This document shows, in pieces, positions 1-64,000 of a stretch of 64,000 bases of DNA. A program made the position numbers and the translations under genes. The DNA comes from Amoebidium appalachense. Its lineage: Eukaryota > Protista > Ichthyosporea. The stretch covers positions 4,937 through 68,936 of the forward strand of contig CAVNZM010000024.1 of the NCBI GenBank assembly GCA_963693365.1. The letters are read 5' to 3'. Numbering within the stretch: position 1 is the stretch's first letter; every line of letters starts with the position of its first letter. The notes beneath the pieces are model-generated. The model worked only from the letters and a program-made list of their open reading frames with translations. It searched no databases and was not told the origin of the DNA.

Positions 1-2051
1 TTTGCAGATAGGATAAAATTCTTTATTTTTAATCATGCAAATGAAATTATTTTTTTTATTAACATCAATTATTTCATTAGTGTTAATAAGATGAGCAATT
101 ATTTATTGGAGGACTGAAGCTATACTAGCAGACATAAATATAGGGGGTATTATATTTATTTGCAGTATTTTTTTATATTATTAATAGGATGAAGATTGGA
201 TAATCTATCATTATTTAGAAACGGATCGGAATTCTTATTAAACTGATTGTCGATTATTTTCATGGTAATAATGTTAATGTAATTTTATTCTTAAATTTAT
301 CTCTCCGAATGGGGAGGCTATTTCTTACTAAAGCTATTATTTTTTAGTAAGGAATAGTACAGTAGTACTAGAGTATTATTGCAGGAATTGTTACTCTAAA
401 TACTTTAAATTTTCTTATTCTACTGTTTAAATTATTACTTTTTTAATTCTTTATCTTTTCTATCTTATTCTTTTACTACCTCTTGTTTAGTAAACGATGG
501 TATAGTTGTACCATAGTACTATCGCTGTTAAAATAGTAAAACAGAAGAAACATTTATTTAGTGTATATAAGAGGAAATAACCGGAAGTGAGTACTCCATA
601 GGCTTGTTGTATCCTGGCGATAAGAGCATAAGACTATCCTCTTAGAAAGTAGTCCCTTAAGAGATTATAACTGGCTCTCTAATTCTTAGAGTGCTGTAAT
701 TATAGTAGTTACACTACTCCCTTAGTAGGAAAGAATAAAGATGGCATCATAAAAAATGCTTAATTTCGACAGACCATACGGTATAGAAACGGTGTTTATT
801 AAAGCAGGTGGAGGTTTATTAGCAACAACTTTCTCCGTATCCATTCATACCAAATTGAGAGTACGAAGTAAAGTACTAGGAGATAAATTTTATGTATAAT
901 TCTATTCGGGCTACTACTTTTAAATTGTTGTACACATACTTTAGAAGCCCTTTATAATTTAGTTCCCCCCGAGAGTTATGGCTATTTTATGCTATTGTAG
1001 CAGCATTAGTATTTATATTAAATATCATGTATTGTTTTCATGATTATAAATTTAGAGATCTAATGAGGATTATCGGTTTATAACTATTTAATTTTGAGAG
1101 AGATTCCCTTGGATGTAGGAGTAGTTTTAATAATAACATATAATTTAAGCATTGAAAAAGGTACAGGGTACCAATTAGTATACAATCTGTAGTAGAAATC
1201 TTATACGAGACTGTTATGTATTAAGGGGGGGAGGGGTATATAACCTTGGAGAAGACGTTCATTTTTATTCTTTTGTTATCTTTCTATTAATTTCATATAT
1301 AGTACTTTTGAATTTAATAGGACGGATTCTTTATGGGTTTAGTGCTACAATTTATATTAGTGTTGCCTTATCATTTGAAATTGAATTGAGAGCTATTCCA
1401 CAAGGAGCTCCAATAGTTCTAGCTTCTTTATTACTAAGAATGGAATTAGTAAATTTTTCCGCTAGAGTACCCTCATTAGATATTTGTCTTCCTTCCAATA
1501 TCTCAACATGGCATTTTTCTTAAGTTTATTTACTTTAATACTCTTATCCGCTAAAGAAGTTTTGTTTTCAAATCAAGTTTATGCTATCACCTTTTCAATT
1601 GAAAGATATTATTCCTAATCTACGACACGAAACATTGTGTTTATTAGTTGAATATCTCGGATGCGAGCCTTATCGCTAAGAACCTTTCTTATGCTTTTAT
1701 AATCTGAGGATTCCAAACTTATCTAATACTCGAAACTCATTGTGGACTGACATTAGGAGCTAGATTAACGATTCGAAGCAGGGTTTACTGAAGCTATTTG
1801 TAGCTAGGTTAATGATTTAAAGCAAGGTTTACTTAAACTATTCATAGCTCAATTTACGGTTAGCCGTTTATGATTAGAGGTCCAAAGCGTGTCGCCTATG
1901 TTAGGTAATGTATGTACTCTAATTTTAGGGTGTATACTGTTAAGTGCATGGTATAAATCGATTGGTATCGTGTATGAATAAATAGGACTATGGGGTGCAT
2001 ATTAGAAAACAATGGTGTTATTATATGCATGAGTGTATAACATAAATGCAG

Positions 2052-2270
2052 GAATCAGTGGTGTTCTTGGGTACATGAGTAAATGATACTCTTAAGTCAA
2101 AGATGATCATACATGAATCAGTGGTGTCCTTGGGTACATGAATAAATGATGCTCTTAAATCAAAGATGATAGTGCATGAATAAGTGGTGTTCTAGGGTAC
2201 ATGAATAAATGATGTTCTTAAGTAAAATATGATCGTGCATGAATCCGTGGTGTTCTTGTATGAATAAATA
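2052..2270. repeat. 63-bp tandem repeat, ~3.5 copies
   Basis: gaat(c/a)(a/c)gtggtgt...ggtacatga(g/a)taaatgat units start at 2052, 2115, 2178 and 2241. Confidence 0.9.
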
Positions 2271-2798
2271 ATTGGTGCTTATTGAAAGAGGTATCGTTTA
2301 TCTGGTATTATTTAGCTGGTACCCTTTGTTCTTATTTAAAGAGGTATCGTTTATCTGGTACCTTAGTGCTTATTGAAAGAAGTATCTGTTTAGGTTTTAT
2401 GGTGTGAACGTGTTGGGTTGGTCGTTGATGTAAATGTGTAACAGCTCTCAGACAGCGGTCATTTGGTGACTATCGTCATGCTGTAAAAATGTAATAACTC
2501 TCATAGTGCTGTCATCTGTTGATTATCATCAAGATATTAACTTCTTGCGTTTGTTTAGTCGTTATGCAAACTTCTTGCGTTGGGTCTCAGTAGAGCCTTA
2601 TCGCTAAGAAACTTATGCTCTTGGGTACCTACGGAAGCCTACGGAACTTTCGCGGTGCTCCACTCTGAGGAGCCCAAACTCGTCTAGTACTTGCAACTCA
2701 CATTAGTACTTGCAACTCGCAGATGTCTTCTGGTGAATTATCTCTTGATATAATGTTTCTAGATAGAAGGTCTCTTGGTGTAACCATCTTGGGTTGAG

Positions 2799-2945
2799 TT
2801 GGTCGTTGATGCAAACGTGTTGGATTGGTCGTTGGTGCGAACGTATTGGATTGGTCATTGGTGCGAACGTATTGAATTGGTAGTTATGCTTTAGTGTGAT
2901 TTTCTTGTGTTGGTCGTTGGTGCGAACGTATTGGATTGGTAGTTA
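2799..2945. repeat. 26-bp tandem repeat (ttggtcgttggtgcgaacgtattgga)
   Basis: Units at 2799, 2825, 2851, 2877 (partial), with a further copy at ~2909. Confidence 0.85.
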
Positions 2946-4069
2946 TGCTTTAGTATATGAATAACAGGAATGCAAATACATGAATCAAATAAGGTTATGC
3001 ATGAGTGTATGAATAATAGGAATGCAAGAATTAATTGAGATCGCGCACGGGATAGCAAAAGTACATAGCATAGTTGCGCATGCGAATACCTAGTATGAAT
3101 AATAGGAGTGCAAAAAGCAATTTGGATCGTGCAGGAATTCGTGACGTTCTTGGGTGAAGGTAATAATTTTTGTATTTCGTAAATGGCTTAAAATGTACAC
3201 AAAAATTAAAAGGTTTACCTTGAATACCTAACTCCTCCCGGACCAAATCTAGCCCGGAAAGTCTCTTACCATTTAGAACGAGCTTATTATTAAAATTACT
3301 CACTAATGTACATAAAAACTAAAATTAAATTTGGATGAAAGACACTCATTTTCAAGAAAATAAGGTGCATGTAACAACTTTGGTAAATCATAAATGACTG
3401 AGAATGCTCTTTGTAATTTTAAGGTTTACCTCGAATACCTAATCCCCCGTCTTGGGTTGGTCATCATACCTTGATATGACCTTCTTGTGTAAAGTCTCAG
3501 TAGAGCTTTCTCGCTAAGGAACTTCCTTATGCTCTTGTCATTATACGACAAAAAGCTCATCTAGGACTTGCAACTTGTTGGCTGTTATTATTTGGATCTT
3601 TACTATTGTTATTATTTGTATATTTACTCTTATTATTCAATCTTTATTGCTATTACCTTAGTGCCATCTATGTTTATTACTATTGCTATTACTTTAATAC
3701 CATCTATGTTTGTTATTACTGCTTTCATTCTTTATCTCTCTATTGCTATCATTATTTGTATTTATACTTCTGTTACTCTTTCCTCACTATCTACTGCTGT
3801 CCCTATTTATCTCTCTACTGCGGTTAATATAGGTATCTCTATCGCTGTTACTCTTTCTTCTCTAACTACAGCTATTACTCTTTTTCACCACTTACAGCTA
3901 CCATTAGTATCCTTGTATCATTGTAACATTACAGCTACCATTGATATCCTTGTATCCTTAGATCATTACAGTTACCATTAGTATCCTTATATCATTGTAA
4001 CATTACGGCTTCCATTCTGGCTTATTGTATATTGTTATTTCTATTTATCTCATTGTATATTTGTGTTTT

Positions 4070-5160
4070 TGTGTGTTTCATCTCAGATCGTATAGTATAA
4101 GTTTATTGCTTGGTTACATTTAATTCCCTCTCGTATAATTTAGTATCAGTTTGTTGCATTCCTTGTTGTTATATTGCTTGATTCCATCTCGGATCGTTTA
4201 GTGTAAGTTTGTTGTTACATTGCTGGATTCTATCTGGGTCTCATTTCGTCTTGTGTAGGCTTAGTTACATCTTGGTCCCATCTCGTCTTGTGGAGGCTTA
4301 TTTATTAGTCCCATCTTGATTACATCTCGGATCGTCTAGTATCAGTTTGTTGCATTACTTGTTATTACATCACGTATCGTCTAATATAAGTTTGTTGCAT
4401 TACTTGTTGTTACATTGCTTGATTACATCTCGTATCGTCTAGTATAAGTTGGTTGCGTTTGTTGTTACATTGCTTGATTACATCTCGTATCATCTTGTGT
4501 CAATTTGTTGCATTATTTGTTATTACATTGCTTAATTCCATCTTGGATCGTCTTGTGTAGCTTTGTTGGATTATTTGTTGTTACATTACTTAATTCTATC
4601 TGGATCCCATCTCGGATTGTATAGTATAGATTTGTTTAATTACTTATGGTTACGTTGCTTGCTTGCATACATACTTTTATTTCGTATCGTTATGCTGTAT
4701 GTTGTTATTTATTAATTATTGCTTCCTTGCTTGCTTACTTAGTTATATCTTAATTGCATTTCGTATAATCTTGTTGCTTGCTTGCATACATACTTTCATT
4801 TCGTATCGTTGTGCTGTATATTGTAGTTTATTAATTATTGCTTTCTTGCTTACTTAGTTACATCTTAATTGCATTTCGTATAATCTTGTTGCTTGCTTCC
4901 ATTGTGATTACATCTCGTATTGTCTAGTATAGATTTGTTTAATGGCTTGTGGTTACATTGCTTGCTTTCATTTCGTATCATTGTACTGTATCTTGTAGTT
5001 TATTAATTATTGTTTTCTTGCTTACTTAATTACATCTTAGTTTCATCATGATTTCATTTCGTATAATCTTGTAGCTTGCTTCCGTCTGGACTCAATCTTA
5101 GCTACATTTCATAAGGTCTTATTGCTTGATTCCATCTTGGCTACATCTTGACTCCATATC
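4070..5160. repeat. Degenerate minisatellite of ~58-bp units (gattacatctcgtatcgtctagtataagtttgttgcattacttgttgttacattgctt), with larger duplicated blocks at 4650-5080
   Basis: Recurrent ttacatctcg(t/g)atcgtctagtat and gttacattgctt motifs. Confidence 0.8.
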
Positions 5161-5766
5161 ATCTTATAAAGAACTAAAACAAATAACTCTAATTATTCAA
5201 TTCCCTTTTCTATACCTTATTAATAAAATAATTACAAATCTTAATGTAGTTACTATTCCATATTCCACGATTAACTGTCCATATTCTCTTGTTAATCCTC
5301 CTCCTTCTTTATCCCTTTCTAATCACACAATTAGGCCTACTCCTATTATTGAAATTTTATAAACTCAATTACTTTTACTTCTACTTTGTCCATTCTTGCT
5401 AAACATTACAATTAAAACTACTATACCTACTAATGCTATAATTGTTACATTTTTATTACATAAGTTATATTACACGTCTCTTTCCTACTATTGAATAGTT
5501 TAATTCAACTCCTAAATTATTATAATTAGAGCAATTTCTTCCTTTCTTACATTTAAGATTCCTATAAAATCGGATTTCTAATTGGTTAAACCTCAAAATT
5601 TCAGATCGTCACCCTAAAATTTGACAATTTACCACTTTCTGGATTTAGGATTGGAATTATCATCTTATATCGTGACAGAAGCTTCAAGTAAGAGTAGAGA
5701 GGCGAGGGGGCTATGTGAAATAACTAGACCACCCCCAACTATGTAGAATCTACACCTCCCTACCCT

Positions 5767-6066
5767 ATGAGCGTAGTAAAGAAGAAGGGAGGAGGGGGCG
5801 AGCTCTTGATGGGCATGTTCAGGTTCTCTCTGTCGTGGTATAGGAGACACAAGGAGGACACACGGAAGAACTTTGTGGGGTACCCATTCCTGCTAGTGAA
5901 AATGGTGGAATTAGTGGGTGGTATGGACGCAGAGGTGGTGGCCAGGCTGGTGCCTGCCGTCAAAAGCAAGGTGACTAGAGTAAAGTGTGACAGGGTGTGG
6001 GTTCAGCTGGAGAGGGACCTTAAAAACTACCACATGCTTGTGGAATACAACATGTTCTGCCTGTAG
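5767..6066 (+). CDS. Minimal VLTF3-like late transcription factor (C-terminal domain only)
   Basis: RKNFVGYPFLLVKMVELVG...VKSKVTRVKCDRVWVQL resembles the VLTF3 C-terminal pattern RKNFxxYxYxLxKxxELxG...LKSxxKxxxxDxxW. Confidence 0.65.
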   Translation: MSVVKKKGGGGELLMGMFRFSLSWYRRHKEDTRKNFVGYPFLLVKMVELVGGMDAEVVARLVPAVKSKVTRVKCDRVWVQLERDLKNYHMLVEYNMFCL

Positions 6067-6184
6067 CCTGGTGCTACTTGTACCTAAAGACAAGACAAGC
6101 CTTGTGCACAATACATTAGGGGTAGCAGGCGGTGGTAGGGGGGTGTGCCAGCACGTACCCACACTACCGTCGACCCACTCAAGT

Positions 6185-6376
6185 TTATTTGAACACCACA
6201 GGTGCCGTGCGTATGGGACGGTTGGCGTTGATACCGGACAACGGTACGGTGTAGGCCAACGGACGTTGCCGAAAGTCACGTATGGTGGAGACGTCCATAA
6301 CGTTCAAGTTGTTGTTCTGCTCCGGAAAAATGAACGGCTTCTTGCGTATAGGGGGGCCGCCAATGTTGAGCTCCAT
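6185..6376 (-). CDS. Small hypothetical protein
   Basis: ATG in AACATG context, stop overlaps AATAAA, AAAATATTGTG motif ~40 nt upstream. Confidence 0.45.
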   Translation of the reverse strand: MELNIGGPPIRKKPFIFPEQNNNLNVMDVSTIRDFRQRPLAYTVPLSGINANRPIRTAPVVFK

Positions 6377-6419
6377 GTTGCTGCTGCTGCAGGGTGTTTA
6401 CACAACCACACACAATATT

Positions 6420-6674
6420 TTAGAAGGTTTGGAAGGAGCTCTTGTCGGCAGCCACGGGCCAGGGTGTGTACGTGGCCGGCTTCGGTCTCATGGTCCCCCC
6501 TGGACCCTCAATGACGGTGTTTCCTGGTCCGTAGAACGGGCGGGTGTGGGGTACGGGTCCGGGGGCAGGCCGGGTGCGGTAGGGGGAGGGGTACGGGGAG
6601 GGGGACAAGCGTGTGTGGCAACGCATACATGCGCATGTGCTCCGTGTTGGGTGCCATGGTGGTGGTGGTGCCAC
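6420..6674 (-). CDS. Small Pro-rich hypothetical protein
   Basis: Fills the gap in a tandem minus-strand gene array. Confidence 0.35.
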   Translation of the reverse strand: MAPPPPWHPTRSTCACMRCHTRLSPSPYPSPYRTRPAPGPVPHTRPFYGPGNTVIEGPGGTMRPKPATYTPWPVAADKSSFQTF

Positions 6675-6692
6675 TGTTGCCTGTGCCGTAGA

Positions 6693-8988
6693 TTATTTAC
6701 CCTTCTTCTTGCCCTTCTTCTTGCCCTTCTTCTTCTTGTCCTTGTTCCACTCCGAGTCAACCATGGGCACGGCGTTCGAGTTGCCGCCGGAGTGCCGGAG
6801 GGCGAACCGTGCCAGGTGCAGCCAGTAGTCAGGATTGGGGGCTTGGCTGCCTGTTGCCTGTGAAGGCAGGACTCGTGCGTGCGGGTGTCGTGTGTGGCTG
6901 GGCAGGTCGCCAGGCCCGTACTCGTCGTGCCGGGTGCTTGGCCTTGACCTTGGCCAGGGGGGAGGGACGGGGCCGGGCTTGGGGGGCCTTGTGGCCTTGG
7001 TCTTGGACGTGGTCTTGGTGTCGGCAAGGAGGCCGGTGACATTATTGACACCCTCGAGTATGGCTGTCATGTTGTAGCCCTTGCTCTTTGCATAGTCCTG
7101 CGCCAGCACCCAGCCGAGCATTTTCAGCTCACCCATAGTGTCCCTCTCCCCCAGTATGGCCTCGGCAAGGTTACCTCCACCGGCTATACCGGCAAAACCT
7201 TCCCCGCCGGGCACAAGCCTCCGGGCTGCGTTAGCAAAGACCGCCTTCACGTAGGGGTCAATGATAGGGTTGTCCCACCCCGTCCCGTCCCCCGCCACCC
7301 GGCTCAGGAACTCCTCCGGGCTTTCCCCCCTTAGCTTAGCGAACCGTTCCCACGCCCGCTCCCACAGGCCGGGTGTGCTCGGCGCCGTGACCCCATTCTT
7401 CTCCTTCACAGACAGGGCAGGGGACGTGGGGGGTCTCCACACGTCAGGGGTCCCTCCACCTACCGGAGAGACCGTCACAGGCTTCTTGGTCTTTGGGTAC
7501 GACATGTCGCCGTCGTGGCCGATGGTGGCGAGTGCAGTGGTGGTGGTGGGACCCTCAATGCCGAGTGGCCGGGGTAGGTCCTCCCCTCCGCGTGCATGGT
7601 ACTCAAGCATGGCCTGTTTCGAAGCCTTAGGCTCGTTCTTCTTGATTCCCCAGGCAAACAACTTGATGGTTTGGTACACGGGGTCGGTCAGCATCCATTT
7701 CCACAGGTCGGGGCTCTCTTCCTTCAAGCGCACCTCCCAGTCCCACATGGGTTTCTGGAACTCGAAATACTCGGTAAAATCTGGCAGCTTCCACACCGTG
7801 AGGCCTCTCTCCTCTTCGGGGGCCGGGGTGTGCCCTTCAGGGGGCTTGACGGGCACCAGGGGAAAGGCCTCGGCCCACATCTGGAGCGGATAGTTCCCCG
7901 AGCCCGACTGCTTGGACGGCTGCATGACGGCAGGGGGGTTGGGTCCACGGTAGGCGGGGGACTGGGGTAGGGGTCGGGGGCGTAGGGGTGGGAAGGCTAT
8001 GGTGGGGCCGTGGGCAGGTGCTACAGGGGCCTCCACCTGCTTGCCGGCGGTGGAGGGGGGCCGGGAGCCAGGACGGGCGCTGCTGGTGCGTGTCACGGGC
8101 AGGCCGGGCCCGGCGGCCCTGCTGGGGGCTGGCCGTGACCGGTGGGCCACGGACTGGGGCATGAAGCCCTTTGCCGTCACGGGCGGCTTGGCAGGCAGGT
8201 GGGGTGCCACCGGGGTCTTTGGCGGTCCCCCAGGGTGCCAGCCGGGGGATGGGTAAGGTATGGGTGGGCCGTCGGGCTTGGCCGGTAGGTGGGGGGCCAC
8301 CGGGGTCTTTGGCGGTCCCCCAGGGTGCCAGCCGGGGGGTGGGTAAGGTATGGGTGGGCCGTCGGGCTTGGCCGGTAGGTGGGGTGCAACTGGGGTCTTT
8401 GGCGGGCCCCCAGGGTGCCAGCCGGGGGGTGGGTAGGGTAGGGGGTGGCTTGGCCGGCAGGTGGGGTGCCGCAGGGGTCTTTGGCGGGCCCCCAGGGTGC
8501 CAATCGGGGGGTGGGTAGGGTATGGGTGGGGCTTGAGGTGGTGGGGGTGCCTGGGTAGGTGTGGGGAACGGTACGGGTACGGGTGCCACGTCGGGTAAGG
8601 GAGAAGGGGGAGGTCTGGGCCTGGTCCACACGTATGAGCTACCATACTTGTCCTTGAGGTGGGGGTAGTAGTCCATATAGTCTAGGTCCACCTTAACCAC
8701 CTCCGGCAGATGCCCGCCCCACAACGACCCACCGTTACGGTCGGGGTCCATGTACTTGAGCTTGAGAAAGGCCTCGGGGCCCTCCCTTACGAGCTTACGG
8801 TAATCATCCGGGTGCAACCGCTGCTGCAAAGACCCAAACAAACCGACAGGGAGTGCACGCCACGTTTCCCCATCGTGCGGGTGCTTGTAGCTGACACGGT
8901 AATAGCCCACACGTTGTAACCAACCCAAATCCTTGTCCAAGTCGTCAGTGTGCCCATCTTGCTGCACGTGTGTGGTCATGGTGGACAC
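6693..8988 (-). CDS. Large Pro-rich protein with basic tail, one frameshift near 8445
   Basis: ORFs 7837-8988 and 6693-8645 join through the same repeat IPYPPPGWHPGGPPKTPVAPHLPAKP; ends KKKKGKKKGKKKGK. Confidence 0.65.
8180..8530 (-). repeat. 90-bp (30-aa) coding tandem repeat, 4 copies
   Basis: ggcgg(t/g)cccccagggtgcca at 8221, 8311, 8401 and 8483; the last spacing is 82 nt, which breaks the frame. Confidence 0.9.
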
Positions 8989-9012
8989 GGTGTTGTTGTA
9001 AAGTGGTGTTTA

Positions 9013-9393
9013 TTATTTGGAGAACCCGGCATACTGTGCCATGGGTTGTCTGGTAAAGCTGTTCTGGGGGTCACCACTACGACCCACCCTCACGGGCGTA
9101 AAGTCAAGGTAGTAGGCCTGGTTGTTGAACGGGAGACCCCGGCTGCCCAGACCACTCCTGCCCGGCATGGAGGGTAGGTGGTTGTCGGGGGGTAGGTTGT
9201 TGAAAGTCGGCAGCTCACGGAACGGTACACCGTACACCCCGGCCTGGAAGGTACCGTCACTGTCCGTGTGTCGTGCACGGTAGGGGGCTGCATAGGCAGC
9301 CTCATACTCGGCCTGTGGAGCTACCTTGTAGCCGTACACGGCAGCCTGGGCGGGTGTAGGTGCCCACGGTATGGAGGTTGTGTCGGTAGCCAT
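9013..9393 (-). CDS. Hypothetical protein downstream of the major capsid gene, possibly virion-associated
   Basis: Clean ORF, AACATG start, stop followed by AATAAA. Confidence 0.6.
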   Translation of the reverse strand: MATDTTSIPWAPTPAQAAVYGYKVAPQAEYEAAYAAPYRARHTDSDGTFQAGVYGVPFRELPTFNNLPPDNHLPSMPGRSGLGSRGLPFNNQAYYLDFTPVRVGRSGDPQNSFTRQPMAQYAGFSK

Positions 9394-9447
9394 GTTTGTC
9401 GTGTGTCAGTGCTTGTTGTATGTAGCCAGACACAATTTAGCGTGACT

Positions 9448-11196
9448 CTAGGCCTCCACCGTCACCTCACGGGCACCAGACAGCACAAGCACGTTCTCAT
9501 GGTGAACAAACGTGTCAAGGGTCAGGTCGTCGTACTCGTTGGCTCTGGAGGTGCCGCTGGTGAACTTCTCCGTGTTGAGGTGCAGCAGAATGGGGGTGGC
9601 ATCGGAGCTGGTGTCGAGGCCAGAGTACAGGTCACGGTCCCTCTCCAGGTCAAGGGCAATCATGAACTGTTTATCCGGCCAGGCGGTGCTGTTGTACATG
9701 CAGTCGGCCGTGACGTCGCCCAAGAAGTACAGGGCCTTGGCCAACTCCGCCCATGCCTCGGCACAGTTGTTTGAGGACACTCGAATCTCGTCGAGGGGCT
9801 TCTGGTAGGGTCCTATCTTGATCTGGTAACTGGTGATGTTGCTACGCGTGGACCTGAACGTCTCGCTGTTGGCCTGGGCCCAGTCGTTGCCACTCCTCAC
9901 GAGGGACAACAGGGACTTGACGTTCCGCCCCCGGAACGAAATGTGCAGGTCGGCAGGACTACCCCCTTTGACGTAGCTCTGGAAATGGGTGAACGTGCTG
10001 TATGGAATATACACGTTCTTCTCCATCAGAGCCTTCTCAAAGCCGGCCGTGTACACGGCATTCCACTCGATGATTTCACAGTGGAAGACGGGGTTGATAA
10101 TTTCGTAGGACACGTCCTTCACCCATTCCCCGTTCTCGGTGGGCACGTACAGCACCTGGTTGGCCTCCCCGAGAGACAGTTCGATCTGTACCTCCCCCAT
10201 GTAGGACAAGGGCAGGTACCTGCCGGAACGCATGAGGCCGAGCTTGAGCTGATGAATGTAGGTGAACCCGTCGGTGGCATCGATCTGGGCCTGCATGTTG
10301 GCCTGGTGGGGAGGCCACTTGGCCACCCTCTTGGTGTAGTCGAGGTACTTGCCGTCCGTAATGCGGTCCTTGCCGGGCACATTGCCGGCCTCGGCGGGTG
10401 TGGGCACCAGGGTCTCGTCGGCAAGGGGGGCTACGTCCTTGAGCTTTTCAATACCAAACAGCTTCTTGAGCGGGTCGGGGTTGAAGAGGGCGTATTTACT
10501 ATCGACCGACGTATTCCACTTGTCAGCGTACTCCCAGTCGTCGTCCTGGGGCCCGTAGGTGCCGTGCATGCGGCCGGCAGGGCAGTTGCCGTAATCAGCC
10601 GACGACAGGAAGCGTTCAAGGTTGATCATGAGGTGGTTGTACCCAGAAATGTCCTCCACGGTAGTGCCGTTGATGGACACACGGGCACGGTCAAAGGGGG
10701 CAGCCGAGGAGCACAGGTGACCACCCATCATGGCCATACCCTCCAGGTTGCGGACCTTGAGAGGGAAAATGTCCTTACTGGCAACAGGCGTCGGATTGAG
10801 GGTGTCGGTTGCAAGCGTCGCGGGCTGGGGTACAGTGGTACCCTCATAGCTGACAGTGTCCGCATCGCTGACAATGGGGTGGTCGAGCTGGCCGGGGAGG
10901 GGGAACTTGCGCATTCTCTCCACCTTGACACCCACGTTCTCGGGGGCGTTGGGGACGTTGGCCTTGAACTGGAACGTCATGTAGCTGTTGAGACAGTCCA
11001 GGAAGCCCACGGCAGGCAGGGAGAACCGAATCACACGCTGCCCCTTGGAGCTGTACGTCGAGCCGGTCACCGGGTAGGTCTTGACGGTCGACCGGCGGTT
11101 AATGTGGCTGAGCTCGACGGGCGAGTAGGTGCCGGCGTCCGTCAGCTTGTGGTAGGCCAGGTTGAGGGGCACGGAGGCGTCGTAGGGGGCTGCCAT
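9448..11196 (-). CDS. PLV-type double jelly-roll major capsid protein
   Basis: VIRFSLPAVGFLDCLNSYMTFQF, PFDRARVSINGTTVEDISGYNHL, RYLPLSYMGEVQIELSL, FMIALDLE...SGLDT; adjacent to the packaging ATPase. Confidence 0.85.
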   Translation of the reverse strand: MAAPYDASVPLNLAYHKLTDAGTYSPVELSHINRRSTVKTYPVTGSTYSSKGQRVIRFSLPAVGFLDCLNSYMTFQFKANVPNAPENVGVKVERMRKFPLPGQLDHPIVSDADTVSYEGTTVPQPATLATDTLNPTPVASKDIFPLKVRNLEGMAMMGGHLCSSAAPFDRARVSINGTTVEDISGYNHLMINLERFLSSADYGNCPAGRMHGTYGPQDDDWEYADKWNTSVDSKYALFNPDPLKKLFGIEKLKDVAPLADETLVPTPAEAGNVPGKDRITDGKYLDYTKRVAKWPPHQANMQAQIDATDGFTYIHQLKLGLMRSGRYLPLSYMGEVQIELSLGEANQVLYVPTENGEWVKDVSYEIINPVFHCEIIEWNAVYTAGFEKALMEKNVYIPYSTFTHFQSYVKGGSPADLHISFRGRNVKSLLSLVRSGNDWAQANSETFRSTRSNITSYQIKIGPYQKPLDEIRVSSNNCAEAWAELAKALYFLGDVTADCMYNSTAWPDKQFMIALDLERDRDLYSGLDTSSDATPILLHLNTEKFTSGTSRANEYDDLTLDTFVHHENVLVLSGAREVTVEA

Positions 11197-11208
11197 GTTG
11201 CCGGTGTG

Positions 11209-11952
11209 TTACTCATGGTCGACATTTTTTTCACCCGTGCCGAGCACCACCTCCTCCTCAAAATTGCGGAACATTCGGCCCTCATTCAGCCGGATGAACA
11301 AAAAATCGTGCTTGTCCCGGTAGACCGTGTCCATGAGCTCGAAAAACTGGGGGGTTTCGAGGGCCGGCAAGAACTCGTCCCTCAACACCTTGAGCTCGGT
11401 GTTGTTGGTGTTCTTAAAATAGACCAAGGCATCGGCCTGGCTACGCAGCTCGAGGGGGATCTTGTTCAATTTCTGCCCCACCATCATCACCGACACACCG
11501 ATGTGTCGTCGGTTCTGTGCCATACGGACAAATTCACGGAGGTTGCCGGATTTTCTGAAAATGTGGGACATGTCGTCAAACACCAACAACATCCGGTAGT
11601 TGGGGTTAACCTTCTTGTGTTGGAGGGACAGTTTGAGGATCTCGGGGAGGAAGGTGACGTCCTGGTGCAGGCGGGCCTTGGGAATTTTCAGGGCCGTGCC
11701 GAGGGTGTGCATGCTCGGGCTGAAAATGTACACACGGTCAAACTGTTTATTGTAGAACTCGCCCTCCCGGGCAATGAGGTTGACGAGCAGGTTGGACTTG
11801 CCAGAACCAGGCTGGCCAATAAGCAAAAAGAAGAACACGTTGTCCATGAGGGGGTACGGTACGTTGAGTTTGGTGTCACACGTCATCGGAATGTGCTCCA
11901 CCGACAGTGGTGCCGGCAGGGGGTTCACGGCTATGGGTGGGGCAGGGTGCAT
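11209..11952 (-). CDS. A32/FtsK-HerA family DNA packaging ATPase
   Basis: Walker A GQPGSGKS, Walker B LLVFDDM, RH...S...Q motif and IPLELRSQAD. Confidence 0.92.
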   Translation of the reverse strand: MHPAPPIAVNPLPAPLSVEHIPMTCDTKLNVPYPLMDNVFFFLLIGQPGSGKSNLLVNLIAREGEFYNKQFDRVYIFSPSMHTLGTALKIPKARLHQDVTFLPEILKLSLQHKKVNPNYRMLLVFDDMSHIFRKSGNLREFVRMAQNRRHIGVSVMMVGQKLNKIPLELRSQADALVYFKNTNNTELKVLRDEFLPALETPQFFELMDTVYRDKHDFLFIRLNEGRMFRNFEEEVVLGTGEKNVDHE

Positions 11953-11980
11953 GGTGTCACTCAGTGTACGGTAGCTAAAA

Positions 11981-22448: not shown

Positions 22449-23045
22449 ATGGGGGTGTCATCGCGAGGCAGGAACGGGAACACGCGTGTCATCTACGTGC
22501 AGAACCAGCCAAACAAGGCGTCAGAGGTAGCCAAGTGGGTGGGGGCCCTGGCAGGCGGTGCAGCCTTGGGGGCAGGGGGGTACTATGCGTGGAAGCACAA
22601 GGGGGACATCGCGAGGGGAGTGGGTAACTTCATGTACAACAAGGCAGCGGACGCGGCCACCTACACTGCTGGGAAGGCAGGGGAGGCGGGGGGGACGGTG
22701 TTCAAGGGCCTCAAGGGGGTAGCACGTGCCACAGGCGACGCTGCCTTGCAGGGTACGCAGCACGTGGGACAGGGTGCCCAGGATGGTGCATTCAGTGCGT
22801 GGAAGACCCTGAGGAATGGTACAAGGGATGCAGGCAACTATCTGCTGCACAACACCCAGAATGCGTTGGGATATGGCCCATACAATGCCGCAGGCAGCAG
22901 CGGTAGTGTCTCCACAGGCACACGCACGGGCAAATACGAGTGGAGAGGGGGTGGAGGGGGCGGGATGCAGGTGCATGTGGGCGGTAAGCCCTATGTCTGG
23001 CCACCCACAAAGCCGCCCCACGTCTCGCAATCGGGCCGCATCTAA
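22449..23045 (+). CDS. Gly/Ala-rich protein with one hydrophobic segment
   Basis: WVGALAGGAALGAGGYYAW followed by amphipathic helices. Confidence 0.55.
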   Translation: MGVSSRGRNGNTRVIYVQNQPNKASEVAKWVGALAGGAALGAGGYYAWKHKGDIARGVGNFMYNKAADAATYTAGKAGEAGGTVFKGLKGVARATGDAALQGTQHVGQGAQDGAFSAWKTLRNGTRDAGNYLLHNTQNALGYGPYNAAGSSGSVSTGTRTGKYEWRGGGGGGMQVHVGGKPYVWPPTKPPHVSQSGRI

Positions 23046-23307
23046 TTGATATGTACATATATGGTAAGTCTGCAGGGAACCGTTGGCGGGCGGTGCGAGC
23101 AGCCAATCATATGCTCTGGCCTTTGTTGACTTGCATTCCATTGGCGGTAGTCCTGTTCTCCTATTGGACGCCTGGTGCATTAGGAGTCGCCGAATTTTAG
23201 AGCACTGTCGCATGTGTGCACTGGAGGGCACAAAAACCACCTGCGAACGTTCCTTTTATTCTAAGCCCCTCTAGCCTGATCTTTGCAAACAGCGAACTTT
23301 AGAAACC

Positions 23308-24390
23308 ATGGCAGACCTCCCCTTCCTACCCCCTCTAGACGATGCTGCTGTTCTTGCTGCCGCGGCAGCAGCCATTTCTGTGCCTGCCCGCAAGCCTCCT
23401 CCTCTCCGCACCTTCTCCTGGTCTCACCAAGATCTTGCCACTGTTCTGCTTCTGAATCAGCCCTTCTACGCATCCTACCGCACGCTTGCTGAGGGGTATG
23501 CTGCACAGCCCAGTGTTTCCGCCAACGCAGCGTCCTTCCTCCTCTCCAACGAGAAAGGTGGCTTCTTCGCTGGTTATAACGCAGCAGGCGAAGTCTACTT
23601 CCAGAAACGCTTCATGGGTCTAGATGATTTTGATGGGGCATGGCTCCCTGAGATGCTGGTGCGTGGTACCATCTCTGAGTCTGCGGAACTGGCCGAACTG
23701 CACTGCAAGGCGCTTTTGGCCACACTCGCGTGCCGCAACGCCCTCATGCTCAAGGGGGTGGCTGCTGCTGTGGTAGACGTCCTCCTGCCGCAGTTCACAG
23801 AGCATGAGAGATCAACTAGGTATAAGGCAGAGACAGACCCTCAGTTGGTTGGCAACTACATGCAGCAGTACCTGGAGGAGATAGAGGCTAACTGGGAGCC
23901 CATCGGCAAGATGTGCAAGGCAGGACTCACTCCTTACCGGGAGAAAGAGGTGACCCGCCACCTGGCCCATGTTGTTGCGGGCCTCCTGCAGACCATGGTG
24001 GCCACTGCAAAGGCAGCCAAGTTGATGTCCACACCCATCTTCAAAGGGGTCGCCATGGATGTCCTGCATGATATGCAGGCATTGCTGCGCAGCATTGCGA
24101 ATGAGCGCATGCATGGTGCAGGTGAGAAGATTGTGTTTGCAGGGCTGATCAAGAAAAACATCGCCAAGGAGGCACCATCACGGCGCAAGTCCGGCACGTT
24201 CATCGACATTGCCCCCAAGGAGAAGGAAAACCTTGCCCCCCTCCGCAGCAGCAGCAGTAGCAACATCCCCTACAACAACAACAACATGATGGGTGGCATC
24301 CGGGTCCCCTACTTCTACGGTGGGGTCCGGGTGCCTAAACACCGTGGTTCACCTCCCCTCAAGACTGTGGACAGCATTTACCTAGGCTAG
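23308..24390 (+). CDS. Hypothetical protein (360 aa)
   Basis: Long ORF with ACCATGG start; CCAAT boxes upstream at 23100-23170; KEN motif in the tail. Confidence 0.65.
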   Translation: MADLPFLPPLDDAAVLAAAAAAISVPARKPPPLRTFSWSHQDLATVLLLNQPFYASYRTLAEGYAAQPSVSANAASFLLSNEKGGFFAGYNAAGEVYFQKRFMGLDDFDGAWLPEMLVRGTISESAELAELHCKALLATLACRNALMLKGVAAAVVDVLLPQFTEHERSTRYKAETDPQLVGNYMQQYLEEIEANWEPIGKMCKAGLTPYREKEVTRHLAHVVAGLLQTMVATAKAAKLMSTPIFKGVAMDVLHDMQALLRSIANERMHGAGEKIVFAGLIKKNIAKEAPSRRKSGTFIDIAPKEKENLAPLRSSSSSNIPYNNNNMMGGIRVPYFYGGVRVPKHRGSPPLKTVDSIYLG

Positions 24391-24647
24391 TGGTTAGGTT
24401 AGGAGTAATGATGATGATGGTGGGCAGTGCCCTATATTTTAACGTTTTTACGTTTTGTTACCTTCTCAGCTTAGTCTTAGACACTGTGGTTGCGAAGATA
24501 TTGGGCTGAGCCCTTTATTTCCACGTTTTTTCTTTTTACAAAGACAACCAGAGGCAAGAATAAACTTTTTATTTTTTACGAAAACATCCATGAAAACAAA
24601 CAGAGTGCAAGCTGAAGGCTACTACGGTGCATTGCACACGTGTGCCT

Positions 24648-24651
<4 letters not shown>

Positions 24652-24684
<33 letters not shown>

Positions 24685-24686
24685 GC

Positions 24687-24721
<35 letters not shown>

Positions 24722-24745
24722 CACGGTGTGTCACTGAGTGTGTGT
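24652..24745. repeat. Interrupted (TG)n microsatellite
   Basis: Read directly. Confidence 0.95.
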
Positions 24746-25439
24746 ACGAAAAAACTCCCATACTTCCACCCTCTCCATGCTCGTTTTGTTCCAGTCAGCA
24801 TCTCCTATAGGTGGGTGCAATGGGACGTTTGGGCCACTGTTTAGTACGGTGATTGTAGTACCTGTAGGTACCGTTGAAAATGTGTAGGTGGGGTTGGGCA
24901 GCCACATCGAGGTAGTGGCCAAACATGTGTTGGTTGGTTGCTTTCCTTATAAAAGGGGGACCAAGATCGAGGTCATCCTCTGAGGAATCAATTCGATTCG
25001 GAAAAGAAGACATGTTGTGTGGTGATTGATTGTTCTAAGTGTCACTAAGTAAAAGGATTGTGTGATGTTTCAAAGTTTAAAAGTCTTTATTCTCTACGGA
25101 AAAAACGTAAAAAGTGTTGTGATAGAGCACACACGTCTATAGATCTGTCTCTGACCTGTGACGTCGTCAAACTTGCATTTGGAAAGGGGGTTCAATAAAC
25201 TTTCATTCATAATGACATGATCTGATTCGTGCACGGAAACTTTAAAAGGAATTCGGGGGGGGGGGGGTCTATTGCCGACACATTAAGCAGTCCGTCACGG
25301 TGGCTCACAGTGGCTCAGCACCAATTGCAAAGACTCAAGTGTGTTTCGTTTGTGTGTGCAATGTCTTGCACGTTTATTCACTTATGGCCGGTCTGGTAGC
25401 TGGCTCGTGGTGCACCGTAATAAAGAGAACAATGCAATC

Positions 25440-26357
25440 CTACATCCTGAGCATTTTGGCCTTGTCCTCCCCGGGCATGGGCGTGCCAGCACGCTTAGCC
25501 TGTCCCATGTCTACATCACCCCCCTCTCCCTCACTACCCGCACCATCAACCAACTCCATCAGACCATCTAGATCAAACACCTGAACCTTGCGGGCAACGA
25601 GCTTGGTGCGCACAGTGTTGTTCTTCTTGTTGTAGATGACACTGGTGGCGGCAGCAGACACCCAGGCAGTGACCTCACGGCACTTGGCACGCTGGGAGTT
25701 CATAAACTCCACAAACTCATCCACAGAGGCCGCATTGTTGCCCAGCTTGAAGAGGCAGGGGTTACGGCCGAGGGGGTTGGGTAATTCCAACGTCACGTTG
25801 AAGTAGGTGTCCCCCAGTGCCTCCTCCATGTCCGCCTTGCCGACGGGGTCGGCACCCAGCACATCGTACAGGTTGGGGGTGTGCTTGCTCCAGAGGTTGC
25901 TGCTGGTCTTGACGGGCACACCAGCCACGTCCACCCCCTTGAGCATCTCGTGGTCCTTGTGCATCCACAGCACGTCCTTGGCCATGCTGCACACGTAGGG
26001 CCACAGGTCAACGGCGTAGGCCACCTCAAAGGGCTCGGGGCGGCGTTGGGACTTGATCTTGATGGTGGGTTTGGTGTCCCAGGCAGCCGTGCTGGGAACC
26101 AACTCAATGAGCATTTGCCCGTTGATGTTGATGTTGGGCAGGTTGTACAGCTGCACCACCAGCACGTCGTTCATGACCCAGGGTGCGCCCATGGTGGCCT
26201 TGCCCACACCGTTGAGGAACACGTCCTTGTATAGCACCATCTTGGCCCCCTCAATGCTGCTGCTGCTGTTTTCTTTGCCACTGCTTGCCGCGGCGATGCT
26301 GGTCCTTTTGACGATGGACAGACCAGTCTTTTGACGCAGCAGGGTTGGCTTGACCAT
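25440..26357 (-). CDS. Putative OB-fold ssDNA-binding protein
   Basis: C-terminal beta pattern SVIY...RTKLVARKVQVFD plus an acidic tail, reminiscent of T7 gp2.5/NCLDV SSBs; weak. Confidence 0.4.
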   Translation of the reverse strand: MVKPTLLRQKTGLSIVKRTSIAAASSGKENSSSSIEGAKMVLYKDVFLNGVGKATMGAPWVMNDVLVVQLYNLPNININGQMLIELVPSTAAWDTKPTIKIKSQRRPEPFEVAYAVDLWPYVCSMAKDVLWMHKDHEMLKGVDVAGVPVKTSSNLWSKHTPNLYDVLGADPVGKADMEEALGDTYFNVTLELPNPLGRNPCLFKLGNNAASVDEFVEFMNSQRAKCREVTAWVSAAATSVIYNKKNNTVRTKLVARKVQVFDLDGLMELVDGAGSEGEGGDVDMGQAKRAGTPMPGEDKAKMLRM

Positions 26358-26499
26358 TGTGCTGTTGTTTGGGGGGTGTGGTGAATGTGACTGTGGTGTG
26401 CACCTCAACTGTGTACGTATGGCTCATGTTTGGTTGGCGAGATGTTGCCTGTGTGCGGTTGTTTATGTACACGACTGCAGGAGGCCGCCTCAGGCCGGA

Positions 26500-26720
26500 T
26501 GCGTTTCTGGCCAATGAGGACCGTAATCTTACTATCTGTGTCCTTATTGGACGCCTAGAACCAAATGTGCCAGTCTGAATTCCGATTGGCCGCCTTGTGC
26601 GGCAATTGGCTTTTTGGAGCTGCATTATCATTGGCCGCCTTGCGCATCCGTAATACTATTGGACGCCTTGTACAAGGAATTCAGAATTCGAATTCCTATT
26701 GGACGCCTTGCGCAAACCTT
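26500..26720 (-). promoter_or_regulatory. CCAAT-box cluster upstream of the SSB-like gene
   Basis: ATTGG(A/C)CGCC at ~26546, 26585, 26630, 26658 and 26698. Confidence 0.65.
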
Positions 26721-26843
26721 CGCATTCCTTTGATCCGCACTTGTGTGCATGTACGCACCACATGTACGCGTACACGTACGCGTACACGTGTTCCGCCCTC
26801 TCTCTCTAATTATTTTAATATTTAATTAAAACCACGTGTTTAT

Positions 26844-26844
<1 letters not shown>

Positions 26845-26875
<31 letters not shown>
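26845..26875. repeat. (CA)n microsatellite
   Basis: Read directly. Confidence 0.95.
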
Positions 26876-26876
<1 letters not shown>

Positions 26877-27048
26877 GTGTGCACGTGCTCATGTACATAT
26901 ATCCACCCATATCACATATATCCCATATCGCGATATGTGTACACAGATATCACATATCTCATATTCACATATCCCATATCCTAAGGGGTGCGGTTAATGG
27001 TCGAGGTGACGTCACCTGTGACGTCACGTCGACCATGTGCCGCGCCCC

Positions 27049-30000
27049 TTATTGTAGTCTCTCGTGCAGTTCGGCCTTCAGTTTCTCGTTGAGGGCCGCC
27101 AGCACTTTATCCGCCCTATCTCGGGCGGCCTGGAGGACCGCGGGATTGGACGTGAGGACCTCTGGAAGCACAGGGGTGGCTGGGGCCTGGGGCTTCACAG
27201 GCTTCTGCTTGGCAGGACGCTGTGTGGCTACCAGCTCCTTCCGCTGCCAGGCCTTTGGGTCCGTGCTGAACAGCTGCCATCGGGGATCTCCGGTGGTGGG
27301 GGCGGTGCGCGTGTACGCACGCGCCAGGTCGGTGGTGGCGTGCCCCCTGTTGAGGGCATCGATGACGGCCGTGCGTCCCGTTTCGGTCAGCCGCCACAGG
27401 GCGCCGGCGTGGCTGATAAAGCACGCGGGGTTCTCCAGTATGCTGTTGCGCAGGCGGCGCAGCTGGGACCGTGGCCAGTTCGGGTTATCGGGCCACTTGA
27501 GGGGTTTGTCCTGGGGGTTTGTGATCTTGACAACGCGAGTGTAGATGGTGCCTTCTGGTGCAAAGAAGCCCATGCGGTCCTTGCGGATGTTGGCGTTGCG
27601 GGTGATGTTGATGGGCAGACCATAGCCGCACTTCTTCATCCAGTTGACGATGTAGTCCGGGTTCCGCTCGATCAGTGAGCAGCCGTCCTGGATCAGCTTG
27701 CGAAGGTGGTAGTAGGTCTTGGGGTAGTGGGAGCGCACGTGCTGCTTGACAAAGCCGATGGCCAACTCGGCGACGTTGTACTTGGAGTTGTAGGGGGGAG
27801 CCACTGGAAGCGCCAATGCTTGCTCACGGCGAGCTGCCTGATGTCCGGCAAGTTTTCCTTGGTGTTGTGCACGGGGGCGTTGTCCATGCACAGGATTGCG
27901 CCGTTCGTGCGTGGGTCGGCCCCCAGGACGTACTCCAAGAACACGTAGAACGCACGACCGTCAAGCTCGTCAGGCACCAGGCTTTCGTTGGAAAGCTCGG
28001 CTTGGGGCTCGCGGCCGTGGGGGGCGAGAGGCCGGTAGTTGAACAGCGGGTCGTCGGACGGCCGAGGACTGAGAATCAGGTAGTTGACCACGGCCCGCAT
28101 GTTTCCATCGTTGTCCGCCTTGGGGAACCCCACGGAAATCAGCAGCTTTGTGCCGATGCCGCGCAGCTTGGGCTTGGGGGTTTTGTGATGCGAGCCGCGG
28201 TGCCCCCACACGCGGCCAGGGGTCTCATCCAGGTACACGGAGGCCTCGTCGATGAAAAGCAGATTCTGGCGGTTGTCCTGCAGGTGTGGCAAGCGCTCGA
28301 CCTCAAAGTACTGGGTGGCGGCAGCCACGGACCTTACAAAGGTGTTTGTCGGGTCGCCCTCCCCACGGCGGTACGTCAGCCCAAGCCGCTTGCGCCACTT
28401 GTTGAGCGTGGACACCGACACGTTCATGCGCTCGGATTCGGGCAGGCCAGGCAGTGCGTTGTAGGCGGCCATGAGCTTCTCGCTGGTCAGGTTGGGTACC
28501 TTGGTCGTGAGCTCGTAGAGCACGATCTTCTGTGTGTCCGTCAGCTTGGTGGATTTCTCATGGGCCCTTGCGAGGTTGGTGCCGTGCCGGCTGCTGAACT
28601 CGCCGTGCTTGAGGGCACGTGCTATTACCCGCCGCACGGTCTGCGTGCTGACCTTGAGCCTCTGTGCGGTGTCCGTGAGCCTCTCGTCCCGCAGGTGCGC
28701 AAGCAGGATGGCATCGCGGATGTCCTGCGTGTATGCCTTCCCACGGCCCAGGCGTCCTACGGGCTGTTCGGCAGTTCTCAGCGTGTGCACTTCGACGTCT
28801 GCGGGCAGGGGCTGTGCGAGGGGTTCCTCCCCGTACCAACGCCCCCCGGCACCAGCAGCAGGCGGGCGCCCCCGGGGCCCACCACCCACAGGGCCTCCTC
28901 TGCCCCCAGGGCGACCTTGTTGTCGGGGAGGAGCCTCAGCGTGAAGGAGCCTTTCGATGCCACGGTGCTTCGGGATGGCAGGGGTTCATAGACCACGGAG
29001 CGGACAGGCGAAGGGCTGTCAGGCGCGTCGACGTTGAGAAGATCACCTGTGGACTCCAAGGGCATCAGCCGCTGGCGCTCCAGCTGGTACAGCGCCAGAG
29101 GGGGGTTTCCCCCGGGCTGGGGTGGGTAGAACCCCGCGACCGTGGCCTTAGACTTGTACACAACGGGCCTGCCCGTGTGCTCGATGACGTGCATCGCCAC
29201 GAGCATTGCGCGCGGGACAAAGCGGTCGAGCCTGACGACCAGGTACGTCATCGGCCGGAAGTGCTTGGAGATGTGCGGATCCACAAACACGATCCCGCAC
29301 ACCGAGTCCGTAATGTCGGATGTTGTGTTGACGGCGGTGCCCGGCGACCGGGGCCTCCCGGCGGTGTACAGGCCCGCAAGCTGCTCCCGCTTCCGGTCGG
29401 CCCAGGCGGCGATGGCCGTGCGAGCGTTGTCCGGGCTCACGCCCAGCGCATGTGCAACCGTGGCAAGTTCCTGGGCGGTGGAGTCGGCAGTGGTGGGTGT
29501 GGGCGCCTCTGCTCTTCGGCGGGTCGAAACGGCATTGGCAACAAGACGGCTGCGGGCGTCATCGAAACGGGTTTCTGAGAGCTCAGGCCGGCCGAGATCG
29601 GCGTAGAAGCGTTTGTGCATCTCCCTTTCATCATCGATGCTGGTGGCTCCGGGGGGGCGTGTGACCCGAGGTGAATACGCTTACCATCTCGAAGGTCAAG
29701 ATCCTGGTCATCGGCAAGGGCCCGCAGGATGTGCTGGACACGGCCGTAGTACTCCTGCCCTGAAAGGTCGCGCGCAACACTCATGGTCAGTTCCTTGAGG
29801 GCCTGCCGCATGGTCGCACGATCGGTACCGGCTGCGCGCAGCTCCTTGGCCAGCTTTGCACGCTCGGCGATGAGTGTCTGGAGCGCGTGCTTGTAGGGGT
29901 AGGCCCGTTCGTCGTCCTCGCGGTGGACTCCTTCCACAAACTCAGGCCGTGGCAGCCCGGGCACCATCAGGGCGAGCGCCTCGAGCATGTTGGGCTCTCC

Positions 30001-30627
30001 GGGATCATCGGAGTCTTCCGGCGCTTTGCCCTCCTTTGCTTTCTGGGAATCCCTTACGTTTTTTCCAGCTATGCGCTGGGCCTCCGCAAGGGCGGCATAC
30101 GCCATTCGGATGCGCTCGGGATGGTCCGGTGTCGTGGGGTGGCGTGTCTTCCGATTTTCCACCTCCTTGGCGAAAAGCGCGTGGCCCCTAGAGTCCGTGA
30201 CACCCTCGAGCTTGACCAGGCGCGGCGTGCTTGTGCGAACATACGCCTTGCTCAGTATCCCCTGAACGTTCTCGGCAGTTACACGGGCATCATCGAGGGG
30301 TTCTTGGGTCAGGTCCTTGCCTGCAAGCTCCTCCCACCAGGTCTCGGATCGGGACGGTGGGGTTTGTGTAGGCGGGGCGGGTGCGTACATGGGATCACGG
30401 ACACGGAATCGCAGGTTCAGATTGCCATCCCTGGCCTGCCTATCGGTGCCGGTGTTGTATGACGGGTGACGCGGGTCCTGCACCAGCTGTGCGAGGGGGA
30501 AAGGGTCATCGGCTCGGGATTCTAGAAAGAAGCGGCCAGGATTCTCGGCACTTGGCCAGGCATCGGCCACGACTTTATTGGACTGAGTGTCCACCACAAC
30601 ATACCCCGGTCTACGGGACCGGTCCAT
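27049..30627 (-). CDS. Very large (~1190 aa reconstructed) IS630/Tc1-mariner-like DDE protein, three homopolymer frameshifts
   Basis: HTH region, LLFIDEASV...RVWG, ILCMDNAPVH and WLPPYNSKYNVAE; adding one base at each of ~29655, ~28845 and ~27795 fuses four ORFs. Confidence 0.75.
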
Positions 30628-30646
30628 GCCCCAGGCGTGGAAAATC

Positions 30647-31432
30647 TCACAATGGGCACAGATGGAAGGCTAGGACGCCTAAGTCACTGACGGCGTACTC
30701 GAATCGGATGAGCTTGTTACTGGACATGTGTATCCTGACGTTGCTGTTCACGCACGCGCCCTTGCAGAACGCGCTGAGATACTTGACCATGAACTGCGCC
30801 TTGACCTTCTCGATCGGGACCTTCTTGAACTCCACACCCGTGGCTTTTCCCCTTCTGATCTTCAGCGCGTCCTCTCCCTTTTCGGGGATGTCTATCCTGC
30901 ACTTCCCCAGCGCGCCCAGCGCACGCAGCCGGAGCGTGCGATCCGCGACAGTGATCTTCACGACATTGGACACGGCCTGGATGTCCCTCAGGTAGCGCGC
31001 AAGCTCCTGGGCGTCGATGACAAAGACACAGTCGTAATCGAGCGATGGGGCGTCGAGGATTTGCCGCACCTCCTTGACCAGGGTCATGTTGTACACGATG
31101 CAGCTGCTGTCATCGGTGGTCTCCATCTTGACCTGCAGGGTGTCGTCCGTGGCGGTGAATGCGATGCTGTTGAAGCGGTGGGCGGTGGCGTTCTTGACGA
31201 TCTTGTACAGGTTCTGGATCTCGAACGTGGCGGTCACATCGTTGGGTACGTCGAAGATCTCAAACTTGTCGGGGTGCAGCTTCATGTAGACGTAGGCCTT
31301 CTTTGCATTGTCAACTGCGGGCAGAACAAAGCCCTCCTTCCCACTGAACAGCACGGTCACCTCGCCGAGGATGTCCTTGACGCTGTCGATGGCGCATTTG
31401 AACGTGTTGACTTGCACGGTCTTGACGAGCAT
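30647..31432 (-). CDS. PCNA: PCNA sliding clamp, giant-virus-like
   Basis: KTVQ..FK..IDSVKDIL, LYKIVK, FMVKYLSAFCKG...VRIHM...FEYAVSDLGVLAFHLCP; 261 aa. Confidence 0.92.
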   Translation of the reverse strand: MLVKTVQVNTFKCAIDSVKDILGEVTVLFSGKEGFVLPAVDNAKKAYVYMKLHPDKFEIFDVPNDVTATFEIQNLYKIVKNATAHRFNSIAFTATDDTLQVKMETTDDSSCIVYNMTLVKEVRQILDAPSLDYDCVFVIDAQELARYLRDIQAVSNVVKITVADRTLRLRALGALGKCRIDIPEKGEDALKIRRGKATGVEFKKVPIEKVKAQFMVKYLSAFCKGACVNSNVRIHMSSNKLIRFEYAVSDLGVLAFHLCPL

Positions 31433-31520
31433 GGTGGGGGACTGACGCTGAACGTGCCGGCAACGCTGTTTTTATACCCTTGGGGGCCCGGGGGTTGGGG
31501 CTTTTTTCTATACAACCGGT

Positions 31521-32351
31521 ATGAATTCTGGATCCATGGACCGCACGCTGCTGTACATGGGCATCATCGCAGCTGGCTTCTACTACTACAACAAGAGGGC
31601 GTCGGCATGGCCAACAGCACCTACGTTCCAGCCTGAGGACAGTGACCCGGGGCAACAGCCCGGATTCAACAACGACCCTGGCATGCAGTGGGGGCTGCAA
31701 CCCTCCGACAGCCCATTTGACCGAGACCTGGCACTTGCATACCGGGACAGTGCTAGGGGGTTCGACGACGATACCGTCGCCATGGGCAACCAGGAGTACT
31801 TTGGAGACGAGGAGGACGAGTACGTGCTCGGCTACGACGAGTACGCCACGGCCGACGGCGGGGGCACGGTCGTCAACACGGGCAACGGGCCAGTTACGGT
31901 ACCGCAGGCGCCTCCTTCGACGCGGGCTGTGCAGCAGGCTTCGGTGGTTCCCTCAGGCACACCGTCAGCGCTCATCGGCGCGCCCGCACGTCCGGCTGTG
32001 CACCCCAACCTTGTGCAGACCGTGCATCGGGCAGGGCCAAACGTCAGCAACTCCACCATGGACGCGATCTCACAGATCCGGGGCACGGGCCTCTTCACGG
32101 GCAGCGAGATGCGGCCGCGTGAGAGGCTGAGCGTGGCGAAGCTGACGCCGCAGGAGGTGCTTGCCGCCACGACACGTCCCCGCAACGTGGCGGCACCCGC
32201 CGTGTACAAGAAGAACGGCAACCTTCAGCTACGACCCGACCCAGCGATCCACAGCGCCGGGTTGGACAACCTCCCGTCCATCAGCACACAGCGCGACCTC
32301 AGGCAGCGCGAGTCGTTCTCAAACGAGCTGGCGTCGACACTGCTTTTTTGA
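31521..32351 (+). CDS. NCLDV minor capsid protein P11-like
   Basis: N-terminal TM segment, disordered middle, C-terminal KNGNLQLRPDPAI...PSIS resembling the RNANLQLRSEPP..P...STI motif. Confidence 0.55.
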   Translation: MNSGSMDRTLLYMGIIAAGFYYYNKRASAWPTAPTFQPEDSDPGQQPGFNNDPGMQWGLQPSDSPFDRDLALAYRDSARGFDDDTVAMGNQEYFGDEEDEYVLGYDEYATADGGGTVVNTGNGPVTVPQAPPSTRAVQQASVVPSGTPSALIGAPARPAVHPNLVQTVHRAGPNVSNSTMDAISQIRGTGLFTGSEMRPRERLSVAKLTPQEVLAATTRPRNVAAPAVYKKNGNLQLRPDPAIHSAGLDNLPSISTQRDLRQRESFSNELASTLLF

Positions 32352-32404
32352 ACGAAATAAAGGGGGGGGATGAAACCCCCCCCCCCCCCCCCCTCCCCAA
32401 GATG

Positions 32405-32630
32405 CACCGACCGTGTTCTCCCCCCCGAGCAGCCCGACCCGCCCGGACCGTTTTCTTACCAAACCAGAGAGAACAGGACGGCGGGCGCGACCCTTTGGCC
32501 CGCGAATTCGTAGAGAAAACGGTCCTCGGCCCCACCATGTCTCCCGCGGACAAAGAGAACACCGTGGCACCCGTTGCAATGTCTCCGAAATTTCTAGAGA
32601 ACAGGGTCGTGGGGTTGACCCTGTTCGCCC
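32405..32630. repeat. Palindromic array copy A (inverted homologue of 54304-54528)
   Basis: GAGAACA and ATGTCTCC blocks at ~42-bp spacing. Confidence 0.85.
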
Positions 32631-32760
32631 TGTCCAGGACCGCTTTTATTGAATAAAGGAGCCCCTCCCGGAATATAGGCAAGCAAAATATTCGATCAGT
32701 GGATTGCATGATTATCATCGGCGCTGTAAGCAAATGTTGCGTTGCAAAGAACTGGTGTGC

Positions 32761-34040
32761 ATGGAGCAGGCACTCGTGCCCCACTCCATCTCATTCGACA
32801 CGGGCACCCTGAACCTCGAGGATGCGGCAGCGTGCGTGGCCCAAGTCCTCCCCTACTCCGTTCCGGTTGAGGGGCCGTGCGCGGGGCTGACGCTGGGCGC
32901 GGCGGTGGGGGTCCTGAACAGCGCGCTGACGGTCAAGGACGATAACGTGTTGTCCACGGTGAATGAAATCAACGCAACATTGAGAAGCCATCAAGCTAGT
33001 CTGGCTCTCAAGGCTGAGAAGACTGCACTGGCAGCGCTTGCCGAGGTGGTTAATACAAAAGCAGATGAAGTTAGTGTGGCGGAGCGCCTAGACCAGAAAG
33101 CAGATAAGATCACGATCGACACAACTCTCGATGGCATCACGCAGGAGTTTGGTGACCGGTGCACAAACATCGAACAGCAAGTCCTTCTAAAAGAAGAGAA
33201 GAGTGTGGTGGCCCAGCTCCGCAGTGACTTCACCGAACGGACTGTCTATGTAGACAGCGAATTGTCGAACAGGGAGACCAAGGCCGTGGTGGGGAAGCTC
33301 AGAAACAACTTTACTGATAGGACCGCCTATGTCGATGGCGAACTCGCACCTTAGGGAGTCCAAGGCCGTGGTTGCAACATTAAGAACCGATTTCACTAAC
33401 AGAACCGTTTACGTAGACGGCCATTGCTAGCAAGGCAAGCGTGAAGCCACCATTGTGGATGCTTTGCAGAGCACCGTGCAGACACGCACGGCACAACCCT
33501 AGCGGCGAAAGCAGAACTCAAGTTACGTAGACGGCCTTCTAGCCAAAAAGCGGAAGCTACCATTGTGGATGCCTTGACCAGCTGCGCACCGATTGCACAA
33601 CCCTAGCGGCGAAAGCAGACTCACCTACGTTAACGGGCTTCTGGTCAAAAAGGGATTTTTTTTTTTTTTTTGTGTCGGCGAAAGCAGACTCAAGCACTGT
33701 GCAGGCACTCCAAACAACCGTCAAGACTCAAGGCACTACGCTGGCTGCGAAAGCCGATAAATGCTATTGCGATACGCAGTTGAACACCAAAGCAAACACC
33801 AGCGTGGTCGGCACCTACACCACCCCCACCACGGGCCCCGCCGCCACCAAAACCACCATCTCAGCCGCCGTGCTCGCGCTGAACGCGAGCGCCCCGCCGG
33901 CCAACGTGGGCACGTGGGCCGCGCCGACCGTGGGGCCCGCCGCGGGCAAGGCGACGATCGCCGAGGCCGTGCTGGCCATCAACGACCATGTGGACCGGCT
34001 GACGTCGGCGCTCGAGGCGCTGGTCGCCCGGCTTGAGTAA
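32761..34040 (+). pseudogene. Fibre stalk-like protein with KAD repeats, disrupted at ~33350-33670
   Basis: Repeated KAD/KAE coiled-coil units; P..GP.....AV..(L/I)N motif three times; multiple indels and a T16 run. Confidence 0.6.
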
Positions 34041-34052
34041 AGTCTGACAAGT

Positions 34053-35681
34053 TCACGCATTTATGTTGAGATACCAGCCGGCCCAGTCGCACCAGCGCCA
34101 CGTCAGGTTCCGTGTGGCGTCATAGTAGTCCACGTCCTTGTACTGCTGCGCGTCGACGGTGCCATCTGGCTTTGCGCCCTCGAGGTCGTCCAGGCGCACG
34201 ATGCTTCCCGTGTAGTAGTTGCCAGTCGTTTGTGCGGGCCACGGGGAGCCCGTGTAGAAGGAGGACACCAGAGGTTCATTGTTGTCGCTTGTAAAATCAA
34301 ATTTCGCACACGAAACGCCTGGGTTGGCGGCCTCCATGAGGCGCCCCATTTCGTTTGTGTCCCAGAACGGTTCCGTACTATCCCTGACCGACTGCTTGGT
34401 TTTTGCGGTGTTGATTGCCACATTATAAGGCAGTGCCACGTATCTGTACTTTGTAGCCTGAGGGACAACACAGACAAACTTTGTTTTGTGGCCGTACGAT
34501 ACGCTTATCTCATCCATGCCGACGTCCAATAGTATGTTCTCGTTGTTGATGGCGCCTCCGAAAATATAGGAATCGCTTCTCCCGTCGCTGACAAGATAGG
34601 CGGGAACGGGTGTGTTCGAGAGCCAACTGAGGGACTCCGTGCAGAGGGCGCCTGGTGGGGCGGTCCAGCTATCCGATCCGAAGCTCGGGTACCTCCTCTC
34701 AACGGCGACAAAGCCCGGCTTGGGGACAAGGTAGAAGAAGTTGTCCGTTTGGAACATGTTGCGGTACAGAGAGGGCATGCCTGCGACACCTGGTGCTGCA
34801 TACGTGCCTGCAAGGGACCCGGTGGTAACATTGACACATCGGACCGTTCCAAATTTCGAGCCGTGCGCCCACGTGAAGCACAAAGCTGCGAAGGTAGGAC
34901 CCTCCTTGTAGATTATCCCAAACGTCACGGCCCCGGGCGGCACGCGCGGGCTGCGGACCCAGCGGTAGCCGGGCCCGTCGATCTCGTTGAGCACGAGCGA
35001 GCGGGCGTCGCGGCCGGGCACGCCCAGGTCGTACGTCCACAGCTCGATGTCCTTGACGGCGTGCTCGGTGTAGTCGGCCGTGGATGTGTAGGCGCACAGC
35101 GAGAGAAAGGTACTGGCGGTGGATGAGGGGGTCAGGTCGGCCAGTGTGTATGTCAGGCGCAGCCGGCCGAGCGAACAGAACACGTAGCCGGCGTCCGGGG
35201 CGATGCTTATGACGCACGTCTGCCAGGCGCCGTTGGTGCCGTTGGCCGGCCATCCCAGGAAGTTGAACGAGCCGTTGGGCTGGTAGGACACGACCTTCCC
35301 GGACCCCGGATTGAACTGCAGGCGGAACTCCTTGCCGGCGACGGCTCCGTTTGGGAACGAGTTGGCCTGGTTCCACGACACGTACAGGGCCTCCTTCTGC
35401 GGGGTGGACCCGGCGCCGGTCCTGAACTTGAAGGACAGCACGAAGCGCTGCCCGGGGCACACGGGCCAGTACACGTAGCCGGTCTGGTTGGCGGCGCGGT
35501 TGGTGAGGCGGATCTCGGCATTGGCCCTGTTCATGTAGGCGCTGCCGCCGAGCGTGCCGGTGGTGGGGCACGCCCAGTTGGTGCGGGCCCAGTTCTCGGG
35601 GGTCTCCTGGAGCACACATCGGGGGGGCGAGCCCTCGATGTTGAGGATGCGCTGTGTGAGGCGGGCGAGGCGGTCCGCCAT
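34053..35681 (-). CDS. Lectin-domain protein 1 (L-type/ConA-like plus DM9-like)
   Basis: MADRLARL...LGGSAY...EIRLT...GYVYW...FVLSFKFR; PPGAVTFG; ends WRWCDWAGWYL. Confidence 0.7.
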   Translation of the reverse strand: MADRLARLTQRILNIEGSPPRCVLQETPENWARTNWACPTTGTLGGSAYMNRANAEIRLTNRAANQTGYVYWPVCPGQRFVLSFKFRTGAGSTPQKEALYVSWNQANSFPNGAVAGKEFRLQFNPGSGKVVSYQPNGSFNFLGWPANGTNGAWQTCVISIAPDAGYVFCSLGRLRLTYTLADLTPSSTASTFLSLCAYTSTADYTEHAVKDIELWTYDLGVPGRDARSLVLNEIDGPGYRWVRSPRVPPGAVTFGIIYKEGPTFAALCFTWAHGSKFGTVRCVNVTTGSLAGTYAAPGVAGMPSLYRNMFQTDNFFYLVPKPGFVAVERRYPSFGSDSWTAPPGALCTESLSWLSNTPVPAYLVSDGRSDSYIFGGAINNENILLDVGMDEISVSYGHKTKFVCVVPQATKYRYVALPYNVAINTAKTKQSVRDSTEPFWDTNEMGRLMEAANPGVSCAKFDFTSDNNEPLVSSFYTGSPWPAQTTGNYYTGSIVRLDDLEGAKPDGTVDAQQYKDVDYYDATRNLTWRWCDWAGWYLNINA

Positions 35682-35714
35682 TGAGTAGGGCAAAACAAAT
35701 GTGCGCAGTGGGCA

Positions 35715-37316
35715 ATGGCGGACCGGCTGGCGACGCTGGACGCGCGAATCGACAAGCTGGCAGGGCGGCACACGACGACGCTGGTGCTTGAGAACGCCGA
35801 AACGTGGAGCGCCACGCAGCAGGGCACGGCGTGGGTGGCGCCGGCGGCGGGCGTGCTGGGGGGGACTGCGTACATGAACAGGGCGGGGGGGGAGATCCGG
35901 CTGACGGACAAGCAGAGCAGCCAGCACGGCTATGTGGTGTGGGTAATGCCACCCGTGGACAACTTCCAGCTTGCTTTCCAGTTCAGGGCCGGCGACGGCA
36001 CGACCAGCGGTGCCGATGCCTTGTGGGCCAACTGGTTTAGCTTGGGGCAACGGTACTCCGGCCAGCGATACCAGGGGGAAGACGAGCTGCTGCAGCCCGG
36101 GGCGTACCGGCTGACGTTTGACGAGTACGAGGCGCAGTCGCGGGTGTACTTTGGCGCCACGGTGCTGGGCACAGCCACGTACCCCCGAGCCGGCACCAAC
36201 GGGGTGTGGTGGACGTGCATGGTGCGGTTTGCCGCCAAGACCAACGGGCTGCAGGTGCTGCTGGACAAGGGAGCGGGCTGGACGCAGCTGCACACCCAGA
36301 CACCCACACAGCCTGCCCCCACGCGCGCGACCATCCTCTCACTGTGCGCACGCACGGGCGGGCTCTCGTGCGAGCACGCCGTGCGCAACATCACGCTCAC
36401 CACCAACACGCCGTCGCCCGGGTGCGACGCCGCGCTGACGGCCATCAACGAGCTCGAGTTTCCCACGCACACGCTTGTGCGTGCGAGCCGACCGCCGCCG
36501 GGGGCCGTGACGTTTGGGGTACATGTTAATCTGGGGCCGATCTATGCGGGGTTCTGCGCATCAGCACACGGCATGGTGCCGTGCAAGATTTCGGCGATCG
36601 GAAGCCCGATGACGGCGTACTACGCCCTGGGTGGGGCGTCCTACTCAAGCACAACGTTCTTCTATGTGGTGCCCAAGGCCGGGTTTGTTGCAACGCGCAG
36701 GCGGCAGATCGGGGGACCGCCCAATAGCGCGCTGTACATCGGCAAACCACGGGCAGCGCAAGAGCGTGGCGCCCTGTACCTCATCTCTCTGGAACGCACG
36801 GACACGTTCACGTACGGCTCGTACGAGCCGGGGGGTTCGATCCTGTGTGAATACATGGGCGCTATCACGCTTACAGACGACGGGTCGTGGGAGTACGTGT
36901 GCGTCGTCCCGCAGACCACCAAGGGGCGGTACGTGACGCTCCCACGAGGCGTCTGCACAAGTTCTGTAGGTGGTGAGTGGTCACCGGCGACTACCTTCAC
37001 GGGCCTGGACGTGGACGAGATCGTGGCGGAGGGCGAGCGCATGGCGGCCGCAAAAGGGGTCACGCTCATGGCCGTGGACTACTCGTACAAGCCGGCACTG
37101 GGGCGGGGGTACTACTTCAAGCCGGCCCCGTCGTGGCCGGCCAAGACCACGTGGCGGGACGGGGCGTGCATCATCCGCACCGACGTGTTCGAGAACGCCA
37201 AGCCGCGTGTATCGCCAACGGCGTACACCAACGCCGACTACACGGACACCAACCTGCTGGTGTGGCGCTGGCACGCTGCCTGTGGCTGGTACCTGAACAT
37301 GGCCATGCTCGCCTAG
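35715..37316 (+). CDS. Lectin-domain protein 2
   Basis: MADRLATL...LGGTAY...EIRLT...GYVVW...GADAL; PPGAVTFG; ends WRWHAACGWYL. Confidence 0.75.
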   Translation: MADRLATLDARIDKLAGRHTTTLVLENAETWSATQQGTAWVAPAAGVLGGTAYMNRAGGEIRLTDKQSSQHGYVVWVMPPVDNFQLAFQFRAGDGTTSGADALWANWFSLGQRYSGQRYQGEDELLQPGAYRLTFDEYEAQSRVYFGATVLGTATYPRAGTNGVWWTCMVRFAAKTNGLQVLLDKGAGWTQLHTQTPTQPAPTRATILSLCARTGGLSCEHAVRNITLTTNTPSPGCDAALTAINELEFPTHTLVRASRPPPGAVTFGVHVNLGPIYAGFCASAHGMVPCKISAIGSPMTAYYALGGASYSSTTFFYVVPKAGFVATRRRQIGGPPNSALYIGKPRAAQERGALYLISLERTDTFTYGSYEPGGSILCEYMGAITLTDDGSWEYVCVVPQTTKGRYVTLPRGVCTSSVGGEWSPATTFTGLDVDEIVAEGERMAAAKGVTLMAVDYSYKPALGRGYYFKPAPSWPAKTTWRDGACIIRTDVFENAKPRVSPTAYTNADYTDTNLLVWRWHAACGWYLNMAMLA

Positions 37317-37339
37317 CACATTTTGTGGGGGACTGCATT

Positions 37340-39724
37340 ATGGGCGACCGTGTGAGTGCCCTTACAGCTCGCATTGCGTGGCTGCCCACCAGCCAGCAGG
37401 GATCGCGGTGCCTCGTCTGGGAGACCCCGGACGTGTGGGCCGCCACGGGCTGGCAGGCCCCGGCCACAGGCCACCTGGGAGGATGTGCGTACTTGGACAA
37501 GACAGGGGGGGAGATCCGGCTGACCCCGGGCACGGCCAGCCAGCTGGGCTACGTGTTCTGGCCCCTGCATGCGGGCCGCCGGTTTACGCTCAGCTTCGAG
37601 GTGCGGGTCAAGCGCTTCACGGCGCTGCCGGGAACCAAGATATGGGCGGCCGTGTGGAGTCCCGTTCTGGGGCACGCATCGAGCAGTGGAAGCACCAACG
37701 TGGACCTTCGGCTGACTATGGACGGCCAGGCCGGTACGCTGAGCACCGAGACGCTCACGCAGTCCGTGGATCTCGACTCCACGTACACGACGACGGGGGC
37801 CTGGACGCCAGTTGTGATTGACGTGGTCCGGGACCAGCGGGTGACGTACGTGCACGGGGCAGCCACAAAGACCGTCACAAGCACGGCTGTGACGACGTCC
37901 GTGTCGCCCAGCAGCAGCTACGTGTGCATCGGCGCACAGACGGGCAGCAGCTACAGCGAGGTGGGCGTGCGCAACGTGGCGCTGCACTGCATGGATCCCG
38001 AAGCCATCGGGCGGGACGTGCGGCGGCTGGCGTGCAACGAGGTGGAGTTTGAGACCTACACGCTGGTGCGCCGGGCGGTGCCACCGCGCAATGCCGTGAT
38101 GTTCCAGTGCGACGCGTATGGACCGGTGTGGGGGGGCTTCTGTGTGACTAAGGAGCACGGGCTGATGCCATGCAAGATAGTGAGCAAGAACAACACCGAG
38201 CCGGTGGCTGTCTACGGGGTCGGAACCTTAGACATGTCCACATCCGATTTCGTTGATAAACCCGAAGGCGAGTCCCGTCAGATAACGGCGTCCGTATTCT
38301 TCTACCTAGTCCCAAAGCCGGGCTTCGTGGCGTGCCGGCGGCCCCAGATCAGAAGTGTGGCTGCCGGGGCCGTGGCCGTAACGTGTGCAAGCATGTCAGG
38401 GAGCCGCACGCCGCTGTACCTGATCTACTGCGAGTACAGCAACGCGTTCGGACGGTACGACCCCAGCAAGTTTGCCGAGGTGCAGTCGTCGCAGGACAGG
38501 TGGACACGCATGCTTGACTGCGGGAGTTGGGACTACGTGTGCATTGTGCCGCAGACCACCCGAGCCCCCTGGGTACAGCTGGCAAGGAGAACTTTTTCGG
38601 CGGGTGCCTCGGTATCCAACCCAGCTGGAACAAACCATTGGGCGGCAATAGTCGCGTACGCAGACACAAAGGGTTACACAAAGGTTTGCTACGAAACCAC
38701 CAGCAGTGCGCCCAATCTTAACTGTGTGTCTGGTGACATCAACACAAACGATGTCATGGTCCCCAATGGGGTGCGGTCGGCAGAATCTGTGGTGGTGAGG
38801 GCGGATCTTTTGACCAAGACCATGCCGGGCGCAGCGACAAACACCTCGAGCTACGTGTCTACCACACTTGTCAACTCGTGTGTGCCATGGCGCTGGAACA
38901 ACTGGTCGGGGTGGTACGTCTACATGCCGTATGCACGCTCGCGCTGGTACGTGTTTGACCAGCTGGCCGACCACAGCACCAGCAACACATTCAACGACTG
39001 GACAGATGCCAGCAATTTCGGATACGCAAGCCCGCAGCAATGCATGGCACGTGCAGAGGCCACCTCGGGGTGTCGGCAATTTGGCTTTGCGCCCGTCGTC
39101 AATGTAGGCGGTGTCTATGGCTACTGCTATATGCGCAAGGCGGTGGCAGCGTGGCCGTTGCAGGCCTGGACAAATCCACCCGGTATTTCCGCCTGGACTT
39201 ACAGTACGCAGCAAACATATATCATGGAGCCTGATGTTCCAGTCGCCTACCGGAACCAAGGAGTCCTGTGCGAATGGAACGGCTATTACATTCGGAGATG
39301 GGCTGTTGAACTTGGCACGTACCCCATGTCGCCCTGGGGCTCGGCATCGGGGTTTGTGACCACTGTCGCAAAGTGGATCTGGTCCGTGCCTAACGCGCAT
39401 CTGGGTTGTATGCCCAGCTGGACGTACGGCTACAAAACCTACGACAACGGGAGCTCCCCCCTTGATGTTGTGATTCATGCGCTGTGCGACAAGACGATGC
39501 AAGTGAGTGTGAACGGCATTAAGCTCGGAGTGGTAGTCGGTGGCTGGACGACCACCTCCTACCCCAAGATCAATGCTACCCTACAGCCCTTTGGAAACGT
39601 CGTTAGTTTCGTGGCCAATAACGGCACAGCAGCAAGCACCGCGGGAGTGCTGATTGCTGTGGTGCGCAGGGACAATGGCGCCGTGTTGTTTGTGAGCGAT
39701 GGGTCATGGACGAGTTCCATTTAA
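37340..39724 (+). CDS. Lectin-domain protein 3 with added PAN/apple-like and C-terminal WIW beta-sandwich domains
   Basis: Same core as paralogues, plus SPQQCMARA...CRQF...YCYMRK and AKWIWS...VNG...SDGSW. Confidence 0.75.
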   Translation: MGDRVSALTARIAWLPTSQQGSRCLVWETPDVWAATGWQAPATGHLGGCAYLDKTGGEIRLTPGTASQLGYVFWPLHAGRRFTLSFEVRVKRFTALPGTKIWAAVWSPVLGHASSSGSTNVDLRLTMDGQAGTLSTETLTQSVDLDSTYTTTGAWTPVVIDVVRDQRVTYVHGAATKTVTSTAVTTSVSPSSSYVCIGAQTGSSYSEVGVRNVALHCMDPEAIGRDVRRLACNEVEFETYTLVRRAVPPRNAVMFQCDAYGPVWGGFCVTKEHGLMPCKIVSKNNTEPVAVYGVGTLDMSTSDFVDKPEGESRQITASVFFYLVPKPGFVACRRPQIRSVAAGAVAVTCASMSGSRTPLYLIYCEYSNAFGRYDPSKFAEVQSSQDRWTRMLDCGSWDYVCIVPQTTRAPWVQLARRTFSAGASVSNPAGTNHWAAIVAYADTKGYTKVCYETTSSAPNLNCVSGDINTNDVMVPNGVRSAESVVVRADLLTKTMPGAATNTSSYVSTTLVNSCVPWRWNNWSGWYVYMPYARSRWYVFDQLADHSTSNTFNDWTDASNFGYASPQQCMARAEATSGCRQFGFAPVVNVGGVYGYCYMRKAVAAWPLQAWTNPPGISAWTYSTQQTYIMEPDVPVAYRNQGVLCEWNGYYIRRWAVELGTYPMSPWGSASGFVTTVAKWIWSVPNAHLGCMPSWTYGYKTYDNGSSPLDVVIHALCDKTMQVSVNGIKLGVVVGGWTTTSYPKINATLQPFGNVVSFVANNGTAASTAGVLIAVVRRDNGAVLFVSDGSWTSSI

Positions 39725-39731
39725 GGACAAA

Positions 39732-40121
39732 ATGTCGCCCCCATGTATGCGGCGGCAGTCGGTTCTCTCCGAGGGCCTCGGGCTCGGCCGGCTGATGCGC
39801 AACGACGTGTACGCGCGCGTGCGGTCGCTGAAGGAGGACGTGGCGCGCCTGGAGCACGAGAACGACCGCAAGGCATCGTTGGTTGAGCTGTACGTGCGCG
39901 AGATCGACGCCATGCGCAAGGACCTGCATGCCGTGTACGACAAGGTGGGCGAGCTTATTGACAACCTCGCCGACATGCAGCACGACCACAACGACTTTGT
40001 GCGGGAGATCGTGCGGCTGCGTTGGACGGTCATGCACATGGGCGAGGACCTGCGCCGCATGCAGCAGCATCCACCCGTGGAGCCCTCCTCGCCACGGTGG
40101 CAGTGGAACGCGCCCCGCTAG
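39732..40121 (+). CDS. Coiled-coil hypothetical protein
   Basis: Heptad pattern and GC3-rich codons. Confidence 0.6.
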   Translation: MSPPCMRRQSVLSEGLGLGRLMRNDVYARVRSLKEDVARLEHENDRKASLVELYVREIDAMRKDLHAVYDKVGELIDNLADMQHDHNDFVREIVRLRWTVMHMGEDLRRMQQHPPVEPSSPRWQWNAPR

Positions 40122-40143
40122 CGGTATTTTCCGCGCGTCAGGT

Positions 40144-41115
40144 ATGTCGTATGAACCCTCGACGCTGAAGGGATACCTAGCCGCCAACCATGATCTGCGG
40201 GCAAATGTTGTGAATCGCGGCAAACCGGCGCAGGCCAAGAATCAAGTCGAAGCACTCGGTGGGGGAAACCCGCCGATCCTTGCCCCCGAAGACCGCCAGA
40301 AGCTCCTGGGATGGCTGGCACGCGCCAGCACCGACCTCAAAGAGATACTGCTCGTGGACCGCGAGGAGGTGACCACGACCCATGCTCACATGGCTGCAAA
40401 CCAGAAGGTGCTGCTGTACGGACCGGCCGGTGGCGGCAAGCTGCACTGTGTCTTCTCGGTGTGTCGGCGGGTCGGCGTGTTTCCGTGGGTGGTCATGGTA
40501 GGCGAGCTGCTGAACACGGAGAACCTGCCCTTGCTAAACTGGATTGCACAGCACGATCGACGAGGAGCCCTTGTTGTGCGAGATGCCCACAACCTGACGG
40601 AGCAGAGCATCTCGGTGCTTGTGCTCGGCCTAGCGTACGCGATTCCCATCATCGGGCTCGCGAGCACGGCATCGGAGGCGTCGTGTGCGACACGCAAGTA
40701 CTTTGATGCGACTGTACACTGGCCGGCTCTGCGCGAGTCGGAGGCTAAGCTGTGTATGCAGCTGTTCGAGACCGAATTACTTGAAAGGGATCAGGATGTG
40801 TTCAAGGGCCTCCTTGTTGCCGCTGAAGACCTGACGGTTGGTGCACTGGTGGGAGCCCTACAGGTGGCAAGACGTACCCTCGCCGAACAAATGTCTGTTT
40901 GTGCAGTCGGGAGGGGCGATGACGGTGCGGTGTTTTTTGACACGCGTGCTGATGTACAAAGAGTTGTTCTAGCGGATGCCGGCGACAAGTTAAACTGGAA
41001 CGCGCTTAGCTCAAGCGTACCCCATACCATCTATGCAGTCATGCTCCTGTTGGCATGGGTCCAGGGCATGCTCTTGTCACCTGTCGACGCAACCGATTTT
41101 GCTTGCTACAGGTAG
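40144..41115 (+). CDS. Degenerate AAA+ ATPase-like protein
   Basis: KVLLYGPAGGGKL Walker A lacking S/T; altered Walker B LVVRDAH. Confidence 0.55.
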   Translation: MSYEPSTLKGYLAANHDLRANVVNRGKPAQAKNQVEALGGGNPPILAPEDRQKLLGWLARASTDLKEILLVDREEVTTTHAHMAANQKVLLYGPAGGGKLHCVFSVCRRVGVFPWVVMVGELLNTENLPLLNWIAQHDRRGALVVRDAHNLTEQSISVLVLGLAYAIPIIGLASTASEASCATRKYFDATVHWPALRESEAKLCMQLFETELLERDQDVFKGLLVAAEDLTVGALVGALQVARRTLAEQMSVCAVGRGDDGAVFFDTRADVQRVVLADAGDKLNWNALSSSVPHTIYAVMLLLAWVQGMLLSPVDATDFACYR

Positions 41116-41116
41116 A

Positions 41117-42154
41117 ATGGATCTGGACGAGTACACCCGAAGTCTGCTTACCATAGACCTCAATCCGGGGCCTATTAGTAAAGAAGAGGCAAGAGACTAT
41201 TCCGAATCGAATGTTTCATCGCTTCGCTGCCTCCTGTTTGCCATCCAGCTTTGGCTGGTCCGCGATCCTCAAACCCCCTTGGACCTGGTCGTGGATGACT
41301 CAGGGCAGACCCCGGCGCTGGTGGTTCCTGGTCTGGATTGGCGCGTTTTGAAGCTCCCGCTCTTTGCCCCGGCTTTCGCGATCCCGTATCCGGTTGCCAA
41401 ACCAACGTCGTTTGTGCAGCACGCGAACGACAGAACCTACGACAAAGACGAGCTTGCCGATCTGGTGACGGCCATGGTCCCGGGCATCCGGAGCATGATG
41501 CTCACCCGGCCCCGCACGCACGCACGGCACCCCGTGCTGCCGGCCACCATGGCCGAGGCTGTGACGCGCGTGGACCCCGCCTTCGACAAGGTGGCCGCCC
41601 AGTTCGCCGACCTGGTGCGGGCGAGCACCCCGAAGGACTCGATGGAGGTGCTCAAGCGCGACCGCGAGATCAAGCTGCTGCAGCAGTGCCTGCTGGAGCT
41701 CGAGCTCGAGTACTTCCGGCTGCAGGCCGAGAACGAGCACCTGAAGGAGCAGGAGGCCGCCATGGAGAAGAACTTCCTGCTGCCATGGTTCAAAGCGCAG
41801 GAGGACGTCTCGCAGCGCATGGCAATGTTCGAGGCGGCCGAGCGCGACGAGTACTCGCGCATGCGCAACTTCCAGCAGCAGGTGTCGGTGCAGGCGTTCA
41901 ACAGCAGCCTGCAGGCGCAGAACAACGCGCTGCTTGCGGCGTCGGGTGCCGCCATCAACGCTCGCCCGACGGCGGACTTTGCTGCGATGCTCTCCCGCAA
42001 GCGCGAGCTGGATCTGGACGACTTCGAGGAGAGCATGAAGCGCATACGCATGGCAGAGGACCAGCAGAAGGCAGCCACCATCAACCCCGACACCTACCGT
42101 GACAACATGACCATGCGTGAGGGCGTGACGTTCCCGTATTCGGCTGCAAAGTGA
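41117..42154 (+). CDS. Hypothetical coiled-coil protein
   Basis: Long ORF with strong GC3 bias. Confidence 0.7.
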   Translation: MDLDEYTRSLLTIDLNPGPISKEEARDYSESNVSSLRCLLFAIQLWLVRDPQTPLDLVVDDSGQTPALVVPGLDWRVLKLPLFAPAFAIPYPVAKPTSFVQHANDRTYDKDELADLVTAMVPGIRSMMLTRPRTHARHPVLPATMAEAVTRVDPAFDKVAAQFADLVRASTPKDSMEVLKRDREIKLLQQCLLELELEYFRLQAENEHLKEQEAAMEKNFLLPWFKAQEDVSQRMAMFEAAERDEYSRMRNFQQQVSVQAFNSSLQAQNNALLAASGAAINARPTADFAAMLSRKRELDLDDFEESMKRIRMAEDQQKAATINPDTYRDNMTMREGVTFPYSAAK

Positions 42155-42211
42155 ACAAAACCTAAAAACAGAGTTTGCGTTTCGGCTGCAAGGTGAGCGC
42201 CGGCGCCGAAA

Positions 42212-42577
42212 ATGCATGCAAGAACCATGACCCGCCGGCGACACTCCTCCACGGCTAAAACCTGCAAGAAACGCAAGGGAAAGAGACGTTGCTCAAGCAG
42301 GCACACCCACAAACACCCGGCCAAGCGGCGTAGCTCGCGCAGCGACAGAGAGCGCAGGCGCCATCGGTACAGGACGCAGTGGCGCACCAAGTACCTCGTG
42401 CTGCCTTCCCGCTTTTATGGTGACAGGCAGCGCACATCTCCAAGCGCTCCCACCACAAAGTATGACCCACCGATGCGCACGACCTCGAAGGCTTCAGGGT
42501 GTGGCTACAATGTCGGCCCCGGGGAAACTGGTCGGCCATGCAAAAACATCCATGACGTAGCCGAACCGGAGTTTTGA
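42212..42577 (+). CDS. Arg/Lys-rich basic protein, possibly DNA-condensing
   Basis: RRRHSS..KKRKGKRR..RRRHRYR. Confidence 0.5.
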   Translation: MHARTMTRRRHSSTAKTCKKRKGKRRCSSRHTHKHPAKRRSSRSDRERRRHRYRTQWRTKYLVLPSRFYGDRQRTSPSAPTTKYDPPMRTTSKASGCGYNVGPGETGRPCKNIHDVAEPEF

Positions 42578-42735
42578 TCTGGATCTAATTATATCTGATT
42601 TTCAATCGGTTGCGCGCGATCCGATTGGTCGGCATGGGTCGCCCGATCTGATTGGCTGGCATAAAACGTGGCTTCCTCACTTCGCTCCGGATCGCGCCGG
42701 CACGGCCAGCCCCATCTGAACTGCCTGCCGCGAAC

Positions 42736-43446
42736 ATGCATGTCTTTTGTCTGTTCTTGCTTGTGCTTGGGTGTAAGATACGTGCTCAGACGTTGTCCCG
42801 CTACGGTTCTGGGGATGGAAACGTGCTGTTTGCATACGAAGGGGTGGCCAACATAGACCGCTATCCCGATGTTGCACATCTCGCACACAGCCACATTGTG
42901 AGGGTGACGCATGCAGTTACGGGCGTCGGTTGGACATCGGGGACATACATACCGGACGGGACAGGCAACGGAGTGTTTGTGCTGACGTGTGCGCACGGGC
43001 CCCCCACCAGGCACCCGGACCAGCTGGCGGTGGTGTTCCCGGACGGCACCGTATCCAACGCCACTGTGCGATACAGGAGCGCTGAGCATGACTTTGCCAT
43101 CCTCCATTCGGTATACGCACATGGGATGCACGACGACCGCTTTTGTCGCTACTACGCACCCCCCGCTGCCCCTGGCATGTCCGTGCTGGCCATCGGGCTC
43201 CCTGCGGGATACAGGGGTGTGCAGTTCAGTGTGGGGACGCTCTTGGACATACAGGGTTCCACGCAGGAACTTGTGTTCAGCGGGGCCGTAGACCGTGGGA
43301 ATTCGGGGGGGCCCCTTGTGGACATGCGTGGGTGTTTGATAGGCATTGTCACGAGGCGCAGGTACCGCATGAATGGCAGGGAGGTGTTTATTGGGATAGC
43401 GGTGTCTATTGCGGCCGCCCTGGAGGCGGATGCGCGCGGGTATTAA
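42736..43446 (+). CDS. Trypsin-like serine protease with signal peptide
   Basis: VLTCAH, DFAIL and GNSGGPLVD..G.LIGIV give the catalytic triad; hydrophobic N-terminus. Confidence 0.85.
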   Translation: MHVFCLFLLVLGCKIRAQTLSRYGSGDGNVLFAYEGVANIDRYPDVAHLAHSHIVRVTHAVTGVGWTSGTYIPDGTGNGVFVLTCAHGPPTRHPDQLAVVFPDGTVSNATVRYRSAEHDFAILHSVYAHGMHDDRFCRYYAPPAAPGMSVLAIGLPAGYRGVQFSVGTLLDIQGSTQELVFSGAVDRGNSGGPLVDMRGCLIGIVTRRRYRMNGREVFIGIAVSIAAALEADARGY

Positions 43447-43474
43447 AGCAGTCGCACGGGCAGTGCCCGTCACA

Positions 43475-44152
43475 ATGGACCTGATTTCGCGCCTGAAACA
43501 GCACGAGCTGCCGTACCCACAGGGCTCCCAGGCATGGCTGCGGGAGCGCTCCTGCATGCTGACTGCCTCCGACGTGGGTGCGGCTCTGGGGGTCAACCCA
43601 TACGAGACCCGCCAGGACCTTATACGGCACAAGGCGGGCCTGGAGAGGCGCTGCGTGGACCCTGTCTTTGTTGCGTTCGGCCACAAGTACGAGGATGAGG
43701 CGGCTGATGCGTACGCCCGGAGCACAGGCCGGTCGTGTTTCTCCCTCGGGCTGGTGCGGCACCCCGTGCATCGGTGGCTGGGCGCGAGTCCGGACCGGGT
43801 GACGTTCTGTGGGCGCGTGGTGGAGATCAAGGTGCCCTACAGGCGCAGGTTCATGGAGGGGCAGGAGATCCCGGGACACTACCTGGCGCAGGTGCAGACG
43901 CAGCTGTTTGTCCTGGATCTGGACGTCGCGGACTTCGTGCAGTACGATCCACGCGACGGCTCGCTTAGGGTGGACGAGGTTTTGCGGGACCCCAACTGGT
44001 GGAGGGACAACGGACGCAGCCTGATGGCATTCCAGGGGAAGGTGCTGGACGTGCGTGCCGACCACGAGCTGCAGGCGTGGGAGGAGGAGGAGCCAGCCGA
44101 GCCAGGCAAGTGCATGGTGCCATCCACGACGACACTCACGGGCTCTTCTTGA
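43475..44152 (+). CDS. YqaJ-like viral recombinase / lambda exonuclease
   Basis: QGSQAWL..R...TASD, G...E, LGASPD, VEIKVP, Y..QVQ.QL. Confidence 0.92.
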   Translation: MDLISRLKQHELPYPQGSQAWLRERSCMLTASDVGAALGVNPYETRQDLIRHKAGLERRCVDPVFVAFGHKYEDEAADAYARSTGRSCFSLGLVRHPVHRWLGASPDRVTFCGRVVEIKVPYRRRFMEGQEIPGHYLAQVQTQLFVLDLDVADFVQYDPRDGSLRVDEVLRDPNWWRDNGRSLMAFQGKVLDVRADHELQAWEEEEPAEPGKCMVPSTTTLTGSS

Positions 44153-44360
44153 GCTTCCTGTTCACAAAGAACTTTAGGACCGGCAGCGGTACGAAGACAA
44201 GAACGTAGGGGTGGACGGCAAGGTAGACAAGCAGCAGACACCTGCTCAGCCAGTGCGCGTGACTCCTGTGGTCGGTGTGTACGTGTTGTGGTTCGCGCTG
44301 TTGTAGTGCTGGCGAAAACGGGTCGGAGGAGTGCATGGCGGTGTTTGGTGTAGGGCATAT

Positions 44361-44597
44361 ACAATGTCACGGAGGGCCGGCGCCACACAGTGCTGCAGAA
44401 ACAGCCGCACGGCCGCGCGACGCAGGGCAAAGAGAGCCCGGGCAAAGCGGAAACGAAAAGCAAAGCGGCTACGAGGGCTGTGGGAGCCGGAGTACCACGT
44501 TCAAGACTACACGTGGGGTTTGCCATTCAGGACGGCTATGGCTGGGGGGGAGACAGTGACTACGACATATCCTTTGAGATTGGTCAGAATGGTGTGA
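44361..44597 (+). CDS. Small basic protein
   Basis: RRRAKRARAKRKRKAKR; AATAAA downstream. Confidence 0.4.
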   Translation, partial: TMSRRAGATQCCRNSRTAARRRAKRARAKRKRKAKRLRGLWEPEYHVQDYTWGLPFRTAMAGGETVTTTYPLRLVRMV

Positions 44598-44650
44598 TCC
44601 CGTGTTTATTTGAATAAAACTGCCCTGCCAGAGGGAAGAGAAATCCACCC

Positions 44651-45052
44651 CTACTCGTCATCTACAACGGACTCGGTTTCGATGTAGTTGTCCTTGTCGA
44701 TGTGCTTTAGAGACTGCTTCGTGGCCACCTCCTCCTCGGGGACGGCGGAGAGAAATGCCAGGAGGTCGTTGGCCTGCTTGGTGTCCTTGAAGTACACCTC
44801 GAACTGCTTTCGCAGATAGTTCTCGCTCAGCGAGGGCTTCTTGACGGCCTCGTGGAGAATCAACAGGTCCTTGGTGGGCAGTTCCAGTGACCGCACGTTC
44901 TCGGTGGACATATACTTGAGAATGGCCTTCTTTATCGTGTTCAGTTTTCGGCTGATGGGTTTGGTTTGTGCGCTCTGCTCCTTGAGCTGGGCGTGGAGCG
45001 TCGTGTAATCCCGGAGCACACCTTTCAGGCCGTCAATAGAGGATATTTCCAT
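44651..45052 (-). CDS. DUF5760-like NCLDV protein
   Basis: Coiled coil then ILKYM..ENV..L, KKPSLSENYL....YFKD...A..LL.FL. Confidence 0.7.
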   Translation of the reverse strand: MEISSIDGLKGVLRDYTTLHAQLKEQSAQTKPISRKLNTIKKAILKYMSTENVRSLELPTKDLLILHEAVKKPSLSENYLRKQFEVYFKDTKQANDLLAFLSAVPEEEVATKQSLKHIDKDNYIETESVVDDE

Positions 45053-45114
45053 GCCAGGACGTCCCATTACCAGTGGAACAGAAAATAAATGGCAGCCCAA
45101 GATGCTACACATGT

Positions 45115-46416
45115 TCAATACATGTGCCGGTAGGGCGTGTTGTGGAGATACAACAGGTCCGCGCGCGTCACCTCATCCGGCAGGGCACTCTCGGGCACGC
45201 ACGCACGCGTGTTCAGGAGCAGCAGCAGCGCAAAGACGTGCTTGAAAAACGCCAGGGCCAGCTCCTCTGCGGGAAGGCTCGCGTGGTTGATTCGCGCCAA
45301 AACACTGTACCAGTCCGGTGTCTCGTCGTGCATCAAGAAGCGCCTGTTCGGGGCGTTCATGTGAGACAGGACGCGGTACAGGGCGGCACGGCTCAGTTGC
45401 TCGGCCCCTATGTACCAGGCGAACTCCGCGAGTTCAAAGAGGGCCGAGAGCGTGTGCTTGTCGTCGGCCGGGAGCTCGATGTTGCCCATGTGGAAGTACT
45501 GCAGGACACAGTGAAACACCCGTGTGGTTACTGCCAGACGAGGGCCTTCGGTGTGCTCCATGTACCCGGTGCCCAGGAGCACCCTGAAGAAGCCGTTCGA
45601 ATGGGACAAGAGTTCGGCGCAGGCATTCACGCTGCCGTCCAACAGGGTTATGTGCCTCCCACCCGGAAAGTCGGCTAGGACACGCCTGTAAGGCGCTTGC
45701 TGGGTGGAATAGCCGAACAGTGCGTGCCGGGTTATGCGGTACAAGCTGATTCCCGAAGCCATGTAGATTACAGGGCCAGACACGGCAATGTGCACGGCCG
45801 CGTGGGATTCGCCTGTAACTTCGGTGAACGGCCCCGCTACATATCCGACCCCGTGCACCGACACCTCGAAGACGCACTGTGTCGTGGTGTCGAATATCCA
45901 GCTCCTGGTTTCTTCTCTGTCGTGCTTGTGGTAGCCGCGTGTGGACATGTGATTGCAGCACCATACACCGCCTATCAGGGGCGACAGATCGCGGACGGGC
46001 ATCGGGGGGCGGGGCGAACATGCTGGCACCCCATTCTCGAGGTATAGCTGTTGGTGGTCGTCAGCCACAAACCCCACTTGGTGTGCTTGTATGATGCCAG
46101 GGGTGTAGCTGTCAAGGACAATGTACTCCGTTGGAGATCCAGCTCGGCCGACAAGAACAGGGTCAACGAGTGTCCGGTCCGATGGGACAACGGCCGTGAT
46201 GACCTTGATGCGTTTCCCTGGATTCAGCTCGGCACTCCGGTTAGTTATCCGACCGGCGTTGTTGACTTGAAAAACAAGATGTTCCATCGCCATGTACAAT
46301 ATACCATCCACTACGCCCAGACCGGTGATGTTGCGATCCAGGTTGGCGTAGGTGATGCGCTCGCATTTCATCACGTGGGGCACGGAGGCAGATTCGACTG
46401 TCGTCCACTGGTTCAT
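45115..46416 (-). CDS. Beta-rich N-terminus plus BTB/POZ domain protein
   Basis: LLSHSNGFFRVLLGTGYME...FHCVLQYFHMGNIEL...LFELAEF. Confidence 0.6.
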   Translation of the reverse strand: MNQWTTVESASVPHVMKCERITYANLDRNITGLGVVDGILYMAMEHLVFQVNNAGRITNRSAELNPGKRIKVITAVVPSDRTLVDPVLVGRAGSPTEYIVLDSYTPGIIQAHQVGFVADDHQQLYLENGVPACSPRPPMPVRDLSPLIGGVWCCNHMSTRGYHKHDREETRSWIFDTTTQCVFEVSVHGVGYVAGPFTEVTGESHAAVHIAVSGPVIYMASGISLYRITRHALFGYSTQQAPYRRVLADFPGGRHITLLDGSVNACAELLSHSNGFFRVLLGTGYMEHTEGPRLAVTTRVFHCVLQYFHMGNIELPADDKHTLSALFELAEFAWYIGAEQLSRAALYRVLSHMNAPNRRFLMHDETPDWYSVLARINHASLPAEELALAFFKHVFALLLLLNTRACVPESALPDEVTRADLLYLHNTPYRHMY

Positions 46417-46452
46417 CTTGAATATGACACATGAGACATGGCAGGTCGTCGC

Positions 46453-47562
46453 TTATATACCATCCACCGAATCCTGGATGGATGAGGATTGCAGGGCCTG
46501 TATGTAGCCATGGACCGCCTGTGTGTCCCCGGACAAGTCTTCCCGCGTGGGCTCGTGCGTTGCTTCAGGGTCTCCCTCCTTCCCAAAACCACATGACCGT
46601 GCAAAGCAGTTTGTTGTAACGTGTGCTATCGTCCACAGGCCCGCCATTGCGTGTTGGTATGCCAGCATGCACCCATAAGCAAAGTCCTGGTCTCCGGCAA
46701 ACAACAAGACATCCACAGATGACTCCATGAATGTCACACCATCAAACATCTCGACTTTTTTGGCCGTGCATCGTTGGAGGGGGATCACTATATATCTGTT
46801 TGATCCTGGGATTTTCAGCACCCAACAGTTGGACCCTCTTTCTCCTTGAAACACCATCAGGCCTGAAAAAATGGCCCTCTTGATGATGCCGTCGCACAGA
46901 ACCCAGGGTGATTGCGCTTGGACAAACACCTTTCCGCTGTATATGTCAACAAAAGTGGCCATCCAAACATCCGAATCTCGGGGCCTGTAATGATAGCCTG
47001 TCGTGTTTGTTCCTCGGGTGTTGCTGCTTGATTGTACGATCAAGGCTTCCAGCCTTCGTTTGTACTCGGTCGTGTTTTTTCCGGATATGTCGATTGCGTC
47101 AATCAAGGATCTGTTGTTTTCTAATTGGGCCGCGAGCTTGCCCAGCGAAGCGTTGAGTGTGTCGGTTTCCCTTGATATTTTCTCGGCAATGTTTTCAGAC
47201 CCCAAACTGACGACAACCTTGTTTCTGGTGTCTCTCACCAATTCATTGAACTCTCCTAGAGTTTTGAGAGCCTCTCCCAGTTTGGTGGACTCGGACTTGA
47301 TTCTTTTTATTTTATTTTCGATGTTCTTGAATTTTACAGACTTCGAATCTAATGCCTTACTGGAAGTCAAGAGCGGCAATACATTTGACATTGTTTCCAG
47401 TACAGCCTGTGTGACTCCTGGGGAGACTGTCGTTCTAGTCTTGGTCTCGAGGTCATCTAATATGCGATGGATTTTCTCTTCAATTACTTTGTGCAGTGTC
47501 ATTTCAGTGGTTTCGGTGTGTTTTTTGTCTTCTATGGAGGTCTCTACTTCCTCTGACGCCAT
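46453..47562 (-). CDS. Hypothetical protein, N-terminal coiled coil, AT-richer than neighbours
   Basis: 369-aa ORF with ACCATGG start. Confidence 0.65.
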   Translation of the reverse strand: MASEEVETSIEDKKHTETTEMTLHKVIEEKIHRILDDLETKTRTTVSPGVTQAVLETMSNVLPLLTSSKALDSKSVKFKNIENKIKRIKSESTKLGEALKTLGEFNELVRDTRNKVVVSLGSENIAEKISRETDTLNASLGKLAAQLENNRSLIDAIDISGKNTTEYKRRLEALIVQSSSNTRGTNTTGYHYRPRDSDVWMATFVDIYSGKVFVQAQSPWVLCDGIIKRAIFSGLMVFQGERGSNCWVLKIPGSNRYIVIPLQRCTAKKVEMFDGVTFMESSVDVLLFAGDQDFAYGCMLAYQHAMAGLWTIAHVTTNCFARSCGFGKEGDPEATHEPTREDLSGDTQAVHGYIQALQSSSIQDSVDGI

Positions 47563-47657
47563 GGTGGGTGTATCTGTCTTACTCTCCTATAATAATTTAC
47601 AGCCACCAAACACCTATCATCCTCAACCTAGATTTGTCTATCCAAAACCACCACGCG

Positions 47658-48744
47658 TCAAACAAGTGCCGGCTCCATGGCAAGCGGCTGGACCCCCGTG
47701 TACTTGGACTCCAGGAGGTCCACCACGTCGCTGAAGTTGTGTGTGTGCTGTGTCTTGGGCATGTGCAGGCACAGCCAGTCCCGTGCCCTACTGAGCACCG
47801 TGTACGCCTCGAGCACCGTCATCTCCGTGCAGTAGGTGACGTTGCGCTTCCACCCCTCGATGATCCGGCGCTTGATGGCTCCCTGCACTGCCGTGCGGGC
47901 AAGCACCACGCTCACGCGCCCCTCCTTCTCGTCCCAGATGCTCACGCCGATGGTGTCCTTGACGAACTTGCGGATCAGCCACGCCTCGCCCGATGTCTGG
48001 TCGGAGAACAGCGCACTCACCACGCTGTTGGCAAAGTTGAGCAGGCGTGCGCGCAGCACCTCGCATCCGACGTCCAGTGCACACTTGCCTACGTCATCGG
48101 GCAGCACGCGCTCGTTGAGCGTGTGGGGGTCCGAGTTGATCTGCTCGCGCATCTGGCGGATGGCCCCGTTGCGCAGCGCAATGGTCAGCCGCTGCTCGTC
48201 CATCAGCTCCATGGCAACCTTCAGCAGCTTGGTCTTCTCGGCCACCAGCTCCTCCAGCTGCGCCTCGCGGGCCGTGCGCTTGGCCGCGCGCTCGGGGGTC
48301 TCCTCGACGCCGTTACGGAAGAACTCGCGCTCCTCGGGCGTGCTGTTGGTGTAGCGGGCCTCGATGTCGTCGATGAGCGACAGGTCGCCGGCGAGCAGAC
48401 GCGACATGTACGCCGCGCTGGTGCGGCGCACCTCGTGCGCACGCTTGCCGGGCAGCAGGTAGATGATCTCGAGCAGGGTCTTGAAGGGGGCGACCGGGGT
48501 GACGTTGCCACGGTTGTTGATTTTCATGTCTTCGATGCCACTCATAATCGTAGGGGCTCCCAGAGTCTCTTTGGTAGACTGGACATCTGGGGAGTTCTTC
48601 AGGCGCTGCCAGGCCATCTTTGGCGGCGGGCACGTTGCCAAGGACAAGAGCAATAGCATCCAGCACACTGGCCTTGTTGGTAGCCTGGTCGACGCGCACA
48701 ACGGCATTCTTGAACATAGGGAACTGCTGGGCGAGGCTGTCCAT
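47658..48744 (-). CDS. Bro-N/KilA-like DNA-binding protein, frameshift near 48625
   Basis: VRVD..TNKASVLD.I...TPVA...LLEIIYLLPGKRA.E.RR..A...R.L.GDLSL. Confidence 0.6.
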
Positions 48745-49092
48745 GTTGTCTGGGTTGTAGGTTTCTTGTTACTGGGTGGGCTTCTTTGGCAGACTGATGG
48801 CGGACTACACAAACCAGTCCTTTTATACCTTCGAATGAGTGAATCGAGGAATGAATGAATGAATGAATTAGTGCTCCGAAATCCAATCTTCAACCAAAAA
48901 AAAATCTGGTAACTGGATTCGACATTGCGTGATGACGTCACAACAAAAATTCCAGCCAATCAAATAACCGGTAACTGCTTGTTACCAGTTTTTCGACCAA
49001 TCGAATCGAATTTGACGCGACGCGAACCCATTTCGAAAAACCTCTTGGTTGCAATAGGGTCACCTGCGATTGATGGAATGCTCGGTATACTG

Positions 49093-49778
49093 TCAGTTGA
49101 CAAGCAGAAGCATAGCCAACTGCAGAATATCACTGACGACCCGGTACACAATAAAGTTGTCTGCATATGGGTTGTACCGTAGCCACCTACATCCCAGTTG
49201 CTTGGTGATGTGGTTCTGGCGCTCTTCCTCATAGGTCGGATCGCGGTCATCATGATTGTGCTCGTCACACTCCACCACCAGGTTGAGTTCTGGAAAAAAA
49301 AGGTCCACTCGGTAGGGCTTGACATAGAACTGGGGCTTGCTTTTGAAACATGATGTGCACTGCCGTATGATGTTAATGGTCTCGCTCTCGGCCGATGTCT
49401 GCAGCAGTACTATAGGGAGGTCGGCCAAATCAAACACATGCATCCAGTATCGCTTCTTATCCATGGACAGTTTGCAGCCTGGTATTAGAGCCTTCACGAT
49501 CTCGCGAATTGTGTTGAGGGTAGCAAATGGTGTTGGCTTGCTCATTCCAGGTAAGCGCATGTTGACCACACCCATTAGACGATCTTGATTGGTTAGCCCA
49601 GAACTGGCTTTCGTATGCCATTTTCCTTGACTCATACGTAGCCATGACTGGTGCGCTGCATTGCGATCTCCCAAGTACCAACGCCATGATGTCCAGAACG
49701 CTAACTTTGTTGGTAGCGGGGTCTGTTCGCACTGCTGGCATTCTTCAACACCGGAAATTGCTGTGTCAGGGTCTCCAT
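49093..49778 (-). CDS. Paralogous Bro-like N-terminus plus DUF559/Vsr-like endonuclease, frameshifted at the 5' end
   Basis: TNKVSVLDIMALVLG shared with the neighbour; YRVDLFFPELNLVVECDEHNH...LRYNP. Confidence 0.7.
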
Positions 49779-50016
49779 ATTGATGGTAGAAGCAAGGTCC
49801 ATCTTGCAGATACGGCGAATTTGAAGAAGTGAGACGAGTCAGACCATAAGGGGTTGCTTTTTATACCTCCCGAATCGCCACAGTTGGGAACTCAACCACG
49901 CCATTGTTGTAGGTATAAAAGCCAGTCCAACAGATTTTTTAGTGTGCCCAATCCCAGGGGCCCCAGGTATATAAGCCCCTCCCCGCTCCCGTCCTTTCAT
50001 TCCGCCCCCTGGTAAC

Positions 50017-51456
50017 ATGGACGACTACCTCGCCTTCGAAGACACCGCCGCCGGCCCGCACTTCGGCATCCCCTTCGTCCCCGACGCCTGCCTGGACCAC
50101 GAGTGGACCCCGGAGCTCGCCGTCGCCTACCTGCGCAGCAATGTCGCCCACGTCAAGGGCTGCTCGACGTACATCCTCAAGCAGTGGTGCCAGGACAGGC
50201 TGAAGTACGAGCACCGCATCCTGGGCAAGCGCGACATGCAGGACACGCTCGCCAAGTTCCACTTCCCGCTGCTGGCCGACCGCCCCAACCAGCAGCCCGC
50301 CGCCCCCTACCGCGGCCGCGAATACCTCAACAGCCCGTACATCCTCATGTACGACCGGCTGGTGTTCGATCCCGCCAGCCCGGACCCGCGCACGGGGGTG
50401 TACAAGAAGTCCGCCGGGCCCTACCGCACGTTCAACCTGTTCACCGGGTTCCGGTTCACGCTGAGCAACATGCCCGTAGCCCGGCGTGACGAGCTGGTGG
50501 CGCCCTTCGTCTCGCACGCGCGCGACGTGCTGTGCGGTGGCGACCCCGGGCTTTTTGACTACCTGATGCTGTGGATGGGCCACCTGTTCCAGCACCCGGC
50601 GTCCAAGCCCGGCAGCGCGCTGCTGCTCGTGTCCAAGCAGGGCGCGGGGAAGAACATCTTCTTCCAGGCGCTCATCGACGCCATGGGGGTCGAGCACTCG
50701 GTGTACGTCAACCGGCGCGACCGCATCCAGAACCACTTCAATGCGCACCTGCAGAACAAGCTGCTGGTGGTGGTCGACGAGGTGCTGTTCAGCAACTCGC
50801 GTGAGGTCAACAACATCATGAAGTCGCTCATCACCGAGTCGTCCAACATCCTCGAGAAGAAGGGTCAGGATGCCGTGGCTGTGCGTGCGTGCGAGCGCTA
50901 CGTGCTGCTGACCAACGAGAGCAACCCCGTGCTTGTCGAGCCCAGCGACCGCCGCTACGCGTGCATGGCCGTCAGCAACGCGCGTGTCGGCGACACGGCC
51001 TACTTTGCCACGTTTCACCAACACCACAGAGACCCCGAGGTGCTGCAGGCCATCCACGACCTGCTCGTGTCCGTGCCCGACGTGCCGCCCGTGCTGCCGC
51101 CGCCGCCCGTGACCGACCTCAAGAAGGAGCTGCGTGGCGCCACGCTTGACGACAACGTGGCGTTCCTTCGTGACATCGCCACGGGCGCAGACGGCTGCGA
51201 GGACCTGGCCGTCGCCGACGGCGCTTACGTGACCACTTTCGGGCTGGCCGAGCGCATGCGCACGTGGGCCGCACGCAACGGCAAGGACCCCGCGGCCGTC
51301 AGTGTCAAGAAGCTGGGCGGCGTGCTCGGCAAGGTGTTTGGGCAGCGCGTCAAGAAGCAGCGGAGCGCGGTGGCGGTGGGGGGCGTGGAGGGCACGGATC
51401 CGGAGGAGTACGTGCACGTGTACGTGTTCGAACACGCGAAGGTGGCGGGGGCGTGA
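50017..51456 (+). CDS. D5-like SF3 helicase (DUF5906-type), copy 1
   Basis: QGAGKNIF, FNAHLQNKLLVVVDE, LLTNE...DRRY, C-terminal winged helix. Confidence 0.88.
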   Translation: MDDYLAFEDTAAGPHFGIPFVPDACLDHEWTPELAVAYLRSNVAHVKGCSTYILKQWCQDRLKYEHRILGKRDMQDTLAKFHFPLLADRPNQQPAAPYRGREYLNSPYILMYDRLVFDPASPDPRTGVYKKSAGPYRTFNLFTGFRFTLSNMPVARRDELVAPFVSHARDVLCGGDPGLFDYLMLWMGHLFQHPASKPGSALLLVSKQGAGKNIFFQALIDAMGVEHSVYVNRRDRIQNHFNAHLQNKLLVVVDEVLFSNSREVNNIMKSLITESSNILEKKGQDAVAVRACERYVLLTNESNPVLVEPSDRRYACMAVSNARVGDTAYFATFHQHHRDPEVLQAIHDLLVSVPDVPPVLPPPPVTDLKKELRGATLDDNVAFLRDIATGADGCEDLAVADGAYVTTFGLAERMRTWAARNGKDPAAVSVKKLGGVLGKVFGQRVKKQRSAVAVGGVEGTDPEEYVHVYVFEHAKVAGA

Positions 51457-51582
51457 GGGGGGGGGGGGAGCTACAATGTTTTGGGTTTTATTCAAAAAGC
51501 AACACAGATATAATCAGCCAGCACAGCGGCCAATAAACAAACAAGCCTTCAGACAAGATCATGGGTGCCAGCCACGCCCATT

Positions 51583-52431
51583 TCAAAGCGCATGCCCGAT
51601 GTCGCCCACCTGGTTCCACGGTGTTCTCTGGTTGTGCATGAATTCGGGGATGTCCCAGTACTCCATGCCGCTGTTGTTGCCGTAGATGGCATGGATGATG
51701 TTCTGCCGCAGTGGGAGACCACCCGCTTCCAGGGCATGCTCAACCTGCGCGAGCCAGGGGTCCAGCCACGTGGTTGTCCATTGCTGCACAGCAGCCTGCA
51801 GCTCCTGGAAGGACGTGCCTCCCGGTGCGGCGGCCTCGGGGGCCTCGTGGTCTATCCCGGCCTGGTACGCCGTCTCGGGCGGGGGCTGCGGCTGCGGAAG
51901 CACCACCAGCTTCTCGAAGAGCAGTGCGGGCATGATCCAATACGGCCACCTCCTGACGCCCAACTGGGCCTCCAGAAATTCCTCCTCCTCCTCCTCCTGC
52001 TCGCTTGTAGAGCCGTCCAAGGTGACAGCTTCCCAAAACACCCACCCACTGCTGGTCAGTTTCATGCCGTATGACGTGTCGTCCATTTGCAGTTGCAGGA
52101 CGTAGTAGTAGGGGCTGAGGCTGGTATTGGCAGCGGGATGTCCGGGGCGATACCGACCACTGCCGTAGTCGAAGTTGCATCTAAGACGCCAGACCTCGCT
52201 TATGGCGCCGCTGAATACGTTAATGGAGTTTTCTATTCCCGTGCCATCCGGACCCGTGGTGGTTACCGGTGTTATCACGGGATGGGCAATCCTGTATGCA
52301 GACCCCTGCTGTCTCCATGTCACATCCCCGTCTTCAACACCATATGCTGGATCCATTTCATTTAGAAGCCCCACCAAGTCTTCCTCCGTGGTGATCTGGA
52401 TTGGGTCCCAGCGTGTGGTCATTACAGCCAC
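51583..52431 (-). CDS. Acidic hypothetical protein
   Basis: 282-aa ORF with protein-like composition. Confidence 0.55.
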   Translation of the reverse strand: MAVMTTRWDPIQITTEEDLVGLLNEMDPAYGVEDGDVTWRQQGSAYRIAHPVITPVTTTGPDGTGIENSINVFSGAISEVWRLRCNFDYGSGRYRPGHPAANTSLSPYYYVLQLQMDDTSYGMKLTSSGWVFWEAVTLDGSTSEQEEEEEEFLEAQLGVRRWPYWIMPALLFEKLVVLPQPQPPPETAYQAGIDHEAPEAAAPGGTSFQELQAAVQQWTTTWLDPWLAQVEHALEAGGLPLRQNIIHAIYGNNSGMEYWDIPEFMHNQRTPWNQVGDIGHAL

Positions 52432-52571
52432 ATATCAAAATGTATGAACATTGCCCGAAAGAACCACCGACGTGTTGCTTTATTCAAAAAAGCAGCATGA
52501 TACACAGATACTTGGTTTATTTCGTGCATGAACTTCTCCCGGAAGCACATCAAACAACTTCCAAGCCCTCC

Positions 52572-52668
52572 CATGCTAACACCATCCCATCAAACCAACC
52601 CCCATCTAGCTCATGCTAACACCATCCCATCAAACCAACCCCCATCTAGCTCATGCTAACACCATCCC
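52572..52668. repeat. 40-bp tandem repeat, ~2.4 copies
   Basis: catgctaacaccatcccatcaaaccaacccccatctagct at 52572, 52612 and 52652 (partial). Confidence 0.95.
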
Positions 52669-52691
52669 TCCCCCCCCCCCCCCCTCAGCCC

Positions 52692-53555
52692 TCACTCAAG
52701 CTCCGCAACAACCTTCATCACCCAATCATACCCCTCCCGCAGGCGCTGCTCAATCATCTCCATGTCCTGAACAAAATAGTGGTTGCCCTCATCCCACCAA
52801 ACGGGAACCTCCACCGCCCACTCATCGATCGATGCCGCAAGAGCAGAGTCTCTCTCCTCCGCCCCCCACACATCGTCCGAGTCGATACGTTTCCCGGGAG
52901 GGTACTTCGGATCCCTCTGCACTCGATCAAACAGAAATATCTCGCACTGCCGGAGCACGTTGCCACTTGCAAGCTCCCCGGGTGTGAGCGCAAAGGGGAC
53001 GAGGTTTGGACGGGGAGAACCGGGGGGGCGGGGAACGTAGGCGAACTGGCCGGGCCCCTCCCCGCCCTGGCGGCGGTGGACACGTTCGGCAATCCGATGG
53101 CGCAGCGCTTGCTTGTTGCGCTCCACAGCATCCTCCGCCGACCAAAAACCCACATACCCGTCCTTAACCGCCCGAGCCGCCTCTGCCATGTCGTGGAGCG
53201 CCTGCGCCACCGCCCGTGCCTTAGCCGCGCCCACGACGTTGCGCCCAGGCTGCTGCAGGTACTGGCGCAGACCCGGCACGACGGACTGTGCAGCCACTGC
53301 GCACCCCCCGAACTCCGTGACCAACGGACGCACCTTGTCGCGCGCGGGCCCGACGGCGTTCTCTGCGGCGACGAGGGCAAGGATGGCGTCCTGGCAGTGG
53401 TTTAATTCCCTGCACACCTTCACATGCGAGGGGATCTGGTCGCTGTGCATGTCAGCGACACAAGCGCGGCACTTGACCATGTATTTGTCCTTGGTGTTCT
53501 TAGTGAAAAGGTGATCGGTCAGCCATTTGTAGCTGCGCTTGCCTACTTGTTCCAT
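52692..53555 (-). CDS. Protein with N-terminal BED-like Zn finger
   Basis: W..HLF...VKCRAC...HVKVC. Confidence 0.55.
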   Translation of the reverse strand: MEQVGKRSYKWLTDHLFTKNTKDKYMVKCRACVADMHSDQIPSHVKVCRELNHCQDAILALVAAENAVGPARDKVRPLVTEFGGCAVAAQSVVPGLRQYLQQPGRNVVGAAKARAVAQALHDMAEAARAVKDGYVGFWSAEDAVERNKQALRHRIAERVHRRQGGEGPGQFAYVPRPPGSPRPNLVPFALTPGELASGNVLRQCEIFLFDRVQRDPKYPPGKRIDSDDVWGAEERDSALAASIDEWAVEVPVWWDEGNHYFVQDMEMIEQRLREGYDWVMKVVAELE

Positions 53556-54303
53556 GGTGTGTGTGTGTAGAAATGGGGGTGCAAAGCGAAAAATCAGTAA
53601 AAGGCGACCTAACAAGCGACTTCAAAGCCTTTGATGTTGACACTACAGAAGGTGTGTGAAAGTGACACCCTATCAGCTGTGCCGTGCCCTTAGAAGCCAA
53701 TTCCCAACTGATGCTGACGAAATGATATCATTGTAATTAAAAACAGTCACGCGTTTGATTGGGAGAATGCTTTCAGATCCAGATCACCAAACTGCACGAT
53801 TGGCTGCTGGGGATTGGATCACACCCAATTCAAGATCCAATCAGATCCCGCGAAGAGCAGGCAATGCCAGTGCTTCAAGATTTTTCAATGACAGCTGATG
53901 CCTTTTTCTCTTCTATCCCTTAGAACCAAACATAAGAATAAAATCAAACGTTTTATACCTAATTTCATATTCAAGATAGTTTTATAAACAATTCGGTCAC
54001 ATTTCTAATAGAAATCGCGAAGAAATAGTCCTTTCAACGATTACAAACAGATTCTGAAACCTTGGTCAGGATCTTGAACGCTTTCGACCAATCAGATCGA
54101 ATAGCGGGGTAGCCAACTGCGCGCTGCTTTGGCCGTTTATTGGCACATCTGGCGCTGCTTTGGAACGAAGTTGTGGTTCCGCGTTGCCTGTTCCGGGGGC
54201 CTGGGGGGGCGCCTGTGGCACACAGACCCGTGAGACCACTGTGCCTTCCGTGCCTCGCGTGCCCCTCATGCCCCCCAGGCCCCGCTCCTAGGAAAAAGCA
54301 ATC

Positions 54304-54528
54304 GGCGAACAGGGTCCACCCCCGGCACCTGTTCTCCAAGGATCCGGGAGACATGGTTGGGGATGCCATGGTGTTCTCTTGGGTTCCGGGAGACATGGGG
54401 GGGACCGGCGATGCTGTTCTCTAGCAAAATCACGGGCCAAACGTTCATGGGCACTGCCGTGTTCTCTCTGGTTTGTGGAGAAATCGGTGGACTGGGTAGG
54501 GGGCGGGGGCAGGAGAACAGGGTGGTGA
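54304..54528. repeat. Palindromic array copy B (inverted homologue of 32405-32630)
   Basis: TGTTCTC and GGAGACAT blocks; reverse complement aligns with copy A. Confidence 0.85.
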
Positions 54529-54621
54529 ACGCGCAGGTGGATATGGGCCGGGTTGTTGCCGTGTGACGTAAAGGTCGATTTTGATAGTTTGTGGTACTTT
54601 ATCTGTCGGTTCAACACCGTG

Positions 54622-55419
54622 ATGTCTCAACTCAGCGAAGGGGCTGTTGTGCGCTGCCTCCACCTGGTGCGCACGTTTTTGGATAACGATAAGAGCAGCG
54701 CTTTGTTCATGCAGGGATACACAACGCACCACCTAGTGTTATACATCAAGCACCTGATGGAATTGGAAATAAACGAAAAGGTCCCAGTCGAACATATTGA
54801 GAGGCTGATCTCCTGCCCCGATGAAACGTCCGAACACACGCGCTCATCGAAGAAACTGAAAAACGTCGTTATAGCAGTTCGCGAGCTGTTCCCCACACCG
54901 TGGGTTTGGAAGGGGATTGATCCAGGCACGTTTACGGTGGAGCTCGCTAGGGAGGTCCATCGCAAGGTCATGGACGGGCTGCTCGATAGCGCTGGACGGT
55001 ATCGGGTGCGCTTTGCGCTTCCCGCAGGCTGCAGTCATCAGTACCTTGCACCGTTCAAGATCGAAGAGGCTCTCAAGCGTCTGTTCGAAAGGACACGCAC
55101 CGAACTCCAAGGCTGCAATGACGTTCTCGGTGCCATACAGGTCACCGCCCGTTTCCTCGGGGAGTTCCTCTACATCCACCCGTTCAGCAACGGCAACGGG
55201 CGCGTCGCCCGTCTGTTGGTCAGCGTGCTGCTCTCGCCCTATATTGCCGTTCCCCTCTCGTTGTACACAGACCGCAGCTCCCGCGAGCGCTACCACTCGC
55301 TGCTGCTGGCCGCGCAGAGCCAGCCGCCCCCCCACGACTACTCCGAGCTGGCGGCCTTCGTGCTGGACTGCGCAAGGGCAAACCTGGTCTCGGTGTGCAA
55401 CGCCCTGGATTTGGAATGA
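54622..55419 (+). CDS. Fic domain protein (putative AMPylase)
   Basis: HPFSNGNGRVARLL; G.YR flap motif. Confidence 0.9.
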   Translation: MSQLSEGAVVRCLHLVRTFLDNDKSSALFMQGYTTHHLVLYIKHLMELEINEKVPVEHIERLISCPDETSEHTRSSKKLKNVVIAVRELFPTPWVWKGIDPGTFTVELAREVHRKVMDGLLDSAGRYRVRFALPAGCSHQYLAPFKIEEALKRLFERTRTELQGCNDVLGAIQVTARFLGEFLYIHPFSNGNGRVARLLVSVLLSPYIAVPLSLYTDRSSRERYHSLLLAAQSQPPPHDYSELAAFVLDCARANLVSVCNALDLE

Positions 55420-55451
55420 AGCCGTCAACTCTTATCGCGCCCTACATCAAC

Positions 55452-56327
55452 ATGGACACACCCTCCCAAGCCAGGACACGTGTGCGGATCCTGCTGCCCG
55501 GGGGCGGCGTCAAGGGCTGCTTCCAAGTCGGGTTCATGCAGGGGATGCTCGCGTCGGGGCTGTACCAGGTCGACAGGGTGTACGGCACGTCCGTCGGCGC
55601 GCTGGTGGCGCCGTTCGTGGTTGCCGACCGCCTGGACGACCTGGCGCGCGAGCTGGGGAAGCTGAAGTGCGTGGAGGACATTGTGGAACCGTGGGGCGGC
55701 GCAATGGCGCTGCTTCCGAAAAGCTGGAGGACGGTTGTGGGGTCAATGCTGTACGGGGCGGCGTACAGCCGCTTCACCCTGCAGGAGCGTGCGGCGGCGC
55801 TTCTGGAGGGCATCGACGCGGACATCTACACGCGCTGCCACTGCGTCGCCTGGGACTTCCTCAACAAGAAGGAGCGGTGGTTCACAGGGCCCGAGTACCA
55901 GGTCGGCATGCGCGCGTCTTCGGCCCTTCCACTCGCGGTCCCCCCCGTCGAGTACGACGGCACCGTGTTTCTGGACGGCGGGGTCTCTGAGCTGGTGCCC
56001 CTCACCAAGGCACTCGAGGATGCCGCAGATGGGTTCGACGGCATCTACGTCACGGTGCTGTGCGACTCGCTGGCGCACTGCCCCGCAGAATCCGTGCCAA
56101 AAACGGGCATGGAGCTCTGCTATGCTCTGCAGCGTGACTCGGGCACCGAGCTAGCGGCCACCGAGTTCGCCAACCTCCGCACCCGCCTCGGAGACCGCCT
56201 CGTGGTGGTCGCTCCGGAGCGGAGGCTGTTTGCGTCGCCCATGGACGTCGACCCCGGGAAGGTCGCGCAGGCGCTTGCGGATGGCCGCACGGCGTTTGCT
56301 GCCTGGGCCGCCGCGGCACGTCAATAA
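55452..56327 (+). CDS. Patatin-like phospholipase
   Basis: GGGVKG, GTSVG, ASSALP and DGG motifs. Confidence 0.92.
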   Translation: MDTPSQARTRVRILLPGGGVKGCFQVGFMQGMLASGLYQVDRVYGTSVGALVAPFVVADRLDDLARELGKLKCVEDIVEPWGGAMALLPKSWRTVVGSMLYGAAYSRFTLQERAAALLEGIDADIYTRCHCVAWDFLNKKERWFTGPEYQVGMRASSALPLAVPPVEYDGTVFLDGGVSELVPLTKALEDAADGFDGIYVTVLCDSLAHCPAESVPKTGMELCYALQRDSGTELAATEFANLRTRLGDRLVVVAPERRLFASPMDVDPGKVAQALADGRTAFAAWAAAARQ

Positions 56328-56474
56328 ACCCACCCCGAGTCGGGTCCATATCTGTCGTCCTCGGTCACCCATCCGGGCTGGGGGGCTGGGGGGCCTGGGG
56401 GGCCTGGGGGGCTGGGAGGGGCTCCTGTGGCGCACGTGCCTCGCGTGCCTCGCGGGCCCCCCAGGGCCTGGGCG

Positions 56475-56681
56475 CTAGGTTTGGGTTGGGCTCTGGTGCT
56501 TGGCGGTGTGCCGCTTGAGGCTCAGAGCATACCGAAACTGCCGCCCGCACCCTGCATGCGTGCACACGTGTCGCAGGGCGCCTGTGTGCTTGTCGCTGTG
56601 CGCGGCAAAGTTGCTGTTGCGGGTGGTGAAATAGCTGCAGCCGTCGACTGTGCACCGATACACCTTATACTCCTTGACCAT
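56475..56681 (-). CDS. Two-finger C2H2 zinc-finger protein
   Basis: YRCTVDGC...H...HTG..HVCTHAGCGRQF...LKRH...H. Confidence 0.8.
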   Translation of the reverse strand: MVKEYKVYRCTVDGCSYFTTRNSNFAAHSDKHTGALRHVCTHAGCGRQFRYALSLKRHTAKHQSPTQT

Positions 56682-56752
56682 GACAGCGCCTCGGTCAGAC
56701 CGGCACGTGCATAGGAACATTGTGTTACAGAAGTGGGAGAAAATAAATTCCA

Positions 56753-57448
56753 TCACGACTGCTCCTGGCTGTTAATGACCTGGCTGTCGATCCTGTAGCA
56801 ATACAGAACATTGTTTGTTTCAGACACACGTGGGTGGTCTGGCCAGCGCGTCACCCTTTTTGCTTTGACGCCGATAGGTTTTCCCAGAATCTTCCTGAGG
56901 TTTACGCCAAAGATTTTCAAACTTGGAGTAGCTGTGTTAGAAGTATTCCGTTTATGCCACGAAAGGTATAGTTGGTACAGGTCAGATGAAGTCACGCGGC
57001 AGTCATCCTTTATGAAAGTCATGTCCTCACATCCATTGGTATGAGAGACCAAATCTTTTAAAAATTGCTGTTCGGCTTGTTTCTGCTGGGCATTCTTGGG
57101 TTTTGCAGTTTCTGCTTTGGCGAGTGGACCCCACATATGCTGCAGTGTATCATGCTCGGTGGTGACGGTAATGTTATGGCGCATCATGGTTTCCACAGCT
57201 ACCTTGTATGTGTTGGCGGGGGCGTAGCCATATAGATGGACTCGTGCACGGTGGGTGGGGTAGTAATCTGTGTATGCAAGCACCTGCCCCATTGCCGATT
57301 TCCAACGTTGAACCTTCTTTACTTCAATGACTTCTGTGTCCGTCAGCAGGTCGATCCTACCGGCGGGAGTATGCACCTCGCTCTTCCCACCCTCCAGTCG
57401 CATAAGTCGGTCCCTCACCAAACCTTCGTCACACAGCGTGCTAGCCAT
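56753..57448 (-). CDS. PD-(D/E)XK nuclease fused to a D5-helicase-type C-terminal winged helix
   Basis: EVHTPAGRIDLLT...IEVK...WK.A.GQVLAY..YYP; FLKDL...GCED...LYQLY..W...KILG. Confidence 0.7.
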   Translation of the reverse strand: MASTLCDEGLVRDRLMRLEGGKSEVHTPAGRIDLLTDTEVIEVKKVQRWKSAMGQVLAYTDYYPTHRARVHLYGYAPANTYKVAVETMMRHNITVTTEHDTLQHMWGPLAKAETAKPKNAQQKQAEQQFLKDLVSHTNGCEDMTFIKDDCRVTSSDLYQLYLSWHKRNTSNTATPSLKIFGVNLRKILGKPIGVKAKRVTRWPDHPRVSETNNVLYCYRIDSQVINSQEQS

Positions 57449-57578
57449 TGTAGTTGGCGCTAGAAAAAATATACAAGCCACGACACCCGATGCTGTGCAT
57501 ACCAGTGAGGGCTTGAGGGGCTGTGGGTGGCTCCCGTGGCACACGTGCCTCGCGGGCCTCGCGTGCCTCGCATGCCCC

Positions 57579-58079
57579 TCAGGGCCCCCCAGGCGCCCCC
57601 GCAGTGTTGAACGTACGGCTGTGGGTAGACGTGTATCGCTGGTTACGGACACGGGTCTTGGGGTCGGGGTCGCTGGGGTCGAAAACAATACCACCGTCGT
57701 AGACGACCATTTGGCTGCTGTCCAGATGCCATGAGCCCTTGTATGTTTCCACCTTTTTGCCCGTCGGGTTGTATTTGAACTTGTACTTGGACAGCATGTC
57801 GGCCACCTTCTTCTTGGACTTGACCTCATGGACGAATCTCCCATCCTTGAAACGCTTGAAGAGGTACACACCGTCCGGGCGGGAATAAGCCACTAGTGTA
57901 CGACAGAACGTGTGGATCTGCTCCTCGGTCCACTCGTAATTCTCGACAATGTCTGCGTCCAACCAGTTGTTGCGCGTGCCTGTTGTCCGCTCAAACTCTT
58001 CGTATGTCGCCAGTTTGCGCTGCTCGTTCTCGGACATGTCCGCGGCGATCTGCATGTATAGATCGTCCATGTTGTCCAT
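57579..58079 (-). pseudogene. Truncated N-terminal fragment of a third D5-like helicase
   Basis: WT.E...VAY...FDPSDPDPKT...RTFN matches both full copies and stops at the GC repeat. Confidence 0.7.
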
Positions 58080-58306
58080 TGTAGAAAGAATGGGGAGAAA
58101 ATGAACCCGGGTCTGCTTAAGTACCCCCCCCCCCCTATAGCTAGCATCTGTTGGTTCCTGAGGGGCTGTGAGGGGCATGCGTGGCTCGCCTGCCTCGTGC
58201 TGCCCGTGAGACCACTGTGCCTCCTCTTCCTCCCCGGCCCCATGCCCTGTGTGCCACCCCCAGCCACCCCCAGCCCCCCATGCCCCCGCGCAGCGTTGGG
58301 GAATGG

Positions 58307-59758
58307 CTAGGCCTGTTTGATCTTCTCGTAGTCGAACAAAAAAGCGTACGACGTTCCGGTTGGGGACAACGCGGGCATCCCAGGGGCAACAATCAGGTGG
58401 TTGTTTCGCACTCCCTTGTTGGGTCCAAGTATCTTGCTGAGCATGGAGCCCATGCTCTTCACACTGGCGTACGGGATGCTCTTGGTCTTGCCGTTGAGTG
58501 AAAGCCACTCCTTGTACAGATGCAGCATTGTGGTGGCTGTAACACGGGCCCCATTGGGAAGTTGCTCGACAGACATGCCCTCGGCGCCTGTAGCCATATC
58601 TTTGAGAAACAGGAGTTCATCTGGCTGTGTCATTTCACGCAGTTCGCACCAGAGTTCAGTCTTGGGTGGAAGCGGAAGAACACGGGGAACATTTGGCATC
58701 TTCATGAAGTAGTCACAGACAGCCTGTAGGTTTGCAGGGTCTTCGTAAAACCGTGTAAAGTTCTGGTAGTAGGCTCTTGGATAGACCACTGGGGTCCCCT
58801 GCAAGCACACCCAACGACGGTCCGATTCCTCCACCCGAACGGGCCATTTCTCGTTTGAAAGCCAGACATAGCGTTCGAAACTCTTCACACACACAGCGTC
58901 CTGCCCCTTTCGCTCGATCATGTTCACCTGCTGGGTGATGCGAGCCTTCATCAGGTTCGCAATTTCCCTGTTACTGCCAAGACCCATTTCGTCGCACACA
59001 ACCAGTAGCTTGTTCTCCAGATGCGCGTTGAACTTCCCCTCCAAATGCTCTCTGTGTGTGATATAACCACAATAACAACTGCCAATGATGTTGGCGATGA
59101 TCTCCCACCAGATGTTTTTCCCTATTCCCTGTATCGATCTCATGAGAATCGCTGTGCCAGACTTGACTTCAGGATACTGGAAGATGTGTGCGACCCATTG
59201 CATCAGATAATGAAAGCTCTCCCGGTCATTGTTGCAAAGCACCTCAAAGGCGTGGCGTTCGAACAGGGAGACAGAACCTGACTGCCAAGAAACGTTCTCG
59301 GGTTGGTGGGGTAGCGCCAATCCCTTGAACATGTTGTATGCCCGGCAACGTTGGACAAGGTATGCTGGCTTCGTGTTTCCAGTGCGTGGGTCTGGGGATG
59401 ACGGGTCAAAAACAAAACAGGTGTAGTATGGAAAGCAAGGTGTTTTCAACACGTTTGCACCGTTGTACGTATCCTGTTTGCCGTTTGCATGCGGAACAAG
59501 CTGAAATAGAAAGGCTCCCAAAAACTCTTGGAGTGCAGCCTTTGTCTTGCGATGGTGTTTGTACAGGTTCGTGTCCTGGTCATAAATCTTGACCAGATAG
59601 GCACCTTCCCTGCTGACATATGCGATGTTTGGGCTTAAAAAGGCAAACACCTCATCCAAAGTCCAATTTGCGCGTTGAACACATGTGTGGGGGTCAAACA
59701 ACATGCTATGGTCAACCGAAAGGTCTTCGAATGCATCATAAGATGGTGGAGCTCTCAT
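58307..59758 (-). CDS. D5-like SF3 helicase, copy 2
   Basis: QGIGKNIW, FNAHLENKLLVVCDE, LSNE...DRRW; TATA motif ~45 nt upstream. Confidence 0.88.
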   Translation of the reverse strand: MRAPPSYDAFEDLSVDHSMLFDPHTCVQRANWTLDEVFAFLSPNIAYVSREGAYLVKIYDQDTNLYKHHRKTKAALQEFLGAFLFQLVPHANGKQDTYNGANVLKTPCFPYYTCFVFDPSSPDPRTGNTKPAYLVQRCRAYNMFKGLALPHQPENVSWQSGSVSLFERHAFEVLCNNDRESFHYLMQWVAHIFQYPEVKSGTAILMRSIQGIGKNIWWEIIANIIGSCYCGYITHREHLEGKFNAHLENKLLVVCDEMGLGSNREIANLMKARITQQVNMIERKGQDAVCVKSFERYVWLSNEKWPVRVEESDRRWVCLQGTPVVYPRAYYQNFTRFYEDPANLQAVCDYFMKMPNVPRVLPLPPKTELWCELREMTQPDELLFLKDMATGAEGMSVEQLPNGARVTATTMLHLYKEWLSLNGKTKSIPYASVKSMGSMLSKILGPNKGVRNNHLIVAPGMPALSPTGTSYAFLFDYEKIKQA

Positions 59759-59940
59759 GATGCTTACAGTAGACTGAAGAAAAAAAAGCATGCATGTTCC
59801 TTTTATACCCTGTTGAAGAGTTAAAGCTGTTGAAGCTGTTGAAGGGGGGTTGTTTAAAATAGAAGTGTGACGGGCTGTGTGTGTGTGGGGTGATCTCGCG
59901 GACCTCAACGGTTCAACGGCTTCAACAACAACCCATCATA

Positions 59941-59971
<31 letters not shown>

Positions 59972-59973
<2 letters not shown>

Positions 59974-60289
59974 ACCACCTGTACACCAGCAGGCCGGCCA
60001 GCAGCACGAGCAGCACCATGCATGCAAGCGCTATGCCCCTCCACATCGAAGCGCTCTTGAGCTGTGCATCATGGTCGTCCAATGAAGTGCCCATGTAGAG
60101 CATGAAGCGCGTGTTGTTGTCGATGGTCAGGTGGTACTCGTGCGGGTCGGCGGCAATGTCATCCCTGCGCACCCACGAGTTACTCGGGTTGTCAAATCTC
60201 AGGTTTGCAATGTTCGGAGAAGTCATACCTTCCGAAGAGATAGTTTGGAGCGCCCCCTCCCCAGCAACTCGGGGAGCACACACAGACAT
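59972..60289 (-). CDS. Small protein with C-terminal TM anchor
   Basis: GIALACMVLLVLLAGLLVY. Confidence 0.45.
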
Positions 60290-60634
60290 TATGCATCGCA
60301 GTGCTAATGGAACCTAAAAACCGCTGGGACGTAGGGCGCGCCAAGACGGAGGACGCACTGCTACAATGATCTTTGGCAACCTTGTTTTTCTTTGTCATAT
60401 ATATGGTCAATTTGATAGCTGTTCGATCTTGTGTCCAGAGCGGTGGTTGTAAAAGGCAACAACAACAACCCACTGCAAGTGTCACAAAGGGCACGCTGTG
60501 GGTGCATTAACACAAACAACAAGACCCCCCCCCCCCCCTGAGCGCCAGCACGCGGCAAGCAGCACGAGCAGCACCATGCATGCAAGCGCTACGGTCCACA
60601 ACACAGGTGTGGAAGAGGAAGTGGCAATTTTTAT

Positions 60635-61111
60635 TTACTCCTCGTGTCCAGCACGGCTGCGCTTCTCGGTGGGCGCCGAAGTGTCCTCGGGCGACCGCGC
60701 GCGCTTCTTCTCGGTGGGCGCCGAAGTGTCCTCGGGCGACCGCGCGCGCTTCTTCTCGGGGGGCTTCTTGTGGAGGCGCTCCTCCTCGGAGCTCAAGATG
60801 CGAATGGGGCGCTCCTCGGTGGGGGACTCCTCGGCGGAGGTCTCGGGGTCGCTGAGGTTCTTCAGGCTCCTCCATGTCATACGGTACAGGCTCACGCTGG
60901 TCTTGAGGCGCTTGTACTTCTTGTGCAGCAACTTGTACTTGAGCTGCATCTCCCGCTCGCTGGCGCGCGCACGGTAGCGGTCACGCTTTGCCTCCTCGTA
61001 CAGGTACTGCTGCCATTCGGGAGGCCACGTGGCAAATGACCCTGGGGGCCGTGGACTGGCAGGCTGCCCGGCTGGGTCAGGGCCGGCCTTTGCAGATGGT
61101 GTGCCGGACAT
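60635..61111 (-). CDS. Probable nuclear protein with duplicated KKRARSP motif
   Basis: 45-bp repeat encoding EKKRARSPEDTSAPT twice; TATA upstream; AATAAA at stop. Confidence 0.6.
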   Translation of the reverse strand: MSGTPSAKAGPDPAGQPASPRPPGSFATWPPEWQQYLYEEAKRDRYRARASEREMQLKYKLLHKKYKRLKTSVSLYRMTWRSLKNLSDPETSAEESPTEERPIRILSSEEERLHKKPPEKKRARSPEDTSAPTEKKRARSPEDTSAPTEKRSRAGHEE

Positions 61112-61777
61112 TGTTGGTGAAGAGAAACAGGAAGAGTGGAAAGTGTCAGCATAGCGCTGAGTCGCGGCATTTTATACCTGCCAGGCAGGGCAAGGCTGAC
61201 AGCTGTCGCGTTTTGATTGGATGGACATGATTTATCTGATGGAATCAAAATTTACTTACCATGAGATGTAACCACATGATCCAATCGGAATTTATATTTA
61301 CGATCCAATCGCGGCTGACCAATCAGCGCGTGAGGCGTAATCTAGCGAGATATCCAATCGAATGGCGCTACGGTCATGCCATGCCAGTGCTTTTGAGATG
61401 GCTCATCGGACTGTCGGGCCCAGGAATAAAAAGTGTGTAAACCCTCGTGTGAAGTCCTCCTGGTACGGCCCAGGAATAAAAATTACATACTCCCCCCCCT
61501 ACCACCTGTACACCAGCACACCGACCTCTTCGTTTTGACATGACGTTCACCCAAAAATTGTGGGCGACCTCTCCTAGTGAAACCATAATCCTCCTCTTAC
61601 GCCCTGCCGGGCACAGGTTGCTGGTCCACGCACTGGATGCGGGGCGATTCTCAAGACCACCCACGCGCTTAAATTTCATAACCGCGTCCATACAGGTCTG
61701 TCAGATATATTTAGCATCTAATCGCGGCCAACCAATGCCTTGCTAGGTTTCAATATTTTCTGTCACTAAGAACGAGA

Positions 61778-63061
61778 ATGGCATCTGCTAACATTGACAG
61801 TATGGTCGAAAGGCAGCCCCGACCCAGCCCTAGGACCAGAAAATGCGAGCACGGGAAACCGAGAGGGTACTGCAAAACCTGTGGAGGATCTGCTCTGTGT
61901 CCACATGAGAAGAAGAGGAGTTTTTGTAAAGCATGCAACGGGGCAACCTTTTGCCCCCACGGCAGGCGCAAATATATCTGCGTACCTTGCGGCGGGAAGC
62001 AAATGTGCCCGCACGGTCGATATAGGCCTCTGTGCAAGGGGTGTGGCGGATCGCAGCTGTGTCCGCATGGAGCACGCAAAATCTTCTGCCAGTCATGCGG
62101 TGGATCAGGATTGTGCCCGCATGGGAAACCGAAAGCCAGGTGCAGACGGTGTGGTGGGAGGAGCTTTTGTAAACATGGCAAATGTAAAGTCTACTGTGGG
62201 CTTTGTGGAGGGCCAGCGCTCTGCCCACATCGTAAACGGAGAGACCGATGTAAAGAATGCAACGGAAAGGCGATTTGCAAACATGGTAAGACCAAGTTTG
62301 ACTGTAGGTCGTGTGGGGGCACAAGGTACTGCAAACATGGAAAACAAAAAGCGCGGTGTGTGTTTTGTGGAGGCACAGCGCTCTGCCACCATGGGAAGCG
62401 GAAGATATTTTGCCGATTATGTGACCTGAGCTACTTCTGCGCCGCGTGCACACTGACACACGTGAAGAAGAGGGGAAATCTGTGCGCCACTTGTGACCCA
62501 CAATCCACATGTAGAGCCAAGTGGTCCGAGGCGCGTCCAGAAATCAAGGTTTTGCGTCATGTGTCAGGCCTCATAGGCCCCCCCACCAGCCACGACAAAG
62601 TAGTACCAAACGATTGTGGAGAGCGCACTCGTCCGGATCTGTACTACGACTTTGGGACTTTTGTGCTGGTTGTAGAGGTAGACGAGGACCAACACCGTGC
62701 TTATGACACCACGTGTGAGGTTGCGCGGATGTTCAACCAGGCATCTGCGCACGAAGTGCCGACCATGTTTATTCGGTTCAACCCACACGGATTCAAGGTC
62801 GACAGCAAAACACAGAGAACTCCAATGAAGCAGAGGCTCGAGGCACTCACGGTCGCCATCAGACATGTGCGAGACACAGACTACGTCGCGCTGTTCAAGG
62901 ACGGGCGCATCCGCATGGGGTACCTGTTCTATGATTGGCACGAGGTGACGCAAGACCTTGGCGTGCTGTACAGCAGGCTAGTTTCGTCGGAAGATATGGA
63001 GAGGCTATTGGCTCCGTTTAAAGCGAAAACCAATCCGATGGACGCAGAAACCAAACAATAA
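61778..63061 (+). CDS. Zn-ribbon repeat protein with C-terminal PD-(D/E)XK-like endonuclease
   Basis: 11 x 18-aa CxHG....CxxCGG repeats; RPD....VVEVDEDQH...CE..RM...FIRFNP. Confidence 0.85.
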   Translation: MASANIDSMVERQPRPSPRTRKCEHGKPRGYCKTCGGSALCPHEKKRSFCKACNGATFCPHGRRKYICVPCGGKQMCPHGRYRPLCKGCGGSQLCPHGARKIFCQSCGGSGLCPHGKPKARCRRCGGRSFCKHGKCKVYCGLCGGPALCPHRKRRDRCKECNGKAICKHGKTKFDCRSCGGTRYCKHGKQKARCVFCGGTALCHHGKRKIFCRLCDLSYFCAACTLTHVKKRGNLCATCDPQSTCRAKWSEARPEIKVLRHVSGLIGPPTSHDKVVPNDCGERTRPDLYYDFGTFVLVVEVDEDQHRAYDTTCEVARMFNQASAHEVPTMFIRFNPHGFKVDSKTQRTPMKQRLEALTVAIRHVRDTDYVALFKDGRIRMGYLFYDWHEVTQDLGVLYSRLVSSEDMERLLAPFKAKTNPMDAETKQ

Positions 63062-63611
63062 CTCATTTACGCTTCACTCGCACGCTCTGGAGGATCACCA
63101 GCCTCCGGTATTTTGGCATGAACTCGTTGGCAAACACGTACTTCCTTGCACGTCTGTGACCCCTCTTTTTGGACTGACCTCCTTGTTTTGGCATGACCTC
63201 TACCCCAAAATTTTGGGCGCTTGCCCTGCACAACCCCTGTGAAACCACTTTCTCCGCTTGCACCCAGCCGCGCACAGGTTGCTGGTCCACGCACCCTCCT
63301 CGAGCTCGAGGGACACCTTGCGCCACCCGGATTCTGCGCGCTTGATCTCGCACGCCACCACAATGTCTCCCGGTCGCACACCTGCGGTCCACATGCTTGT
63401 GCAACAGCGCACGCTCAGCACCTCACACACCGTGTCGGGCCCACGTACACACACGCCGAAACACGCAAGCGCGCACTCGTGGTCATGCAGCGCCTCGAGA
63501 ACTGGCACCTTGCGAATGAGTGTGCGCCGACGCAGGCGGGGACTCTGGAGGGTATAAAAGCGTGTGTCTGACACGGGGAGCTGCCAGTCTGAATCTGCAC
63601 CAGAACCGACC

Positions 63612-64000
63612 ATGGCTTTTGAGCAGGACCTGAAGCTATTTGTCAATCGGCTGTCGCTGCTTGTATCCAACATGACGTTCGACTCGAACGGCGCCGGGAG
63701 GGTGGCAAGCCGGCCGCTACAGCTCCACGCAAGACTCGGCAAGGGCGACACGATGCTGTCGGACACGATGCTGCCGCTGCAGTCGGTGGAAACGTCGAAC
63801 AGGACTGGACTCAACCACCTGGTGTTTTCGACGTGTCCACTGGAGGGGGCCGGGGATGCGGTGACCATCGACCTGGATTGGGGCAAGTCGTTTCGGCTGA
63901 CCTGGGAGCGCTGGGACACCACGCTGTCGCTGCTGCCACCGAGGGATCCGACGGAGGAGGAGGGCATGAGCGAGGGACGAGCTGTCCCCATGGAGGCAAA
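63612..64000 (+). CDS. Hypothetical protein, truncated by the window end
   Basis: GGTATAAAAG at 63551, ACCATGG start, frame open to the end (MAFEQDLKLFVNRL...). Confidence 0.55.
   Translation, partial: MAFEQDLKLFVNRLSLLVSNMTFDSNGAGRVASRPLQLHARLGKGDTMLSDTMLPLQSVETSNRTGLNHLVFSTCPLEGAGDAVTIDLDWGKSFRLTWERWDTTLSLLPPRDPTEEEGMSEGRAVPMEA

Follow-up and report, generated by a model that had tools for sequence, protein, structure and literature searches.

A left-truncated Polinton-like virus probably integrated into a larger giant-virus-like element in Amoebidium appalachense

Introduction

Does one virus unite the capsid and integrase genes of Polinton-like viruses (PLVs) with genes of the NCLDV type, or do separate viruses lie side by side? 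This question is raised by a 64,000-nt stretch of the Amoebidium appalachense assembly (CAVNZM010000024.1:4937-68936, in GCA_963693365.1; hereafter the window). A preliminary description read nearly all of it as one undescribed virus of >58 kb bridging PLVs and NCLDVs, its fallback being a PLV that had inserted at the edge of a giant-virus EVE or become fused to one. Our analysis favors the fallback: the window probably holds two viral elements, A and B, each multi-copy and independent of the other, which meet at 27,058/27,059, with A most likely integrated into B. A is probably a left-truncated PLV whose right end lies inside one of B's transposase genes, in its 3ʹ part, and B is the larger element and likely giant-virus-derived.

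Results

Near 5.7 kb the GC content of the window rises abruptly, from ~0.32 to ~0.58, and a GC-rich block does begin there, as first described. We divide the window as follows.

1-5800: AT-rich host repeats (minisatellites) in tandem arrays, GC 0.32
to ~5800: very high-copy repeat, the last ~0.8 kb of the host part, including purine-rich 5691-5720; cuts off A's left end
5800-27058: element A, probably a left-truncated Polinton-like/adintovirus-like endogenous virus, ~21.3 kb; left limit approximate
27059-64000: element B, a gene-dense, multi-copy and likely giant-virus-derived insertion with its right end beyond the window

The block is not continuous, since a family boundary divides it at 27,058/27,059. 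Position 5,691, where the block was first said to start, is not a viral end and lies within the very high-copy host repeat: summed contig depth at 5706 is 108,649 in run X6 and 164,744 in run X7, against ~6,600 and ~470 for A. A left terminal repeat at 5,691 was rejected, having no inverted partner in the window, and tblastn and tblastx gave no support for deriving the AT-rich flank, by erosion, from another copy of the VLTF3 end of A. A search of the window against Rfam returned no matches.

Element A contains the following features.

5767-6066, + strand: VLTF3-like ORF, C-terminal part only (Pfam Pox_VLTF3, E 0.0028, below the curated cut-off)
9448-11196, - strand: double jelly-roll major capsid protein (MCP) of a PLV-type family (fold and family matches)
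11209-11952, - strand: A32 packaging ATPase (Pfam Pox_A32, E 1.2e-9)
13520-14578, - strand: candidate penton
14609-15676, + strand: ORF with a 126-bp tandem repeat, possibly fibre-like
19843-21162, + strand: rve-type DDE integrase with catalytic motifs
21526-22071, + strand: Dam-type adenine methyltransferase (Pfam Dam, E 1.4e-15)
25440-26357, - strand: 305-aa gene in A's right terminal region, no family match
26534-27058: A's right terminal region, with a CCAAT-like array, (CA)n and short subterminal repeats

Most of the genes in the preliminary description are real. For the MCP, a structural check that it had proposed bears out the double-jelly-roll fold: an AF2 model (mean pLDDT 78.2) retrieved double-jelly-roll capsids in Foldseek at E 1e-14 to 1e-18. 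ESM look-alikes are mostly Preplasmiviricota (score 0.97, with a recognition value lower than the range in which the tool is reliable), and the sole named relative is from the ichthyosporean Sphaeroforma arctica. Folding from the single sequence gave a pLDDT of 30, a PDB sequence search with the MCP profile found no match, and none of the 40 MCP-family proteins scanned has a capsid Pfam match. The A32 ATPase is supported by its Pfam match, and the Polinton-type integrase by its catalytic motifs and family matches (rve_3, E 0.014; IS481-type DDE, E 6e-11). The product of 13520-14578 presumably resembles the penton family; it had no match in any search. The VLTF3 match is weak and partial, aligning residues 17-85 with profile positions 98-164 of 168; in-frame stops lie upstream, and the ORF was probably cut by the host repeat. 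The Dam gene is absent from the preliminary description.

None of the 189 frames scanned (59 + 130) matches a polymerase family, and A has no protein-primed PolB. Nor did the window yield a Pfam match for the maturation cysteine protease (group 1 Maverick, Gossevirus), an HUH endonuclease or VLTF2. We call A adintovirus-like, rather than filing it as a member, because this copy is left-truncated and lacks PolB. In its capsid module CGC/GCG is specifically depleted (o/e 0.24), a context described as hypermethylated in Amoebidium (PMC11244446).

In the window, element B starts within a giant transposase gene.

27049-30627, - strand: IS630/Tc1-mariner-type DDE transposase, ~1,190 aa, with X at three single-base breaks (HTH and D-D-38-E)
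30647-31432, - strand: PCNA, divergent, single-ORF (Pfam E 1.7e-19)
31521-32351, + strand: candidate P11-like protein
34053-35681, - strand; 35715-37316, + strand; 37340-39724, + strand: three paralogous lectin-like ORFs (27-34% mutual identity)
42736-44152, + strand: trypsin-like protease and YqaJ recombinase (Pfam E 2e-13 and 1.4e-21)
44651-45112, - strand: DUF5760-like protein (E 0.0011; 19.6 bits against a cut-off of 27)
50017-51456, + strand: DUF5906 (D5-type) helicase 1 (Pfam)
54622-56327, + strand: Fic-domain and patatin-like genes (Pfam E 2e-14 and 2e-18)
56753-59791, - strand: DUF5906 helicase 2 (58307-59791) and two neighboring ORFs with partial helicase paralogy

ORFs cover 84% of B, and its CpG content is near neutral (o/e 0.94). 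PCNA, YqaJ and the D5-type helicase, all named previously, are confirmed by their Pfam matches, those of the two DUF5906 genes having E values of 3e-19 and 1e-19. DUF5760 is matched below the curated cut-off. The product of 31521-32351, which we take to resemble the P11-like family, has no supporting match in our searches. One of the three lectin-like ORFs has a weak lectin Pfam match. The transposase, Fic, patatin-like and trypsin-like genes were absent from the preliminary description. The best PCNA relatives (44-49%) are all environmental, with cellular PCNAs far weaker, and the best locus for the helicase is a giant-virus MAG contig (32%). A D5-type helicase does not by itself identify an NCLDV, since the same family occurs beside A32 and this capsid type in a 12-kb PLV-like contig. 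B has GEVE traits, with PCNA, YqaJ and DUF5760 (the last below cut-off) in a gene-dense, intron-poor block; within its 37 kb in the window there is no NCLDV MCP, PolB, RNA polymerase, VLTF3 or A32. Because B runs off the window and lacks these hallmark genes there, we call it giant-virus-like and do not file it as a GEVE.

Searches for viral loci related to the MCP, PCNA or YqaJ, or with transposase, PCNA and MCP alignments, found none, as did metagenome scans. Related viral loci came from the helicase alignment alone (n = 26); none has a PCNA or transposase match, and none pairs a capsid with PCNA.

The transposase gene is where the elements meet. Its breaks (27792, 28841 and 29650) all fall in homopolymers and are absent from other contigs, for all or part of the depth. 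Its 3ʹ end is cut by A's terminus: 238 residues follow the catalytic E, against 479 and 488 in two homologs, a shortfall of ~240 aa. We detected no relationship between this transposase and A's rve integrase.

To compare the elements in reads we used public contigs of sequencing runs (X4, X6, X7 and X12), which within B covered 27,059-43,500. The median summed contig depth, which is not a copy number, was taken over 23 bins of A (9003-24343) and 24 bins of B (27503-43500). The B/A ratio is 3.78 in X6, 3.40 in X4 and 0.51 in X7, and this sevenfold shift between runs argues that A and B are not one virus. Divergence separates them too: the pieces listed for X7 differ from the window at 648 of 7,609 nt in A (8.5%) and 41 of 9,943 nt in B (0.41%), a twentyfold gap. 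A belongs to a multi-copy family along its whole stretch, with relatives mostly 90-99% alike. Near-identical contigs (99+%) make up 2,444 of 4,092 for B in X6 and 3,735 of 5,597 in X4.

At the joint itself, moreover, each element is found without its partner. B runs uninterrupted past 27,059 in two runs: one X7 contig (1,727 nt, depth 212) matches from 28210 to 27059 and continues for 574 nt unlike the window, and X6 has a loose end before 27059. On the other side, A ends in TTGTAGT (27052-27058), and three X12 contigs track the window to 27048 or 27058 before entering other flanks (likeness threshold 85%; all three from this single run, whose depth is very uneven and which may be RNA). These are independent copies of the left module, a finding that the preliminary description, naming it together with NCLDV core genes downstream, had taken as pointing to a nested insertion. 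Of the 30 record pieces listed, out of >11,000, none crosses the joint so as to cover 31 nt to both sides of it. The CpG change-point for 21-64 kb falls at 26,643 (support interval 26,165-27,281). A junction had been guessed at 26.8 kb; the joint is close to there, and its exact place is 27,058/27,059. A's left flank is not B, and neither a target-site duplication nor a left terminal repeat of A was found in the window.

Discussion

How could this arrangement have arisen? We propose that A integrated into B's transposase gene by means of its own rve integrase, as Polintons do. A later deletion, or insertion of the high-copy host repeat, would have taken A's left ~8 kb, including the polymerase and left terminal repeat, and the same event would have removed the left remainder of B. 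B may be the younger arrival, given its lack of CpG loss and its near-identical relatives. Both may be of the kinds published as Amoebidium "adintoviruses" and GEVEs, tolerated under CG methylation.

A more speculative proposal, which we consider rather unlikely though worth stating, concerns B itself: it could be a transposon derived from a giant virus. In that case a genome of the Nucleocytoviricota type, at least 37 kb long, would have multiplied within one host strain to tens of near-identical copies through an IS630/Tc1 transposase of its own (~1,400 aa), and the PLV would have integrated into the gene for that transposase. B would then be the giant-virus counterpart of Teratorn. The bin depth of the transposase is similar to that of PCNA in X6, X4 and X7, a pattern that inheritance would equally give, and X7 contigs tile 27059-28210, 28842-30437 and 30471-32225 at depths of 212-226.

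An unlikely alternative to two elements is three, with A ending near 24.4 kb, a separate small transposon at 24.6-27.058 kb having cut B, and the joint resulting from transposon-mediated deletion or ectopic recombination. This is suggested by a drop in depth at 24.2-25.5 kb, where one window-identical contig has single-copy-like depth (24915-25387), and a rise above A's depth after it (25.5-27.06 kb; ~1.5-3x A's median in three runs for bins of the 25440-26357 gene), by inverted (GT)n/(CA)n (24652 and 26845), and by a non-CGC CpG change-point at ~24.4 kb. However, 24,621-27,058 has no terminal inverted repeat beyond the microsatellite, and a long terminal repeat carried by A at its two ends would itself roughly double the depth. 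Furthermore, a CCAAT-like 10-mer found only at 23163, in a promoter of A, and in the array at A's end (26546-26698) ties the segment to A.

The joint is still less likely to be an assembly chimera of two real repeat families. The window has homopolymer indels typical of a long-read consensus, repeats lie on both sides, and no bridge was seen among the contigs listed. Nonetheless, the break coincides, to the base, with an element's end that has other flanks elsewhere, no repeat is common to both sides, and window-identical contigs at single-copy-like depth occur inside A and at 24915-25387.

We give very little credence to a single integrating virus of >58 kb natively uniting a PLV capsid/integrase module with NCLDV-type genes. 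A and B are adjacent in the assembly with similar GC (0.57-0.59), A has no replication gene where B has helicases, the PLV-like contig above pairs the capsid type with a DUF5906 helicase, and a continuum from PLVs to NCLDV-like viruses has been published (10.64898/2026.06.19.733378); against this stand the depth ratio and divergence, the separate occurrence of the halves at a joint that interrupts a gene, and the lack of any pairing of capsid with PCNA in the 26 helicase loci. It is equally improbable that B owes its high depth to a virus population that is persistent or episomal in the cultures, and of which the window holds one integrated piece: the many near-identical contigs and absence of CpG loss would fit, but the B/A ratio is similar in 2011 and 2024 runs, X7 depth is flat and low in long contigs, and >100 chromosomal GEVE insertions are reported in Amoebidium with no particles seen (PMC11244446).

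The nested arrangement of two elements can be compared with known systems. According to the accessible text of one study, Amoebidium adintoviruses are ~30 kb with VLTF3, Dam, capsids and PolB, some being truncated (PMC11244446). A resembles them in its VLTF3, Dam and major capsid genes, its compact multi-copy insertion and its ichthyosporean capsid relative. It differs in lacking pPolB and a left terminal repeat, in its length (~21 kb), in its rve integrase, which that text does not name for them, and in ending inside another viral element. The same source describes 90 + 42 GEVEs, enriched in PCNA, as many strain-polymorphic insertions (PMC11244446). B is like these in being intron-poor and gene-dense, with PCNA, a recombinase, a D5-type helicase and an incomplete core set, and unlike them in that its 37 kb within the window hold no NCLDV MCP, VLTF3, A32 or JmjC. 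The text describes divergent copies and stochastic integration, whereas B's copies are near-identical, and it names no DDE/Tc1/mariner transposase (the figures may), whereas B carries one (PMC11244446). Gene content and the Sphaeroforma capsid homolog point to the adintoviruses and giant-virus insertions already described from Amoebidium.

Small double-jelly-roll viruses in giant-virus DNA are known from the Sputnik 2 provirophage of Lentille virus (PMC6723459); here, in contrast, both elements are in a eukaryotic assembly and the small virus is Polinton-like with rve. An IS630-Tc1-mariner transposase also occurs in the Punuivirus GEVE of Chlamydomonas, where the accessible text describes small Fanzor selfish elements, several per virus, and leaves integration unexplained (10.1101/2024.09.03.611062). 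B instead has one transposase of ~1,200-1,400 aa at its neighbors' depth, and no Fanzor was detected in it. Teratorn, a piggyBac-herpesvirus fusion, likewise joins a cut-and-paste transposase to a large DNA virus and is multi-copy in its host (PMC10175614), although its virus and transposase classes are different and neither end of B lies in the window. Mriyaviruses, Zora and Zephyr, NCLDV-like PLVs, link PLVs to Nucleocytoviricota through VLTF3 and rve; they are 15-45 kb, with PCNA unmentioned in the accessible text (10.64898/2026.06.19.733378). In the window neither HUH nor VLTF2 gave a Pfam match and, unlike one such genome, the block is two joined families. In the literature searched, which covered few subscription papers, we found no report of a transposase-mobilized giant-virus element or of a PLV nested in a GEVE.

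What does this locus mean for these viruses? It removes a claimed missing link, since nested insertion can place a PLV beside giant-virus genes, and contigs of this kind can mislead binning and claims from gene linkage. It also shows, to the base, a Polinton-like virus lying within giant-virus-like DNA, which is consistent with provirophage-style targeting. The entry of giant-virus DNA is treated as stochastic or unexplained in the accessible texts of two studies (PMC11244446, 10.1101/2024.09.03.611062). If B is a transposon, it would provide a mechanism by which such DNA enters and multiplies in eukaryotic chromosomes, in a culturable protist.

Two repeat families meet at one joint

The preliminary description treated this DNA as one continuous block starting at 5,691, in its headline reading a single hybrid virus of more than 58 kb. 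Our analysis divides it into two families with an exact joint and a cut gene:

~5.8–27.058 kb: element A, a left-truncated Polinton-like/adintovirus-like endogenous virus
9448–11196, minus strand: major capsid protein (MCP) ORF of A
27,058/27,059: joint
30,627 to 27,049: IS630/Tc1 transposase of B, cut at the joint
27,059 to at least 64 kb: element B, giant-virus-like, running off the window

Logan contigs from five coded sequencing runs were placed at 85% likeness on 5,001–25,000 and 23,501–43,500. Summed contig depth was then compared between 23 bins of A (9003–24343; six preceding bins and one following bin left out) and 24 bins of B (27503–43500; six preceding bins left out). Median depth for A versus B was 6,628 versus 25,063 in run X6, 2,600 versus 8,839 in X4, and 472 versus 241 in X7; run X20 was not used, since it covered only half of the A bins at low depth. 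Among the long pieces listed for X7, divergence from the window is 8.5% over 8 pieces of A and 0.41% over 6 of B; copies of B are near-identical, with 2,444 of 4,092 placed contigs matching at 99% or more in X6. A ratio that flips between runs, together with a twentyfold gap in divergence, is not expected of one inherited unit. A and B are two families, and a single hybrid virus comprising both is scarcely credible. Contigs identical to the window in A have depths of 249–328 (X6) and 65–138 (X4), far below the family depth, indicating that both elements are many-copy; copy number may be in the tens, a rough figure because summed depth is no copy number.

The halves part at 27,058/27,059. Three X12 contigs track the window to 27,048 or 27,058 and then diverge into other sequence, having the final six bases TGTAGT in common or matching through them. 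From the right, an X7 contig (record 25; record orientation was inferred from X12 record 8) follows the window from 28,210 down to 27,059 with 3 differences, then continues for 574 bases unlike the window, and a loose end of 18 nt precedes 27,059 in X6. Since other flanks follow 27,058 and B runs uninterrupted before 27,059, the left-hand element ends at 27,058 and the right-hand sequence is cut there. A CpG change-point interval (26,165–27,281), independent of the contig evidence, includes the joint. No contig among those listed bridges the joint, the alternative flanks of A's end all come from X12, and no target duplication is visible at the joint; we consider it improbable that the joint is an assembly chimera. 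The fallback of the preliminary description, a PLV inserted in or fused to an endogenous giant virus, agrees with these flanks, and integration of A into B is the probable explanation.

The transposase cut at the joint consists of four stop-free pieces separated by three single-base homopolymer breaks. These breaks are absent from other contigs (all X7 depth at two sites, 31–100% of depth elsewhere), which makes consensus error the probable cause of some of them. Joined with an X at each break, the pieces give a protein of 1,193 residues that carries HTH and D-D-38-E motifs. It matches the 1,432-aa Logan protein P0003 at residues 627–1081 (E 6e-91) and weakly at 118–313 (E 9e-5). The window copy retains 238 residues after the catalytic E, versus 479 and 488 in homologues. 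P0003 and two further Logan proteins, P0004 and P0005 (up to 1,432 aa), have the giant HTH-DDE architecture in common, with a weakly similar N-terminal extension (E 9e-5), and make up a small group of IS630/Tc1 transposases of unusual size.

Element A

Up to ~5.7 kb the window is AT-rich (GC 0.32) and repetitive; from there to its end it is GC-rich and dense in ORFs. Summed depth at 5,706 reaches 108,649 in X6 and 164,744 in X7, the latter hundreds of times A's level, and VLTF3 similarity begins only at 5,815; position 5,691 therefore lies within a high-copy host repeat, where A is cut, and is rejected as a viral end. A near-duplication with ~90-bp spacing (5680–5810) marks the end of this repeat, and even X20, a distant run, contains related ends. 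As the remnant of a ~30-kb element, the 21.3 kb would be short of ~8 kb, room enough for a protein-primed PolB and a left repeat.

At A's other end, the 25.5–27.06 kb segment has ~1.5–3 times the depth of A, and we interpret it as the long terminal repeat of A. The depth trough at 24.2–25.5 kb would fit three elements, this segment being a separate small transposon, but its CCAAT-like 10-mer recurs only at A's 23,163 promoter, and we find this alternative rather unlikely. Within A, a Pro-rich 90-bp repeat region (6693–8979), whose family depth drops to single-copy-like values (X6 ~335, X4 ~90), is a copy-specific variable gene.

Amoebidium is hypermethylated at CGC/GCG (PMC11244446), and CpGs in this context are scarce in A's capsid module (151 of 875 CpGs versus an expected fraction of 0.50). 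Observed/expected values at 5.8–20.6 kb are 0.24 for these and 1.15 for other CpGs; 20.6–24.4 kb has the opposite pattern (0.85 and 0.44), and the change-point, with a log-likelihood gain of 157, falls within the integrase gene at ~20,635. The opposite losses may reflect past methylation that differed between the two parts, or selection that disfavours the context methylated by default in the host.

Among 59 ORFs searched with Pfam, A32, PCNA, YqaJ and two DUF5906 (D5-type) helicases scored above the cut-off, as had been described; the VLTF3, rve_3 and DUF5760 matches exist, all below it. Dam, DDE_3, trypsin, Fic and patatin also matched. The penton and P11-like labels (13520–14578 and 31521–32351) found no backing in our searches, and a further 130 frames picked by codon score yielded no polymerase, NCLDV capsid or RNA polymerase. 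Pfam gave nothing for the MCP. A word-based search of 7,150 candidates found two relatives, a Logan protein (53%) and Sphaeroforma arctica SARC_11267 (29%), so the sole named relative is ichthyosporean, which together with the CGC/GCG depletion suggests an Amoebidium-like host; a profile search found 907 proteins (E<=0.001). A model built from the window protein aligned with 104 of the 150 listed profile matches (mean pLDDT 78.2) resembles double-jelly-roll capsids at 7–15% identity, and this predicted fold upholds the capsid assignment.

Element B

ORFs cover 84% of B, which carries YqaJ, a DUF5760-like ORF and PCNA. The PCNA is divergent: its 12 best relatives (44–49%) are environmental, only one of them bearing a label, a generic one. 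The best locus for its helicases is a giant-virus MAG contig (32%). The DUF5906 type is not diagnostic, because a 12-kb IMG/VR contig, L008, combines it with A32 and the capsid type of A. That contig (1025–7892: helicase, A32, capsid of the same broad family at profile E 3e-61, and lipase) is PLV-like and uses a DUF5906-type helicase. With no NCLDV hallmark gene in B's part of the window, we describe B as giant-virus-like on its gene content and do not file it within Nucleocytoviricota.

Several inner features stand apart. A ~225-bp inverted repeat (32405–32629 and 54304–54527, 72% alike) is probably a small non-autonomous element; contigs branch off at 32398 into several differing neighbours, and in X7 the bin shows a sixfold rise in depth. 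At 56753–59791, two ORFs that come after helicase 2 each match part of it (24–27%), suggesting tandem duplication and decay; short repeats are common to 54.2, 56.4, 57.5 and 58.2 kb. ORF 39928–41115 has a P-loop motif and no family match. ORF 61778–63061, without a Pfam match, encodes a repeat protein that is rich in Cys and whose C-terminus is nuclease-like; we take its repeats to resemble the EsV-1-7 type.

Origin and significance

Could B be a virus-transposon, spread by its own oversized transposase? Near-identical copies, neutral CpG and strain-dependent amplification point that way, and the transposase has the depth of neighbouring B genes. Transposon-aided propagation of giant viruses has been raised as a possibility (PMC10175614). 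The literature searched, with incomplete coverage, held no report of a transposase-mobilised giant-virus element, and DDE, Tc1 and mariner do not occur in the main text of PMC11244446. Against this idea, the corresponding transposases of Punuivirus are part of small Fanzor elements (10.1101/2024.09.03.611062), and the window contains neither end of B. We consider it doubtful. A different kind of nesting, retrotransposons inside PLVs, is described in PMC12220804.

For the probable integration of A into B, A's own rve integrase would have inserted it, either into B in the chromosome or into B as a free giant-virus genome; a possible parallel for the latter is Sputnik 2, a small virus integrated in Lentille virus DNA (PMC6723459). 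That B is episomal seems very unlikely. A's left part would have been lost afterwards, and CG methylation would have silenced both elements. Two kinds of insertion are published for Amoebidium (PMC11244446): “adintoviruses” of ~30 kb, which carry VLTF3, Dam, capsids and PolB, number 44 in the reference and are in some cases truncated, and endogenous giant viruses (90+42) enriched in PCNA, recombinases and integrases. A and B resemble these known kinds, and the finding thus becomes a nested insertion rather than a missing link.

Follow-up and report, generated by a model that had tools for sequence, protein, structure and literature searches.

The window is the whole 64,000 nt stretch of Amoebidium appalachense DNA analysed here. 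It contains a Polinton-like element on the left and a giant-virus-like segment on the right, and the first gene of the right-hand segment encodes a very large protein with an IS630/Tc1-type DDE core. The relevant features are as follows, with strand given for coding features.

5720-27058: Polinton/adintovirus-like element and its repeat ends, with A32 ATPase, Dam and rve-type integrase genes and, judged by eye, likely capsid genes
26982-27051: imperfect hairpin with 34-bp arms, on the foreign side of the junction (-33.5 kcal/mol, z -8.7, 0/200 shuffles)
27058-27059: junction of the virus-like segment with the repeat end of the left element, and source of the foreign stop at 27049-27051; the same loose end is present in 4/4 runs
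27059-64000: giant-virus-like segment with PCNA, two DUF5906 helicase-like, patatin, Fic and trypsin-like genes and a weak DUF5760 match; runs off the window
27059-30627, minus: gene for the giant IS630/Tc1-type DDE protein, spanning the start codon to the point of departure from the majority sequence, with the true 3' end outside the window
27059-27765, minus: C-terminal extension, of which the first ~130 aa align with relatives; cut at the junction
27766-28250, minus: catalytic core, DD38E, with D794 (28250-28248), D916 (27884-27882) and E955 (27768-27766)
27793-27798: third homopolymer assembly error, within a conserved motif preceding the catalytic E; 4/4 runs have an extra base
28602-28709, minus: first helix-turn-helix (HTH) of the DNA-binding region (Pfam HTH_23, E 2.4e-7, above the cut-off)
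28750-30627, minus: N-terminal region of ~625 aa, homologous to the N-termini of four whole relatives
28842-28847: second homopolymer assembly error; 4/4 runs have an extra base
29651-29657: first homopolymer assembly error; 4/4 runs have an extra base
30647-31432, minus: divergent intronless PCNA gene, 19 nt upstream of the DDE gene on the same strand, with a TATA-like motif upstream

In the window, the DDE gene region appears as four overlapping minus-strand ORFs (30627-29437, 29620-28778, 28889-27693 and 27891-27049), and each change of frame between them falls in one of the three homopolymers. The stretch was present in 20 of 24 public runs among those listed, from four named studies, and no RNA run was among the listed runs that carry it. 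Logan contigs from four runs (X4, X13, X18 and X1), one of which may be the sample behind the window itself, were compared with the window, and all four have one additional base in all three homopolymers, supported by the entire depth of the covering contig. As the short-read contigs of every compared run contain the extra base, the three frame breaks arose as errors in the assembly, and the four ORFs together make up one gene, unbroken in the runs. The joined frame is 1193 aa long, with X placed at the breaks. Programmed frameshifting was ruled out, because the runs themselves contain the base. The fusion of four ORFs by one base in each of three homopolymers had been part of the original prediction, together with a call for accurate reads, and the short-read contigs of 4/4 runs do join all of the frames. 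An ordinary IS of ~1.2 kb is not hidden inside, as the frames form one giant gene and no inverted repeat of >11 nt was found around the core. Single-base differences from the short-read contigs were also seen at 32570, 32654 and 33347, and assembly errors probably account for other split ORFs in the window as well.

Judged from its sequence, the gene encodes an ITm (IS630/Tc1/mariner)-type protein with an HTH and an intact catalytic triad. The first and second aspartates are 121 aa apart and the D-E spacing is 38, so that the HTH and D...D-38aa-E core predicted earlier were both recovered. The best family matches of the core were NCBIfam transpos_IS630 (NF033545, E 1e-18) and Pfam DDE_3; the window piece falls below both cut-offs, and DDE_3 is above its cut-off in the relatives P0001 and P0002. 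The DD38E spacing is not diagnostic, being present in 16 of the 84 distant matches that could be scored by motif patterns. Domain and structure prediction had been proposed as a check; the domain half of it gave the HTH and the IS630-type core, but the AlphaFold models of the core and the N-terminal region were both poor (mean pLDDT 40 and 44), and the geometry of the core is not readable from its model. In ITm transposons, the HTH binds the element ends and the DDE core cuts and joins into TA, and the typical form is a compact element of ~1-2 kb with an ORF of ~300-400 aa. The ORF found here, at >3.5 kb, does not fit a compact ITm element. No RuvC-type (TnpB/Fanzor) family was found in the window pieces or in four whole relatives, the DNA 3' of the gene being absent from the window.

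When relatives were sought with a word-based search, P0001 (1432 aa) and P0002 (738 aa, partial) were returned. A profile search of 1.84 billion representatives gave 340 proteins at E 0.001 and only four at 1e-30, namely P0002 (itself part of the query), P0004 (1619 aa), P0005 (1390 aa) and P0006 (1533 aa). These four scored at least 571 bits and the next protein 69 bits. The window protein shares 35-39% identity with the relatives over the HTH, the core and ~130 further residues. The four whole relatives are 1390-1619 aa long, with ~560-600 aa ahead of the HTH, and all four match HTH_29 and HTH_23; all five relatives retain the triad, with DD39E spacing. A quick tree was built from 69 cores, the window protein plus 68 of 151 non-duplicate matches that passed a motif filter, and in it the window protein and the five relatives formed one clade (SH-aLRT 99, no bootstrap). 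On these comparisons, the giant proteins form a small and sharply separate clade that shares the N-terminal region. The window protein is a giant and previously unannotated form of a known enzyme family, and no description of ITm proteins of 1400-1600 aa was found in the open-access literature, subscription journals being outside the scope of the search.

Each relative is a cluster of one or two sequences from Logan or ENA, on contigs that are short for most (4.8-8.2 kb); that of P0004 is 22 kb. Their loci were not found in the viral contigs, metagenome contigs or prokaryote genomes searched, and no protein in the near length range was matched by the last ORF. The link of the giant clade to viruses is shown for the window member only. 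A second clade of long IS630-like proteins (P0007, P0009, P0029 and P0108; 650-1170 aa), separate from the giant clade, has large inserts between the first and second aspartates and, by eye, a chromodomain-like C-terminal motif.

Against a profile of the four whole N-termini, the N-terminus of the window protein scored 29 bits, compared with a maximum of 1.8 in 500 shuffles (186 reported). The homology is significant over residues 119-289 and weak further on; the second N-terminal piece alone had no significance, though short motifs line up with the relatives. An N-terminus of ~600 aa from no recognisable family had been predicted, and this held for the ~625 aa region: it has no Pfam family, no PDB match and nothing informative in PHROGs or Atlas. 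PHROGs matches were limited to HTH/DDE, apart from two weak, unnamed matches to the second piece, the N-terminus of P0004 had no usable Atlas match, PDB sequence searches with both profiles gave no match, and Foldseek against viral models found nothing at E 0.001. A VIA match of the N-terminal model was set aside as uninformative, being to a generic helical bundle only (best Z 8.1, rmsd 3.4, 106 aligned).

The 3' end of the gene is missing from the window. In 4/4 runs, the contig with the 3' part departs from the window at 27059 into an identical 30 other letters, which are stop-free solely in the frame of the DDE gene (one of the three frames) and have no match within the window or in viral contigs. 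One X4 contig, at depth 473, extends 2140 letters past this point. The stop codon in the window (27049-27051) is past the junction, at the edge of the hairpin in a multi-copy repeat end, and 238 residues follow the catalytic E in the window copy compared with 476-671 in the relatives. Given the divergence of the contigs at 27059 and the longer C-termini of the relatives, the window copy is truncated and the majority form is longer. The window stop codon is foreign and the true protein is >1190 aa. The earlier figures of ~1190 aa for the protein and ~200 aa for its C-terminal extension are therefore lower bounds only, as the gene runs on past 27059 in 4/4 runs and the majority sequence continues beyond the junction.

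No piece bridging 27058/27059 was found among the pieces listed, and in X4 bases 26994-27058 seem uncovered (123 expected vs 121 seen); hairpins drop out of contigs. The junction is either a real rearrangement (insertion plus rearrangement) or an assembly join. Because neither matching terminal repeats nor a target duplication were found for the left element within the window, its simple insertion into the DDE gene lacks support. The hairpin at 26982-27051, which lies at a multi-copy repeat end and has variant forms in other runs, could be the terminal hairpin of a linear element. Loose ends in X4 at 29103 resemble a second, diverged DDE gene copy present at low depth, and one X13 contig exits the gene at 30545 into other DNA and is another truncated or interrupted copy.

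The left element adjoins the element with the DDE gene and is not part of it, and AT-rich DNA lies beyond it. The rve integrase gene (19843-21162) is within the Polinton-like element, the sampled body of which is far less abundant than the right-hand segment. As this gene belongs to a different, low-abundance element, the proposal that the DDE protein is a 'second' integrase falls away. GATC is depleted in the left element (0.31 of expected), as are CGC/GCG (0.33), and the values for the right segment are 0.95-0.99. There are hints in base composition that the right-hand segment arrived more recently than the left element. Six copies of a CCAAT-box-like motif (23151-23180 and 26534-26715) lie upstream of two unrelated ORFs.

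The right-hand segment is a compact, intronless gene block with weak Pox_D5 and DUF5760 matches beside PCNA and the two DUF5906 genes. Hallmark genes (major capsid, PolB, VLTF3 and A32) were not found among the ORFs scanned in 27059-64000, from which the segment runs off the window, nor was any herpesvirus family among the ORFs scanned. As no capsid or polymerase gene of the right segment is in the window, the label 'giant virus' rests on accessory genes, and it is in this sense that the intact transposase gene lies within a virus-derived gene block. No PCNA relatives were found in viral contigs. The two DUF5906 helicase-like paralogues (50017-51456 and 58307-59908) are 37% identical and on opposite strands, and there are further D5-like fragments at 56753-58508. 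Three related lectin-like genes, of fibre or receptor type and one of them on the opposite strand, are found at 34053-39724. Inverted repeats of ~180 bp with 75% identity, at 32447-32629 and 54304-54488 (21.7 kb apart), have variants in short-read contigs and are likely to be a small repeat family of the virus-like segment. The ORF at 43409-44152, which by eye resembles a YqaJ-type exonuclease, had no match in Pfam, PHROGs or PDB.

The tight packing of the DDE gene behind PCNA was confirmed, with 19 nt between the PCNA stop and a DDE start that matches the starts of the relatives. With only 19 nt available, a free-standing TIR and leader would not fit upstream. The DDE-PCNA border is crossed by single, unbranched contigs (27864-31097 in X4 and 27864-32102 in X1), and no loose ends at the 5' border of the DDE gene were found among the rows listed. 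No second copy of the gene was found in the window. No inverted repeat of >12 nt was found between 26400-27400 and 30200-31700, or of >16 nt between the surroundings of the gene and the rest of the segment, in both cases with the true 3' flank absent from the window. The claim that TIRs are not visible thus stands for the DNA near the gene in the window, but the region searched lacks the true 3' flank. Codon use in the DDE gene is within the range of its neighbours and slightly nearer to the virus-like than to the Polinton-like pool (0.75 vs 0.81), a difference that is not discriminating. The unbranched contigs, at equal depth on both sides of the border, support the DDE gene being a fixed resident of the virus-like segment, and not an independently hopping IS.

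The segment is also abundant. Long contigs over the DDE gene, 0-3 letters off the window, have depths of 534 (X4), 83 (X1) and 1390 (X13); unique left-element pieces at 6600-8150 have depths of 18-22, 2 and 110, respectively, and AT-rich pieces in X13 of 20-25. The ratio of segment to neighbouring DNA is 27x in X4, 41x in X1 (with its baseline at the detection floor) and 13-62x in X13; these are ratios of contig depth, which is not a copy number, sampled over 6.6 kb of the right half (27059-33500) and 3 kb of the left. The DDE gene, PCNA and the next genes have level depth, with no excess of DDE over PCNA. As contigs also cross the DDE-PCNA border, the amplified unit is larger than the DDE gene.

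Our preferred reading, to which we give a probability of roughly 45%, is that the DDE protein is the element's own candidate integrase and, like that of Teratorn, inserts the whole virus-like element into host DNA. The HTH region would bind terminal repeats at the distant ends of the element, and the core would cut at these ends and carry out strand transfer of Tc1 type, with TA as the predicted target. The additions of ~600 aa at the N-terminus and ~500 aa at the C-terminus may be pairing or targeting modules for a very long cargo, and the window copy would be a damaged one, cut in its 3' part on meeting the Polinton-like repeat end. In favour of this reading are the whole gene in 4/4 runs, the conservation of triad and HTH in relatives only 35-39% identical, the giant form of all four whole relatives, the lack of room for a TIR upstream, the fixed linkage to PCNA, the abundance and near-identity of the segment, and the precedent of Teratorn. 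Against it, neither an element end nor a TIR or TA duplication was seen in the window, where the segment runs off on one side and its left part has been replaced, and the depth ratio differs from run to run, which would be expected if a virus or episome were replicating freely. Moreover, ITm genes in the giant endogenous virus of Chlamydomonas belong to selfish Fanzor elements and do not explain the 6-bp end duplications (10.1101/2024.09.03.611062). The broader reading is tentative: a giant-virus-derived element would multiply as a transposon, as an analogue of Teratorn, with tens of integrations of a virus-sized element per genome carried out by this new clade of IS630/Tc1 enzymes of 1400-1600 aa.

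Amplification in a form near-identical across runs of several studies fits mobilisation. A freely replicating virus would account for the depth equally well; chromosomal and free copies look alike in contigs. The abundance might come from a virus or episome that replicates persistently, with the DDE protein domesticated for another DNA job and not for integration; concatemer resolution, genome-end processing and recombination with PCNA-linked replication are candidates. The long unbranched contigs in runs of several studies, the 13-62x range of the ratio, the packing behind PCNA and the neighbour-like codon use are all compatible with this explanation, and relatives that occur as clusters of one or two sequences do not resemble a spreading transposon family. 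We nevertheless consider it rather doubtful: the window shows at least one copy attached to chromosome-like DNA, the X13 contig leaves the gene at 30545, an HTH with an intact triad is a full transposase kit, and no PIP-box was found in any of the six members of the giant clade.

An oversized selfish ITm transposon that inserted once behind PCNA in a virus and moves only itself is unlikely; its missing 3' part might include cargo or a Fanzor gene. Precedents exist, as ITm transposases occur in giant viruses (Nucleocytoviricota clusters of 320-343 aa in Atlas, with scores <0.9, and genes in Table 1 of PMC11544213) and in the Fanzor elements described for Chlamydomonas in the available text of 10.1101/2024.09.03.611062. 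The 3' flank, where a second TIR would be sited, is missing from the window, and the relatives lie on short contigs, as repeats often do. The 19 nt upstream are too short for a TIR unless it overlaps PCNA, and the clean 5' border among the rows listed, the lack of a depth excess over PCNA and the single copy in the window all argue against a transposon moving by itself. The possibility of a dead relic or of artificially joined frames, suggested by the three breaks and truncated end in the window, is nearly excluded by the absence of the breaks in 4/4 runs, the intact triad, the existence of whole relatives and the lack of a stop in the gene's frame over the 30 letters visible beyond the junction.

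Like ITm transposases, including those of giant viruses, the window protein has an HTH followed by an RNase H-type DDE core with DD38E/DD39E spacing. Unlike them, it is at least 1190 aa long (relatives 1390-1619 aa), with 121-164 aa between the first and second aspartates, extra N- and C-terminal regions and no TIRs seen near the window gene; viral ITm genes with a stated length in Table 1 of PMC11544213 are 278-341 aa. Teratorn, in which a piggyBac transposase lies inside a herpesvirus at 30-40 copies (available text of PMC10175614), shares with the window segment the placement of a DDE transposase within a large DNA virus-like element. Teratorn exists in tens of copies (PMC10175614 and PMC6431247), and the abundance of the window segment is measured as contig depth. 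The transposase superfamily (IS630-type core here) and the virus group (alloherpesvirus there) differ, and of the two only Teratorn has established TIRs, TTAA duplications and activity. The Chlamydomonas giant endogenous virus likewise contains ITm genes (10.1101/2024.09.03.611062, available text), but these are described as multi-copy selfish elements with Fanzor, whereas the window gene is giant, has the depth of its neighbours and has no RuvC/Fanzor domain found.

The giant endogenous elements and adintoviruses of protists in PMC11244446 are similar in that intronless giant-virus blocks containing PCNA and D5-type genes lie next to Polinton-like elements with Dam. There, integration is treated as stochastic, with divergent insertions, and no ITm enzyme is named in the main text or two supplements. 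In the available portions of other sources, IS630-like and IS4-like genes are reported in brown-algal viral elements (PMC11890097), the Submariner MITEs of Pandoravirus are non-coding (PMC4495683), a role for transposases in giant-virus integration is put forward as a hypothesis (10.1101/299784) and mobility genes are counted by keyword only (10.1101/2025.04.19.649669).

In the accessible parts of the papers cited, the entry and persistence of giant viruses in eukaryotic chromosomes is called stochastic or no candidate integrase is reported. The DDE locus is a concrete candidate integrase for giant-virus endogenisation. If this is true, giant-virus endogenisation would have a named enzyme, and a Tc1-type enzyme would have been adapted to a cargo of many tens of kilobases; one able to handle very long cargo would be of interest to genome engineering. 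Even if the protein is not an integrase, it represents a conserved ITm clade four times the usual size, with an N-terminal region of ~600 aa without a matched fold.

Follow-up and report, generated by a model that had tools for sequence, protein, structure and literature searches.

The window, as we call the whole stretch of 64,000 nucleotides of Amoebidium appalachense DNA analyzed here, begins on its left with about 6 kb of AT-rich, host-like DNA, followed by a Polinton-like virus with genes for a double-jelly-roll capsid, an A32 ATPase, and an integrase. A junction at 27058/27059 leads into a GC-rich, intron-poor element in which Pfam searches identified PCNA, YqaJ, DUF5760, trypsin-like, DUF5906 primase-helicase, Fic, and patatin genes, a set that, on general grounds, we take to be giant-virus-like. 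Since no capsid or polymerase gene of this right-hand element was identified in the window, its giant-virus-like assignment is presumptive. The window also contains two DDE-type genes, one IS481/rve-like at 19843 and the other Tc1/IS630-like at 27-30.6 kb. Homologues of the capsid of the Polinton-like virus and of the DDE protein were found in Sphaeroforma and in Daphnia assemblies, respectively, and ichthyosporeans are described as carrying many insertions of such viral elements (PMC11244446). The segment 31000-36000 was present in 20 of the 24 listed sequencing runs, which represent three named studies together with ten runs naming no study, and one of the runs carrying it may be the window's own source. 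No RNA run was among the listed carriers, an absence that carries no information about expression.

Two arrays of short palindromes, copies A and B, occupy the giant-virus-like element in opposite orientations (Table 1). The interval between them encompasses a repeat-containing fibre-like gene, three paralogous genes, and genes for trypsin-like, YqaJ, DUF5760, DUF559 nuclease, and DUF5906 primase-helicase products. A preliminary description of this DNA had spoken of fibre and lectin genes, but the lectin label is weak, with Pfam lectin matches in one of the three paralogues, both below the cut-off. The single-sequence fold predicted for the product of 45118-46416 had a pLDDT of 33.6 and was unusable. 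No homologue of the gene upstream of A was found among 1135 candidates, searches of the viral contig collection found no relative for the PCNA alignment or for the capsid, P0165, and Fic proteins, and no tRNA was found.

Table 1. Arrays A and B, their component sites, and neighboring features (positions in the window).
Feature	Position	Strand	Remarks
PCNA gene	30647..31432	-	Flanks A on its outer side; closest homologues share 44-49% identity; marks the giant-virus-like context
Poly-C tract	32376..32398	+	At the outer edge of A
Array copy A	32405..32630	+	Four imperfect palindromes with a lone half-site at either end; lies in the intergenic space separating two genes of the + strand
A outer lone half-site	32414..32421	+	TGTTCTCC
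A unit 1	32450..32475	+	Spacer and right arm within a 16-column run identical to B unit 1
A unit 2	32494..32519	+	Left arm TTTGGCCC(G), off consensus yet the same in B
A unit 3	32538..32561	+	TGTCTCC-N10-GAGAACA
A unit 4	32580..32603	+	TGTCTCC-N10-GAGAACA
A inner lone half-site	32617..32629	+	GACCCTGTTCGCC, identical in B
Interval between the arrays	32631..54303	.	21.7 kb; no recombinase found among the ORFs searched
Array copy B	54304..54528	-	Same ten half-sites in the same order as A; in a 1-kb gene-free stretch
Fic-domain gene	54622..55419	+	Just outside B
Patatin-like gene	55416-56327		After the Fic-domain gene

A blastn comparison of the window with itself aligned 32405-32629 with the reverse complement of 54304-54527 over 228 columns, with 72.4% identity (E 1.6e-23, 107 bits), while none of 200 dinucleotide-shuffled versions of copy A exceeded 31.9 bits against the window. 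Together, these data confirm the inverted pair of ~225-bp arrays and the end-to-end alignment of the preliminary description, and every conserved block that it had named was found in the alignment of A and B. Its suggestion that further copies be sought was followed by an nhmmer search that recovered just A and B, a count that covers the window, in which 37 kb of the giant-virus-like element is represented and the ends of the element are not seen. Short-read contigs from four sequencing runs, referred to as X3, X12, X13, and X18, were compared with the window. Copy B was reproduced with 0 differences over 54279-54428 in X3 and over 54433-54628 in X12 and X13, and is therefore no assembly artefact.

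Both copies display ten half-sites derived from one 7-bp motif (TGTTCTC/TGTCTCC versus GAGAACA) and arranged in the same order, with a lone TGTTCTCC, four units each composed of a left arm, a spacer of ~9-12 bp, and GAGAACA, and finally a lone TGTTCGCC followed by GCTTTT. The imperfect TGTCTC...GAGAACA palindromes reported earlier correspond to these four units per copy, and the reported recurrence of GAGAACA about every 42 bp holds in both copies, with gaps of 42-45 bp. GAGAA[AC]A starts at 32469, 32513, 32555, and 32597 in A (gaps of 44, 42, and 42 bp) and, on the minus strand, at 54466, 54421, 54378, and 54336 in B (gaps of 45, 43, and 42 bp); triples of GAGAA[AC]A with a 42-45 bp period were obtained in none of 100 shuffles of 27059-64000. 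The perfect 10-bp stem previously noticed in A is also present (32599-32608 / 32617-32626), where it involves the right arm of unit 4 and the inner lone half-site, and 7 bp of it are kept in B. The arrays have a GC content of 61-62%. Around A, no neighboring 100-bp window exceeds 49% AT, and B is located ~270 bp from an AT-rich tract (53901-54000, 72% AT) and 94 bp from the start of the Fic-domain gene. The closest gene start is on the inner side of A but on the outer side of B, which argues against a role of the arrays as oriented core promoters.

Conservation between the copies is concentrated in the arms, whose columns are identical in 57 of 60 cases versus 112 of 166 for the other columns (Fisher p 8e-6, an optimistic value since the arm motif was chosen after both copies had been inspected). 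The block structure alone departs only weakly from randomness (p 0.33 for runs, 0.29 for the longest run, and 0.025 for columns in runs of at least 7), and the strong signal of the A/B alignment sits at the arm positions rather than in this blockiness. The spacers of units 2-4 differ between A and B, and the core of unit 1 is identical, in what is the longest identical run of the alignment. The mismatches inside the palindromes, such as the C opposite A in unit 3 and the TTTGGCCC arm, are the same in both copies, which suggests sequence recognition on duplex DNA rather than pairing. Orthologous units of A and B have 27-31 of 40 positions alike, compared with 14-26 of 40 for other unit pairs, and units within one copy have 15-24 of 40 positions in common. 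As orthologous units are the closest, the duplication presumably involved the entire array, at a time when its units were already different, and no homogenisation has followed.

The short-read contigs also point to allelic variation. Polymorphic indels occur at 32448, 32570, and 54426-54432, and the spacers vary between element copies whose flanking genes exhibit 0-3 differences per listed long main contig. The inner flank of A was matched exactly from 32628 in X3 and from 32648 in X13, where those contigs begin. At the same locus, the main X12 contig opens with 8 loose letters, 7 of which match the B spacer at the homologous place, and then shows 6 letter differences and 1 gap relative to window A over 32531-33155. 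These differences between X12 and X3 or X13 indicate that A has several alleles, one of them with a B-like spacer acquired by exchange or by descent. X12 has no cover at 32420 and 32448, a hole that proves nothing. An X3 contig of depth 2 is ~90% like the outer part of B and then continues differently, which gives a weak hint of a third array type. This view draws on 32 of 1736 pieces and 24 of 174 loose ends at locus A, and on 28 of 235 pieces and 20 of 32 loose ends at locus B.

Several other explanations of this pattern were weighed. Open frames at 32348-32656 and 54034-54396 raised the question of whether the arrays are two paralogous short ORFs with MSP...EN repeats, which the preliminary description had named, if they diverged at synonymous sites, as evidence against its own view that indels break the frame and that the constraint is not on protein. 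Because the window differs from the short-read contigs by single bases in places, the A/B indels needed an independent check. A stretch of 16 codons at the 5' side has a coding-like distribution of A/B differences (1/4/8 by codon position), but the 31 in-frame 3' codons have 10/8/6, with 2 synonymous-only versus 12 non-synonymous codons, and no Pfam match was obtained for the array ORFs. Moreover, a one-base insertion at 32570, inside the MSP...EN frame, accounts for all depth in X12 and X18, for 383 of 1829 in X13, and for 3.6 of 32.5 in X3, and X12, X13, and X18 commonly carry one-base deletions at 54426-54432. Frameshift alleles at such shares do not fit with a protein. The polymorphic indels and codon changes thus bear out the non-coding view, and the short-ORF reading, which we regard as extremely unlikely, is largely refuted. 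It is also very doubtful that each copy is a small non-coding RNA gene with short hairpins, a bulged A, and a T-run end, in the manner of VA or EBER RNAs. Both copies do end with GCTTTT, local hairpins can be drawn, and the covariation analysis proposed earlier returned, for an alignment of just two sequences, 41 RNAalifold pairs of which 2 show compensatory change. However, folding z-scores were -0.88 and +0.06, the two copies fold differently on the array strand with just 7 pairs above 0.3 probability in both, the other three strand/parameter settings gave 0 such common pairs, and the stem mismatches are conserved. Rfam contained nothing at gathering score, the 10 and 5 matches returned in E-value mode all being below it. 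With neither a shared fold nor an Rfam match, the structured RNA considered in the preliminary description was not substantiated. Similarly doubtful is a degenerate 42-bp minisatellite, duplicated once and drifting without function. This reading can draw on the weakly non-random block structure, on the many other short repeats of the giant-virus-like element, and on an AT-rich metagenome contig (L002/L006) in which an unrelated 43-bp minisatellite, judged convergent, has the same two 7-mers, so that the pattern can arise independently. It is difficult to reconcile with arms that are conserved well beyond the other columns and with spacers that vary among near-identical element copies. Altogether, the feature is real, constrained, and non-coding.

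The reading of the arrays as the ends of an invertible or mobile cassette is without support in the contigs. Resolvase res sites and the FRT inverted repeats of the yeast 2-micron plasmid are made of ordered unequal palindromic subsites, and the arrays resemble them in this respect and in forming two inverted copies. In a site-specific recombination system of this kind, unit 1 would act as the crossover site with the other units as accessory sites, and the recombinase that inverts the 21.7 kb or resolves multimers would be encoded elsewhere. The inverted orientation of A and B, the unequal subsites in the same number and order in both copies, and the unit 1 spacer, a conserved asymmetric 7-bp core within the longest identical run, are all in line with such a system. 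The B-like loose letters of X12 at A hint at sequence exchange or a shared ancestral spacer, and the unhomogenised, unequal units fit a res-like site equally well, or a later duplication of the whole array. Unlike res/FRT sites, however, A and B are 72% alike with differing spacers, and neither a recombinase nor an inverted junction was detected in the ORFs and contigs, respectively. Tyrosine and serine recombinases were not found among 53 ORFs searched with Pfam, 25 with PHROGs, and 20 with NCBIfam, many of these ORFs being without annotation. At B, contigs of X12, X13, and X3 run continuously through unit 1 into the Fic-side flank, one X18 contig (53856-55300) spans the whole array with flanks as in the window, and none of the 20 listed loose ends (of 32) starts inside it. 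In the listed contigs, the orientation of the window is the only one seen at B in four of four runs, with no joint listed. These contigs, the differing spacers, and the lack of a recombinase match speak against frequent inversion of the cassette envisaged previously, and we regard recombination sites as unlikely. Contigs drop rare variants and none of those listed bridges the poly-C outside A, so a rare inversion of the interval would be compatible with them. An X13 joint between 32398 and 36289 (with a depth of 17.5 and a short side of 21 letters, located at the poly-C) was judged unreliable. Also considered were old terminal inverted repeats, comparable to IR/DR or Mutator-type ends, left by a DDE transposon or cassette through which the 21.7 kb would once have been inserted. 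The ~225-bp length, the inverted orientation, the TGT near each outer edge, and the two DDE-type genes of the window would suit such ends. Yet A and B share only 72% identity, both DDE genes are outside the interval 32631-54303, which holds virus-type genes like its flanks, and no target-site duplication of 4-12 bp was found when the ends were shifted over a 22 x 22 grid. Main-contig depth, itself a weak measure, is similar on both sides at A (525-567 inside versus 534 outside in X12) and at B (47.2 on both sides in X3). The outer flank of B is also the same in the main contigs of X12, X13, X3, and X18, and departs in the depth-2 X3 contig. Without a target-site duplication, and with contigs crossing the outer edge of B at the same depth as inside, the mobile cassette of the preliminary description is not borne out, and the transposon-end reading is weakened to the point of being improbable.

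Comparisons with repeats of other large DNA viruses place the arrays in a broader context. Baculovirus hrs consist of 3-8 repeats of 64 bp, each containing a 24-bp imperfect palindrome, and function as both origins and enhancers (PMC4535591); they are described as AT-rich (PMC4535591, PMC6669502). Like the hrs of SpltNPVII (Sphr1-7, PMC4535591) and AcMNPV (PMC6669502), the arrays are intergenic, apparently dispersed, with two copies in 37 kb of the element, and made of tandem imperfect palindromes of ~24 bp, in the setting of a large dsDNA virus-like genome. This likeness rests on layout, no sequence likeness being seen. The ~22 kb spacing of A and B, a single spacing, resembles that of dispersed repeats. 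In contrast to hrs, the arrays are GC-rich, have a period of 42-45 bp versus 64 bp (PMC4535591), and are composed of unhomogenised units fixed at four in both copies. Their surroundings are nucleocytovirus-type genes, no baculovirus family occurred among the Pfam matches of the 53 ORFs of the window, and no IE-1-like protein was found among these ORFs by the same search. The GC-rich composition and the units that are not homogenised run against an hr-like reading. Together with the absence of a baculovirus gene context, they indicate that the arrays are not members of the baculovirus hr class. The hr-like origins or enhancers proposed in the preliminary description therefore hold as the best analogy for a cis-element with constraint on its arms, and not as class membership. 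Pithovirus M1/M2 are MITE-like fold-backs of ~140 bp whose TIRs measure 47-54 bp; they have a putative TA duplication and fill 16-18% of the genome (PMC10664404). They share with the arrays a non-coding palindromic character, a giant virus as host genome, and a location in regions of raised variability, and differ from them in that the arrays have two copies, short units with 7-bp arms, and no duplication. The arrays are also unlike the termini of the Chlamydomonas giant endogenous virus, for which 10.8-14.8 kb TIRs and a 6-bp duplication are described (10.1101/2024.09.03.611062).

Two pattern scans of viral contigs yielded 0 matches to the array motif, and scans of metagenome contigs yielded 0 loci in one case and 6 in another, none of the 6 giving a hit to the A/B profile with an E threshold of 10. 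One pattern locus in prokaryote genome contigs was taken as chance. Resemblances to auxin-response, steroid-response, E2F, and heat-shock elements, to the hairpin ribozyme, and to H/ACA boxes were discarded, as the spacing, orientation, or pairing did not hold for both copies. In the literature searched, mostly open-access papers without their supplements, no description of this array was found. Apart from hits that look like chance, the motif was thus not found in the collections searched, while large DNA viruses are already known to carry palindrome arrays of a similar general type.

On balance, and judging from the sequence, the arrays are probably multi-site docking platforms on double-stranded DNA for a dimeric protein, with an orientation-free role in origin, enhancer, or partition function. 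Among these roles, that of an origin or enhancer, as in baculovirus hrs, is the most likely for such candidate arrays. Each TGTyTCC-N9/10-GAGAACA unit would bind one dimer, and the 42-45 bp period, which corresponds to about four helical turns, would bring the dimers onto one face of the helix, with the degenerate units 1 and 2 possibly serving as weaker or specialised sites. The opposite orientation of A and B would then be incidental, with a chance of 1/2 for a dispersed, orientation-free element. A bolder proposal, which we consider quite improbable, takes the arrays for a recombination platform of the res/FRT type, or else for paired origins, in a nuclear giant-virus-like element that is kept at high copy number in an animal or animal relative. 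Were this the case, low-frequency flipping of the 21.7 kb, or firing at the arrays, could amplify the copy number much as in the yeast 2-micron plasmid and so account for both the very different depths among runs and the B-like spacer at locus A.

Origins and enhancers that act in cis have been poorly characterised in nucleocytovirus-like elements. As it stands, the finding adds one more candidate palindrome array in a large DNA virus, and an inversion system, if there is one, would be an unusual means of amplification or switching for a giant-virus-like element. An array that is short and sharply defined, in an element present in runs from several studies, offers a concrete bait for its binding protein and may provide a handle on how the element is copied or kept in a eukaryotic nucleus.

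The contigs of four sequencing runs (X3, X12, X13 and X18) diverge from the window at about 27058/27059, and the window is therefore a composite of two elements. Leftward of this junction, the main contigs of X12, X13 and X3 carry sequence unlike the window, and contigs of X18 depart from it behind 27048 and 27058. After an initial 6 kb that is AT-rich and host-like, the left part is occupied by a Polinton-like virus encoding an A32 ATPase, an IS481/rve-like integrase, a Dam methylase and a capsid protein, whose model (pLDDT 76.7) matched the PBCV-1 capsid in Foldseek (E 6e-14) and of which one relative (36%) was found in Sphaeroforma arctica. Close to the junction, inverted microsatellites surround an ORF without known family (see table); the flanks of this segment vary among contigs, suggestive of a small mobile unit.

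Features located in the window and in metagenome contigs
Feature	Position	Strand	Remarks
Polinton-like virus region	6300-27058
Double-jelly-roll capsid protein	9448-11196		Within Polinton-like virus region; predicted structure and Foldseek
305-aa ORF between oppositely oriented GT and CA microsatellites	24652-26874
Large HTH + Tc1/IS630-type DDE gene	27052-30627	-	Broken, and cut at junction
~104-bp tandem repeat in fibre-like gene	33409-33652
Three paralogous genes	34053-39724
1.2-kb module	about 52690-53885		Inside interval between arrays A and B
Two short motifs	54070-54108 (39 bp); 54524-54556 (33 bp)
Second repeat family, 9-bp GTGCCTCGC units	54196-54292; 56375-56478; 57500-57596; 58154-58290
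43-bp minisatellite	L006 2944-3140; L002 1-480		AT-rich non-coding DNA

The part of the giant-virus-like element next to the junction (27059-43000) was found in runs whose entire contig sets amount to only 1-3 million letters. Main-contig depth over this part was near 85 in X3, 530 in X12 and 1300 in X13, and mostly below 25 in X18; together, set sizes and depths suggest a high and variable copy number, depth being a poor measure of it. The runs also contain a second, diverged family with about 86% likeness over 31029-31933. Near array A, the left member of the inverted pair of palindrome arrays, the first two of three paralogous genes lie head to head, with starts 33 bp apart (35681/35715). 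A go-back joint (33549-33443) in the repeat of the fibre-like gene occurs in all four runs, and the number of repeat units is thus not as in the window.

Several smaller modules are found around array B, the right member of the pair. The GTGCCTCGC repeats are length-polymorphic and occur close to the primase-helicase genes as pairs, some direct and some inverted. Of the inverted ones, one encloses both array B and the Fic and patatin genes, and another a truncated primase fragment. The two short motifs, the longer of which contains a CCAAT box, recur at other loci with different flanks on both sides and are likely promoter modules. The 1.2-kb module reaches a depth of 797 in X18, against near 20 for its neighbours, and has other flanks behind 53885; it is likely a separate small mobile element. 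The minisatellite of two metagenome loci matched by the array motif pattern (L002 and L006) carries both 7-mers of the array units at the same spacing and decays gradually along L002; its homology to these units was rejected by profile comparison.

The HTH + DDE gene is split in the window into four overlapping frames, three of which are matched by a 1403-aa homologue (44% identity) that clusters with proteins from Daphnia assemblies. The gene is unusually long for its transposase family, and its product is possibly the integrase of the large element.
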